Shown: positions 1 to 64,000 of the stretch, piece by piece
How positions within the stretch are numbered: position 1 is the stretch's first letter
Layout: every line of letters begins with the position of its first letter
Position numbers and translations under genes: made by a program
Notes under the pieces: generated by a model
Databases searched by the model: none
The model's input: the letters and a program-made list of their open reading frames with translations, nothing else
Told to the model about the DNA's origin: nothing
Assembly (NCBI GenBank): GCA_002269645.1
Contig: NIVC01001622.1
Coordinates: 1 to 64,000, forward strand
Reading direction: 5' to 3'
Length of the DNA: 64,000 bases
DNA from: Macrostomum lignano
Lineage: Eukaryota

Positions 1-516
1 CTTGTGAAGTTTCGAGCTTGTGAAGTTTCAAGCTTGTGAAGTTTCGAGCTTGTGAAGTTTCGAGCTTGTGAAGTTTCGAGCTTGTGAAGTTTCAAGCTTG
101 TGAAGTTTCGAGCTTGTGAAGTTTCGAGCTTGTGAAGTTTCGAGCTTGTGAAGTTTCGAGCTTGTGAAGTTTCGAGCTTGTGAAGTTTCGAGCTTGTGAA
201 GTTTCAAGCTTGTGAAGTTTCGAGCTTGTCAAGTTTCGAGCTTGTCAAGTTTCGAGCTTGTGAAGTTTCGAGCTTGTGAAGTTTCAAGCTTGTGAAGTTT
301 CGAGCTTGTCAAGTTTCGAGCTTGTGAAGTTTCGAGCTTGTGAAGTTTCGAGCTTGTCAAGTTTCGAGCTTGTGAAGTTTCGAGCTTGTCAAGTTTCGAG
401 CTTGTGAAGTTTCGAGCTTGTGAAGTTTCGAGCTTGTCAAGTTTCGAGCTTGTGAAGTTTCGAGCTTGTGAAGTTTCGAGCTTGTGAAGTTTCGAGCTTG
501 TGAAGTTTCGAGCTTG
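1..516. repeat. 16-bp minisatellite (CTTGTGAAGTTTCGAG)n
   Basis: Direct tandem array. Confidence 0.97.
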
Positions 517-913
517 TACGCTTATACGCTCGTATAAGCTATATAAGCGTTTCGTAGAAATGCTCCATCCAAGCGTTACTGAGTGAAATCCATCGAACTA
601 AAAAACCACCAGGAATCTAAAATCGTCAATTTATTGTACGAGTAGTTAGAATCGCTGTTAAAATCCCACGAATAAACCCAGATTTCGGGGTGGATTCCTA
701 CAGTGGAATGCAATTTCAATGACATTCCTTGTAGCTCGTATTAGAATTGTTGGTAAATTCCACTCATAGATCTCCGTAAGGATTGATTCTTGTGGCTTTT
801 TGGATTTTATTTATTTATTTATTGGTGGAATCCTTTTCAGTGTTTTTGTACTGTATACAGAGAAATATTCATATAATTGTTTGTCTAATATCTTTTTTTC
901 CAAATCCTCTCAG

Positions 914-1260
914 GCCTTTTTGTCGAGTGGCGATACGCTGGAACAACTTGGTGGTTTGGAGTCTACTTCTTTAGAACAGTGTCTCTGCATCAGCATCCAA
1001 CTAACCAGGACTCTCGCATTAAGACAGGATTTGCCTCACGTATTAAGCCGCTCCAATGAATTTTTTGCTGCATGCGTTGCGGGCACTTGTCTGTTTCTGC
1101 GCAGCACGTCAGTTGTCAAGCAGCGCGGCTTCGAGACTATGTCGGCCATGCTTCGTGGAGGTGGCATGTCTAAACTATTTCAAACTTGAAACCATTCTAC
1201 AGTCATTGATAATTTGCTTTCGAAATGTGTCAAAATGACCGCATTAGCATGGTTGTTCAG
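914..1260 (+). CDS. RNF213: RNF213-like putative exon 1 in window (in-frame TGA at 1187-1189 plus a probable frameshift near 1220)
   Basis: Polypyrimidine/CAG acceptor at 913 and GTAAGT donor at 1261. No single frame is open across the whole exon. Confidence 0.5.
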
Positions 1261-4200
1261 GTAAGTTATTCGTTTCTGATTTATTTCAAATCCGTTTTAT
1301 AAAATTGAAGATTAGGAAAATAAGTTTGTGCGATAGTTGGTGTCGCTAGTGGATGCAGGGTGTCGCTAGTTTGTATCGCTAGTTGATGTCGCTAGTCTAT
1401 GTCGCTAGTTGGGGTCGCTAGTAGGTGTCTGTAGTTGGTGTCGCTAATTGGTGTCGCTAGTGGGTGTCGCTAGTTGGTGTCGCTAGTTGGTGTCGCTGTG
1501 GTTGTCGCTAGTGGTGTCGCTACGAGCGTAGTTGGTGTCGCTAATTGTGTCGCTAGTGGGTGTCGCTAGTTGGTGTCGCTAGTTGGTGTCGCTGTGGTTG
1601 TCGCTAGTGGGTGTCGCTACGAGCGTAGTTGGTGTCGCTAATTGGTGTCGCTAGTGGGTGTCGCTAATTGGTGTCGCTAGTTGGTGTCGCTGGTGGGTGT
1701 CGCTACGAGCGTAGTGGGTGTCGCTAGTTGGTGTCGCTAATTGGTGTCGCTAGTTGGTGTCGCTAGTTGGTGTCGCTAGTGGGTGTCGCTAGTGGGTGTC
1801 GCTAGTGGGTGTCGCTACGAGCGTAGTTGGTGTCGCTAATTGGTGTCGCTAATTGGTGTCGCTAATTGGTGTCGCTAGTGGGTGTCGCTAATTGGTGTCG
1901 CTAGTTGGTGTCGCTGTGGGTGTCGCTAGTGGGTGTCGCTACGAGCGTAGTTGGTGTCGCTAATTGGTGTCGCTAGTGGGTGTCGCTAGTTGGTGTCGCT
2001 GTGGGTGTCGCTAGTGGGTGTCGCTACGAGCGTAGTTGGTGTCGCTAATTGGTGTCGCTAGTGGGTGTCGCTAGTTGGTGTCGCTAATTGGTGTCGCTAA
2101 TTGGTGTCGCTAGTGGGTGTCGCTAGTTGGTGTCGCTAGTTGGTGTCGCTAGTGGGTGTCGCTAGTTGGTGTCGCTAGTTGGTGTCGCTAATTGGTGTCG
2201 CTAGTTGGTGTCGCTAGTTGGTGTCGCTAATTGGTGTCGCTAATTGGTGTCGCTAGTGAGTGTCGCTAATTGGTGTCGCTAGTTGGTGTCGCTGTGGGTG
2301 TCGCTAGTGGGTGTCGCTACGAGCGTAGTTGGTGTCGCTAATTGGTGTCGCTAGTGGGTGTCGCTAGTTGGTGTCGCTAATTGGTGTCGCTAGTGGGTGT
2401 TGCTAGTTGGTGTCGCTAGTGGGTGTCGCTAGTTGGTGTCGCTAGTTGGTGTCGCTAATTGGTGTCGCTAGTTGGTGTCGCTAGTTGGTGTCGCTAGTTG
2501 GTGTCGCTAATTGGTGTCGCTAGTTGGTGTCGCTAGTTGGTGTCGCTAATTGGTGTCGCTAATTGGTGTCGCTAGTGAGTGTCGCTAATTGGTGTCGCTA
2601 GTTGGTGTCGCTGTGGGTGTCGCTAGTGGGTGTCGCTACGAGCGTAGTTGGTGTCGCTAATTGGTGTCGCTAGTGGGTGTTGCTAGTTGGTGTCGCTAGT
2701 GGGTGTCGCTAGTTAGCGGCTAATGGGTGTCGTAAGCTAAAAAACAGATAAAAATGAGTTTGTTAGTAGCAAAAGCATCAAGCACACAAAATATCTTAAA
2801 ATATATTAATTGTACCAACTATCTACACCTTCAAATGACTGACTAGTCTGATCACAAAATGCATCGTAAATCTCTGCTTTTAATTTTCAGCTGTATAACA
2901 GCATTTTCGTTGAATTGAAACATTTTGGCGCTGATGGCCTATCCGAGTTTGAGGATCTTGCTGTTGAAGGCCTCAAAGGCTTCTTTTCAATCAGCAGCTG
3001 GTAAGTTTTGTTTAATAATTCGTGTCTTTTGACTTCAACATATTCAGTTGAGAGTTAGCTCGTACAATATAGCCAAATATTAACGTTATCAAATAAATTT
3101 TAGAATAACATCGTGGCGCTTTTCGAAGATCAAACGGTACTAAATCAGCTTGAACTTAGAACATCGGAGGTGTTGCTCATGATTGTCTTTGAAAAGATGG
3201 AGCATGCCAGTTTCTCGGAGGTAGGGAAATGTACTTTTATATTTCACTGCTGTTGTTTATTCCAAATGCATTTCCAGACCATTTTTACAAAAGCCCTAGT
3301 TTGTCAATCAACTATCCGATTTCTCAACTGTTTCTATTTACCCGCCCGCAGCTCGGCCTCATCAACTTTGTAGGCAATATGCTCACAGGCTCGTACAAAA
3401 GGATGCAGTCGCGAAAGCTAGGCACTGTCATATCTAAACTTGTGCACAGCGTCTACGAAAAATTCATTCCAATGGCCTCGAACTCAAGACCGATGTACAC
3501 CTATTAATGGCTCTGGAGTGGCCGCTGTCCTCTTTTCTGCTGAGCAGTATTAGTGAGTTAAAATATTCATAATGAATAACCCACTGTACGTTTAAACTGT
3601 GATGACAATGCTGGCTGAAAAATCTTATCCTTACTTATTGTCAATCGCTTGCTCAGAGGAGAAGCAGTTCAGCAGCCTGCTAGACAATGACAGCCGCGGC
3701 ATACTCGAAGCCGGCGGCCGACAGGCGACCCGCCTGTTGGAACAGTTGCGCAACTCGCCTGCCAGCATAGTCTATGGCCAGATTGAGTTTATCAGCTCTC
3801 GGAAGGACAATATTGCCGGCTTACAGACTGTGCTAGGCTTTGAACTCAATCTGGATGACTGCGTCGGCCTACTGCAGGAGCGTAAAGCTGCGTTTGACAA
3901 AATGAAAGACGTCGTTGCGGCACTGGTGGCTTACTTCAAAAATGTTTTGGATCTGAAACTGCGTAAGTTTTGTTTTGTTGTATATCTTGCAAGTTTTCTG
4001 CTTTTTTTCTGTAGCAGAAAAATCAATGTAGCTCATCTGGACTTCCGAAAATTGTATTTCTGGAGAGTCGGAGACCTCAAAGTAGACTATGTATTTAATT
4101 AGAGGAACCTCTAAGGGGAACCTCTGAGAAGAAACCTCTGAGTGGAACCTCCAAGGGGAACCTCTGAGCGGAACCTCTAAGGGGAACCTCTGAGAAGAAA

Positions 4201-7200
4201 CCTCTAAGGGGAACCTCTGAGCGGAACCTCTAAGGGGAACCTCTGAGAAGAAACCTCTAAGGGGAACCTCTGAGGGGAACCTCTGAGGGGAACCTCTGAA
4301 AAGAAACCTCTAAGTTGAACATCTGTGCGGAACCTCTGAGGGGAACCTCTGAGAAGAAACCTCTAAGCGGAACCTCTAAGGGGAACCTCTGAGCGGAACC
4401 TCTGAGGGAAACCTCTGAGAAGAAACCTCTAAGGGAACCTCTGAGCGGAACCTCTAAGGGAAACCTCTGAGAAGAAACCTCTAAGGGGAACCTCTGAGCG
4501 GAACCTCTAAGGGGAACCTCTGAGAAGAAACCTCTAAGGGGAACCTCTGAGGGGAACCTCTGAAAAGAAACCTCTGAGTGGAACCTCCAAGGGGAACCTC
4601 TGAGCGGAACCTCTAAGGGGAACCTCTGAGAAGAAACCTCTAAGGGGAACCTCTGAGGGGAACCTCTGAGGGGAACCTCTGAAAAGAAACCTCTAAGTTG
4701 AACATCTGTGCGGAACCTCTGAGGGGAACTCTGAGAAGAAACCTCTAAGCGGAACCTCTGAGGGGAACCTCTGAATAGAACCTCTGAGCGGAACCTCTGA
4801 GCGGAACCTCTAAGGGGAACCTCTGAGCGGAACCTCTGAGGGAAACCTCTGAGAAGAAACCTCTAAGGGAACCTCTGAGCGGAACCTCTAAGGGAACCTC
4901 TGAGAAGAAACCTCTAAGGGGAACCTCTGAGGGGAACCTCTGAGGGGAACCTCTGAAAAGAAACCTCTAAGTTGAACCTCTGAGCGGAACCTCTGAGGGG
5001 AACCTCTGAGGGGAACCTCTGAGAAGAAACCTCTAAGGGGAACCTCTGAGCGGAACCTCTGAGGGGAACCTCTGAGCGGAACCTCTAAGTGGAACCACTA
5101 AGTGGAACCTCTGAGCGGAACCTCTAAGGGGAACCACTAAGTGGAACCCCTAACCCCCATTTTAGACACATACGAGTATGCATATTGGAAGTCCTGATTT
5201 GTGTTGGGAGATATTGTCAATTTTCAAGTTTCCATCTCGCTAATCTCCTTAACCTCAAAAGCACGCAGAGAGAGTACATGCCTGACGATTTGACAGTCGA
5301 AAGGGCAGCTGTACACCCTGTGTGAGCGTGTATATGAGTGCGTGCCTGTGTGTACATTTTTGGTGCGCTTGTATGTGCTTGGAATGGACAGATTTGCGGA
5401 AGACGTTGCGCTAAGGTGCCCGCAGCCCTACCTGTAAATATTATTATGTTGCTGTTTAAAATGAAGCCATGCACATGATTTCACAAATTCGAATTAGTGA
5501 ATCTGGCCTCACTGACCAGCCTGATGGAGAAGCAGCGTCTCAGTCAGACGGAAATCGGTCAACTGGTTGCCTGGCCCGGCGGCACTGCGGAGCCCTACGA
5601 CTTGGCTTATTTTAAACTGGAGAACCAGAGAGAGGCTCTCTGCCGCCTGTTGCCGCTGTTAGATGTTCTACGCGATAGTGCAACATTCTCTCGAATGCTG
5701 AGAACTAGAGCTGAGGCCCAAGCCAGGGCTTCTGCTGGTTCCGCGACTGCTAAGCTGACCGCTGATGCCCTGATAGCTTGCGCTGATGCTGTACTTACAG
5801 AGTGGCTAGCCAAGATTGACACAATGAAGAGCGGCACTATAACTATTGGTGAGATCAACCAATTTCTTGGCCAACGTCTGGTCAGCGGAGATCCGGACGC
5901 GCGATCTCGTCTAGCTAGAGAGTTTCGCGCCTTCGCTCTGGGCAACGAACAGGAGATGTCAGCGTGGGCTCGCACCTGCCTACAGAAAGTTGAATCGTTT
6001 AACAAATTGGCCAAGTACGCCCGGGTGGCCCAGCTTATTCAGAAAATCTATGAAAAATATCAGCTCTTCGGCGACCTGACTGCCCTTGACACCGTGATGC
6101 AGAGTAGCGGCGATAATCGCAGCATACCGCTGTCGCAGCTGCGCGCCGCCGATCTTAGCGACTACGATCAGCTGGAAGATATCTCGGCTAATGAGCACTG
6201 TCTGGCTTCTTTGGAGGCGTTCGCTTCTTGTAGGGAAATTGTTTATTGGATTAGGTAAGTTAATAATTGATTTTTAAATGTTTTTATATGAGAAATCGAT
6301 CAATAGCCTATTCATAGTTTGTAGGATGTAATAGTAGTTGTCCTGAGATCCCATCCTAACTTGTCCCGAGATCCCGTCTGAACTTGTCCCGTTGTCCCGA
6401 GATCCCGTCTGAACTTGTCCCGTTGTCCCGAGATCCCGTCTGAACTTGTCCCGTTGTCCCGAGATCCCGTCTGAACTTGTCCCGTTGTCCGAGATCCCGT
6501 CTGAACTTGTCCCGTTGTCCCGAGATCCCGTCTGAACTTGTCCCGTTGTCCCGAGATCCCGTCTGAACTTGTCCCGTTGTCCCGAGATCCCGTCTGAACT
6601 TGTCCCGTTGTCCCGAGATCCCGTCTGAACTTGTCCCGTTGTCCCGAGATCCCGTCTGAACTTGTCCCGTTGTCCCGAGATCCCGTCTGAACTTGTCCCG
6701 TTGTCCCGAGATCCCGTCTGAACTTGTCCCGTTGTCCCGAGATCCCGTCTGAACTTGTCCCGGGATCCCGTTCTAACTTGTCCAGAGATCCCGTCTGAAC
6801 TTGTCCTAAGATCCCGTCCCAACTTGTCCAGAGATCCCGTCATAACTTGTCCTAAGATCCCGTCCCAACTTGTTCCGAGATCCCGTCATAACTTGTCTCG
6901 AGTTTCATGTCATTGCGCATCTCGAGATCCCACTCCAAATTGTCCTGAGATCCGTTCCGACTTATCAAAAGGCCCTTCAGTACCCTCAGAGATTAAGCAG
7001 TTGCTTTGAAAATGTTACGGCAGCTCTTAAGCTACGCTTGAGTCAATAAAAAATCTGTTTACTTACCATTTAATTGACTCCTGTTCATGTTCGGTGCTCT
7101 TACGTCCTGATCTCTAAGCTAAGCTGCATACCGAAGGAAAATAGCTGCAAATTTTATCTGTTGGAAAAGATGTACTTTAAAACATACTAGGTCATTCTTA

Positions 7201-10200
7201 ATACCCTGCTCCTGAGGCCGAAAAAACCGAGGAAGGAAAGGAAATTTTAGCTGCCACCTTAAATTTTAGTGACAATGCGCAGGCAAACTACTTAAGACAG
7301 ACTTAGACGCTATATTAAAGTACTGTTAAAGATGAATCAACTGTTCCAGCTTTCCACTTTCATATTTATTTATACCATCTATGCTTGATTTTTGAATACC
7401 AAACTAATGCAGGGAAAACATTCCCAAAGCCGATCTAAAAACGTTTTTCGACCTGGCCATGATCTACGTCGGCGACGCTGGCGATATGGAGCAGAAACGG
7501 GTGGAAAATTTCTACCAAGCCGCTCAAGGCTTCGATTCTCTAATCTACGATATGCTGAGCGAGCGCTCCCAGCCAATCAGCTTGAATCATTTTCTGCGCC
7601 GCTGCGACCGGCCATTCACCAGCGCCAATGCCGATCACAGTCTGCCAGGGAAACTGCGCGATGCCGGTAGCAAAGTTGGCTGGTTTAAGACTATCAAAGA
7701 GAGTCAGGTGTGTACAACCGAGTTGATGTATTTTAGTTAATTGTTTCGCATCTGAAGGCTGCGTACGGCTGTTCAGTCTTAGGACTGGGGGTCGCTACAC
7801 ACACACACCCTCAATTACCCCAGCTAATGCTGACACCCATTTTACAGCTGGGTGAACTGAAGCAATGCAGATAAAAGTGTCTTTCTCAAGGACAAATTGT
7901 TCCCATGGTTGCATATATACTATAAAAATAAAGGCAGCTGAAATGACTTTCATAAGTTTAAATAAAAGCCCAAAAAGCTTGCAGGCGTAAACAACTTGCT
8001 AATTAGTTCAGCAATAATGTACATTGGCCAGTCCACTGAAATGTACATGGCCGCTTTAGGCTGGAATTCCGAGAAAGGCAATAAAAATTGGACCGGTGCG
8101 AGGGATAGTGTGAAAAGGCGCTGTTTAAGCTCTGGGGGTAAGAGCCAATAAAATGAGCCTTGGCTTTAAAAATACATTGCTTCTGTTTAACTCACTACTG
8201 AAATGAAAGTAGCTTACACGCAAATGTTCTAAGTAGGCAAACTAGTCATTGTAGTATCTGGATGAACTGAAGCAATTAGCATTAAAATTTTAATTCTTCG
8301 GCGATCTTGCATAACTTTTTTGATGAAAAATTCGAATTTAATGCTATTAAAGGGCGCTCAGTTTGGATTTTTAATTCAAGTACCCACCATGGAGGGCTTA
8401 GTGCGCTAGTTAATCTTCTAATTTTATTCTACGAGCTAATATATATTAATTTGACAAGAAAAACTGCCCACTCTGTCCCAGGGCTCCGTTGAGAAGTCTA
8501 CGCTAAAGAAAATCCAAGAGATACTGGAACGAGGCGAGATGGAAATCGGTTGCGATGTGCCATTCGACGAGCCATTCCGACTGCTAGTGGCCCCGGACGC
8601 TAAGCGGCCAGACGATAAGACGTCCGAGTTTCTATTCGAAGATATTCGAGATCTACAGTCGAAGCTGATGCTCATCGCCGGTCAGTCAGTCGAGAACGGT
8701 AAACTATTTGATCACTTTGTCAATCTGACGGACTCCGCGACTTCTCTGATTGATACCGTGAAGGAATTCCGGCGGCACTGCTGCTTGCTGTGCGACAGCT
8801 TGGTTATTAGGTATGCCAGAGCATTTCCAGCTCAACCAATGATACTAGCCTGAAATCAAACCTAGTCCTGGGTCCTAATTCGAAAAGTTCAAAATCAAAT
8901 AAAATTACCCACACACTAGCCCATCCTTTACACTGCTGAGTCTCTCTGACCAGACCCGCAGAAGTTGCTCAAGTTTGACAATTGATAGAACATTGATCGA
9001 AGATAGAAGATATTCAACAAAAGAGTAACCGAGCTAACTTAGCCAATATAGCTATTATAACATTTATACCTAAGGGCGCCTTCTGATTTTCCATTAACGC
9101 TCTTTAATCAAGGGATATTAATTTTATTGTACCATATGACGTTTTTCCCCAAGCCATTGTCTTTCTCCCTTCCACCATTCAGTGGACTTTTATTCTATCT
9201 TATCTATCTCTCTTCTCAGAGAACCGGCCAAAGAAAAGTCACAAAAATCGGACAAGAAATGTCTATGGCCGAAACCCCATTATCGGCTAATGCAATTATC
9301 GAGAAATAACGAGAGAGAGCTTGGAATTAACAGGCGACATTGTATATGTATAATAACTTACTGAAACGAGGAGAATGTCTATGCAGAATCTCCGAGGCGA
9401 AGCGGAGAATATTGACCAGATTCGCGGAGATTATGAGTATTCTCCGCTCGCTGTATTCGCGGGACACGTTTTGTCTGTGGTTTTGTCTACGTTTTGTTCA
9501 ACCAACCTCACTCTGGCTCAAGGCGTTAATTTTATTGTCTATGGCAGCGGTTACTTAGTGAGAATCTCCTCTAGCAAAGCACTAGCGACATAGACAAGGC
9601 GTACCAATAATAAAATTAACGCCTTGAGCCAGAGATAGACCCAATCACAGTGACTCAATTTGCACCGTTTCCTTTAAATTGCAGAGCCCACCTGGGCAAG
9701 GGCAAGCACAACAATCTAATGCTTGAGCTGCGATCGCACACCATTAATAGCAGCCATAACGAAATCGAACCAGCCCTGCAGCAGCTCAGCAGGGTGCTGA
9801 AATCCTGCCTGTCCGAGTGGAAGGCATTAATCGATGCAGCCAGACGAAAACACCACGTGCTCAATTATTTTTTAATGAGTCAAATCAAAGTTCTTCAGAC
9901 TGAGTTGGCGAAATTTTTTGCTACTATTAATGCCGGACAAGATGTAAGATTTGAGAACTTGTGTCTTGATATTTGTGCTAATAATAGTTAATAATTGATT
10001 ACACCTGCTCCAATTAGGCCAGTTCAGTCCATGTACTGGAGGGGGGTCGTCACACACACACCTTCAATTACCCCAGCTAATGCTGGCACCCATTTTACAG
10101 TTGGGTGAACTGAAGCAATGCAGAGTCAAGTGTCTTGCTCAAGGACAAAAATTGTTTCGAGTCGGATCAGGAGTCGAACCCCAGACCTTCCGAGTCCCCC

Positions 10201-13200
10201 TTCGGCTACAACAATCGTACTATTTATAGTAAAGACTGTAATATATGGCGGAAACTGCTTAATTCTATTTTAATCTTTCTATTTTCACTCTCAGGTGAGT
10301 GTCGGCCTACTCCATTTGCTGTCACATCTGAAGCCCGACTGCAAAATTGAAGATATTGATGAGGCCGTGGTTCAGGTAATGATTAAAAAAGCCAACGAGC
10401 AGGTGCTAATTGATCAGCGAGATGCAGTCACTGGTGGCGGCGTTACCAGCAGCGTCTATCAAACAGTTGTCGCTCACCTGGAGGATAACGGCTACTCTGA
10501 TCCGAGTGTTATTAAGCAGGTTACCCGGGTGCTATTCCGGCTTCGCAGTGTCTCTGAAAGGGTAAGCGAGTCCTGTTTTTAGGAACCCCCTAATATCAAT
10601 GAGGGATAGCCCCGTAAGACACAGAGTCTGCGTGCATGATTAGAAAGTCGGGGCCGCTGTACACCCTGTGTGAGCGTGTGTACAAGTGCTTGTCTGCCTG
10701 CAGTATGAAAGCTGGCCAAGCCACTCAGGATCTGGGAGGCTGGCCCAGCAACTGAGGATCTGGGAGGCTGGCCCAGCAACTGAGGATCTGGGAGGCTGGC
10801 CCAGTAACTGAGGATCTGGGAGACTAGCCCAGCAACTGAGGATCTGGGAGGGTAGCCTAGTTACTGAGGATCTGGGCCATTGGCGCTTGTATGCTCAGGA
10901 GTCAAAATTATCAAATCCCTCCCCTCCATCCCTGTTCAAATAACAGCAACAGCCGGAAGACTTGCAGCAGCTTCTGGACAAAGCCAGCCGGTTGGCTCGA
11001 CACGTAGAAAATCGTGGAGGCGGTGCCGGCATTAGCGAGATTGACATCGACTGCGATGATGCCGGCGACACTGCAACCCGACGGGACTGGGCGACGGCCG
11101 ATGATCATCTGCTTGCGCTGATGGCACCCGCAGGTGACCAGCAGTCAGCTTTGCCTGCTGACCAGGCATTCAACCAGCTGTGGCGCGCCTTCGTCGACCT
11201 GTTGGACGAATCGCATCGGGACTTTCTCAGCTTTGACGATCTCGCCAAACTGCTGGATCGACTGCGGCAAAGACAGTCTGGCGCCTCTGGCCAAGCGTTC
11301 GAGTCTCTATTGGCGGGTGGCTGGCCAGAGGACAAGCCTGTTGCTCTGTGCTTGGAAGAGCGCGAACAATTGCCAGTGACTCTGCACCTGTTCCGTGCCG
11401 CATTCAGCCGCCTGCCGCGCTTAGAAGAGGTGCTATTGTGCAGCGAGGACACCCGCCCGGAGGAGCTGCTAGTTTTTCTGCAGCGCTGCCTGTGCGACCC
11501 CAGCAAAGCCGGCCTGTACGTGATTATGCATGCGGATAGGCTGACCTATGAACTCTCTCGCCAGGCTGAGGCTCGCGTACACGAACTGTTGCAATGGCTG
11601 CACCAGCATAGTCGATTGCAAAACTCTAATGTTGTTTTTCTAATGTCCGACGAACAGCAGAAGCGTTTCCCACTGTGCAACCTGCTGGCTGAGTACACTC
11701 GCGAGCTGCAGATAAAACCGGATCGTGCTGAGCTCTGCCGCTGGGTGTCAAATCGACTTCGTGGCCAACAGCCCGCCAATAGTCAGGTAGGCACTCGTAG
11801 TGGGGCCAAGATTATGTTCTAGATGGCCATTATTCTCTGCTTCTCTGCCCAGCTTGGATCGGTATGCTCTCTGTTTAGCTTGCGGTTCTATTCTGCCTCT
11901 GCTTCTGCTTCTTTTACTGTAAATTTGTTTTGCTCTCTTTACCCGTATAAAAGTAGGACGGTCAGATAGTCAGTTTTGTGACCATTTTATGACACCCAAA
12001 CAACGGTATCACATTTGACCCTTCATTGTGACCCTCAATAGTGACAGTTTATTTGGCTCTCTCATTGGACCGTCATATTGACGGTCACACGAGAGCCCGT
12101 TTATTTGACGGTCACATTTGATTGTCACATTAGCGCCGTTGGCGGTCACATTATTAACTGACGGTCACATCACAGTCAAGCGTAACGGTCACAAGCGTGA
12201 CAGGCAGTGTACCAAAAATGTGACCGTTCTGCTCTTGCACGGGAGCTATATTTCACGTACCCGTTCCCGCCCAAGGATGGTTGGCCCATAGACAGTGTTT
12301 CGCTTTGAAAAATCTTCAGAGAAGACTTTATTCATGGTTTTGAGCAAGATTTTCTTGGCTTGTTGCAAGAATTTCTGCCGAGATGTTCTCCATTTTAATT
12401 GCATCCCCCAAGGTGCTGTCGTGAAATTAAAGTTTTTATCTTGGTCTCAAAAATATTTACAATCTCATACTACTGATGAAATATAACACATTTAACCCAG
12501 TGACTCATTTGACCCAGTGGACCATTTGACCCAGTAACCCATGACCCAGTGACCCATTTGACCCAGTGAACCATTTGACCCAGTGAACCATTTGACCCAG
12601 TGAACTATTTGACCCAGTGACCCATTTGACCCAGTGAACCATTTGACCCAGTGACCCATTTGACCCAGTGAACCATTTGACCCAGTGAACTATTTGACCC
12701 AGTGACCCATTTGACCCAGTGAACCATTTGACCCAGTGAACCATTTGACCCAGTGAACTATTTGACCCAAAGCTGACTAAATAGCTGATTGTATATTAAT
12801 CCTACAGGTGGTGCTAGTCCACTCAGACAGGTCTGGCATGGGCAAATCGCTAATCTGCCAACGCATGGCCGAAGCTAAACTGCAGGGCAGATGCCAGCAG
12901 CCCAGAATCTTTGCCTGGCACGACAGCCATCTGCCTTCGGACCAGCTGTTTCGCTTCTTTGTTGACAATCAGCTACTGGACGATGCCGCTGCCGGAGCTG
13001 CTAGAACCTCCTATTGTGGCCAGGTGTTTCACCTGGACCTAGCCCGCGAGGTGCAAACTGGCCTAGACGCCTGTCTGACTCAGCTGTTCATCTTTGGCGG
13101 CCTTGTCGACTCCACCGGCCGCGTGTGGCGGCGAGACCAGCGCGATCTGTACCTTGTCGAGCATTCGCCGAATCTGTTCTGTCGGGATGAATTCCATGTG

Positions 13201-16200
13201 CTCGCCATGCTGCCAAGAATCCGGTGTCTGGGGCCTGTTGAAGCTCTGCAACGATTGCAGCGCATCAGAGATGAGTCAGGCGATGCTGCTAGCTACAATT
13301 CACCCTGGGAGCCGCTGTATGATACGGAGAATTTCAAGCAGGGCTGGATGCGCCGGCCCGCATTGGCGCTGGATTGCTTCGACCGTGGATTGAATTCGCC
13401 GCCACCACTGGCATCCGGCGTGATGGATCAACCTGTCGAGATTCTGGCCGCTCTGTTGAAGCACTGCGGTCTGACTGCGCCTGCTTGGCAGGAATTGATC
13501 AACTTTGCCAAATTTTTCAATAAACAAATGGAAGACTGCGACAATTCAGTGTTCTGTAGCGAAGTGATGAAGGACGATTTGCCGGGCTTTAGGGAATTTA
13601 TTGTTCGGTGTATGCTGCTCATGTCGAAAGATTTTGCTACTAGGTGAGATTGTTAATTGTATTTAAATATGCATGTACACAAGCGCGCCAATGCTGTACA
13701 CAGGCACGCACTCGTACACCCGCTCACACAGAGTGTACAGCGGCGGCCTTCTGACTTGGCATGTACACAGCTCTCTTTGCATGGGGGATTCGGCCCTAAA
13801 GATGAAATATAACTACTATTAAGAAGGGGTTTTGCGAGTCACATTTTAGTCATAATCAACCCTTTTTAAGACTCGGGGCTCGCCCATTTTGTACACTCGG
13901 GCTCGCCCATTTTGTACACTCGGGGGCTCGCCCATTTTGTAAACTCGGGCTCGCCCATTTTGTACACTCGGGCTCGCCCATTTTGTAAACTCGGGCTCGC
14001 CCATTTTGTACACTCGGACTCGCCCATTTTGTACACTCGGGCTCGCCCATTTTGTACACTCGGGCTCGCCCATTTTGTACACTCGGGCTCGCCCATTTTG
14101 TACACTCGGGCTCGCCCATTTTGTACACTCGGGCTCGCCCATTTTGTACACTCGGGGGCTCGCCCATTTTGTAAACTCGGGCTCGCCCATTTTGTACACT
14201 CGGGCTCGCCCATTTTGTAAACTCGGGCTCGCCCATTTTGTACACTCGGACTCGCCCATTTTGTACACTCGGGCTCGCCCATTTTGTACACTCGGGCTCG
14301 CCCATTTTGTACACTCGGGCTCGCCCATTTTGTACACTCGGGCTCGCCCATTTTGTACACTCGGGCTCGCCCATTTTGTACACTCGGGGGCTCGCCCATT
14401 TTGTACACTCGGGCTCGCCCATTTTGTACACTCGGGCTCGCCCATTTTGTACACTCGGGGGCTCGCCCATTTTGTACACTCGGGCTCGCCCATTTTGTAC
14501 ACTCAGGCTCGCCCATTCTGTACACTCGGGCTCGCCCATTTTGTACACTCGGGGGCTCGCCCATTTTGTACACTCGGGCTAGCCCATTTTTTACACTCGG
14601 GCTCGCCTATTTTGTACACTCGGGCTCGCCCATTTTGTACACTCGGGGGCTCGCCCATTTTGTACACTCGGGCTAGCCCATTTTGTACACTCGGGCTCAC
14701 CCATTTTGTATACTAGGACTCGCCCATTTTGTAAACTCGGGCTCGCCCATTTTGTACACTCGGGCTCGCCCATTTTGTACACTCGGGGGCTCGCCCATTT
14801 TGTACACTCGGGCTCGCCCATTTTGTACACTCGGGCTCGCCCATTTTGTACACTCGGGCTCGCCCATTTTTTACACTCGGGCTCGCCCATTTTGTACACT
14901 CGGGCTCACCCATTTTGTATACTAGGACTCGCCCATTTTGTAAACTCGGGCTCGCCCATTTTGTAGACTCGGGCTCGCCCATTTTGTACACTCGGGCTCG
15001 CCCATTTTGTACACTCGGGGGCTCGCCCATTTTGTAAACTCGGGCTCGCCCATTTTGTAAACTCGGGCTCGCCCATTTTGTACACTCGGACTCGCCCATT
15101 TTGTACACTCGGGCTCGCCCATTTTGTACACTCGGGCTCGCCCATTTTGTACACTCGGGCTCGCCCATTTTGTACACTCGGGCTCGCCCATTTTGTACAC
15201 TCGGGCTCGCCCATTTTGTACACTCGGGGCTCGCCCATTTTGTACACTCGGGCTCGCCCATTTTGTACACTCGGGCTCGCCCATTTTGTACACTCGGGGG
15301 CTCGCCCATTTTGTACACTCGGGCTCGCCCATTTTGTACACTCAGGCTCGCCCATTCTGTACACTCGGGCTCGCCCATTTTGTACACTCGGGGGCTCGCC
15401 CATTTTGTACACTCGGGCTAGCCCATTTTTTACACTCGGGCTCGCCTATTTTGTACACTCGGGCTCGCCCATTTTGTACACTCGGGGGCTCGCCCATTTT
15501 GTACACTCGGGCTAGCCCATTTTGTACACTCGGGCTCACCCATTTTGTATACTAGGACTCGCCCATTTTGTAAACTCGGGCTCGCCCATTTTGTACACTC
15601 GGGCTCGCCCATTTTGTACACTCGGGGGCTCGCCCATTTTGTACACTCGGGGGCTCGCCCATTTTGTACACTCAGGCTCGCCCATTTTGTAAACTCGGGC
15701 TCGCCCATTTTGTACACTCGAACTCGCCCATTTTGTAAACTCGGGCTCGCCCATTTTGTACACTCGGGCTCGCCCATTTTGTACACTCGGGCTCACCCAT
15801 TTTGTATACTAGGACTCGCCCATTTTGTAAACTCGGGCTCGCCCATTTTGTACACTCGGGCTCGCCCATTTTGTACACTCGGGGGCTCGCCCATTTTGTA
15901 CACTCGGGCTCGCCCATTTTGTACACTCGGACTCGCCCATTTTGTAAACTCGGGCTCGCCCATTTTGTACACTCGGGCTCGCCCATTTTGTACACTCGGG
16001 CTCGCCTATTTTGTCGATACTATCTGGTACACTGTTGATTAAAAAATAATTAGGCCGCTGTATGCCCTGTGTAATATTCATGATGATTTGTATTGGTACC
16101 ATTCTCACTGTTTGCAATTTTCTCTCCAAGGTCGTTAAACATATCGGACGAATCTGGCGGTCGCGATGCCCAGTCATCAGCGCCGGCAGCAGCGGCAAGC

Positions 16201-19200
16201 GGCTCAGCTGAGCAGCTGCTGCAGCAGTATAATCTGAAGCGTCGCTGGGAGCACGAGGTGCACCCTTATGTTCTTTTCAATCACGACCGGATGTCTTTCA
16301 CCTTCTTCGGCTTCGTTATTGACCGCAACGGGAACCTGCTGGACGCCAAGACTCGGGCTGTTATTCAGCCGGGCGTTATGCCGCCTCAACTGTTTCGCAT
16401 ACTGCGCGCTCAACGGGTGCCGCTAGACGAGAATTTTGACACCATCAAGCGGCCTGATAAAATTGCTCGTTTGAGAACTATACTTGGCTATCAGGTGTGA
16501 TACTGATTGATTTCTTTTTTACTGTATGTATATGTAGCTTTTAAAGCGTATCTCACTCTTTAAGCGTTAAAAAGTGAATTGTCAGTCACTATCACAAAAT
16601 TGAAATTTCACAAGCTCGATTCTCAACAAGCTCGATTCTTGACAAGCTCGATTCTTCATAAGCTTGATTCTTCAAACAAGCTCGATTCTTGACAAGCTCG
16701 ATTCTTGACAAGCTTGATTCTTCATAAGCTTGATTCTTCAAACAAGCTCGATTCTTGACAAGCTCGACTCTTCACAAGCTCGATTCTTCACAAGCTCGGA
16801 AGTTTCGCGTACTCAAAATTTTACCTGTCATATACAATCAGGATTTTGAATTTCAAAATTAGACAAGAGACTTTTCGACAATGCAAAGTTTCGAATTTTA
16901 AAAAGCGGCCCTAGATGAGCCCGAAGTAAGGCTACAGGTACTGAGCAAACCAACTGCAGCCGATAATTCACTCTGGTCTGAAAAGTTATCAATATTGCAG
17001 TCGGTTTGATTCTAACATAAAATTAAAGCTGTTAATAAACACTGCACGCAATCGCAGACCACCGGTATGGTGCCAGATCCCGATCCCAGCTACGAGCTGA
17101 CTCTGGACAATGTGAAGAAAATGCTAGCCATTGTGATGCGCTTCCGCTGCGGCATACCCGTTGTTGTTATGGGCGAAACTGGATGCGGCAAGACTCGCCT
17201 AGTGGAATACTTGGCCAAGCTGATGCGGCCAAGCACGCTCAGGATTGACAATATGATTGTTCTTAAAGTGCACGGCGGCATCACGGAAGATTCTATCGTT
17301 AATGTTGTTCGCAAGGCTGAAAAACTGGCCGACAGAAATTATAAAAGTATGAATAAGGCAAATCGGTCTGGCCAACTCTATACTGTTCTGTTCTTTGACG
17401 AGGTGAGTCGGTTAGCTGCTGATTGTGATAATAGTATTAAAAATAATAATCGCCAGATTTTAGCCTCATAAATTTCTTACTCTAAAGAATGTTAGTTAAA
17501 AGCGAGTCTGGAACGATATTGCAGGAGCAGAGTAGCTCAACGTCTTACTGCATGCCATGACGCAATGTTTTTCAGGCTCACTGGGTCTGGGGTGGCGGTT
17601 TTTAATGTTGCTAAATATCCAGCAACAGCGAAGCAAGCCAAATCCAGTGCATGGCAAGCAAGAGAAAAAGGGGTGGCCCCCCAGCCCTCAGCCAGGCTGA
17701 TAAGCAGCTGGGCTTTCCTCTTGCCCGCTTGTGTCTGACTTTGCCCTCTCTCCTTACTGCTCTCTCATTGGTTGAGCTAGATTGGGCCTGCCCCTTAGGC
17801 TGGGTTTCGTCCGTCTGACTGTGACCCTCTCTTCTTACTGCTCTCTCATTGGCTGAGCTGGATTGGGCCTGCTCCCTAGGCTGGGTTTGGTCCTTCTGAC
17901 TTTGACCTCTCCTTACTGCTCTCTCATTGGCTGAGCTAGATTGGGCCTGCCCCCCTAGACTGAGTTTCGTCCGTTTGACTTTGAACTCTCCTTACTGCTC
18001 TCTCATTGGCTGAGCTAGATTGGGCCTGCCCCCCCCCCTTGGCCGATTTTCGTCCATCTTGCGTTTGTGTGTGCACATCGAGTTGAATGCTTGATCATTC
18101 TTAACTCAAATACTCCCGAGGCCACCAACACCGAGGAAGAAGAGGAAATTTTAGCTGCCACATTAAATTAAGTGACACTGCGCAGACAAACTACTGAAAA
18201 AAGAGTAGACTTTTAAACAGCTTGGCTATGAACCATATCAATAAATAGCATAAAAAATAACACTTTTGCACAACAATACTCCAGGTAAACACAACCAGCG
18301 CAGTCGGCCTAATCAAAGAGATCATGTGCGACGGTCGGGTTCACGGCCGTCCCATTAACTTCACTAGCGGCCTGCGCTGCGTGGCTGCCTGCAACCCGTA
18401 CAGGCAGCACTCTGAGGCCATGATCCAGCGTCTGGAGAACAGCGGCCTGGGCTATTGGGTGCGCAAAGATGCGACTCAGGATCGATTCGGTGCGATCCCC
18501 ATGCGCCACCTTGTCTATCGAGTCAAACCCCTGCCGCTTAGCCTTATCAATGTGCTGTGGGATTTCGGCAACCTGTCCGAGGATGCTGAGGCCAAGTATA
18601 TTCAGCGCATGATTGAGGCTCGCGTTCACGAGCTGGTGCAGCCGCACTGCGGACACTTGGCCGAGCTGGTTCGCTTTTCCCAGGTATATTGCATCTTTGA
18701 TTATTAAACTGCTGTAATCAAGTTAATCTGGCCGAAATATAACATCTAAAATGGCATTTTGTTGTATATATTAGGTACCAAATAGTGAATCGAAAGATTA
18801 AACAATTAAAAAAATTGTTTAATTTAGTAGATTTCACTGAATGGAATTCCAGTGAGTGGGATTCCAGTGAGTGGGATTTCACTGAGTGGGATTCCAGTGA
18901 GTGGGATTTCACTGAGTGGGATTCCAGTGAGTGGGATTTCACTGAGTGGAATTCCGTGGGATTCCAGTGAGTGGGATTTCACTGAGTGGGATTCCAGTGA
19001 GTGGGATTTCACTGAGTGGAATTCCGTGGGATTCCAGTGAGTGGGATTTCACTGAGTGGGATTCCAGTGAGTGGGATTTCACTGAGTGGGATTCCAGTGA
19101 GTGGGATTCCAGTGAGTGGGATTCCAGTGAGTGGATTTCACTGAGTGGGATTCCAGTGAGTGGGATTTCACTGAGTGGGATTCCAGTGAGTGGGATTCCA

Positions 19201-22200
19201 GTGAGTGGGATTCCAGTGAGTGGGATTCCAGTGAGTGGATTTCACTGAGTGGGATTCCAGTGAGTGGGATTTCACTGAGTGGGATTCCAGTGAGTGGGAT
19301 TCCAGTGAGTGGGATTCCAGTGAGTGGATTTCACTGAGTGGGATTCCAGTGAGTGGGATTTCACTGAGTGGGATTCCAGTGAGTGGGATTCCAGTGAGTG
19401 GGATTCCAGTGAGTGGATTTCACTGAGTGGGATTCCAGTGAGTGGGATTTCACTGAGTGGGATTCCAGTGAGTGGGATTCCAGTGAGTGGGATTCCAGTG
19501 AGTGGATTTCACTGAGTGGGATTCCAGTGAGTGGGATTCCAGTGAGTGGGATTTCACTGAGTGGGATTCCAGTGAGTGGGATTTCACTGAGTGGAATTCC
19601 GTGGGATTCCAGTGAGTGGGATTTCACTGAGTGGGATTCCAGTGAGTGGGATTCCAGTGAGTGGGATTCCAGTGAGTGGATTTCACTGAGTGGGATTCCA
19701 GTGAGTGGGATTTCACTGAGTGGGATTCCAGTGAGTGGGATTCCAGTGAGTGGGATTCCAGTGAGTGGATTTCACTGAGTGGGATTCCAGTGAGTGGGAT
19801 TTCACTGAGTGGGATTCCAGTGAGCGGGATTCCAGTGAGTGGGATTCCAGTGAGTGGATTTCACTGAGTGGGATTCCAGTGAGTGGGATTTCACTGAGTG
19901 GGATTCCAGTGAGTGGGATTCCAGTGAGTGGGATTCCAGTGAGTGGATTTCACTGAGTGGGATTCCAGTGAGTGGGATTTCACTGAGTGGGATTCCAGTG
20001 AGTGGGATTCCAGTGAGTGGGATTTCACTGAGTGGGATTCCAGTGAGTGGATTTCACTGAGTGGGATTCCAGTGAGTGGGATTCCAGTGAGTGGGATTTC
20101 ACTGAGTGGGATTCCAGTGAGTGGGATTCCAGTGAGTGGGATTTCACTGAGTGGGATTCCAGTGAGTGGGATTTCACTGAGTGGGATTCCAGTGAGTGGG
20201 ATTTCACTGAGTGGGATTCCAGTGAGTGGGATTCCAGTGAGTGGGATTCCAGTGAGTGGATTTCACTGAGTGGGATTCCAGTGAGTGGGATTTCACTGAG
20301 TGGGATTCCAGTGAGTGGGATTCCAGTGAGTGGGATTTCACTGAGTGGGATTCCAGTGAGTGGGATTCCAGTGAGTGGGATTCCAGTGAGTGGGATTTCA
20401 CTGAGTGGGATTCCAGTGAGTGGGATTTCACTGAGTGGGATTCCAGTGAGTGGGATTTCACTGAGTGGGATTCCAGTGAGTGGGATTCCAGTGAGTGGGA
20501 TTCCAGTGAGTGGATTTCACTGAGTGGGATTCCAGTGAGTGGATTTCACTGAGTGGGATTCCAGTGAGTGGGATTCCAGTGAGTGGGATTTCACTGAGTG
20601 GGATTCCAGTGAGTGGATTTCACTGAGTGGGATTCCAGTGAGTGGGATTCCAGTGAGTGGGATTTCACTGAGTGGGATTCCAGTGAGTGGGATTCCAGTG
20701 AGTGGGATTTCACTGAGTGGGATTCCAGTGAGTGGGATTCCAGTGAGTGGGATTCCAGTGAGTGGGATTCCAGTGAGTGGATTTCACTGAGTGGGATTCC
20801 AGTGAGTGGGATTTCACTGAGTGGGATTCCAGTGAGTGGGATTCCAGTGAGTGGGATTCCAGTGAGTGGATTTCACTGAGTGGGATTCCAGTGAGTGGGA
20901 TTTCACTGAGCGGGATTCCAGTGAGTGGGATTCCAGTGAGTGGGATTTCACTGAGTGGGATTCCAGTGAGTGGATTTCACTGAGTGGGATTCCAGTGAGT
21001 GGGATTTCACTGAGTGGGATTCCAGTGAGTGGGATTCCAGTGAGTGGGATTTCACTGAGTGGGATTCCAGTGAGTGGGATTTCACTGAGTGGGATTCCAG
21101 TGAGTGGGATTTCACTGAGTGGGATTCCAGTGAGTGGGATTCCAGTGAGTGGGATTTCAATAAATGGGATTCCAGTGAGTGGGATTTCATTAAATGGGAT
21201 TCCAAGAAGTGGGATTTCTCACTGTATGAGATTCCAAGGAGTGGGATTTCTCACAATATGAGATTCCAAGGAGTGGGATTTCACTGCCTAGGCGAACTCG
21301 GCGTTATGTCGACTGTCTGCTGGCTGACGCCGGCGCCCCGGACACTGCCGGTGGCGCGGCCTTTGTTCGCGCCCAAGCCATGAAGCGCGCCCTGTGACGC
21401 TGACTTTTACCATCATGACAGCGTATTTTGTTGTTGTTGTTGTTGCTAGGTGTAGGATTTCACTGTTTGCATAGTTTTTGTCTTGCTAGATATTCGCTCA
21501 TAATTTAACACATTTATTTCAACTCCTCAAGGCCTTCATGCGTCGAATCAACGATGAGACCAAGTTTGTGTCGCTGCGAGAAGTGGAAAAAGTCATCCAA
21601 GTGGTGAACTGGCTCATTGATTTTCAACAGATTATTGTTAAAAACATTGTGAATGAGCCCGATGATCATTTAGCGGTGCCGGCTATCACAGACTACACAC
21701 GGGCTGCACTGCTGACTGCTGCCATCTGCTATTATAGCCGTCTGTCATACGAGAATAAGCAGATTTACCTGACTGAACTGGCCGCCAGATTGTGCGACAC
21801 AGCTGGCCGGCCCCTCACTGATCGTGATCTCTACCGGGAGATCTACAGGTGAACCGGCTTGTTACCGACTTGGATAGCATTTAAACATTTTTCAGACTAT
21901 TAGAGACATTACGATTAAAATCTTTATTCGTCTACTTTTCTCAGTAGTCTCAATTGAATCTTTTAATCGTTTCTTAAGAAACCGGTCAGCGAAAACTAAA
22001 GATTCTTAGACAACAAAGACAGGATGGACCATAGACAGAAGCCCAAAACCAATCAAATCAAGCTCAGATTTAGCGGTTTTGGCCATAGACAGAAGCCCAG
22101 AACCAATCAAATCAAGCTCAGATTTAGCGGTTTTGGCCATAGACAGAAGCCCAGAACCAATCAAATCAAGCTCGGATTTGTCAGTCTTGGCCATAGACAG

Positions 22201-25200
22201 AAGCCCAGAACCTATCAAATCAAGCTCAGATTTGTCAGTCTTGGCCATAGACAGAAGCCCAAAACCAATCAAATCAAGCTCAGATTTAGCGGTTTTGGCC
22301 ATAGACAGAAGCCCAGAACCAATCAAATCAAGCTCAGATTTGTCAGTCTTGGCCATAGACAGAAGCCCAGAACCAATCAATTCAAGCTCAGATTTAGCGG
22401 TTTTGGCCATAGACAGAAGCTCAGAACCAATCAAATCAAGCTCGGATTTGTCAGTCTTGGCCATAGACAGAAGCCCGGAACCAATCAATTCAAGCTCAGA
22501 TTTGTCGGTTTGGGCCATAGACAGAAGCCCAGAACCAATCAATTCAAGCTCAGATTTGGCGGTTTTAGCCATAGACAGAAGCCCAGAACCAATCAAATCA
22601 AGCTCAGATTTAGCGGTTTTGGCCATAGACAGAAGCCCAGAACCTATCAAATCAAGCTCAGATTTATCAGTTTTTGTCATAGACAAAAGCCCAGAACCAA
22701 CCAAATCAAGTTCAGATTTGTCAGTCTTGGCCATAGACAGAAGCCTAGAACCAACCAAGTCAAGCTCAGATTACGATTAACTACACAATGAATCTGTTGT
22801 AAAGTGTACATTCATAAATACAAAAAAATATATAAATGTATCCCTCCAATTTCAAGGTGTCAAGAGGCCTTTCTAAACAGCGCTAAACTGCCAGATTTTA
22901 TTGCCAAAAATGACGCTCTACGCGAGAACCTATTTATGATGATTGTGTGCATCAAACTGCGAATTCCGCTCTTTGTTGTCGGCAAGCCGGGTAGCTCCAA
23001 GTCTCTGGCTAAAACCATTGTCAAGAGCAATATGCTGGGCGCTGATTCTCAGTCAAATCTGTTCAAAGAGCTTCCAGGTACTCATATGCTGAGCTTTCAG
23101 TGCTCACCTTGGAGCACATCTGACAGTATTATTAAGACATTTAGTCAGTGCTCTCGCCTGCAGGACGAAAAGGATCTTAGCAAGTAAGTTCGAATTAAAA
23201 TTTCCTGTCGAACTACTCTTGTGTTGTTGGTCATATTTATCTGTGGGTGATTTTTATCACGTCAGAGTCCTAGCGCCATACTCGTAGAATAGATTTTAGC
23301 GTCAATCTAGCGCCATAGAATAGGTTTTAGCGCCAATAAAGCGCCATAGAATAGGTTTTAGCGCCAATCTAGCGCCATTGAATAGGTTTTAGCGCCAATA
23401 AAGCGCCATAGAATAGGTTTTAGCGTCAATCTAGCGCCATTGAATAGGTTTTAGCGCCAATAAAGCGCCATAGAATAGGTTTTAGCGTCAATCTAGCGCC
23501 ATTGAATAGGTTTTAGCGCCACTCTAGCGCTTAAGATTAGGTTTAGCGCCAATCTAGCGTCATTGAATATGTTTTAGCGCCACTCTAGCGCTTAAGATTA
23601 GGTTTTAGCGCCAATCTAGCGTCATTGAATAGGTTTTAGCGCCAATCTAGCGCTTTGGACCAGGTTTTAGCGCCAATCTAGCGCCATAGAATATGGGTTT
23701 TAGCGCCAACTAGCGCTTTGGACCAGGTTTTAGCGCCAATCTAGCGCCATAGAATATAGGTTTTAGCGCCAATCTAGCGCCATAGAATATGGGTTTTAGC
23801 GCCAACTAGCGCTTTGGACCTGGTTTTAGCGCCAATATAGCGCCATAGAATATAGGTTTTAGCGCCAACTAGCGCTTTGGTTCAGGCTTAAGCGCCAATC
23901 TAGCGCCATAGAATATAGGTTTTAGCGCCAACTAGCGCTTTGGACCAGGCTTTAGCGCCAATCTAGCGCGATAGAATATAGGTTTTAGCGCCAACTAGCG
24001 CTTTGGACCAGGCTTTAGCGCCAATCTAGCGCCTTAGGCCAGATTTTCTCCAGAAAACAAGACACCTCACTTCCACTAAGGGAAGAGACTCCCTTGACCT
24101 CCTTATGAAGTCAAATCCAGGAAATTGCATCAGTTTCCTTTTCATGTGCTAACTTTGTAACTCAAATCTTCAACATCAAAGATTTGTGTCCGTGATCATT
24201 TTGGACGAGATCGGCCTGGCCGAGGACAGTCCCAGCATGCCGTTGAAGACTCTGCATCCACTGCTAGAGGACGGCTTCATCAACGGTGACGGACTCACAG
24301 CTGAGGAGAAGCTGCGCAAAAAGATTGGCTTCATCGGCATATCTAACTGGGCGCTGGATCCGGCCAAGATGAACCGCGGTCTCTATGTTCAGCGCGACGT
24401 GCCAACCGAGGACGAGCTGGTTGAAACTGCCAAAGGAATCTGCGGTCGCGACGATGCGGGCCCAATTGTTAACTACTTGGAGCCGCTAGCCAAGTTCTAC
24501 AGGGCTATCTATAAGGTAGGGAATCGTAGAGTCATTAAAACGAGTCGCGAAATAGTCGTTCTACTAACTCATCAAGTAGAGTGAATAGAGTTTTTATAAT
24601 TCATAAAAAAACGCGATTCTAGCACGCCTGAGATACGACTCTACAGCCCCAGAGCAAGGACTACTCAAGTAGAAGGACGGGACACTACGTTTCTTAGAAA
24701 GTGTTTATGAAGCTGGTCTTCGCCGAAAAATACACTACGGAGATAGGAGTTTTCATTTTTTATCACAAAAATTGTTATTGCTTTCGATAGGAGGCAGACC
24801 CAGTGTTCATCTTTTGATATGCTGTGCCTTTCTTATTGCTCTATTGAATCGATATTCATAGAGCTTTTAGTTGAGAAAATTAGGATTAGGATGAGTCTAT
24901 TTTATCATTCTTAGCTGACTGTGACAGAGATGATAAAATAGATTCATAAAACCAAAGATTTGAGCTGTGTCATGCATTTTAATGATTTTAAGGTACAGGA
25001 AATGTACGTAGAATACAAAATGAACATAGAATCCTGATTTTCTGAACGAAAAGCTTTATGAATATCGATAGAGCAATAAGAAAGGCACAGCATATCAAAA
25101 GATGAACACTGGATCTGCCTCCTATCGAAAGCAATAACAATTTTTTATGCTGAAAAATGAAAACTTCCAAGCTCCGAAGAGTATCTTTCGGCGAAAGTTG

Positions 25201-28200
25201 CCTTCAAAAAATTGCCAATGATTTTGAGTGTTGCGTCCTTCTACTTAAATTCTCCTTGCCCCATAGTCACCTGCGTCGCCCCAAAGTTTAGATTAGTGTA
25301 TTTGTTCTCAAACAAATGGCCATACCACATTCAGCGCCATATGCAAAATACCGAGTAGGGCGTAGAAAATAATCTAAAAATTACCCAGATGGCTACCAAG
25401 GTCTCTTATATCTACTCAGCTTCAAGTTGGGGCCTAAAATATCCTCATTTTGATTTATGCTACAGGAGACGCTAAAAGTTCGAGAATTTTTCGGTTTGCG
25501 CGATTTCTTCAGCCTAGTGAAACACCTGGCCGCCTGGTCAAAAGCCAGTCAGACTAGCCAACCCAGCCTAGTTGGCAGCCTGTCAGATGAGCTACTGACA
25601 ACTGCTCTGCTGCGGAACTTCAGCGGCTTCGATATTAATCCTGTGAAGCTGTACGCCCGTCTAGTGGGACCGGACAACAGCGGGACACTTCACAAACTGG
25701 CCAATCGATCTGTGGTTGCCGAGGCTCTGGCCAGCCGGGGCGAACTGGACCAGCGGTATCTGCTGTTTATCACTGAGAATTATTCCGGATTTCGGGTGGT
25801 ACTTCGCCAGATTACTGGCCCGGCTAGTGTCATCTTTGGTAGCAGCTTTCCTCGCGATCAGGTAAGGTTGGGTAGGATTGTAGTCACAGATACTAGAATA
25901 ACTAGATGTGTCACTCGCAAAAAATGCGTTTCTCTACTCTTTTTTCAGTAGCAAAATTAGCGTTTTTTGCCTTTATAAAAGTGAAATTAAAATTTATCTA
26001 CTTTCAAACGAAATTGAAAGTTTTTAAAGCTGCAAAATATGTCTGTGCCTAATTCTACAAGCAGGCTAATTATTGTACATAAGCATGTCTGCTGAGTTTT
26101 ACCGGCTCAAAAATAAACGAATTTAAGACTTAAGACTGTAGAAAACTATAAAAATTTAAAATTCCCAAATTCAGTGCTTGGCATAGAGAGCAAGAGAGAA
26201 TTAGTGCTGGCGCCCAGACATCTCTCTACTGCTCTCTCATTGGCTGAGCTAGATTGGGCCTGCCCCCTCCCCCCCTAGGCTGAGTTTCGTCCGTCTTGCG
26301 TTCATTTGTGTACATTGAGTTAAAAAATGCTTGTTCATTCTTAGCCCCATTTGCTCTTCCATGAGGAAGGAAAGGAATTTTACATCAAATTTAAATTACA
26401 TTAGCGTGACAACTACTGAAAAAAAAGAGGAGAGGCTTTACTTTTTCACAATTTTAATTGCGAGTGACACATCTAGTTATTCTAGTATCTGTGGGATTGT
26501 ATAGGAAACCAAACCTTAAACCAGGGACTACTCAAGTAGGAGAACGGGAAACTATGTTTCTTAGAAAATAGAAAATATCTTAGAAAAATGCACGGCGTAG
26601 GTCGACTCTGGTTTTATGAATCTATTTTATCATTTCTGTTACACATACTGTTACACAGTCAGCTGAGAATGACAAAATAGACTCATAAAACCAATCAGCC
26701 GAGCCGTGTCATTTTTAATGGTTTTTAGGCACGGGACATGTGCAATTTGTACGTAGAATAAAGCAGTACCATAGAATCCTAGTTTTCTGAACGAAAAGCT
26801 TTATGAATATCGATAGAGCTATAAGAAAGGCACAGCATATCAAAAGATGAACACTGAGTCTGCCTCCTATCGAAAGCAATAACAATTTTTGTGCTGAAAA
26901 ATGAAATCTTCCTATCTCCGTAGTGTATTTTTCGGCGAAGACCAGCCTGATCTTTATCAGAGCAAGCGTTATTAGTACCAAAAAATCCTTGACAATATTA
27001 AATATCTTCATTTCTCTTTTTCCCCAGGCCTACACGAAGATTTGCAAGGACATCAACCGGATCAAGATCTGTATGGAGCGCGGTGAAACTGTAGTGCTGA
27101 TGAACATGGACTCGCTCTACGAGTCGCTATACGATGTGCTCAATCAGTATTACGAAAGCTGCGGCGAGGACCGCTTTGTCGATCTTGGCCTTGGCACGCA
27201 TCGGCTAAAGTGCAAGGTGCACTCGCACTTCCGCATTGTGGTCATTGCAGAACGGGACACCGTCATGAATAAATTCCCTATCCCGCTATCAACCGGATGG
27301 AGAAGCACCGGCTGTCCTGTGAGTCGCTGCTCAATTCTGAAGATGCTCAACTATGCGCCCAGCTGCTCGAGTGGGCGCGCAGTTTTCTGCCAACAAATTC
27401 AACTAGCAATCAAAATAAACAAAAAGTGACTGCTAAGCAACTAAACACCGTGTTTGTTGGCTATCACGAAGATGTTGTGCCATCGCTGCTGATCGAGTTT
27501 GCCAACCTGGCCAATCCGGAACGCGTACGGGCAGTCCAGCACGCTCTGCTGGCAGCTTGCACACCTGAGAGTCTTGTACGACTCGACCAGACTCCACTGG
27601 CTGGACAGAAGGATGCTCTGAGTCGTTTGTATCATAATGACGATCGGCACTCGGGTCTGGAGAAATTCCTGAGCTGTCGAGCCTATGGCGACAAGCAGTT
27701 CGTGCAGGTGAGTTATTCTGCGCACAAGCCCCAGATGAATGTGGCAGGGGCCCTGGTTCGATTCCGTTCGATCATATTGCCGATGTGTACACTTCGCTGA
27801 AAGTATTGCTATTATTTTCTCCATCAAAAAGGTCCTTTATTTTCCTTTTATTGAATACGTCAGACTCAATATGTTTCGCCTTGCCCAACCCAGGTGACCA
27901 CATTTGACCGGCTGCTGTCGAAGGCAGAATTATCCGAACTCTCGGCTCGATTCGGCCCCAATCTGGGCCTTCTGCAGGACAACAATTTAAACGATTTTGA
28001 CACGGAGATTCAGTTTACTAACTACCTGAATCAGTTCTTCAAGTGCCCGAGCCTACCTGGCTTATACTGCAATTCGAAGCACTTCGTCCCGGCTACCAGA
28101 ACCGGGTCTCCTGCGCCAAGTACCTGGTTGAAGATTTTGCCAAACAGCCAACCGCTCACGCCGCTAATAAACTTGTCATTCTAGTTGTCAAGCTAATCCG

Positions 28201-31200
28201 ATCTCATACTAATCCATTTACTGGCTTTGAATGCGGTCACTGGTGCTCCGCTCACCTGGAGGAGCTGGTTGCCTCCAGCAAGATTGCCGTTGGCTGTCTC
28301 GGCCGCCGTCGGGTGCACGAGCTGTTCGCTACGGGTCAGCCAATGGAGGTGGACAGCGAACCGTCTGGCTCTGCCCAGCCAGAAGCCATCGACATTCGCC
28401 TGCTATTGCTGCAAAGTTTGCACGCCGCTTTGGCTATGCTGGCCGAAGGCGGCGGTGGCGGCGGCGTGTTGGATGCGCGATCAACTAAGCGCTATTCAAT
28501 TCTGGCGAATGCTTTGAATGGTTAGTGTACTGACTAACTGACTGACTGACTGACTGACTGACTGACTGACTGACTGACTGACTGACTGACTGACTGACTG
28601 ACTGACTGACTGACTGACTGACTGACTGACTGACTGACTGACTGACTGACTGACTGACTGACTGACTGACTGACTGACTGACTGACTGACTGACTGACTG
28701 ACTGACTGACTGACTGACTGACTGACTGACTGACTGACTGACTGACTGACTGACTGACTGACTGACTGACTGACTGACTGACTGACTGACTGACTGACTG
28801 ACTGACTGACTGACTGACTGACTGACTGACTGACTGACTGACTGACTGACTGACTGACTGACTGACTGACTGACTGACTGACTGACTGACTGACTGACTG
28901 ACTGACTGACTGACTGACTGACTGACTGACTGACTGACTGACTGACTGACTGACTGACTGACTGACTGACTGACTGACTGACTGACTGACTGACTGACTG
29001 ACTGACTGACTGACTGACTGACTGACTGACTGACTGACTGACTGACTGACTGACTGACTGACTGACTGACTGACTGACTGACTGACTGACTGACTGACTG
29101 ACTGAGTGGCTGACTGACTGACTGACTGACTGACTGACTGGCTGACTGACTGACTGACTGACTGACTGACTGGCTGACTGACTGACTGACTGACTGACTG
29201 ACTGACTGACTGACTGACTGACTGACGAAAACAAAACACAATAGTCTATGGTAATTGGCTGGGTGGGGTTTTTATACCTGCATAATTGGTTGTCAAACTA
29301 AGTCACTACGACGATCGCCATTTAATCCTTCACAGACCAGGAGTTCCTGGCAGCACTCAATGAGTACATAGTGTCCGCTCTGGAGCATAGAGAATCAAAC
29401 TCCTATGCCAACTACAATCCAAACGATTGGCTCAGCTTCGAGGCCGCTAAAGATGAGAATGTTACAGAGGCTGGTACATTTATGTGAGTTTTTCTACTGT
29501 TGTATTATTGTATTTATCTATGGGCTGCTGATTTAAAGTACATCGCGCCCTGTTTTTAACAACATCAATCCATGCAGGGAGAGCGCTTGGCGCAATGTTA
29601 AACGCAAAGTCATCCCAGCCCTGGCCTGCTTTGTGGCCTTCGTTGACAAGGAAGACAATTTGGACGGCTATTCGCTGCACCGGCGCCTGTGGCTGCGCTG
29701 CCTTCGGCCCGCGGCTAATCGCGACCAGCTGACCGCCAGCTATCATCAGGGAACCGGCGAGCTGCAACGGATTGACGTCCCGAGTTCGAGTCTGGACGGG
29801 CACCGATTCGTCGGCGCATTCCCGTTCGCCTGGTGCTTCGCCGAGCAGCTGCGCTCCCTTGCCCAGGCCTTGCCAACCGCTGTGCAGTCTGCCTCAGCTG
29901 AGGAGGCCATGGCTCTGGATTTGGCCCGACTACTGTCCGAGACTCCCTGCGGCAGGGCGTTGATTGACAGCTGCGACACCGGGATGACAGACAATGTCAC
30001 TGGCCTGTGGAATCAGTTCCTGCACGATCTTCTTCACATTGAGGTGCCATCGGCCACTGAGGACGACGTTGCCGTCCTGACTCCTGTGATCTCCGCCTCG
30101 GTGGCTGGTATGGAATCGGCGGATGTTGCGCAATATGGCGAAGACCCTGAAGGTCTTCAGCAGTCAACCAGTCTGGAGAGAATCCGGTCCGGTTCGCACA
30201 GCCTTCTGTTGGCCATCTGTCGCGTCTATGTAGCCGTCTCCGGTGCCAAGCCGCACCTGACCTGCGCCATGCGGCTGCTGCACCGCGTCAAAGGTCTCCA
30301 GCTGCCGCCTGTTGACGCATGCGTTGGTGGACCGGCCGCGTTGCCACTGGTAAGTAAACTGCAGTGCTGCCGCAGTGCCGCAGCCTCATACCCCTCCAGA
30401 ATCTCCGCTCATGCCCTGCCAGAATCTCCCCTCGTGCCCCGCTAGAATCTCCCCTCATACCCCTCCAGAATCTCCGCTCATGCCCTGCCAGAATCTCCCC
30501 TCGTGCCCCGCTAGAATCTCCCCTCATACCCCTCCAGAATCTCCGCTCATGCCCTGCCAGAATCTCCCCTCGTGCCCCGCTAGAATCTCCCCTCATACCC
30601 CTCCAAAATCTCCCCTCATGCCCCGCCAGAATCTCGCCTCATGCCCCTCCAGAATCTCCCCTCATGCTTCACTAGAATCGCCCCTCATGCCCCACTAGAA
30701 TCCCCCCTCATGCTCCGCCAGAATCTCCTCTCATGCCCCACTAGAATCTTCCATCATGCCCCACTAGAATCGCCCCTCAATGCCTCACTAGAATCGCCCC
30801 TCAATGCCTCACTAGAATCGCCCTTCAATGCCTCACTAGAATTGCCCTTCAATGCCCCACTAGAATCGCCCTTTAATGCCTCACTAGAATCGCCCTTTAA
30901 TGCCTCACTAGAATCGCCCTTCAATACCTCACTAGAATCGCCCCTCAATGCTTCACTAGAATCGCCCTTCAATGCCTCACTAGATTCGCCCCTCAATACC
31001 TCACTAGAATCGCCCTTCAATACCTCACTAGAATCGCCCCTCAATGCTTCACTAGAATCGCCCCTCAATGCCTCACTAGAATCGCCCTTTAATGCCTCAC
31101 TAGAATCGCCCTTCAATGCCTCACTAGAATCGCCCTTCAATGCCTCACTAGAATCGCCCCTCAATGCCTACTAGAATTGCCCTTCAATGCCTCACTAGAA

Positions 31201-34200
31201 TCGCCCCTCAATGCCTACTAGAATTGCCCTTCAATGCCTCACTAAAATCGCTCCTCAATGCTTCTCTAGAATCGCCCTTCAATGCCTCACTAGAATCGCC
31301 CTTCAATGCCTCTTAGAATCGCCCCTCAATGCCTCTTAGAATCGCCCCTCAATGCCTCACTAGAATCGCCCTTCAATGCTTCACTAGAATCGCCCTTCAA
31401 TGCCTCACTAGAATCGCCCCTCAATGCCTCTTAGAATCGCCCTTCAATGCCTCACTAGAATCGCCCCTCAATGCCTCTTAGAATCGCCCCTCAATGTCTC
31501 ACTAGAATCGCCCCTCAATGCCTCTTAGAATCGCCCCTCAATGCCTCACTAGAATCGCCCTTCAATGCTTCACTAGAATCGCCCTTCAATGCTTCACTAG
31601 AATCGCCCTTCAATGCTTCACTAGAATCGCCCTTCAATGCCTCACTAGAATCGCCCCTCAATGCCTCTTAGTATCGCCCCTCAATGCCTCACTAGAATCG
31701 CCCCTCAATGCCTCTTAGTATCGCCCCTCAATGCCTCACTAGAATCGCCCCTCAATGCCTCTTAGAATCGCCCCTCAATGCCTCACTAGAATCGCCCTTC
31801 AATGCTTCACTAGAATCGCCCTTCAATGCTTCACTAGAATCGCCCTTCAATGCCTCACTAGAATCGCCCCTCAATGCCTCTTAGAATCGCCCTTCAATGC
31901 CTCACTAGAATCGCCCCTCAATGCCTCTTAGAATCGCCCCTCAATGCCTCACTAGAATCGCCCCTCAATGCCTCTTAGAATCGCCCCTCAATGCCTCACT
32001 AGAATCGCCCTCAATGCTTCACTAGAATCGCCCTTCAATGCTTCACTAGAATCGCCCTTCAATGCTTCACTAGAATCGCCCTTCAATGCTTCACTAGAAT
32101 CGCCCTTCAATGCCTCACTAAAATCGCCCTTCAATGCTTCACTAGAATCGCCCTTCAATGCCTCACTAGAATCGCCCCTCAATGCCTCTTAGTATCGCCC
32201 CTCAATGCCTCACTAGAATCGCCCCTCAATGCCTCTTAGAATCGCCCCTCAATGCCTCACTAGAATCGCCCTTCAATGCTTCACTAGAATCGCCCTTCAA
32301 TGCTTCACTAGAATCGCCCTTCAATGCCTCACTAAAATCGCCCTTCAATGCTTCACTAGAATCGCCCTTCAATGCCTCACTAGAATCGCCCTTCAATGCT
32401 TCACTAGAATCGCCCCTCAATGCCTCACTAGAATCGCCCCTCAATGCCTCTTAGAATCGCCCCTCAATGCCTCACTAGAATCGCCCTTCAATGCTTCACT
32501 AGAATCGCCCTTCAATGCTTCACTAGAATCGCCCTTCAATGCCTCACTAGAATCGCCCCTCAATGCCTCTTAGAATCGCCCCTCAATGCCTCACTAGAAT
32601 CGCCCCTCAATGCCTCTTAGAATCGCCCCTCAATGCCTCACTAGAATCGCCCTTCAATGCTTCACTAGAATCGCCCTTCAATGCTTCACTAGAATCGCCC
32701 TTCAATGCTTCACTAGAATCGCCCTTCAATGCTTCACTAGAATCGCCCTTCAATGCCTCACTAAAATCGCCCTTCAATGCTTCACTAGAATCGCCCCTCA
32801 ATGCCTCACTAGAATCGCCCTTCAATGCTTCACTAGAATCGCCCTTCAATGCTTCACTAGAATCGCCCTTCAATGCTTCACTAGAATCGCCCTTCAATGC
32901 TTCACTAGAATCGCCCTTCAATGCTTCACTAGAATCGCCCTTCAATGCCTCACTAGAATCGCCCCTCAATGCCTCTTAGAATCGCCCCTCAATGCCTCAC
33001 TAGAATCGCCCCTCAATGCCTCTTAGAATCGCCCCTCAATGCCTCACTAGAATCGCCCCTCAATGCTTCACTAGAATTGCTCCTCTTTGAGTCATGAAAT
33101 AGCTCTACTATACTATAATGCGCAGCCCTGAATGCCCCCATTATCCAGATCCTATTCGAGTCATTCTACCAGCAGCTAAACAAGAGCAGGTACGATCTGA
33201 ACAAGCCGCATACCCGGGCCCGCTGGATGGCTCAGGTGTCCAATTGTCAGAGCGTTGTGCAGTCGATACTAGATCAGTACTGTACAAACCCGCGGGACTC
33301 CCATCGCCAGCTGTGGGACCGGGTTCAGTGCGTGACATTCTTCTTGCGCCACGTTTCCATGCCGTTTGATGCCGAGCATGAACTGGAAGACTTTCTTATT
33401 AAGCCTATTCAGCTTTGGAGTGTGAGTGAATATCTGTTCACTGATTAATAACACATTAATAGAATTGGATTTGTCACCATTTTAGCATGCGATCGTTCTC
33501 TGGACGGTCACCCAGTAACGCTTAAAAAATTATTGTCACAGACTAAAGCTGCATTATCAAGAGGGTCAAAAACTAAGATTGCATTATCACCCGTATAAAA
33601 GTCGGACCGTCACATTTTGTCTATGTGACCACTCACTCAAATGTGACAGTCAAATAAACTGTCCCACTTTTATACGGGTCAAGGTCATAAACTGAGGCTG
33701 CATTATCAATAAGGTCATAGACTGAGGCTGCATTATCGAGAGGGTCATTAACTAAGGCTGCATTATCGAGAGAGTCATAAACTAAGGCTGCATTATCAAA
33801 AGGGTCATAAACTGAGGCTGCATTATCAATAAGGTCATAAACTAAGGCTGCATTATCAATAAGGTCATAAACTGAGGCTGCATTATCAATAAGGTCATAA
33901 ACTAAGGCTGCATTATCGAGAGGGTCATAAACTAAGGCTGCATTATCGAGAGAGTCATAAACTAAGGCTGCATTATCAAAAGGGTCATAAACTAAGGCTG
34001 CATTATCAAAAGGGTCATAAACTAAGGCTGTATTATCAAAAGGGTCATAAACTAAGGCTGCATTATCAAAAGGGTCATAAACTAAGGCTGCATTATCGAG
34101 AGAGTCATAAACTAAGGCTGCATTATCGAGAGGGTCATTAACTAAGGCTGCATTATCGAGAGAGTCATAAACTAAGGCTGCATTATCGAGAGGGTCATAA

Positions 34201-37200
34201 ACTAAGGCTGTATTACCAAAAGGGTCATAAACTAAGGCTGCATTATCAAAAGGGTCATAAACTAAGGCTGCATTATCGAGAGGGTCATAAACTAAGGCTG
34301 CATTATCGAGAGGGTCATTAACTAAGGCTGCATTATCGAGAGGGTCATAAACTAAGGCTGCATTATCGAGAGGGTCATTAACTAAGGCTGCATTATCGAG
34401 AGAGTCATAAACTAAGGCTGCATTATCAAAAGGGTCATAAACTAAGGCTGCATTATCGACTATCGAGAGGGTCATAAACTAAGGCTGCATTATCAAAAGG
34501 GTCATAAACTAAGGCTGCATTATCGACTATCGAGAGGGTCATAAACTAAGGCTGCATTATCGAGAGGGTCATTAACTAAGGCTGCATTATCGAGAGAGTC
34601 ATAAACTAAGGCTGCATTATCAAAAGGGTCATAAACTAAGGCTGCATTATCGACTATCAAGAGGGTCATAAACTAAGGCTGCATTATCAAAAGGGTCATA
34701 AACTAAGGCTGCATTATCAAAAGGGTCATAAACTAAGGCTGCATTATCGACTATCGAGAGGGTCATAAACTAAGGCTGCATTATCAAAAGGGTCATAAAC
34801 TAAGGCTGCATTATCAAAAGGGTCATAAACTAAGGCTGCATTATCGACTATCAAGAGGGTCATAAACTAAGGCTGCATTATCAAGAGGGTCATAAACTAA
34901 GGCTGCATTATCAAAAGGGTCATAAACTAAGGCTGCATTATCGATTATCAAAAGGGTCATAAACTAAGGCTGCATTATCAAAAGGGTCATAAACTAAGGC
35001 TGCATTATCGACTATCAAGAGGGTCATAAACTAAGGCTGCATTATCAAGAGGGTCATAAACTAAGGCTGCATTATCAAAAGGGTCATAAACTAAGGCTGC
35101 ATTATCGACTATCGAGAGGGTCATAAACTAAGTCTGCATTATCAAAAGGGTCATAAACTAAGGCTGCATTATCGAGAGGGTCATTAACTAAGGCTGCATC
35201 AGACCGTTTATGATCATGATAACACAGATACGCTCAAACTTTTACGACCTATTGCATTTTACCCGATGTTTCTGTTCAACACCTGTAGTTGCTTGAGCGC
35301 GAAAAAATAGCATTCCAAGAGGCCGAGTGCATCAAATCTTTGGAAAGAATTCTTGAAAATGCAAACGAATCGGTGCGCGCGAAAGTTATGAGGTAAGTAT
35401 TGCTATATACTAAATTAAAATGATGATAAAATCACAATAAACTTACTTTCTTAGTTTCTTAGAAGCATGAAAACTTTTATCGAAATCTGTTGTCTTCTAT
35501 TTATCAATGAAAGTTTCTATCTATCCTCGCCAATTCTCAGGGTCACAAGGTGTCAGCTTTGCGAGGACTCGCGTAGCACCATCGCGGCGTTGAGCTGCGG
35601 CGATCATCTCTGCGGTCGGTGCCTTCGTCTGGCAGTTTCTGGCGGCCACAAAACCAAGAACTCCTGTCCGCGCTGCCGCAAACAGCTCACCGAATCGGAC
35701 GCTAAGAAAGCCGCTAAAGCCGCCGCTGGACCGCATCCTTTATTAGAAAAGTTTAGAAATCGATGCAACGCCTTCCTAATGGACGTCGTGTCCCGGTTAT
35801 GCTTCGGATCTAACATGCGCCAGGCGCCCAAACCAGAACTATGTGCCTATCTGCTTAACTATGTCACTCGTTGGTGGAAATATTTATTTTTACTTACCTA
35901 TTAAACGGTTTCTCAGATAATCTTCTTCAGGAGTCTCTTCACTGATGGAGTTAAAGACGGCATCTCAGCAACTCCCCCCCATTGAGCCAATTGGCATCTC
36001 AGCAACTCCCCATTGAGCCAATTGGCATCTCAGCAACTCCCCATTGAGCCAATTGGCATCTCAGCAACTCCTCCCCCATTGAGCCTTTGGCATCTCAGCA
36101 ACTCCTCCCCGTTGAGCCTTTGGCATCTCAGCAACTCCCCATTGAGCCAATTGGCATCTCAGCAACTCCCCATTGAGCCAATTGGCATCTCAGCAACTCC
36201 CCATTGAGCCAATTGGCATCTCAGCAACTCCCCATTGAGCTTTAGCATCTCAGCAACTCCCCATTGAGCCAATTGGCATCTCAGCAACTCCCCATTGAGC
36301 CAATTGGCATCTCAGCAACTCCCCATTGAGCCAATTGGCATCTCAGCAACTCCCCATTGAGCTTTAGCATCTCAGCAACTCCCCATTGAGCCAATTGGCA
36401 TCTCAGCAACTCCCCATTGAGCCAATTGGCATCTCAGCAACTCCCCATTGAGCCAATTGGCATCTCAGCAACTCCCCCCATTGAGCCAATTGGCATCTCA
36501 GCAACTCCCCCATTGAGCCAATTGGCATCTCAGCCACTCCCCATTGAGCCAATTGGCATCTCAGCAACTCCCCATTGAGCCAATTGGCATCTCAGCAACT
36601 CCCCATTGAGCCAATTGGCATCTCAGCAACTCCCCCATTGAGCCAATTGGCATCTCAGCAACTCCCCCCATTGAGCCAATTGGCATCTCAGCAACTCCCC
36701 CATTGAGCCAATTGGCATCTCAGCCACTCCCCATTGAGCCAATTGGCATCTCAGCAACTCCCCATTGAGCCAATTGGCATCTCAGCAACTCCCCCATTGA
36801 GCCAATTGGCATCTCAGCAACTCCCCATTGAGCTTTAGCATCTCAGCAACTCCCCATTGAGCCAATTGGCATCTCAGCAACTCCCCCCATTGAGCCAATT
36901 GGCATCTCAGCAACTCCCCATTGAGCTTTAGCATCTCAGCAACTCCCCATTGAGCCAATTGGCATCTCAGCAACTCCCCCCATTGAGCCAATTGGCATCT
37001 CAGCAACTCCCCATTGAGCTTTAGCATCTCAGCAACTCCCCATTGAGCCAATTGGCATCTCAGCAACTGTTCCATGAGATACCACAAACTTACTGTTTAG
37101 TATACATAAACATTTCATTTAGCTTACTAAAGTTTATATGCTGATACAAAACTTGTATAAAAGTTCAGCGTCCCTTATACAAGTATTGTTGACGAGTTGT

Positions 37201-40200
37201 ATTTTATTAATTCCGGAAACAAGCCTAGTTAAATAATTTGCCGTATTGTAATTTCAGGTGCAGTCCCGACGACAATTTTGGCTTCTTCCAAGACCGCTCA
37301 GACGGTGAAGGCGTGGTTTTCCGGTCTTATGTACTGCAGTTACTACTGTCCTATCATCATGAACTAGTAGTAGAGCAACTCACTGAGCACTTAACTCATG
37401 TGCTGATCCTAATTCAGCCTGAGGAGGAATTCCATCTGCGGCTAATTATATTGCACTGCTTTGAAGATGCCTGTTTGGTTGAATTGACGAGGTAAGCGCT
37501 ATTTCATTTGAGTGGGGCGCCGTTTCATTTGAGTGGGGCGCCGTTTCATTTGAGTGAGGCGCCGTTTCATTTGAGTGAGGCGCCGTTTCATTTGAGTGAG
37601 CGCCGTTTCACGTGGGGGCGCCATTTCACGTTGGGGCGCCATTTCATTTGATTGGGGCGCCGTTTCACGTGGGGGGCGCTATTTCATTAGAATGGGAGCG
37701 CCGTTTCACGTGAGGGGCGCTATTTCATTTGAGTGGGAGCTCCGTTTCACGTGAGGGGCGCTATTTCATTTGAGTGGGAGCTCCGTTTCACGTGAGGGGC
37801 GCTATTTCATTTGAGTGGGAGCTCCGTTTCACGTGGGGGGCGCTATTTCATTTGAATGGGGGCGCCGTTTCATGTGGGGGGCGCTATTTCATTCGAATGG
37901 GGGCGCCGTTTCATGTGGGGGCGCTATTTCATTCGAATGGGGGCGCCGTTTCATGTGGGGGGCGCTATTTCATTTGAATGGGGGCGCCGTTTCACGTGGG
38001 GGCGCCGTTTCACGTGGGGGTGCTATTTCATTTGAGTAGAGTGCCGTTTCACGTGGGGGCGCTTTTTCATTTGAGCGGGGACACAATATTATTTGAGTTG
38101 GAGACACAATCTTATTTGAGTTAAAGACAATCTTATTTGAGTGAGGACACAATCTCATTTGAGTTAAAGACAATCTTATTTGAGTGAGGACACAATCTCA
38201 TTTGAGTTAAAGACAATCTTATTTGAGTGAGGACACAATCTCATTTGAGTTAAAGACAATCTTATTTGAGTGAGGACACAATCTCATTTGAGTTGGGACA
38301 CAATCTCATTTGAGTTGGGGAAACAATCTCATTTGAGTGGAGACAATCTCATTTGAGTTGGGGGGGGGCGCCATCTAAATGGGTCTTTTGCGGCGCCAAT
38401 TGTCATAATTTTGGAACAGAACCCCACCTTGGCTGCGCCCCTTGCTCCTACTGATGCCAGACACAATCGCCTCGTTACACACTCAGGATGGACCCCGAGC
38501 GCCGCTGGCATCAAGCTCTCGACTGGCTGTCCACCAATCTGCCGCAGCCATTGCCGCCAGCTGTCAGCGCCGGGTCCAACTCAGTCACGCCAGCCTTTGT
38601 GTCCAGCCTGATTGGCCAGCTGCGTCGGCTCGCCACGTGGCGTATTGGCCTTGCTCTGCTGGCTAACAGAATCATTGCCAGCGGGTCTGTTGCTTCAGCT
38701 CTGGGCAGTGCCGATTTTCTCCAGCGGCTGGCAGACAAGCATCAGGTATATCATTATAGCCGTTGTGTTAGCGCTTTACTTTCTACGAGTATTCATTTCA
38801 AGTAGACTCAACAGAGTCGTTATAAATTCGAAATGCGTTTCTAAATTCATTAAGTGACGCAGATGCGCTTTGGATGCAACCACAGAATAACTAGATGGGC
38901 CAGTCAGCACATTTGCGTGTAAGCTACTGTCAGTTCAGTAGTAAGTTAAACCGGAGCATTTAAATGTATTTTTAAAGCCAAGGCTCATTTATTGGCTCTT
39001 TCCCCACAGCTTAAACCCTCCAACCGCGCCTTTCCACATTCCCCCCCCGCCCCGCCCCAATTTTATTGCCTTTCTCTCGGAATTCCAGCCTAAAGCGGCC
39101 ATGTACATTTCAGTGGACTGGCCAATGTACATTATTGCTGAACCAATTAGCAAGCTGTTTACGCCTGCAAGCTTTTGGGGCTTCTAAACTTATCAGTCGT
39201 TTCAGCTGCCTTTATTTTTATAAAATAGCTCATGTATTCTTCTTTGCTACTGAACTGAAAGTAGAAAGCTGTTTTACTAATAAGTATATATGCCTGTTGC
39301 CCATCTAGTTATTCTAATATCCGTGGACGCAACTCAGACAACTCAAACGACTTTGGGCCTATAGCACATGTAGATAGAAAGAAACGCCTACTAATTGACA
39401 GGCCTGGCCTCGTATCTACCTGCTCCGCTGCCTGTGCCGTCGGCTCGGCGTGTCAGCTGGCCTGGCAGCTCTGCGCCGCGATCCCACAGGCCTCGGCGTC
39501 GTCTTTGCCGCCGAGCTGAGAAGCCTCGAAGGCCGCTGTCAGGAGCCCGAGCTGCTGCTCTGTCTGTCGCCTGCTTATCGAAAACTGCGCGACGCTTTTT
39601 GGACCGGCTATTTGTCTGGAAAGCCCGAGTTCTCGGCCGCGATGAAGGTGGGTTGCAAATCAATTCGGATTTTATTCGGATTTACTAAACCGTAGCGGCC
39701 CCTGGTTCGATTCAAGGACTACTAAAGTACGAGTAGAAGGACGCTACACTCGAAATCTATGGAACATGTTTTGAAGGCCAATTTTCGTCGAGGAATACAC
39801 AACGGAGATAGGAAGCTTTCGATAGGAGGCAGATCCAATGTTCATCTTTTGATATGTTGTGCCTTTCTTATAGCTCTATTGATATTCATAAAGCTTTTCG
39901 TTCAGAAAATCAGGATTCTATGTTCATTTTGTATTCTACGTACATTTCCTGTACCTAAAAATCATTAAAATTCATGACACAGCTCAAATCTTTGGTTTTA
40001 TAAATCTATTTTATCATCTGTCACACATACTGTTACACAGTCAGCTGAGAATGACAAAATAGACTCATAAAAACCCATAAGATGAGCCGTGCCATTTTTA
40101 ATGGTTTTTAGGCAAGGGACATGTGCAATTTGTACGTAGAATACAAATTAACATAGAATCCTGATTCTCTGAACGAAAAGCTCTATGAATATCAATAGAG

Positions 40201-43200
40201 CTATAAGAGAGGCTCAGCCCTCCTATCGAAAGCAAGCAATAACAATCTTTGTGCTGAAAAAATGAAAACTTCCTATCTCCTTAGTGTATTTTTCTGCGAA
40301 AAGTGGCCTTCAAAACATTTTCCATAGATTTCGAGTTTTGCGTCCTTTATAAACGTTGCTTTAGTTGTCCTTGGTTTGATTGCGTGGGCGGCCACATTCA
40401 TTTATGTGTCCTGTGCACAATGCATTGCAACTCATTTCTATATCTACATGCTTGTACTCTTAATCAACTCATCCCCGCAGAAGATAAAGCTAAATAAGTC
40501 CGATGGGCATCTGATTGCTCTGGCAACCGCGGCCGGAGTGTACAAAGCTCGGCATATTGAAAGCGACTGTAGTAATCAAAATCTGGCTAATGCTGTGGAA
40601 CTCATGGCTGAGCACATGTCAAAAAGAGCCAAGGTAACTGGGGGCATATTTGTACTGCTGTCTGTATTAGCTGGAGTGTCCTCCAAGGCACTGAGACCCT
40701 GTGTGAGCAGTCTAGAGTATAGACATGACATGACATGTCTCCAATAATATAATTAAGATAGATGTGCAACCACAGCTCAGCCGCAGCAATTGCGCGGCGC
40801 TTCTGTAGGCTGCGTACGGCTGTTCAGTCCTAAGATTCGGGGGTCGCCACACACCCTCGATTACCCCAGCTAATGCTGGCACCCATTTTATAACCATACC
40901 CGTTATTTAATAAAGTCATGGGTAAACGGCAAGAGCAATTCGAAACCATGCCTGGTCAGCTAATTAGTAATCCTCGACTCAACTCCAGGAGATTTATGAG
41001 CAGCGCCTGCAGCCCATACTGGATGCCAGCTGGAACGGTGCCCACTCTCTAGCCTGCCTGGCACTTCACATGGCCTATACTCTGGCTATTAAATGCGATA
41101 CTGAAGACATATTAGTAAAACTATTTGTTGCCATGGCAACCGACGACGTGTCGGCCTACTATTTGCCCTGCATGCCGCACGATCAGCTGCACGAGCTCTA
41201 CAGAGCTGTTCGCAAGCAGAAGGGTGTGGAAGGCGATAACCCTACTGTCTACTGTGAGTAATAGCTTGTGCTTTTAGTTTTTTTCTTTTAAAACCATGCA
41301 GTATGAAATCAAAACTTCTTATACTATAAGTTATAGTCTTTTTTGTATTTCGATATATTAATTTCAAATTTCAGTTTGCCCAAACGGTCATCCATACTAT
41401 ATTGGAAATGTAAGTTTTTTCTGTTATTCTATGTTGAATTAACTTCATGTTAGCTTTAACATCTCAACAAGTCAGCAAGTCAACATCTCAGCAACTCCCA
41501 ACAAGTCACACTGCTGACAGTCACACTGCTGACGGTCACACTGCTGACAGTCACACTACTGACAGTCACACTGCTGACAGTCACACTGCTGACAGTCAAA
41601 CTGCTGACAATCAAACTACTGACAGTCACACTGTTGACAGTCAAACTACTGACAGTCACACTGCTGACAGTCACACTGCTGACAATCACGCTGCTGACAA
41701 TCAAACTACTGACAGTCACGCTGCTGCCAGTCAGATTGCAAAAAGCATTTCTCAGCTGGCTAAGCCGCACGGCCCCCACCCCATAACCCGCAGTGCGGCC
41801 GCCCCATGGAGCTGGCCACCTGCCCGGACTGTTCCGCCCCCATTGGCGGCTCGCAGCACAACTCGGCCGCTGGCAACAACCCGCTGCTAGCCCGCGACGA
41901 TCAGAGCCCACGCGGCTTTGTGGACCTCAACAGCACTGGCCAAGCGCAGTCAGTCCGCAACCTTACTCCCGTGGCAGTCGCACTGACCCGCATGCTGTTG
42001 TCTCTGGCCTCCCTAGCTGGCCGACCGGAGGCCGCCAACGCCGACTCAATGCGGCAGCACTTTCAACGCGACTCGGCCAGATTCTGTCAGGCTAGCGGGC
42101 ACAGCAGCGAGGATGCCTGTCTGGCTATTCATCTGGCTCTCGGTGCGCTAGCCGAAGCTCATAGTCGGCCTGGTCAACTGCAGCTGGCTACTCAGGATCA
42201 GCGCCGCGAGACTGAGAATCTACTGCGAGATCGGATTCTAGCTGCTGTCATTGAGAAACTGGCGGAACGGCTGCAGACTGCTAATAGGCAACTGGCCGAT
42301 GTACAGGTCAGTTTTGCACCCTGAGAGACTGAAATAGTATAATAACGATATAGTATTTAAACAAAATAATATCTTATGCTGGTCGTCAGTCCTTCAGTCC
42401 CGGTCCTTCTTTTCCAGTCCATCAGTCCCGACCCTTCATTTCCAGTCCAGTCCCAGTCCATCAGTCCCGGTCCTTCATTCCCAGTCCATCAGTCCCGGTC
42501 CTTCATTCCCAGTCCATCAGTCCCGGTCCTTCATTCCCAGTCCATCAGTCCCGGTCCTTCATTCCCAGTCCATCAGTCCCGGTCCTTCATTCCCAGTCCA
42601 TCAGTCCCGGTCCTTCAGTCCCAGTCCATCAGTCCCGGTCCTTCATTCCCAGTCCATCAGTCCCGGTCCTTCATTCCCAGTCCATCAGTCCCGGTCCTTC
42701 ATTCCCAGTCCATCAGTCCCAGTCCATTAGTCCCGGTCCTTCAGTCCCAGTCCATCAGTCCCAGTGTGACTCAGTCCCACTCCATCAGTCCCGGTCCTTC
42801 AGTCCTGACACTTCAGTCCCGATCCTTCAGTCCTGACACTTCAGTCCCGATCCTTCAGTCCATCAGTCCCGGTCCTTCATTCCCAGTCCATCAGTCCCGG
42901 TCCTTCATTCCCAGTCCATCAGTCCCGGTCCTTCATTCCCAGTCCATCAGTCCCAGTCCATTAGTCCCGGTCCTTCAGTCCCAGTCCATTAGTCCCGGTC
43001 CTTCAGTCCCACTCCATCAGTCCCGGTCCTTCAGTCCTGACACTTCAGTCCCGATCCTTCAGTCCTGACACTTCAGTCCCGATCCTTCAGTCCATCAGTC
43101 CCGGTCCTTCATTCCCAGTCCATCAGTCCCGGTCCTTCATTCCCAGTCCATCAGTCCCAGTCCTTCATTCCCAGTCCATCAGTCCCGGTCCTTCATTCCC

Positions 43201-46116
43201 AGTCCATCAGTCCCGGTCCTTCAGTCCCAGTCCATCAGTCCCGGTCCTTCAGTCCCAGTCCATCAGTCCCGGTCCTTCATTCCCAGTCCATCAGTCCCGG
43301 TCCTTCATTCCCAGTCCATCAGTCCCGGTCCTTCAGTCCCAGTCCATCAGTCCCGGTCCTTCATTCCCAGTCCATCAGTCCCGGTCCTTCAGTCCCAGTC
43401 CATCAGTCCCGGTCCTTCATTCCCAGTCCATCAGTCCCGGTCCTTCATTCCCAGTCCATCAGTCCCGGTCCTTCATTCCCAGTCCATCAGTCCCGGTCCT
43501 TCATTCCCAGTCCATCAGTCCCGGTCCTTCAGTCCCGGTCCTTCAGTCCCAGTCCATCAGTCCCGGTCCTTCATTCCCAGTCCATCAGTCCCGGTCCTTC
43601 ATTCCCAGTCCATCAGTCCCAGTCCATTAGTCCCGGTCCTTCAGTCCCACTCCATCAGTCCCGGTCCTTCAGTCCTGACACTTCAGTCCCGATCCTTCAT
43701 TCTCAATCCTTCAGTCCTAAATTGTTTAGTCTCCAACCCTTCAGTCCCAATCCTTCAGTCCCGATTCCAGTCCTTCAGTCCCAATTCTTCCATCTCCAAC
43801 CCTTCAGTCCACAGTCCTTCAGTCCCAATTCTTCCATCTCCAACCCTTTAGTTCCCAATCCTTCAGTCCCAGTCCTGCGGTCCCAGTCCTTAACTTTTCG
43901 ACCCGTTTCGGCACTATAAATGGCCATCTCAATACTCTTTAATTTAGTTCTACATATATAATGCCGCCAACGCATTGAGACGTGATCGAACTAGCTAAAA
44001 ACGCACAAACAGAGATATACAGGTGATTAGTGCTGCTGACAGGGATGACGACAGTTGGATCAGTTACGCTGTTTTTGATACGTCTTCTTATAATAATGAA
44101 TCGACGCCGTCAGAAACTTTCATCACCTGCCCGATGATGGCATTTCAACTTTTACTTTTCAACATCCCTGCGCTTCTGAATTCCAATAATTATAATTTCA
44201 ATTCTCTCAGGTGAGCAACACCAGCTCGCTAGTGAGTCTGGTACACGAGACTAGCCGAGTAGACAGTGAGCAGCCTGAGCAGGCGGCTGTCTGGCGCTAC
44301 CGTCAGGTTGTCACCGTTGAACACGCGGCCCAGCGATTGCGCGAGCTCAGCGGCGCTGCCACGGACGAGTTCGCGTTGGTGCGCGAGTTCTTCGACTTGG
44401 AGCCGGTGCTGCGGCACATCCGCTCGCTGCCGATTCTGGCTTGGCTGGCTGCGGATCTTGTCGCCGTGCATAGCGGCAATTTGAGCTTCGCTGAGGCCGA
44501 GTCAACCTCAGCCACCATCGACAGTCTGCGAACCAGGCGCAACGGGCGTTGGACAGAGGCGGTGAAAGTGTTCCAGGTAGTTTGGAACGACCTGCGCGAT
44601 CGGTTGAGCTACGCCAAGTACAAAGACTCGGGCAGATTGGCGCTTGATAAAGCTGGAGTTGAATGCACCGGCTCTTGGCCTGTTGCAGCCCTACTGCCTA
44701 GCAGGTGCGCTGTTTGTTTCATTAATTGCTTAATGAATTCCTTCGGCGACATTCCGCTATTAGTTTTAGAAGGCAGGGGCCATGTGCACCCTGGCGCACT
44801 CTGAGCGCCACATTGTCACACAACCGGCGAGAGGCATTGCTGTCCATTCCGTCGACTCCCCTGAGCAGGCACACACTCACACAGGAGTGTACAGCGGCCC
44901 TGACTTTATTTATCGTTAGGCATGTACACTTCACTGCACCTTGGGGGTTGGCCTTCAAGGCTGTGAATCGCACGACAGCTCCTTGGGCCAATTTCCGTGA
45001 ACAAGCACGGACTCGAATTGGATGTTTAGTTAACACTTGTCATACCTGCAGCACTGATGTTGATCAACTGGTTTTGAATAAAATATTTTCCTTGACCTTT
45101 CCAGGCGCCAGTGGGGCCGCTGTATAGTGGCGCTGATGCAGCTCCTGGCTGACACACAGAACCGCCTGCTAGAGCTGGCCAACTTGGGCCCGGAGATTGC
45201 CGAACCCGTAGATCTCGGCGCTGTTGGCGAGGGCGAAGGCGAGAGCGGCTTGACACAGTCGGCTGTGATCACTTACGACTCTGAACGCGACCTGCTGCCG
45301 CTGTTGCTAGGCAATGCCGCCTATTCGCTGCGGGTAGGCGAAGGCGGCCGGCTTGAATACAATTTCACCGGCCTGCAGACCCAGCTAGCCGATCGGTGCC
45401 TTCGCGGGCGTCGCCGAATTGTTGGCCATCCCAGACTGATCATCTACAAGGAGGAGTTCAACGTCAAGGAGCTGCTTGATAGGCTCCGGCGCTGCGTGCC
45501 CGGCCAGTCGGAGCGGCTGGACCTCGGCCTTGAGCAGGACCTGTTGAACGGCCTCGGCTCCGACCTGGCCACAGTTACCGGCCTAGTTGAGGACACTCTG
45601 CTCACCGTTATCAAGTTCCTCTGCGTCATGCAGCCGGAGTCTCCCGCCAGCCTAGAGCTCAGCCGCTTCTCTGCCGAGGTGCTTCGCATGCCGTCGACTT
45701 CGTCAGCTGATTTCGGCGCTGCTAACGGCTTGCCGGATTGCCTACGCGCCGCTCGCGTCACCGACGCCCGGGCCCTCTGGCTGCGTCTGGACCGGCTGCG
45801 CTGGCAGCTTCTGCTCAATGCCGGCATGCTTGAGCACTGCCTGCCCGATGCCTGTCGGGGCGAGCGTCAGCTGCCGATTGCGTCACCGGATTCGCCCCTG
45901 CCCAGCGGCATGTCGGGCAGGCGGGATCTGCTTAGCGAGCGCCTTCACCAGCTGCTGGCGCTGGACCTGCGCAGCGAGACCGCCCTGTCCGACTATCCGT
46001 TGTGCGAACTCGGCGACATCTCGGACGAGTACGTGGGCGTGTTTGACCGCTTCGACAAGCGACTGCTGTGCCGACACGCTGGCCTGCTGTGGGTCTGGCT
46101 TAACCGCAACGATTAA
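914..46116 (+). CDS. RNF213: RNF213/mysterin-like giant AAA+ ATPase and E3 ubiquitin ligase, 36 traceable exons, 5' end probably outside window, with apparent frameshifts
   Basis: Spliced exons join in frame at GT-AG boundaries and give RNF213 motifs in the expected order: LKTFFDLAMI, GSVEKS, EEVLLCSEDT, SGMGKS, MSKDFAT, DPDPSYELTLDNVKKMLAI..MGETGCGKT, FFDEVNTT, FVSLREVE, VVGKPGSSKSLA, ILDEIGLAEDSPSMPLKTLHPLLEDG, SNWALDPAKMNRG, EFFGLRDF, IFGSSFPRDQ, LYESLYDVLNQYY, EAGTF, RING, RZ finger CPNGH..CGRPM..CPDC..IGG..H, and C-terminal YDSERDLLPLLL. Exons: 914-1260, 2891-3000, 3104-3220, 3278-3552, 3657-3962, 5498-6254, 7413-7707, 8482-8810, 9685-9943, 10295-10561, 10947-11786, 12808-13643, 16131-16494, 17058-17402, 18285-18683, 21532-21848, 22857-23183, 24182-24515, 25466-25861, 27028-27707, 27894-28520, 29336-29483, 29578-30349, 33149-33421, 35289-35392, 35541-35873, 37258-37491, 38487-38745, 39402-39647, 40481-40633, 40989-41253, 41375-41409, 41794-42306, 44023-~44070, 44211-44704, 45105-46116. 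Confidence 0.95.
1340..2715. repeat. 13-bp minisatellite (TTGGTGTCGCTAG)n
   Basis: Direct tandem array. Confidence 0.97.
2891..3000 (+). CDS. RNF213: RNF213-like exon (LYNSIFVELKHF...)
   Basis: TTTTCAG acceptor, GTAAGT donor, one open frame. Phase mismatch with the next exon. Confidence 0.6.
3104..3220 (+). CDS. RNF213: RNF213-like exon (NNIVALFEDQ...SFSE)
   Basis: TTTAG acceptor, GTAGGG donor, open frame. Confidence 0.6.
3278..3552 (+). CDS. RNF213: RNF213-like exon with two apparent -1 frameshifts
   Basis: TTTCCAG acceptor. Coding-like peptide moves TIFTKAL to GLINFVGNMLTG to MALEWPLSSFLL. The GTGAGT donor at 3553 is in phase with the next exon. Confidence 0.55.
3657..3962 (+). CDS. RNF213: RNF213-like exon (stalk region)
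   Basis: Part of ORF 3599-4102; phase-1 junctions on both sides; GTAAGT donor. Confidence 0.8.
4103..5150. repeat. 14-bp minisatellite (GAACCTCTGAGGGG)n
   Basis: Direct tandem array. Confidence 0.96.
5498..6254 (+). CDS. RNF213: RNF213-like exon (stalk region)
   Basis: ORF 5497-6258; in-phase junctions; ends CREIVYWIR before GTAAGT. Confidence 0.9.
6340..6960. repeat. 31-bp minisatellite (GTCCCGAGATCCCGTCTGAACTTGTCCCGTT)n
   Basis: Direct tandem array, degenerate at the 3' end. Confidence 0.96.
7413..7707 (+). CDS. RNF213: RNF213-like exon (LKTFFDLAMIYVGD...)
   Basis: Resembles the RNF213 LKVFVDLASISAGE motif; in-phase junctions. Confidence 0.9.
7746..7897 (-). mobile_element. 5'-truncated CORE-like SINE copy
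   Basis: Reverse complement of the SINE core and tail. Confidence 0.8.
7925..8235 (+). mobile_element. dispersed ~300-bp repeat (MITE-like), copy 1
   Basis: Reverse complement of about 38905-39225. Confidence 0.8.
8482..8810 (+). CDS. RNF213: RNF213-like exon (GSVEKST...LQSKLMLIAG)
   Basis: RNF213-type GSVE and KLML motifs; in-phase junctions. Confidence 0.9.
9685..9943 (+). CDS. RNF213: RNF213-like exon (EWKALIDAARRKHHVLNYF)
   Basis: ORF 9650-9991; TGCAG acceptor, GTAAGA donor. Confidence 0.88.
10020..10212 (-). mobile_element. CORE-like SINE copy, A-box region deleted
   Basis: Reverse complement of the SINE core plus B-box (GAGTCGAACC on +). Confidence 0.8.
10295..10561 (+). CDS. RNF213: RNF213-like exon
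   Basis: ORF 10295-10582; strong acceptor; GTAAGC donor. Confidence 0.85.
10725..10875. repeat. 28-bp minisatellite (ACTGAGGATCTGGGAGGCTGGCCCAGCA), ~5 copies
   Basis: Direct tandem array. Confidence 0.93.
10947..11786 (+). CDS. RNF213: RNF213-like exon, AAA1 region
   Basis: LPRLEEVLLCSEDTRPEELLVFLQRCL and LYVIMHADRLTYE. Acceptor could be at 10946 or 10952. Confidence 0.92.
11941..12225. mobile_element. element related to the mini-MITE, with internal TGACGGTCACA repeats
   Basis: Starts ACCCGTATAAAAGT; degenerate GACGGTCACA motifs. Confidence 0.5.
12495..12770. repeat. 17-bp minisatellite (TTGACCCAGTGAACCAT)n
   Basis: Direct tandem array. Confidence 0.96.
12808..13643 (+). CDS. RNF213: RNF213-like exon, P-loop SGMGKS (probably AAA2)
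   Basis: VVLVHSDRSGMGKSL, FHLDL, WQELINFAKFFNKQ, MSKDFATR. Confidence 0.95.
13670..13790. repeat. short dispersed repeat family; relatives at ~5260-5450, ~10640-10700, ~44860-44940
   Basis: Shared CTCACACAGRGTGTACAGC core in both orientations. Confidence 0.6.
13872..16012. repeat. 23-bp minisatellite (GGGCTCGCCCATTTTGTACACTC)n
   Basis: Direct tandem array. Confidence 0.98.
16131..16494 (+). CDS. RNF213: RNF213-like exon
   Basis: SLNISDES, KRRWEHEVHPYVLFNHDRMSFTFFGF. Confidence 0.93.
16610..16800. repeat. 16-bp minisatellite (CAAGCTCGATTCTTCA)n, inverted relative of the 1-516 array
   Basis: Direct tandem array. Confidence 0.9.
17058..17402 (+). CDS. RNF213: RNF213-like exon, AAA3 Walker A and Walker B
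   Basis: MGETGCGKTRLV, VHGG, VLFFDE. Confidence 0.97.
17690..18215. repeat. dispersed repeat family with ~4 tandem ~78-bp CCAAT-rich units; relatives at 7190-7320 and 26195-26445
   Basis: Shared CTCTCATTGGCTGAGCTAGATTGGGCC and GAGGAAGGAAAGGAAATTTTAGCTGCCAC blocks. Confidence 0.75.
18285..18683 (+). CDS. RNF213: RNF213-like exon, AAA3 continuation
   Basis: VNTTSAVGLIKEIMCD, AACNPYR, LVYRVKPLP, VLWDFG. Confidence 0.96.
18837..21290. repeat. 15-bp minisatellite (AGTGAGTGGGATTCC / ACTGAGTGGGATTTC)n
   Basis: Direct tandem array with an 89-bp higher-order period. Confidence 0.98.
21532..21848 (+). CDS. RNF213: RNF213-like exon
   Basis: FMRRINDETKFVSLREVEK, ICYYSRL. Confidence 0.93.
22024..22780. 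repeat. 54-bp minisatellite (GGCCATAGACAGAAGCCC...), ~14 copies
   Basis: Direct tandem array. Confidence 0.97.
22857..23183 (+). CDS. RNF213: RNF213-like exon, AAA4 Walker A
   Basis: ALRENLFMM, PLFVVGKPGSSKSLAK, SFQCSP. Confidence 0.97.
23265..24035. repeat. ~32-bp degenerate minisatellite (TAGCGCCAATCTAGCGCCATAGAATAGGTTT)n
   Basis: Direct tandem array. Confidence 0.93.
24182..24515 (+). CDS. RNF213: RNF213-like exon, AAA4 Walker B and arginine finger
   Basis: VIILDEIGLAEDSP, ISNWALDPAKMNRG. Confidence 0.97.
24655..25258. mobile_element. foldback MITE-like element with long (~230 bp) inverted arms
   Basis: CAAGGACTACT...TCCTTG termini; left and right arms are reverse complements. Confidence 0.82.
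25466..25861 (+). CDS. RNF213: RNF213-like exon, AAA4/AAA5
   Basis: EFFGLRDFFSLVK, LLRNFSG, RYLLFITEN, IFGSSFPRDQ. Confidence 0.95.
26522..26991. mobile_element. foldback MITE copy with most of the left arm deleted
   Basis: CAGGGACTACTCAAGTAG start; right arm and core match the other copies. Confidence 0.75.
27028..27707 (+). CDS. RNF213: RNF213-like exon, AAA5, -1 frameshift at ~27288
   Basis: INRIKICMERG, LYESLYDVLNQYY, VDLGLGTHR. FPIPL resumes as INRMEKH in the -1 frame. Confidence 0.93.
27894..28520 (+). CDS. RNF213: RNF213-like exon, AAA6 region, -1 frameshift at ~28043
   Basis: VTTFDRLL, FDTEIQF; then VPEPTWLILQF...SCAKYLV in the -1 frame. Confidence 0.88.
28530..29226. repeat. (CTGA)n microsatellite, ~175 units
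   Basis: Near-perfect tetranucleotide array. Confidence 0.99.
29336..29483 (+). CDS. RNF213: RNF213-like exon (DWLSFEAA...EAGTF)
   Basis: Translated by hand; RNF213 EAGTF motif; in-phase junctions. Confidence 0.88.
29578..30349 (+). CDS. RNF213: RNF213-like exon, E3 module start
   Basis: PALACFVAFVDKEDNLD, AFPFAWCF; GTAAGT donor. Confidence 0.9.
30385..33070. repeat. 23/24-bp minisatellite (ATGCCTCACTAGAATCGCCCCTCA)n
   Basis: Direct tandem array; a 69-bp trimer at the 5' end. Confidence 0.97.
33149..33421 (+). CDS. RNF213: RNF213-like exon
   Basis: ILFESFYQQ...RWMAQV...WDRVQCVTFFLRHV; in-phase junctions. Confidence 0.85.
33540..35200. repeat. 30-bp minisatellite (AACTAAGGCTGCATTATCGAGAGGGTCATA)n with 37-bp variants
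   Basis: Direct tandem array. Confidence 0.97.
33589..33679. mobile_element. 91-bp mini-MITE inserted in a minisatellite
   Basis: 14-bp perfect TIR ACCCGTATAAAAGT / ACTTTTATACGGGT; related start at 11941. Confidence 0.7.
35289..35392 (+). CDS. RNF213: RNF213-like exon preceding the RING
   Basis: LLEREKIAFQEAECIKSLERILENANESVRAKVMR; TGTAG acceptor, GTAAGT donor. Confidence 0.82.
35541..35873 (+). CDS. RNF213: RNF213-like RING-finger exon
   Basis: CQLC..SCGDHLCGRC..CPRC, then RNRCNAFLMDVVSRLCF. The donor (GTGGAA) was inferred from phase. Confidence 0.9.
35960..37070. repeat. ~31-bp minisatellite (GCATCTCAGCAACTCCCCATTGAGCCAATTG)n
   Basis: Direct tandem array. Confidence 0.97.
37258..37491 (+). 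CDS. RNF213: RNF213-like exon
   Basis: VVFRSYVLQLLLSY, HCFEDA. Confidence 0.88.
37500..38370. repeat. compound ~21-bp minisatellite (GGGGCGCCGTTTCATTTGAGT grading to GACACAATCTCATTTGAGT)
   Basis: Two abutting arrays sharing TCATTTGAGT. Confidence 0.93.
38487..38745 (+). CDS. RNF213: RNF213-like exon
   Basis: ORF 38488-38805; in-phase junctions. Confidence 0.8.
38905..39265 (-). mobile_element. dispersed ~350-bp MITE-like repeat, copy 2, TIR core TTCAGTTCAGTAG
   Basis: Inverted match to 7925-8235, plus short TIRs. Confidence 0.78.
39402..39647 (+). CDS. RNF213: RNF213-like exon
   Basis: WPRIYLLRCLCRRLG, AYRKLRDAF. Confidence 0.88.
39713..40373. mobile_element. foldback MITE, full copy
   Basis: Same termini and arms as 24655-25258. 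Confidence 0.82.
40481..40633 (+). CDS. RNF213: RNF213-like exon
   Basis: CCGCAG acceptor, GTAACT donor, phase 0 at both ends. Confidence 0.75.
40762..40888 (-). mobile_element. SINE 3' tail fragment
   Basis: Reverse complement of about 59690-59828. Confidence 0.8.
40989..41253 (+). CDS. RNF213: RNF213-like exon leading into the RZ finger
   Basis: YYLPCMPHD (compare RNF213 AFLPTMPED), ends TVY. Confidence 0.88.
41375..41409 (+). CDS. RNF213: 35-nt micro-exon encoding the RZ-finger N-half (FCPNGHPYYIGN)
   Basis: TTTCAG acceptor, GTAAGT donor, restores CPNGH in phase on both sides. Absent from the ORF track. Confidence 0.92.
41505..41730. repeat. 15-bp minisatellite (ACTGCTGACAGTCAC)n
   Basis: Direct tandem array. 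Confidence 0.95.
41794..42306 (+). CDS. RNF213: RNF213-like exon, RZ-finger C-half and E3 core
   Basis: CGRPMELATCPDCSAPIGGSQH, RNLTPVAVALTRMLL. Confidence 0.94.
42385..43880. repeat. 28-bp minisatellite (CAGTCCCGGTCCTTCATTCCCAGTCCAT)n
   Basis: Direct tandem array. Confidence 0.97.
44023..44070 (+). CDS. RNF213: possible short RNF213-like exon, 3' boundary uncertain
   Basis: ATACAG acceptor, VISAADRDDDSWISYA. Only a weak in-phase donor was found. Confidence 0.45.
44211..44704 (+). CDS. RNF213: RNF213-like exon
   Basis: VWRYRQVVTVEH, LRHIRSLPIL, AALLPSR. Confidence 0.92.
45105..46116 (+). CDS. RNF213: RNF213-like terminal exon (C-terminal domain), TAA stop
   Basis: CIVALMQLL..QNRLL, TYDSERDLLPLLLGNAAYSL; AATAAA at 46171 and 46299. 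Confidence 0.94.
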
Positions 46117-46121
46117 TTAGT

Positions 46122-46284
46122 AGCTAGACTTTCAGTTCAGTAGTAGGTAAGAATATGTAAGCTAATTTTTAATAAAAAGTGAAGCAGCATTAAGGAGTGA
46201 CTTACCTGATTGCTAATTAGTGCAGTTGGTAGTGTGCATTAATTAGGGTTGACATTGTAACTTGCTACTGAACTGAATGTAGCT
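46122..46284. mobile_element. ~165-bp MITE-like element starting 6 bp after the RNF213-like stop codon
   Basis: Inverted arms with a perfect 13-bp core (TTCAGTTCAGTAG / CTACTGAACTGAA), the same TIR core as 38905-39265. Confidence 0.6.
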
Positions 46285-46842
46285 TACAACAGTGTGACAA
46301 TAAAAGTACATTGTGCTCTACTATTTCTGTGTTATTTATTCAGTACGAGTCTAAAATTCACCTTTTCTTGTTGAGGTTTTCTATACTGCCTATAGTGTTT
46401 ACCCGGTTTTAAACAAATTTCTATTATTGTTTTTTATCCCAGATATTGCCTGGCAATAGGTTGCTAAAAATGACCACATTTTATTTCATCTGTCAAAATT
46501 TCGGCGTTACATAAGAGTACACTGATTTTTCTGCACTATATAGCCCTGTTAAATTCTCATAGCTGATCGTCCGTCAGTCCCACAGTTTTTTCCGCAAATT
46601 TCACAAATTGATCTAACTACAGTCTACGGTAGCAGAAAACACTTATTAGTTTTGTCAAAGACTGTTTCGAGTTTCTACACAAAATCAATATATAAAAAGG
46701 ATTGTTAGACCGCCCCTTGTTTTATTCCGAATTCGAGTTCTGTTTTTTTCATTTCCATTTTTGTGTCTTTGCTGCTTCGTTGTTGCTTCTTTTACAAGCT
46801 TTGAGGGATAAAAACTTGTGGGCTTGAAATATTGTTGGATGT

Positions 46843-47515
<673 letters not shown>

Positions 47516-48975
47516 CTGTTCTTTATCACTCAGCTTAAGTTGCCGCTTGTTCAGTCTGGTTCGGCTGGCGTACTAACCGCCACCAACTCTGCTTAACTTG
47601 GAATCAACATATTCAGCAGGATTATCCTGTGCAAAACTTGTGCATCTCTTATGCCGGCAGTCTTCAGTGTCCGTGTTGTGCCGTGGAAACGTGTCAAAGC
47701 ACCATTCCATCCTTTGGTCTGCTGCACGAACGCCGCTGTTCAGGTCAACAGAGGAGCGTGAAACCGTTGTTGTATTGTGTTGCTTTTTTAACGGCACAGA
47801 TCGCGGCTGAACAAAATTCAACAGCTGTTGCCGCCAGTCTTGCATATGCCGCACTGGTGATCGTATCGGGACTCTCCTTCTCTCGCTTGAACCGAAATCC
47901 AAAAGTGATGGGATTTTTGTAGGATGGCACAGTCGAACCAAAGAAAAGCAGCTCGCAACTTTTGATAGAGTTAAAAATAGATAACAATTTTTGCCATCAA
48001 CGATCTATCGAACACACCACTATTGAATTTATTGATCTATTGAATTTTTAATCACGGCTGGTTGTCAATCACACGAAAACCCCTGGCCAAATTGTTGTTC
48101 ACAATTGTACCAGGGGTCGCGGTGGCGCAACAGTCAACAGTCAAGCGTCCGGGATAATGAACAAAGTTGGAGCTTGAACTTATTTAATGATTAGTGCTTG
48201 CGGATTGTTTCTAAATATCCAAATTGCTTCCAGATGTAACACTGTTTAACAATTTATGCATCTATACTCGTACATTTAAAGCATCGAGGTCAGGCCAATT
48301 AAGTACGAGTTATGTAAAATCGCCAAAATTGGTATAATTATGCAACAAGTTGTGTCCCAAGTGCCAGGAGATAATTTACACTGTATAACATACGATTTGG
48401 ATATTTCATCCTTCCTGTATGAATATGTATAAAACACTACATGTACAATTTTTTACACCCTAAACTGCTCGTTAGTACGAGTATATGTGGTAATGTTCTG
48501 CACTTCCCACTGAAGTACATGTAGTGTTTTATATGACGCAGGGGCTTGTTATATTCAGCAACCACAGCTTCAGTCTATAACTTATCGCACTATTGACATT
48601 TAACGCCCGATTGTCTATTTCAAACTTACTCAAATGCAAATTAGCGGGCAGTTAATATCATTAACTGCCCGCTAATTTTGTCCCACTTTGTCAAGGACGC
48701 AATGTCTATGGCACAATAATAGTAATACCCATGCTTTAAGGGCGTTAATGGGAAATCAGAGGGGACTATTATTAAATTCCAGCAGCCAATGAAATTCATG
48801 GGGGGAATACCCCAATTTTTAGTAGGTTTTGGCCATAGACTCGCTTTCAGATGAGCGATCCTTTCTTTTCCTTCATCCGTGTCTGTAGTGCATTCTTTTA
48901 GACCCAATTTGTCTGTGGCCAAACCATTCAGTGCTGTGCAAAACAGCAAATCTAGATGTAATTGTTCTGTGGTAC

Positions 48976-49205
48976 GGGTTTTAGCCTAGTGGTTAGAGCA
49001 TCGGACTCGCGACTTAAAGGTCCCGGGTTCGATTCTCGACTCACTCGGAACAATTTGTGTTCTTGAGCAAGACAGTTAACTCAGCATTGTTTCAGTTCAC
49101 CCAGCTGTAAAATGGGTGCCAGCACTAGCTGGGGGGTAATTGAGGGTGTGGCTACCCCCCTCCCCACTCAGTCCCTGGACTGAACAGCCGTACGCAGCCT
49201 TCAAT
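48976..49205 (+). mobile_element. tRNA-derived SINE with CORE-like central domain, near full length
   Basis: A-box TAGCCTAGTGG, B-box GGTTCGATTC, then CTTGAGCAAGACAGTTAAC..CAGCTGTAAAATGGG resembling the MIR/CORE core. Dispersed copies elsewhere in the window. Confidence 0.85.
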
Positions 49206-49402
49206 ACCATTAGGGCAGTTATACTCATTCCTTTAGATAACTAGTCAACGATTGGTTAGGCCAGCGGCTCAGCAAATCAGCATTAGTCTAAGGTTGGAGG
49301 AGTGATCTTTAACTACAAAAGTGCCAGCCTATTAACTGAATTCACAAACTGGTTTTGGAATTCACTGACTAAAGATATTACATCTCGACTTCCAACTGAA
49401 CA

Positions 49403-50261
49403 ATGGAGAGCTCTAATTCTATGGTCAGTATAGCTATGGCGAATTCTAGCAACAACGGCAGCTGCTCTGACAGCCTCCAGCTAGACAGGTGGTCATTGGC
49501 CACCGGGCTTGCATTGGGAGCGATCTCGTTTGCCACTGTCTTCGGCAACTCCCTGGTACTTCTCGCTGTCCTGCTGCACACATCGCTGCGCTCTACCACC
49601 GTCATCTTTGTCTCTAACCTGGCCGTTGCTGACCTGTTGCTAGGGGTCTGCGTTCTGCCTCTGAGCAGCGTGCTGGAAATTACCCACGGCTGCTGGCTGT
49701 TCGGGCCGCTGCTCTGCGACCTGTGGGCCTCAATTGACGTGCTGTGCTGCACCGCCAGCATCATGTCGCTGTGCGCCATCTCAATGGATCGCTACGTCGG
49801 AGTGACCCGGCCGCTGCAGCGGGGCCGTATTGTCAGCAAGCGGCGGGCCTGCGTCATTGTCCTGTGTGTCTGGCTGCTGTCAGGCCTCGTGTCAGTCGGC
49901 CCGCTTATTGGCTGGCGAGACCAGCAGCAGCAGCAGGCAGCAGACGGCGATCACCAGCAGTGCGCGGTGTCCGACAATCCGTCCTACATTATGTTCTCCT
50001 CGCTGTTCTCGTTCTATCTGCCGCTTGGCATTGTCGTGTTCTTCTACATCCGGGTCTACCAGGCGGCGGCGCGCCAGACTCGCTTCCTCGCCTCCGGGGT
50101 CAAGACGACTCGAGCGACCGGCCACGGTTCCTCCAATGCCTCGCATGCCACTGCGTCTGACACCGTCACGCTGCGGGTACATCGCGGCGGCGCCGGAGCT
50201 GGTGGCGGCCGCGGCGGTCCATCGGGTGACCTGCAGCTCAGCTCGCGACTGCTCGCAGCAG
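49403..50261 (+). CDS. GPCR exon 1 (N-terminus, TM1-TM5, ICL3)
   Basis: ORF 49403-50299; donor GTGAAG at 50262. Confidence 0.93.
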
Positions 50262-53200
50262 GTGAAGATTTTGGCTGTAAAATGCATAACCGAGATTAGG
50301 AAGCTTTCAGGTTTTTTTGCACTTTTTCTAAGCAAAGATTCGCTGTCTTGCGCAGCGCTGAATGGGCTTTGGCTGTAGACAGCTTCGGTTTAGAAACATT
50401 ACACTACAGCAAGACAGTAACAACTGAAATTTTGCCGGAACTTTGCTTGCTTGCGTTGTCTTGTAGTATTTAAAAATTAATTTGACTCTCAATAGACAAT
50501 CGTCTCTATACCTCATACTGGCGCCCCTGGTGCTGGCGCCACCGGTGCTGGCGCCCCTGGTGCTGGCGCCCCTGGTGCTAAAGCCCCTGGTGCTAAAGCC
50601 CCTGGTGCTAAAGCCCCTGGTGCTAAAGCCCCTGGTGCTAAAGCCCCTGGTGCTAAAGCCCCTGGTGCTAAAGCCCCTGGTGCTAAAGCCCCTGGTGCTA
50701 AAGCCCCTGGTGCTAAAGCCCCTGGTGCTAAAGCCCCTGGTGCTAAAGCCCCTGGTGCTAAAGCCCCTGGTGCTAAAGCCCTGGTGCTAAAGCCCCTGGT
50801 GCTAAAGCCCCTGGTGCTAAAGCCCCTGGTGCTAAAGCCCCTGGTGCTAAAGCCCCTGGTGCTAAAGCCCCTGGTGCTAAAGCCCCTGGTGCTAAAGCCC
50901 CTGGTGCTAAAGCCCCTGGTGCTAAAGCCCCTGGTGCTAAAGCCCCTGGTGCTAAAGCCCCTGGTGCTAAAGCCCCTGGTGCTAAAGCCCCTGGTGCTAA
51001 AGCCCCTGGTGCTAAAGCCCCTGGTGCTAAAGCCCCTGGTGCTGGCGCCCCTGGTGCTAAAGCCCCTGGTGCTAAAGCCCCTGGTGCTGGCGCCCCTGGT
51101 GCTAAAGCCCCTGGTGCTAAAGCCCCTGGTGCTAAAGCCCCTGGTGCTGGCGCCCCTGGTGCTAAAGCCCCTGGTGCTAAAGCCCCTGGTGCTAAAGCCC
51201 CTGGTGCTGGCGCCCCTGGTGCTAAAGCCCCTGGTGCTAAAGCCCCTGGTGCTGGCGCCCCTGGTGCTAAAGCCACTGGTGCTAAAGCCCCTGGTGCTAA
51301 AGCCCCTGGTGCTAAAGCCCCTGGTGCCAAAGCCCTTGTGCAAAAGCCTTTAGTGCTGGCGCCGAGTTTCATTTATAGCTACGAGAAACAATCAGCTTAC
51401 AAGTAAAAAGCAGTCCCAATTAAGTCTATGCAGAAATGTGACGTCATTCTCCTACGTATAGAACCTATGCGACAGGGACTACTAAAACATCGGGACGGGA
51501 AACAAGGCAAATCATGGCGAAGTTTTTACGAGGCTGGTTAAATCTATGGCCGCGTCAATGCAGCAGTAGCTATTTCAATATTTTAATAAATATTATACTT
51601 TATTATATCTGTGAATTTTAATATTCAGGTGCTTCTATGAACTGTGTATATTTACTTGAAAGTTCATTGGAAAAATATTTCATAAAACATATAAGGTAAC
51701 ATTGAGGGCTATTTGTAAGGGGGGTGAATAGTGAATGTCTGCACTCCCGTTGCACAAACGGGTGAGTGGGCAGTGAAGCGTCGCTCCCCCTCAACCGAGT
51801 ACATGCCAACAACACAAGCAGAAAAATCTGGCTAGTCCTATCCGTCGTCACCATTCTCATGGGCAGTAGTTAACCGGTAAATTACTGGGTTAACCGCCTA
51901 CTGTTGTCGTCGCTAACTTTGGCGTTGACTCGCGGACCTGCCATACAGAACGTAATACGACTTGGCAAACTGACTAGCTAGTGTATTATGGGTAGGCTGC
52001 CTGGGTTGAAACGCGATTGAAACGCTTTACATTTGTCCGCCGTCACTGTCTATGGTTGAAGCATATTTCAATTATATTCAATTCATCACTTATAGCCACT
52101 GTATATTTCACTGCCAACAAACACAAGACCAAACACAACAGGAATGAAACACGAAGTAAACGAAATAATTCAGTAAATAACGCTTGGAAGCTCAAAATGA
52201 TATGTGGCTGGAGAGTTCATCAATAGTTACCTCAATAGTTTTTTGAATCTCAATACCAGATATTTTTTGAAGGGCTTCACATGGAGAGCGGTTTGATCCG
52301 TGGTCGATTTGCGTTTGGCAGCCTCTTCGACGTCTTGCACAGCAGCTTCCTCTTCTTCCGTCAGTTCCCGCAGAAGCTCGGCATTATTCAGAATGCTTGG
52401 ATTGGACAATTCTGCGTCAATCAACTCCTGCTGTCTTACGGTCACACTGGTCCACTGACTAACTTCTTCACCAGGATCACGATGTCCAAGTTGCTGCAGA
52501 AACTCAATCTCATTCATTTCTAAACCGCTAATATCTTCCTCTAGTATTGATTCCCAGTGAAACATGGCTAATTCCGAACCTTAAAGCTGTTTAAATATTA
52601 TTTTCTCTCCCACCCACCAAGAGAAGAATGCTTCAAACTCTATTTGGGTTTCAACCATAGACAGTCTCCGCGGACTGCGAAACCGCCACGAAGCATATAG
52701 CTAAAGCTTTTTCAACCATAGACAGTTTCTGTGGACGTGAAACCGCGTTGTGCGTCCGCGCTTCAGCCTACCCATAACACTAATATGGACTGGCTGTTCG
52801 GACTGAAATGAACTGAAACGCCGAGGCGCAGTCCTCAACAGCCAGTCTATATTAATATATTACGGCTAACTGAGAAAATTTCAATCTAATGTAATCTGTC
52901 ACTTTTGGGTGCAGTCTGTCAAAAATGGATGCACATATGCAGTTTCGTTCCATAGACAGCGAGAAAAAGGCACTGTTTTGTAACCCACTGTCAAAATTGA
53001 ATGCAAAGATGTCAATATTGAGTGCAGATTTTGCAAAATAGAAAGTAAAAAGGTCCAAAATACTGCAGTCGAAATAGCGGTATCACAAGCTTCAAGTAAT
53101 AGAAAATAACCATAGACAACAAAGTGCTAACAAACCAGCATCGTAAAAACTTCGCCATGATTTGCCTAGTTTCCGTCCCGAAGTTTGAGTATAGTCCCAT

Positions 53201-56200
53201 CTATGCGATATTTCTCCAGTTTATTGAAGATTTATCGGCTTTTGTTACGGAATTGGCCGACCTGTCAATCTCAACTTTCTCGAATATCTTTCTTGCATTC
53301 TCACAACTTTACTCAACCGGAAATTGCAAATCAGCCGCGTGATCCAGTAGCTGTGTTATTTTTCTAGGAATGTTCTACAGGCATTTCTAGGAAAAAAAAT
53401 AATAAAGAAAAACAAAATCGGGACTGAGCCAACATAAATGGAGTTCTCAGCCTTTATTGGGTGTGTCTGAGCCTCTGAGCCATCAGAGATTGTGTCTAAG
53501 CCATCATAGATCGTGTCTGAGCCATCATAGATTGTGTCTGAGCCATCATAGATTGTGTCTGAGCCATCAGAGATTGTGTCTGAGCCATCAGAGATTGTGT
53601 CTGAGCCATCAGAGATTGTGTCTGAGCCATCATAGGTTTTGTCTGAGCAATCATAGATTGTGTCTGAGCCATCAGAGATTGCGTCTGAGCCATCATAGAT
53701 TGTGTCTGAGCCATCATAGATTGTGTCTGAGCCATCATAGATTGTGTCTGAGCCATCAGAGATTGTGTCTGAGCCATCATAGGTTTTGTCTGAGCAATCA
53801 TAGATTGTGTCTGAGCCATCAGAGATTGTGTCTGAGCCATCATAGGTTTTGTCTGAGCAATCATAGATTGTGTCTGAGCCATCAGAGATTGTGTCTGAGC
53901 CATCATAGATTGTGTCTGAGCCATCAGAGATTGTGTCTGAGCCATCATAGATTGTGTCTGAGCAATCATAGATTGTGTCTGAGCAATCATAGATTGTGTC
54001 TGAGCCATCATAGATCGTGTCTGAGCCATCATAGATTGTGTCTGAGCCATCATAGATTGTGTCTGAGCCATCAGAGATTGTGTCTGAGCCATCAGAGATT
54101 GTGTCTGAGCCATCATAGGTTTTGTCTGAGCCATCATAGATTGTGTCTGAGCCATCATAGATTTTGTCTGAGCCATCATAGGTTTTGTCTGAGCAATCAT
54201 AGATTGTGTCTGAGCCATCAGAGATTGTGTCTGAGCCATCAGAGATTGTGTCTGAGCCATCAGAGATTGTGTCTGAGCCATCAGAGATTGTGTCTGAGCC
54301 ATCAGAGATTGTGTCTGAGCCATCAGAGATTGTGTCTGAGCCATCAGAGATTGTGTCTGAGCCATCAGAGATTTTGTCTGAGCCATCATAGATTGTGTCT
54401 GAGCAATCATAGATTGTGTCTGAGCAATCATAGATTGTGTCTGAGCCATCATAGATTGTGTCTGAGCCATCATAGATTGTGTCTGAGCCATCATAGATTG
54501 TGTCTGAGCCATCATAATTGTGTCTGAGCCATCAGAGATTGTGTCTGAGCAATCATAGATTGTGTCTGAGCCATCAGAGATTGTGTCTGAGCAATCATAG
54601 ATTGTGTCTGAGCCATCATATAGATTGTGTCTGAGCCATCAGAGATTGTGTCTGAGCAATCATAGATTGTGTCTGAGCCATCAGAGATTGTGTCTGAGCC
54701 ATCAGAGATTGTGTCTGAGCCATCAGAGATTGTGTCTGAGCCATCAGAGATTGTGTCTGAGCAATCATAGATTGTGTCTGAGCCATCATAGATTGTGTCT
54801 GAGCCATCAGAGATTGTGTCTGAGCCATCAGAGATTGTGTCTGAGCCATCAGAGATTGTGTCTGAGCCATCATAGATTTTGTCTGAGCAATCATAGATTG
54901 TGTCTGAGCCATCAGAGATTGTGTCGGAGCCATCATAGATTGTGTCTGAGCCATCATAGATTGTGTCTGAGCCATCAGAGATTGTGTCTGAGCAATCATA
55001 GATTGTGTCTGAGCCATCAGAGATTGTGTCTGAGCCATCAGAGATTGTGTCTGAGCCATCAGAGATTGTGTCTGAGCCATCATAGGTTTTGTCTGAGCAA
55101 TCATAGATTGTGTCTGAGCCATCAGAGATTGTGTCTGAGCCATCAGAGATTGTGTCTGAGCCATCAGAGATTGTGTCTGAGCAATCATAGATTGTGTCTG
55201 AGCCATCAGAGATTGTGTCTGAGCAATCATAGATTGTGTCTGAGCCATCAGAGATTGTGTCTGAGCAATCATAGATTGTGTCTGAGCCATCATAGATTGT
55301 GTCTGAGCCATCATAGATTGTGTCTGAGCCATCATAGATTGTGTCTGAGCCATCATAGATTGTGTCTGAGCCATCAGAGATTGTGTCTGAGCAATTATAG
55401 ATTGTGTCTGAGCCATCAGAGATTGTGTCTGAGCAATCATAGATTGTGTCTGAGCCATCAGAGATTGTGTCTGAGCAATCATAGATTGTGTCTGAGCCAT
55501 CATATAGATTGTGTCTGAGCCATCAGAGATTGTGTCTGAGCAATCATAGATTGTGTCTGAGCCATCAGAGATTGTGTCTGAGCCATCATAGATTGTGTCT
55601 GAGCCATCAGAGATTGTGTCTGAGCCATCATAGATTGTGTCTGAGCCATCAGAGATTGTGTCTGAACCATCAGAGATTGTGTCTGAGCCATCATAGATTG
55701 TGTCTGAGCCATCATAGATTGTGTCTGAGCAATCATAGATTGTGTCTGAGCCATCAGAGATTGTGTCTGAGCCATCATAGATTGTGTCTGAGCCATCAGA
55801 GATTGTGTCTGAGCCATCATAGATTGTGTCTGAGCCATCAGAGATTGTGTCTGAACCATCAGAGATTGTGTCTGAGCCATCATAGATTGTGTCTGAGCCC
55901 ATGTAATTCGGGGCTGAGCCATCAGCTGAAACACGCAGCGACCTTGAGTCTGACTTAATTAAAAAAGGCACTTTATCCAAGCAATCCAAAAGAAAAATTA
56001 CCCTCAGGATTAGCCTTAGGCCTCGGCCGTGGGAGCCGCGCAGTTAAGACCGAAAAAATGAAAAATTCTGGAAGAAGAACGGAGCAGTAATTCCGACTGG
56101 GAAGTCTCCCTCTTGCCTGAGTCTCTGCGGATTACGAAGCTGGAAATTTCTCAACCTTAATCCTTAATCTAGGCAACTACCAGCGCGCGATCCGGCACCC

Positions 56201-59200
56201 GCTGGTTCTTCTCCTGCTCTGTATGTGTAGGAAGCTTATCATTGCTGGGAAGAAAAGCAATTTCTCTAAAAATAAGAAGGGAAAAAGCAAAGACAGATGC
56301 GTCTCGTAGCTTGTGGGAGCCTCCGCAGCGTTTATTGCTGCCAAAAAGCAAACTACCTACAGACTCTAAGATGCGAGCCCCGTTCCGTTAGTTACTGCTG
56401 GTTCCTTTGTTTGCTTAGCGATTTGACACGCTCAAAGCTGCAGCAGTTTGTGTGCAAGATTGTAATATAAGCCGGCTGACAAGCAGCTTGGCTTTGCTTC
56501 ACAACCCCCCCCCCCACAGTGGACGTGTCATACATATGTGACTGTCTGCAGGAGGAAGTCTAAGTCCAGTGAGTTGAGCATCATAGACAGCTGGAGCAGA
56601 AAGGCGCTATGCCACTCGCGAATCGCGAGATGCTTAATAGGAAGGTTTATTCTGAAGCGAGAGTTTAAGTTAATGGCCAAGGTTAATGGAGAGATAGTCT
56701 AAGTCGTAGCTCCAAGTCGTTAGCGCACGAGTGTCTATGGCATTATTGCAAGATCAAGCCGTGCATCTATCACATTGCCGACTGGTCTATGGCCTGACAT
56801 TATCTGACTGTCTATGGCATTATTGCAAGATCAAGCCGTGCATCTATCACATTGCCGACTGGTCTATGGCCTGACATTATCTGACTGTCTATGGCATTAT
56901 TGCAAGATCAAGCCGTGCATCTATCACATTGCCGACTTGTCTATGGCCTGACATTATCTGACTGTCTATGGCATTATTGCAAGATCAAGCCGTGCATCTA
57001 TCACATTGCCGACTGGTCTATGGCCTGACATTATCTGACTGTCTATGGCATTATTGCAAGATCAAGCCGTGCATCTATCACATTGCCGACTGGTCTATGG
57101 CCTGACATTATCTGACTGTCTATGGCATTATTGCAAGATCAAGCCGTGCATCTATCACATTGCCGACTTGTCTATGGCCTGACATTGTCTGACTGTCTAT
57201 GGCATTATTGCAAGATCAAGCCGTGCATCTATCACATTGCCGACTTGTCTATGGCCTGACATTGTCTGACTGTCTATGGCATTATTGCAAGATCAAGCCG
57301 TGCATCTATCACATTGCCGACTTGTCTATGGCCTGACATTGTCTGACTGTCTATGGCATTATTGCAAGATCAAGCCGTGCATCTATCACATTGCCGACTT
57401 GTCTATGGCCTGACATTGTCTGACTGTCTATGGCATTATTGCAAGATCGAACCGTGCATCTATCACATTGCCGACTTGTCTATGGCCTGACATTGTCTGA
57501 CTGTCTATGGCATTATTGCAAGATCAAGCCGTGCATCTATCACATTGCCGACTTGTCTATGGCCTGACATTGTCTGACTGTCTATGGCATTATTGCAAGA
57601 TCAAGCCGTGCATCTATCACATTGCCGACTTGTCTATGGCCTGACATTGTCTGACTGTCTATGGCATTATTGCAAGATCGAGCCGTGCATCTATCACATT
57701 GCCGACTTGTCTATGGCCTGACATTGTCTGACTGTCTATGGCATTATTGCAAGATCGAACCGTGCATCTATCACATTGCCGACTTGTCTATGGCCTGACA
57801 TTGTCTGACTGTCTATGGCATTATTGCAAGATCAAGCCGTGCATCTATCACATTGCCGACTGATAGAGCCAACTGTGGAGAAGACTTCAAATTTACCATA
57901 AACTAAAAGATGAATTATCTTGCATTAATGCGCCATTGTATGCGCACTGATTGATCTGCTAAGTATTTTTATGTACTCGTAAAAGTATTTAAACGTCTAT
58001 GGTAGAAACCATGATCTGCATTCACTTGTTGGGCATACCATTCGGCAATGGCAATTCGGCCGGGTCGATGAGAATTGCCGGCAGACGAATTGCCCGCCGA
58101 GATTCACCCGCACTGCTTTTTTCCTTGCGTTCATTTAGGCACGCAGCAGATTTTGTCTGCATTACCCTCCGATGCTTAGTAAGTGAAAGTCTTAATAAAG
58201 ATATTTACCCGATCAAAATGTTTCGATGGTAACTGCATATTAAATGCTTACTTTTCTTGTAGGTTTTCATTTTTATATACATGCAAGGGTACATCTGTGA
58301 GTGAATACTTCATATTTCATGCAATATGCCATGTAGCTTTATCCTCTAAATCTCTTAAGCTGCAAATGTTTTAGGATAATACATTAGAGCTGTTAAATAA
58401 TACATGTAATTATTTGATGTAAATAGACTTGCTACTGATTCAGTGCTCGATTTGAGATCACTATAGCAAATTTGAGTCAGTAATGAACAGTTGAATGCTG
58501 GATCTCTACAACAAGTAGCTTAGTTTAGCTTTGTTATAAAGAAGTAAGACTATAATGAGAGCCTGCTGTTTTTTGTGCCCCATCGGATCGATAAGCAGTG
58601 TTAGTTCTCAAGCTTTTTTCAAAGTCTTTTGCAGGGTTCAAAGTCATTTCCTGGAAATAAAGCTCATCATTATTGACTTTTGAGGTCGTTTGGGCACAGT
58701 ATAGCGTGCTCGGCAGATTAGTGGTTAACTTAGGGACTAGATTAGGATTTAGATGAAGATTTAGGTTAGGAAATTAGGTTAAGGATTTAGGTTATAATTT
58801 AGGTTAGGATTTAGGGTGTGATTTAGGATAGAGTTTTTAGTTAAGTGTTAAAGCTAATATTTAGGTTAGGGCTTAGATGAAGATGAAGATTTGAGTTACG
58901 AAATTCGGTTAGGTTAGGGATTTAGGTTAGGGATTTAGGTTAGGGATTTAGGTTAGGGATTTAGGTTAGCATTTAGGTTAGGATTTAGGTTAGGGCTTAT
59001 TTTAGTGTTTAAACTAAAATTTAGGTTAGGGTTTAGATGAAGATTTAGGTTAGGAATTTAGGTTAGGATTTAGGTTAGGGTTCACCGGTTTAGCTTAGGT
59101 TTTAGGTTGGAATTTAGGTTAGAATTTAGATTGAGGTTTAGGTTGGGGTTTAGGTTAGGGTTATAGGGTCGGCAGTCAATTACTGCAGTCAAGTGTGTCA

Positions 59201-61635
59201 GATGTTTTTTGAAGCCTCAAGAAATTTTCCATCTTTTAGTAACACTCTAAAAAATAATTGATTTCAGAAAGAATGCAGTCCGACATAATGACAGTACGGG
59301 CTGTGCTGCATAGTGAGTTATCAGGACCGCTCATCAATGTTCTACCATGCAAGCTTTATCTTAGAATTACTGATGGTCTATTGATAGCATGGCTTCTAGT
59401 AGCTTTGATGCAGTTCACTTCGAATGCTAAATGAATTGCACTTTTCACAAATTTTACTTTGACTTGGTATTTGGCTATTTAGATTTAATTACTTTTTTAT
59501 TTGCTATTATTCTGCTTTATTACTGCTCTTTGTAGCTCTTAGCAACGTGGTTGTAGCCTAGTGGTTAAGATCTAGAGCGTCGGACTCACGACTGAAAGGT
59601 CGGAGGTTCGATTCTCGACCCACTCGGACGATAACTTGCGTCCTTTAGCAAGACACTTATAACTCTGCATTGCTTCAGTTCACCCAGCTGTAAAATGGGT
59701 GCCAGCATTAGCTGGGGTAATTGAGGCTGTGTTTGGCGACCCCCCCCCCCAGTCTTTGACTGAACAGCCGTACGCAGCCTTCAGATGCGCCGCGCAATAG
59801 CTGCGGCTGAGCTGTCGGTTGCACATCTGCTCATTAGGGCAGGTGTAACCAATTATTAATATTATTTTAGTAGTATGCTTTTTAGTACTACGAGTATATA
59901 GCCTGTGTTATATAAGAGCGTACAGCTTGAAGAACACAATGCACGAATCATAACATTTATTTGAATTTATCCAGATCTAACGGTGACAGTGTTTTCGCCA
60001 CCTCTAGTCCTTAATTAAACCCTTTGTGCTTACTTAAGCTAGTTTGGTTTATCTAGAAGCGATGGATGCCCACTGGCTGGAGGTAGTTGGGGCAGGCCAG
60101 AGGGGTGTTGGGGCAGGCCGAAGGGGTGTGGTTGGGCAGGCCGGAGGGGTGTTGGGGCAGGCCGAAGGGGTGTGGTTGGACAGGCCGGAGGGGTGTTGGG
60201 GCAGGCCGGAGGGGTGTTGGGGCAGGCCGGAGGGGTGTTGGGGCAGGCCGGAGGGGTGTTGGGGCAGGCCGGAGGGGTGTTGGGGCAGGCCGGAGGGGTG
60301 TTGGGGCAGGCCGGAGGGGTGTTGGGGCAGGCCGGAGGGTGTTGGGGCAGGCCGGAGGGGTGTTGGGGCAGGCTGGAGGGGTGTTGGGGCAGGCCGGAGG
60401 GGTGTTATGGCAGGCCTAGCGACTCGCGATTACTTATGGGGTTCCAATACTAACTTTAAGGAATTCTATTGGCTGAGAAAGCATGGCCTAACCCAATACG
60501 CCTCTGAGGCCTTCGCTCGCTGATTGGCCAGCCAATCAGGGACGTGCGTCAGACCGAGAAGTCTTATTAGTCAATTAACTACGTGATTCATCTTATTCAC
60601 AAATTCATGAATTTCAGGCAAGCTGGCCAGATTTCGACGCGAGAAAAAAGCAGCAAAAACGCTCGGCATAGTTGTCGGCGTCTTCATTGTCTGCTGGCTG
60701 CCGTTCTTTTTCCTCTATCCGTTCAGTGAGTTGGGCGAATCTTAGCTCAGTAGAGACCTGCTCGTACGATATTATTTTCAGTATGCAGATTTGCATATAC
60801 TGACTTGACGTCAAGTGCATACTTGTAATAATGTGTGGTGTTTAGTGCGTCTTTTAGTGCCACAGGTGAGATGTTAGTGCTACAGGAGAGTGGGCAGGCT
60901 GGAGGGGGTTGGGGGAGGCCAGAGGCGGGATGGGGCATGCTGGAAGGGGGATGGGGCAGGCCGGAGGGGTGGGGTAGCTAGGCTTTAGGACAGTGGGGCA
61001 GGCCAGGGGGTAGAGCAGGTTTTAGGACAGCGGGACAGGCCGGAGTGGGGTGGGGCAGGCTGGAGGGCGGTGGGGCAGGCTGGAGGGGGGTGGGGCAGGC
61101 TGGAGGGGGTGGGGCAGGCTGGAGGGGGTTGGGGTAGGCTGGAGGGGGGTGGGGCAGGCTGGAGGGGGTGGGGCAGGCTGGAGGGGGTGGGGCAGGCTGG
61201 AGGGGGTTGGGGTAGGCTGGAGGGGGGTGGGGCAGGCTGGAGGGCGGTGGGCAGGCTGGAGGGGGTGGGGCAGGCTGGAGGGGGTGGGGCAGGCCGCGGT
61301 GCCAGCTGATTGATTGTAAGGGCAGGCAGGCACAGTCATTCGCTCCAGCAACTTGCAACTTCCTCTCTCATCTAGAATGGATCTTCTGCAAGTCCTGCGC
61401 CATTCCCGAGCTGGCATTCAAGGTGGCCTTCTGGCTGGGCTACTGCAACTCGCTCTGCAATCCGGTCATCTACGCCTGCTGGAACCGCGACTTCCGTCGG
61501 GCATTCGGTCGCATCCTCACCTGTCAGGTGCGACGTGCCAATCGTGCGGGGGCACAGACCCGTGCGACAGCTGCAACCGGGGCCAGGAGTCAGCAGAAGC
61601 CGCTGCTTCTGAATAACTTGTCTGAGTTGCACTGA
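49403..61635 (+). CDS. alpha1-adrenergic-like class A aminergic GPCR, 3 exons (49403-50261, 60618-60725, 61376-61635)
   Basis: GN in TM1, [10 protein letters not shown]3 Asp in [18 protein letters not shown]5 [55 protein letters not shown]. Both junctions are phase 1 and in frame. Confidence 0.93.
50518..51350. repeat. 15-bp minisatellite (GCCCCTGGTGCTAAA)n
   Basis: Direct tandem array. Confidence 0.98.
51475..53198. mobile_element. 1.7-kb non-autonomous DNA element with ~70-bp TIRs
   Basis: 51475-51545 is the near reverse complement of 53130-53198. The terminus GGGACTACT is shared with the foldback MITE. Confidence 0.75.
53463..55900. repeat. 21-bp minisatellite (GATTGTGTCTGAGCCATCAGA)n
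   Basis: Direct tandem array. Confidence 0.98.
56733..57860. repeat. 77-bp satellite, ~14.5 copies, two GTCTATGG motifs per unit
   Basis: Period measured from 56733 to 56810. Confidence 0.97.
58735..59160 (+). repeat. degenerate TTAGG/TTAGGG-rich telomere-like tract
   Basis: (TTAGGTTAGGGAT)n core at about 58900-58990. Confidence 0.85.
59547..59828 (+). mobile_element. tRNA-derived CORE-like SINE, full length with 3' tail
   Basis: Same head, core and tail as the 48976 copy. Confidence 0.87.
60085..60410 (+). repeat. 21-bp G-rich minisatellite (GGGGTGTTGGGGCAGGCCGGA)n
   Basis: Direct tandem array. Confidence 0.95.
60618..60725 (+). CDS. GPCR exon 2 (end of ICL3, TM6)
   Basis: [35 protein letters not shown]; not in the ORF track. 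Confidence 0.93.
60890..61290 (+). repeat. ~21-bp G-rich minisatellite (GGGGTGGGGCAGGCTGGAGGG)n
   Basis: Direct tandem array. Confidence 0.93.
61376..61635 (+). CDS. GPCR exon 3 (ECL3, TM7, C-tail)
   Basis: [30 protein letters not shown]; TGA stop. Confidence 0.93.
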
Positions 61636-61694
61636 GCACAGGCAGGAAGTAGACTGCAGAGAATGCTAATTGGAGGGGGTCGGAAACTGATAGG

Positions 61695-62450
61695 GCACCA
61701 ACGGGCGCCCCTGTCTCTTGGTGGGCGCCCCTGTGTCTTAATTGGTGGGCGCCCCTGTCTCTTGGTGGGCGTCCCAGTGTCTTAATTGGTGGGCGCCCCT
61801 GTGTCTTAATTGTTGGGCGCCCCAGTGTCTTAATTGGTGGGCGCCCCTGTCTCTTAATTGTTGGGCGCCCCAGTGTCTTAACTGGTGGGCGCCCGTCTTT
61901 TGGTGGGCGCCCCTGTCCCTGTCTCTTAATTGGTGGGCGCCCCTGCTGTCTCTTGGTGGGCGCCCCTGCTGTCTCTTGGTGGGCGCCCCTGTGTCTTAAT
62001 TGGTGGGCGCCCCTGTGTCTTAATTGGTGGGCGCCCCTATCGATCTTTTGGTGGGCGCCCCTGTGTCTTAATTGGTGGGCGCCTCTGTCTATAGGTGGGC
62101 GCCACTGTCTCTTGGTGGGCGCCCCTGTCTCTTGGTGGGCGCCCCTGTCTTTTGGTGGGCGCCCCTGTCATTTGGTGGGCGCCCCTGTCTCTTGGTGGGC
62201 GCCCCTGTCTCTTGGTGGGCGCCCCTGTCTCTTGGTGGGCGCCCCTGTCTTTTGGTGGGCGCCCCTGTCTTTTGGTGGGCGCCCCTGTCTCTTGGTGGGC
62301 GCCCCTGTCTTTTGGTGGGCGCCCCTGTCTCTTGGTGGGCGCCCCTGTCTCTTGGTGGGCGCCCCTGTCTTTTGGTGGGCGCCCCTGTCATTTGGTGGGC
62401 GCCCCTGTCTTTTGGTGGGCGCCCCTGTCATTTGGTGGGCGCCCCTACCC
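61695..62450. repeat. 20-bp minisatellite (TTGGTGGGCGCCCCTGTCTC)n just downstream of the GPCR stop
   Basis: Direct tandem array. Confidence 0.96.
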
Positions 62451-63689
62451 GTGTCTTCTATAGGCCGGTGCAGGAAATCACGTCCAAGACAGGTGGCAAA
62501 AGTTGAGCTCCTGCATGTCGTCATTCGTCGGGCTTGTTTGACTCTTTAATCTTGTTGCCCCCCGATTGGGGGGGGGGTTGATTTGACTAAAAATGTGTTC
62601 TGTGCATGTGGCACATCGCGCACCTTTGATTATTGTTGTTAAAACTGACTACAAAAATGTGATACATTGGATTGCGTACATTCAGGCACCCATATACTGA
62701 TTACATGTGCTCATATCTTCTAAAAATGGCTCATTCTATAGGCATAACAGTCAAGTAACATGTATAAATAACCCTTTTGTGCAAAACCGTCACTCTTAAT
62801 ACCATAAAGTCAGAAAATCTCTGATGTTTTATTAAATTAAGTGGCATCAATCAGCATTGTAACTGAACCCATTGATTAATGCACTCATGTAACTCTATTT
62901 ATTCATTGTAACACAGTTCATAAATACTATAATATAACATTTTGCCATCTAAGTGTTAAAACTGCAATAATTATGTTTTCTATGTTTTCTATGTTTTATG
63001 TTTTCCAAAAAGTTTCAAAAAACGATTTGATGTTTTGCATAGAGCTGAATAGGGTTGGGCCATAGACTATTTCTGTATATAAAAATACACTACACCATTT
63101 TACCCTCGATTTTGAACAAGGAGAACTTCGAAACTGACAAACTCCTCTTCAATATTGACACTTTATGGTCGGGCACTCAAAATCTACAATCAATATTGAC
63201 AGATCAAGCTTCAATTTTGACAAACTCTGGTTCAATTTTGACAATGCACGTTTAGTCAACTTCTCCTGAGAGAATTCGGTAACAAAGAAATCCAATGAAA
63301 GCCTGAACGGGGCTGAAGTGAGCTGTGCAATATCAGCTTATTCTGATTTTGCTTTTTGGATCTACAAGATAATTTTTTTTCTTTATCCTTTACACACACA
63401 GACTAAAATAGCCTGTCTGGTTGGGCTGTCAAGTCTGATTCTATTTTGACAGAGTTGCTTCAAAACTGACACTCTATGGTTTGTGTACCCAAAAAGTCCG
63501 CTTCATTTTTGACAACTCCGAATCAATATTGAACAGTTTACAATCGATTTTGACTAAGACATTTTTTGAAATAGATTTTGACAATTTTTACTAAGATTTC
63601 TCTCTTGAGGGGGGGGTTCTTGCTATTTGGGAGAGGGGGTACTGGCTGCATGTATCTACGAGTACATGTATGGGAATCTTTCTATCCAG

Positions 63690-64000
63690 GGATGCTTGCT
63701 ATCTGGGTGGATGTTTGCTACCTGGATGATGCTTGCTATCTGGGGGATGCTTGCTATCTGGGTGGATGTTTGCTACCTGGATGATGCTTGCTATCTGCAA
63801 GATGCTTGCTATCTGCAAGATGCTTGCTATCTGGGGGATGCTTGCTATCTGGGTGGATGCTTGCTATCTGGGGGACGCTTGCTATCTGGGTGGATGCTTG
63901 CTATCTGGGGGACGCTTGCTATCTGCAGGATGCTTGCTATCTGGGTGGATGCTTGCTATCTGGGGGATGCTTGCTATCTGGGTGCACGCTTGCTATCTGG
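63690..64000. repeat. 19-bp minisatellite (GATGCTTGCTATCTGGGTG)n running off the window end
   Basis: Direct tandem array. Confidence 0.95.

Follow-up and report, generated by a model that had tools for sequence, protein, structure and literature searches.

Results

Identification of the gene and its exon structure

Sequence comparison identifies the locus BOX15_Mlig015539g2 of Macrostomum lignano as one assembled copy of a genuine RNF213/mysterin-family gene. The window, by which we mean the whole stretch of DNA analysed, covers the first 64,000 nt of scaffold NIVC01001622.1 (180,983 nt; assembly Mlig_3_7, GCA_002269645.1), the deposited scaffold being 100% identical to it over 27256–56116, and its overall layout is one of short exons amid introns packed with tandem arrays. 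When a rough concatenation of 31 open frames from positions 914–46116 was used as a query, all human and mouse RNF213 chains in the PDB were matched (E ~7e-290), and the ten matching stretches follow one another in the same order in both sequences, beginning at the linker and ending in the CTD, a collinearity that is also seen with eight other RNF213-like proteins. An earlier reading of the same DNA, made from the letters alone (hereafter the sequence-only reading), had placed an RNF213/mysterin-type gene at 914–46116 in an invertebrate genome and had named collinear alignment with RNF213 as the check; the coordinates and identity hold, the ten ordered stretches pass that check, and the host is indeed a flatworm. 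RNF213-type sequence at this locus is already deposited in GenBank without a family name, the annotation being limited to 37256–46116 (PAA65739.1, 'hypothetical protein BOX15_Mlig015539g2, partial', 1,070 aa).

The gene model was guided by PAA82849.1, a 99.6% identical sibling protein of 5,501 aa that stems from RNA-seq-guided annotation and whose residues 1071–5501 could be covered almost gap-free on the window by exact 6-mer anchoring. After junction refinement, GT–AG borders were present in all 34 introns and the spliced exons reproduced the guide protein. Exon borders derived from splice-site weight matrices alone had proved too weak and were superseded by this model. It comprises 35 coding exons on the forward strand, together 4,431 codon equivalents, with the acceptor of the window's first exon at position 914 and the end of the stop codon at position 46116. 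The sequence-only reading, with 36 exons and about 4,450 codons, had thus counted one exon too many and come within 20 codons of the total; its remark that the gene is invisible as a unit in the track of open reading frames, scattered among satellite-filled introns, is a fair one, tandem arrays making up 18.6 kb of the 45.2-kb gene span (41%) and 58% of the intron length. The exons are as follows.

914–1260, +, exon 1 in the window (gene exon 6 of 40); contains three frame-shifting indels
2891–3000, +, exon 2; contains one indel
3104–3220, +, exon 3; sibling-guided model
3352–3552, +, exon 4; contains one indel
3657–3962, +, exon 5; sibling-guided model
5498–6254, +, exon 6, linker/stalk; collinear human RNF213 homology begins here
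7413–7707, +, exon 7; sibling-guided model
8482–8810, +, exon 8; sibling-guided model
9685–9943, +, exon 9; sibling-guided model
10295–10561, +, exon 10; sibling-guided model
10947–11786, +, exon 11; sibling-guided model
12808–13643, +, exon 12; AAA2-type P-loop DRSGMGKS at 12826–12849
16131–16494, +, exon 13; sibling-guided model
17058–17402, +, exon 14; AAA3 Walker A GETGCGKT at 17172–17195, Walker B VLFFDE at 17385–17402
18285–18683, +, exon 15, remainder of AAA3; sibling-guided model
21532–21848, +, exon 16; sibling-guided model
22857–23183, +, exon 17; AAA4 Walker A GKPGSSKS at 22981–23004
24182–24515, +, exon 18; AAA4 Walker B IILDEIG at 24195–24215
25466–25861, +, exon 19; sibling-guided model
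27028–27707, +, exon 20; conserved KFPIPLINRMEKH motif split by a 1-nt deletion after 27287
27894–28520, +, exon 21; 1-nt deletion after 28045 (CCCC>CCC)
29336–29483, +, exon 22; sibling-guided model
29578–30349, +, exon 23; sibling-guided model
33149–33421, +, exon 24; sibling-guided model
35289–35392, +, exon 25; sibling-guided model
35541–35870, +, exon 26, RING finger at 35551–35685; GG>G at 35870 breaks frame or donor
37258–37491, +, exon 27; GenBank partial CDS PAA65739.1 begins at 37256
38487–38745, +, exon 28; sibling-guided model
39402–39647, +, exon 29; sibling-guided model
40481–40633, +, exon 30; sibling-guided model
40989–41253, +, exon 31; sibling-guided model
41375–41409, +, exon 32, 35-nt mini-exon; N-terminal half of the RZ finger, FCPNGHPYYIGN
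41794–42306, +, exon 33; C-terminal half of the RZ finger, CGRPMELATCPDCSAPIGGSQH, at 41794–41859
44211–44704, +, exon 34, CTD; sibling-guided model
45105–46116, +, exon 35, CTD; stop codon included

The 5' end of the gene

The 5' part of the gene is cut off by the start of the scaffold, which falls within a satellite-filled intron, the one that precedes exon 6 of 40:

1–517, no strand, 16-nt satellite array at the scaffold start, inside the intron after gene exon 5; assembly break

At the sibling locus on NIVC01000446.1 (hereafter L001), residues 1–1070 are encoded by five exons, the fifth of which ends 157 nt before the position aligned with base 1 of the window. Hence 1,070 of 5,501 codons (19%, the first five exons) are absent from the window for a reason of assembly, including the whole Cys-rich and low-complexity N-terminus, and the description of the gene as near-complete in the sequence-only reading, which had overlooked the truncation by the scaffold end, was overstated. 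In PAA82849.1, this N-terminal part begins with several zinc-ribbon-like CxxC pairs (a weak match to the Pfam model Zn_ribbon_NOB1, E = 0.01), followed by a Ser/Glu/Lys-rich stretch of about 600 aa within residues 1–1070; no counterpart of these features was seen in the alignment with human RNF213. The 'Mab-21' and 'EF-hand' labels carried by fragments of this protein in UniProt were not reproduced by Pfam.

Domains and catalytic motifs

The domain order is as the sequence-only reading had it, with linker/stalk, AAA ring, RING, RZ and CTD in succession. Against human RNF213, the 800-aa AAA3–AAA4 region reaches 765 bits. Of the four Walker motifs, which had been described as intact, three are identical to those of the human protein (AAA3 Walker A GETGCGKT, AAA3 Walker B LFFDE and AAA4 Walker A GKPGSSKS), and the fourth (AAA4 Walker B ILDEIG) differs by conservative I/V changes only. 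Both modules thus keep the Walker A Lys and the Walker B Glu expected, at the level of sequence, of nucleotide-competent AAA units; the counterparts of these residues are K2426/E2488 and K2775 in human RNF213 and K2387/E2449/K2736/E2806 in mouse RNF213 (PMC12075652).

The RING finger (35551–35685) can be aligned to its human counterpart and keeps the full set of eight Cys/His ligands, and the Pfam model zf-C3HC4_3 gives E = 9e-6 with a score of 25.8, just below the gathering cut-off of 27. Its histidine lies one residue away from the human position, the flatworm sequence having C-x2-H-x1-C where human RNF213 has C-x1-H-x2-C.

The RZ finger is assembled from the mini-exon 32 (41375–41409) and the beginning of exon 33 (41794–41859), and is recognized by the Pfam model ZnF_RZ-type (PF20173) above its cut-off (E = 2e-10). 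The possibility that its N-terminal half is degenerate or frame-shifted was considered and rejected, this half being encoded by the 35-nt mini-exon. The flatworm finger, FCPNGHPYYIGNCGRPMELATCPDCSAPIGGSQH, is nearly identical to that of human RNF213, TCPNGHPCSVGECGRPMEQSICIDCHAPIGGIDH. The C-x3-H...C-x2-C ligands and the Cys/His pair are conserved at six of six residues (human C4505, H4509, C4525, C4528, C4516 and H4537), and the first four are those which we take, following the UniProt annotation, to be the zinc ligands. The catalytic pair in mouse RNF213 is C4462/H4483 (PMC12075652), to which, as we infer from the offset, human C4516/H4537 would correspond.

Sibling copies and paralogues

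The sibling protein PAA82849.1 (BOX15_Mlig015539g5, NIVC01000446.1) has 99.6% amino-acid identity to the window gene over residues 1071–5501, and its locus has the 35 exons, the introns and the intronic satellites in common with it. Unlike the window, the sibling locus has an intact frame, five upstream exons, a 17-kb intron insertion and another downstream neighbour. In a search of a representative library with the AAA3–AAA4 region, the M. lignano protein PAA65746.1 was 100% identical, and its 90% cluster includes PAA82849.1; a 241-aa AAA3 query matched only short fragments, at 53% identity or less. The AAA3–AAA4 query returned 4,602 representatives at E < 1e-3 in the 50%-clustered library, a number whose low-scoring tail is expected to include other AAA+ ATPases. 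The best matches outside M. lignano were from a nemertean, gastropods, bivalves, a hemichordate and amphioxus, and among the matches checked, on a best-hit basis, every named one was RNF213 or rnf213-like and the others were unnamed hypothetical proteins.

Within M. lignano, RNF213-like genes form at least four paralogue groups, that is, at least three besides Mlig015539. Mlig025717, Mlig021635 and Mlig004148/006754 have the same architecture, with 35–42% identity over 3,200–4,300 aa and 58–63% in the AAA core. They represent older paralogues, clearly separate from the copies that arose by neopolyploidy.

Neighbouring gene and repeats

Downstream of the RNF213 gene lies a gene for a rhodopsin-type aminergic GPCR (49403–50299 and 61216–61632, both +). 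Its first exon encodes TM1–5 with a DRY motif (Pfam 7tm_1, E = 2e-51), and TM6–7 (NPVIY...) follow about 11 kb further downstream, with a satellite-filled third-loop intron between. The closest solved relatives are the alpha-1A/1B adrenergic receptors (E = 9e-62), and the product is likely an octopamine or alpha1-adrenergic-like receptor.

Two very long and pure tetranucleotide microsatellites are present, (ACTG) x 175 in intron 21 (28529–29226) and, shortly after the end of the RNF213 gene, (TAGA) x 169 (46844–47515), together with at least 16 other intronic arrays with units of 13–89 nt (for example, 13871–16014, 18830–21248 and 30421–33085). The longest open reading frames of the window, on either strand, lie inside arrays (53474–55899, 33683–35199 and 22029–22772), one example being a minus-strand frame of 457 aa at 54616–55989. 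These frames, like the long minus-strand ones at 33633–34475, 22006–22758 and 6274–6843, were rejected as genes, being translations of tandem repeats.

In L001, about 17 kb of extra sequence (L001 23369–40365), including a called 122-aa ORF (L001 30871–31239), occupies the intron matching window 17403–18284; insertion of a mobile element is its probable origin. At L001 69229–70499, about 730 nt after the RNF213 stop, there is a long ORF that is unrelated and belongs to a called 808-aa product.

Frame breaks

The sequence-only reading had the exons splice into about 4,450 codons and missed the frame breaks: in the locus as assembled, the exons do not form one open frame, eight 1-nt homopolymer indels shifting it, so that with these and the 5' truncation the reading frame is not uninterrupted. 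All eight, as judged against L001 and, where it overlaps, against L002 (copy g1, NIVC01001621.1), lie in runs of two to four identical bases:

after 1176, AA>A
after 1185, TTT>TT
at 1232, AAA>AAAA
after 2974, AAAA>AAA
after 3479, GG>G
after 27287, one base absent
after 28045, CCCC>CCC
at 35870, GG>G at the exon 26 donor

The last of these is the reason why the GenBank model starts at 37256. At 27287, the other two copies carry A and T (both Leu) where the base is missing from the window. Tiny introns at the frame switches 27288 and 28046 were considered and rejected, DNA alignment to the two sibling copies showing single-base deletions.

The indels and the substitutions between the window and L001 are distributed as a mosaic: exons 1–9 and 17–26 (6,711 nt) contain all eight indels and no substitution, whereas exons 10–16 and 27–35 (6,581 nt) contain 44 substitutions and no indel (Fisher p = 1.3e-9). 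The 44 substitutions are divided into 31 synonymous and 13 non-synonymous changes, none of which creates a stop, giving a pN/pS of 0.13 (binomial p = 1e-10 against neutrality). Copy g1 has two private single-C homopolymer deletions of its own, equivalent to window positions 12901 and 29937, which coincide with the start and end of its truncated 1,691-aa model, PAA65746.1. Fragmentary genes of this family in Mlig_3_7 are thus delimited by consensus indels.

Discussion

Origin of the frame breaks

The eight frame breaks are most probably residual, unpolished homopolymer-length errors in a Canu/PacBio long-read consensus. The assembly was made with Canu from PacBio CLR reads followed by Pilon polishing; by REAPR, 64% of the bases were free of errors, and blocks with 95% identity or more add up to 180 Mb (PMC5730564). 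In stretches where one copy does not differ from another, short reads would align best to the error-free copy, and errors in the other copy would therefore escape polishing. Such a mapping bias would fit the mosaic of indels and substitutions exactly. A point against an artefact is that L001 is clean in the same segments, which calls for the extra assumption that short reads mapped preferentially to the error-free copy.

Two other explanations of the locus have to be weighed against a consensus artefact. The copy in the window might be a truly decaying duplicate, a young pseudogene with real frameshifts that arose after a recent whole-genome duplication; eight frame breaks within 10 kb of coding sequence, the GenBank annotation of the unbroken 3' part only, and a neopolyploid, highly redundant genome in which selection on one copy could be relaxed would all agree with this. 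Real decay, however, is expected to give about ten times more substitutions than indels, whereas the 6.7 kb of exons that hold all the indels are free of substitutions, indels are lacking where the copies do differ by substitutions, every indel is a change in homopolymer length, and the substitutions that exist give a pN/pS of 0.13 and introduce no stop codon. Because of the mosaic and the pN/pS ratio, an artefact is favoured over decay, and we regard a pseudogene as unlikely. It is very unlikely that the scaffold is instead a largely redundant or chimeric re-assembly of the g5 locus, with no separate gene copy. The known redundancy of the assembly, the substitution identity of exons 1–9 and 17–26 to L001 and the alignment of the introns, including satellites, to L001 at 94–98.6% point in that direction; against it stand the 44 exon substitutions in the remaining segments, the insertion of about 17 kb in L001 relative to the window, and the downstream flanks, which differ (the GPCR gene in the window, the unrelated ORF in L001), similarity between the two stopping about 350 nt past the RNF213 stop. 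With consensus errors as the preferred explanation, private homopolymer indels within duplicated regions of near identity are what makes a 5,501-aa gene of Mlig_3_7 appear at sibling loci in pieces of 1,070 aa and 1,691 aa. Gene counts and calls of 'partial' or 'pseudogene' in the M. lignano genome need to be read with such indel fragmentation in mind, and the locus is of practical value in showing how a redundant neopolyploid assembly can break up the annotation of a gene.

Predicted mechanism and possible function

By analogy to mammalian RNF213, the full-length protein of about 5,500 aa would consist of an N-arm, a linker, a dynein-like AAA ring of six modules, two of which (AAA3 and AAA4) are nucleotide-competent, a hinge, an E3 module with RING and RZ, and a CTD. 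Judging from the alignments, the flatworm gene has kept the catalytic motifs on which the mammalian mechanism depends, and enzymatic activity, inferred from mammals, would follow the same course. As described for the mouse and human enzymes, ATP binding at AAA3/AAA4 would allosterically activate the E3 (PMC12075652), whose activity would bypass the RING and proceed by transthiolation via the Cys/His pair of the RZ finger, and the substrates may be both protein and non-protein.

An immune role of the flatworm RNF213 is plausible by the same analogy, but the uncharacterised RNF213-based immune system suggested in the sequence-only reading goes beyond the sequence, in which no feature demonstrates such a role. 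A more specific proposal, which we put forward tentatively and consider rather doubtful as it stands, is that the four or more diverged paralogue groups, multiplied by neopolyploidy, constitute an interferon-independent, cell-autonomous pathogen-coating system with ATP-gated RZ transthiolation of the mammalian type. Flatworms are not known to have an interferon system. There is a considerable possibility, though somewhat short of an even chance, that the gene is intact but has as its main job something other than pathogen defence, namely a lipid-droplet/metabolic, proteostatic or developmental role such as those ascribed to vertebrate RNF213. Nothing at the locus links the gene to immunity, its sole neighbour in the window is the aminergic GPCR gene, and the sequence reveals no interferon-type regulation. 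A non-immune role is nevertheless opposed by the full conservation of the RZ transthiolation site, which is required in mammals for LPS ubiquitylation, by the RNF213-like families, which in molluscs as in M. lignano are expanded and diverging in the way typical of immune genes, and by the reaction of clam homologues, which have been listed among the genes responsive to PGN and poly(I:C) (PMC7430831).

An RNF213 with complete catalytic equipment in an early-branching flatworm extends the documented range of the family, and the role that RNF213 played before interferon-based immunity could be addressed here in an invertebrate that is genetically tractable. M. lignano is transparent, RNAi-amenable and transgenic, and, if the pathogen-coating proposal is true, could serve as a model of ancestral RNF213 function. 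Our literature search found no paper that pairs RNF213 with Macrostomum.

Comparison with known RNF213-family proteins

Homologues from invertebrates (molluscs, nemerteans, hemichordates and amphioxus) are already widely annotated as 'rnf213-alpha/beta-like', and the window gene is therefore an unsurprising new member of a known family. Its relation to the rnf213-alpha-like proteins of lophotrochozoans and deuterostomes, such as those of Lineus longissimus (XP_064634464.1), Lottia (ESO94720.1), Mizuhopecten (XP_021359260.1) and Glandiceps (XP_077980129.1), is one of about 50% identity over the 800-aa AAA3–AAA4 core and of about 28–30% identity, collinear, over about 3,700–4,100 aa; these proteins belong to other phyla and have shorter N-termini (4,200–4,900 aa in total length). 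Collinearity with human and mouse RNF213 (PDB 8S24, 9JWG, 6TAX and 7OIK) extends over the linker, AAA ring, hinge, E3 module and CTD, but similarity to the human protein is low outside the AAA3–AAA4 core (123 bits for the RING-to-RZ region) and its N-arm is barely alignable; the 5,501-aa flatworm sibling also differs from human RNF213 in its N-terminal Cys-rich, zinc-ribbon-like motifs and long low-complexity stretch. ZNFX1 has the RZ-type zinc finger (Pfam PF20173) in common with the window gene and is an SF1 helicase without AAA ring or RING. In place of a ZNFX1-type helicase domain, which was not found in the window gene, the flatworm protein has an AAA ring and a RING, and it is RNF213-like throughout.
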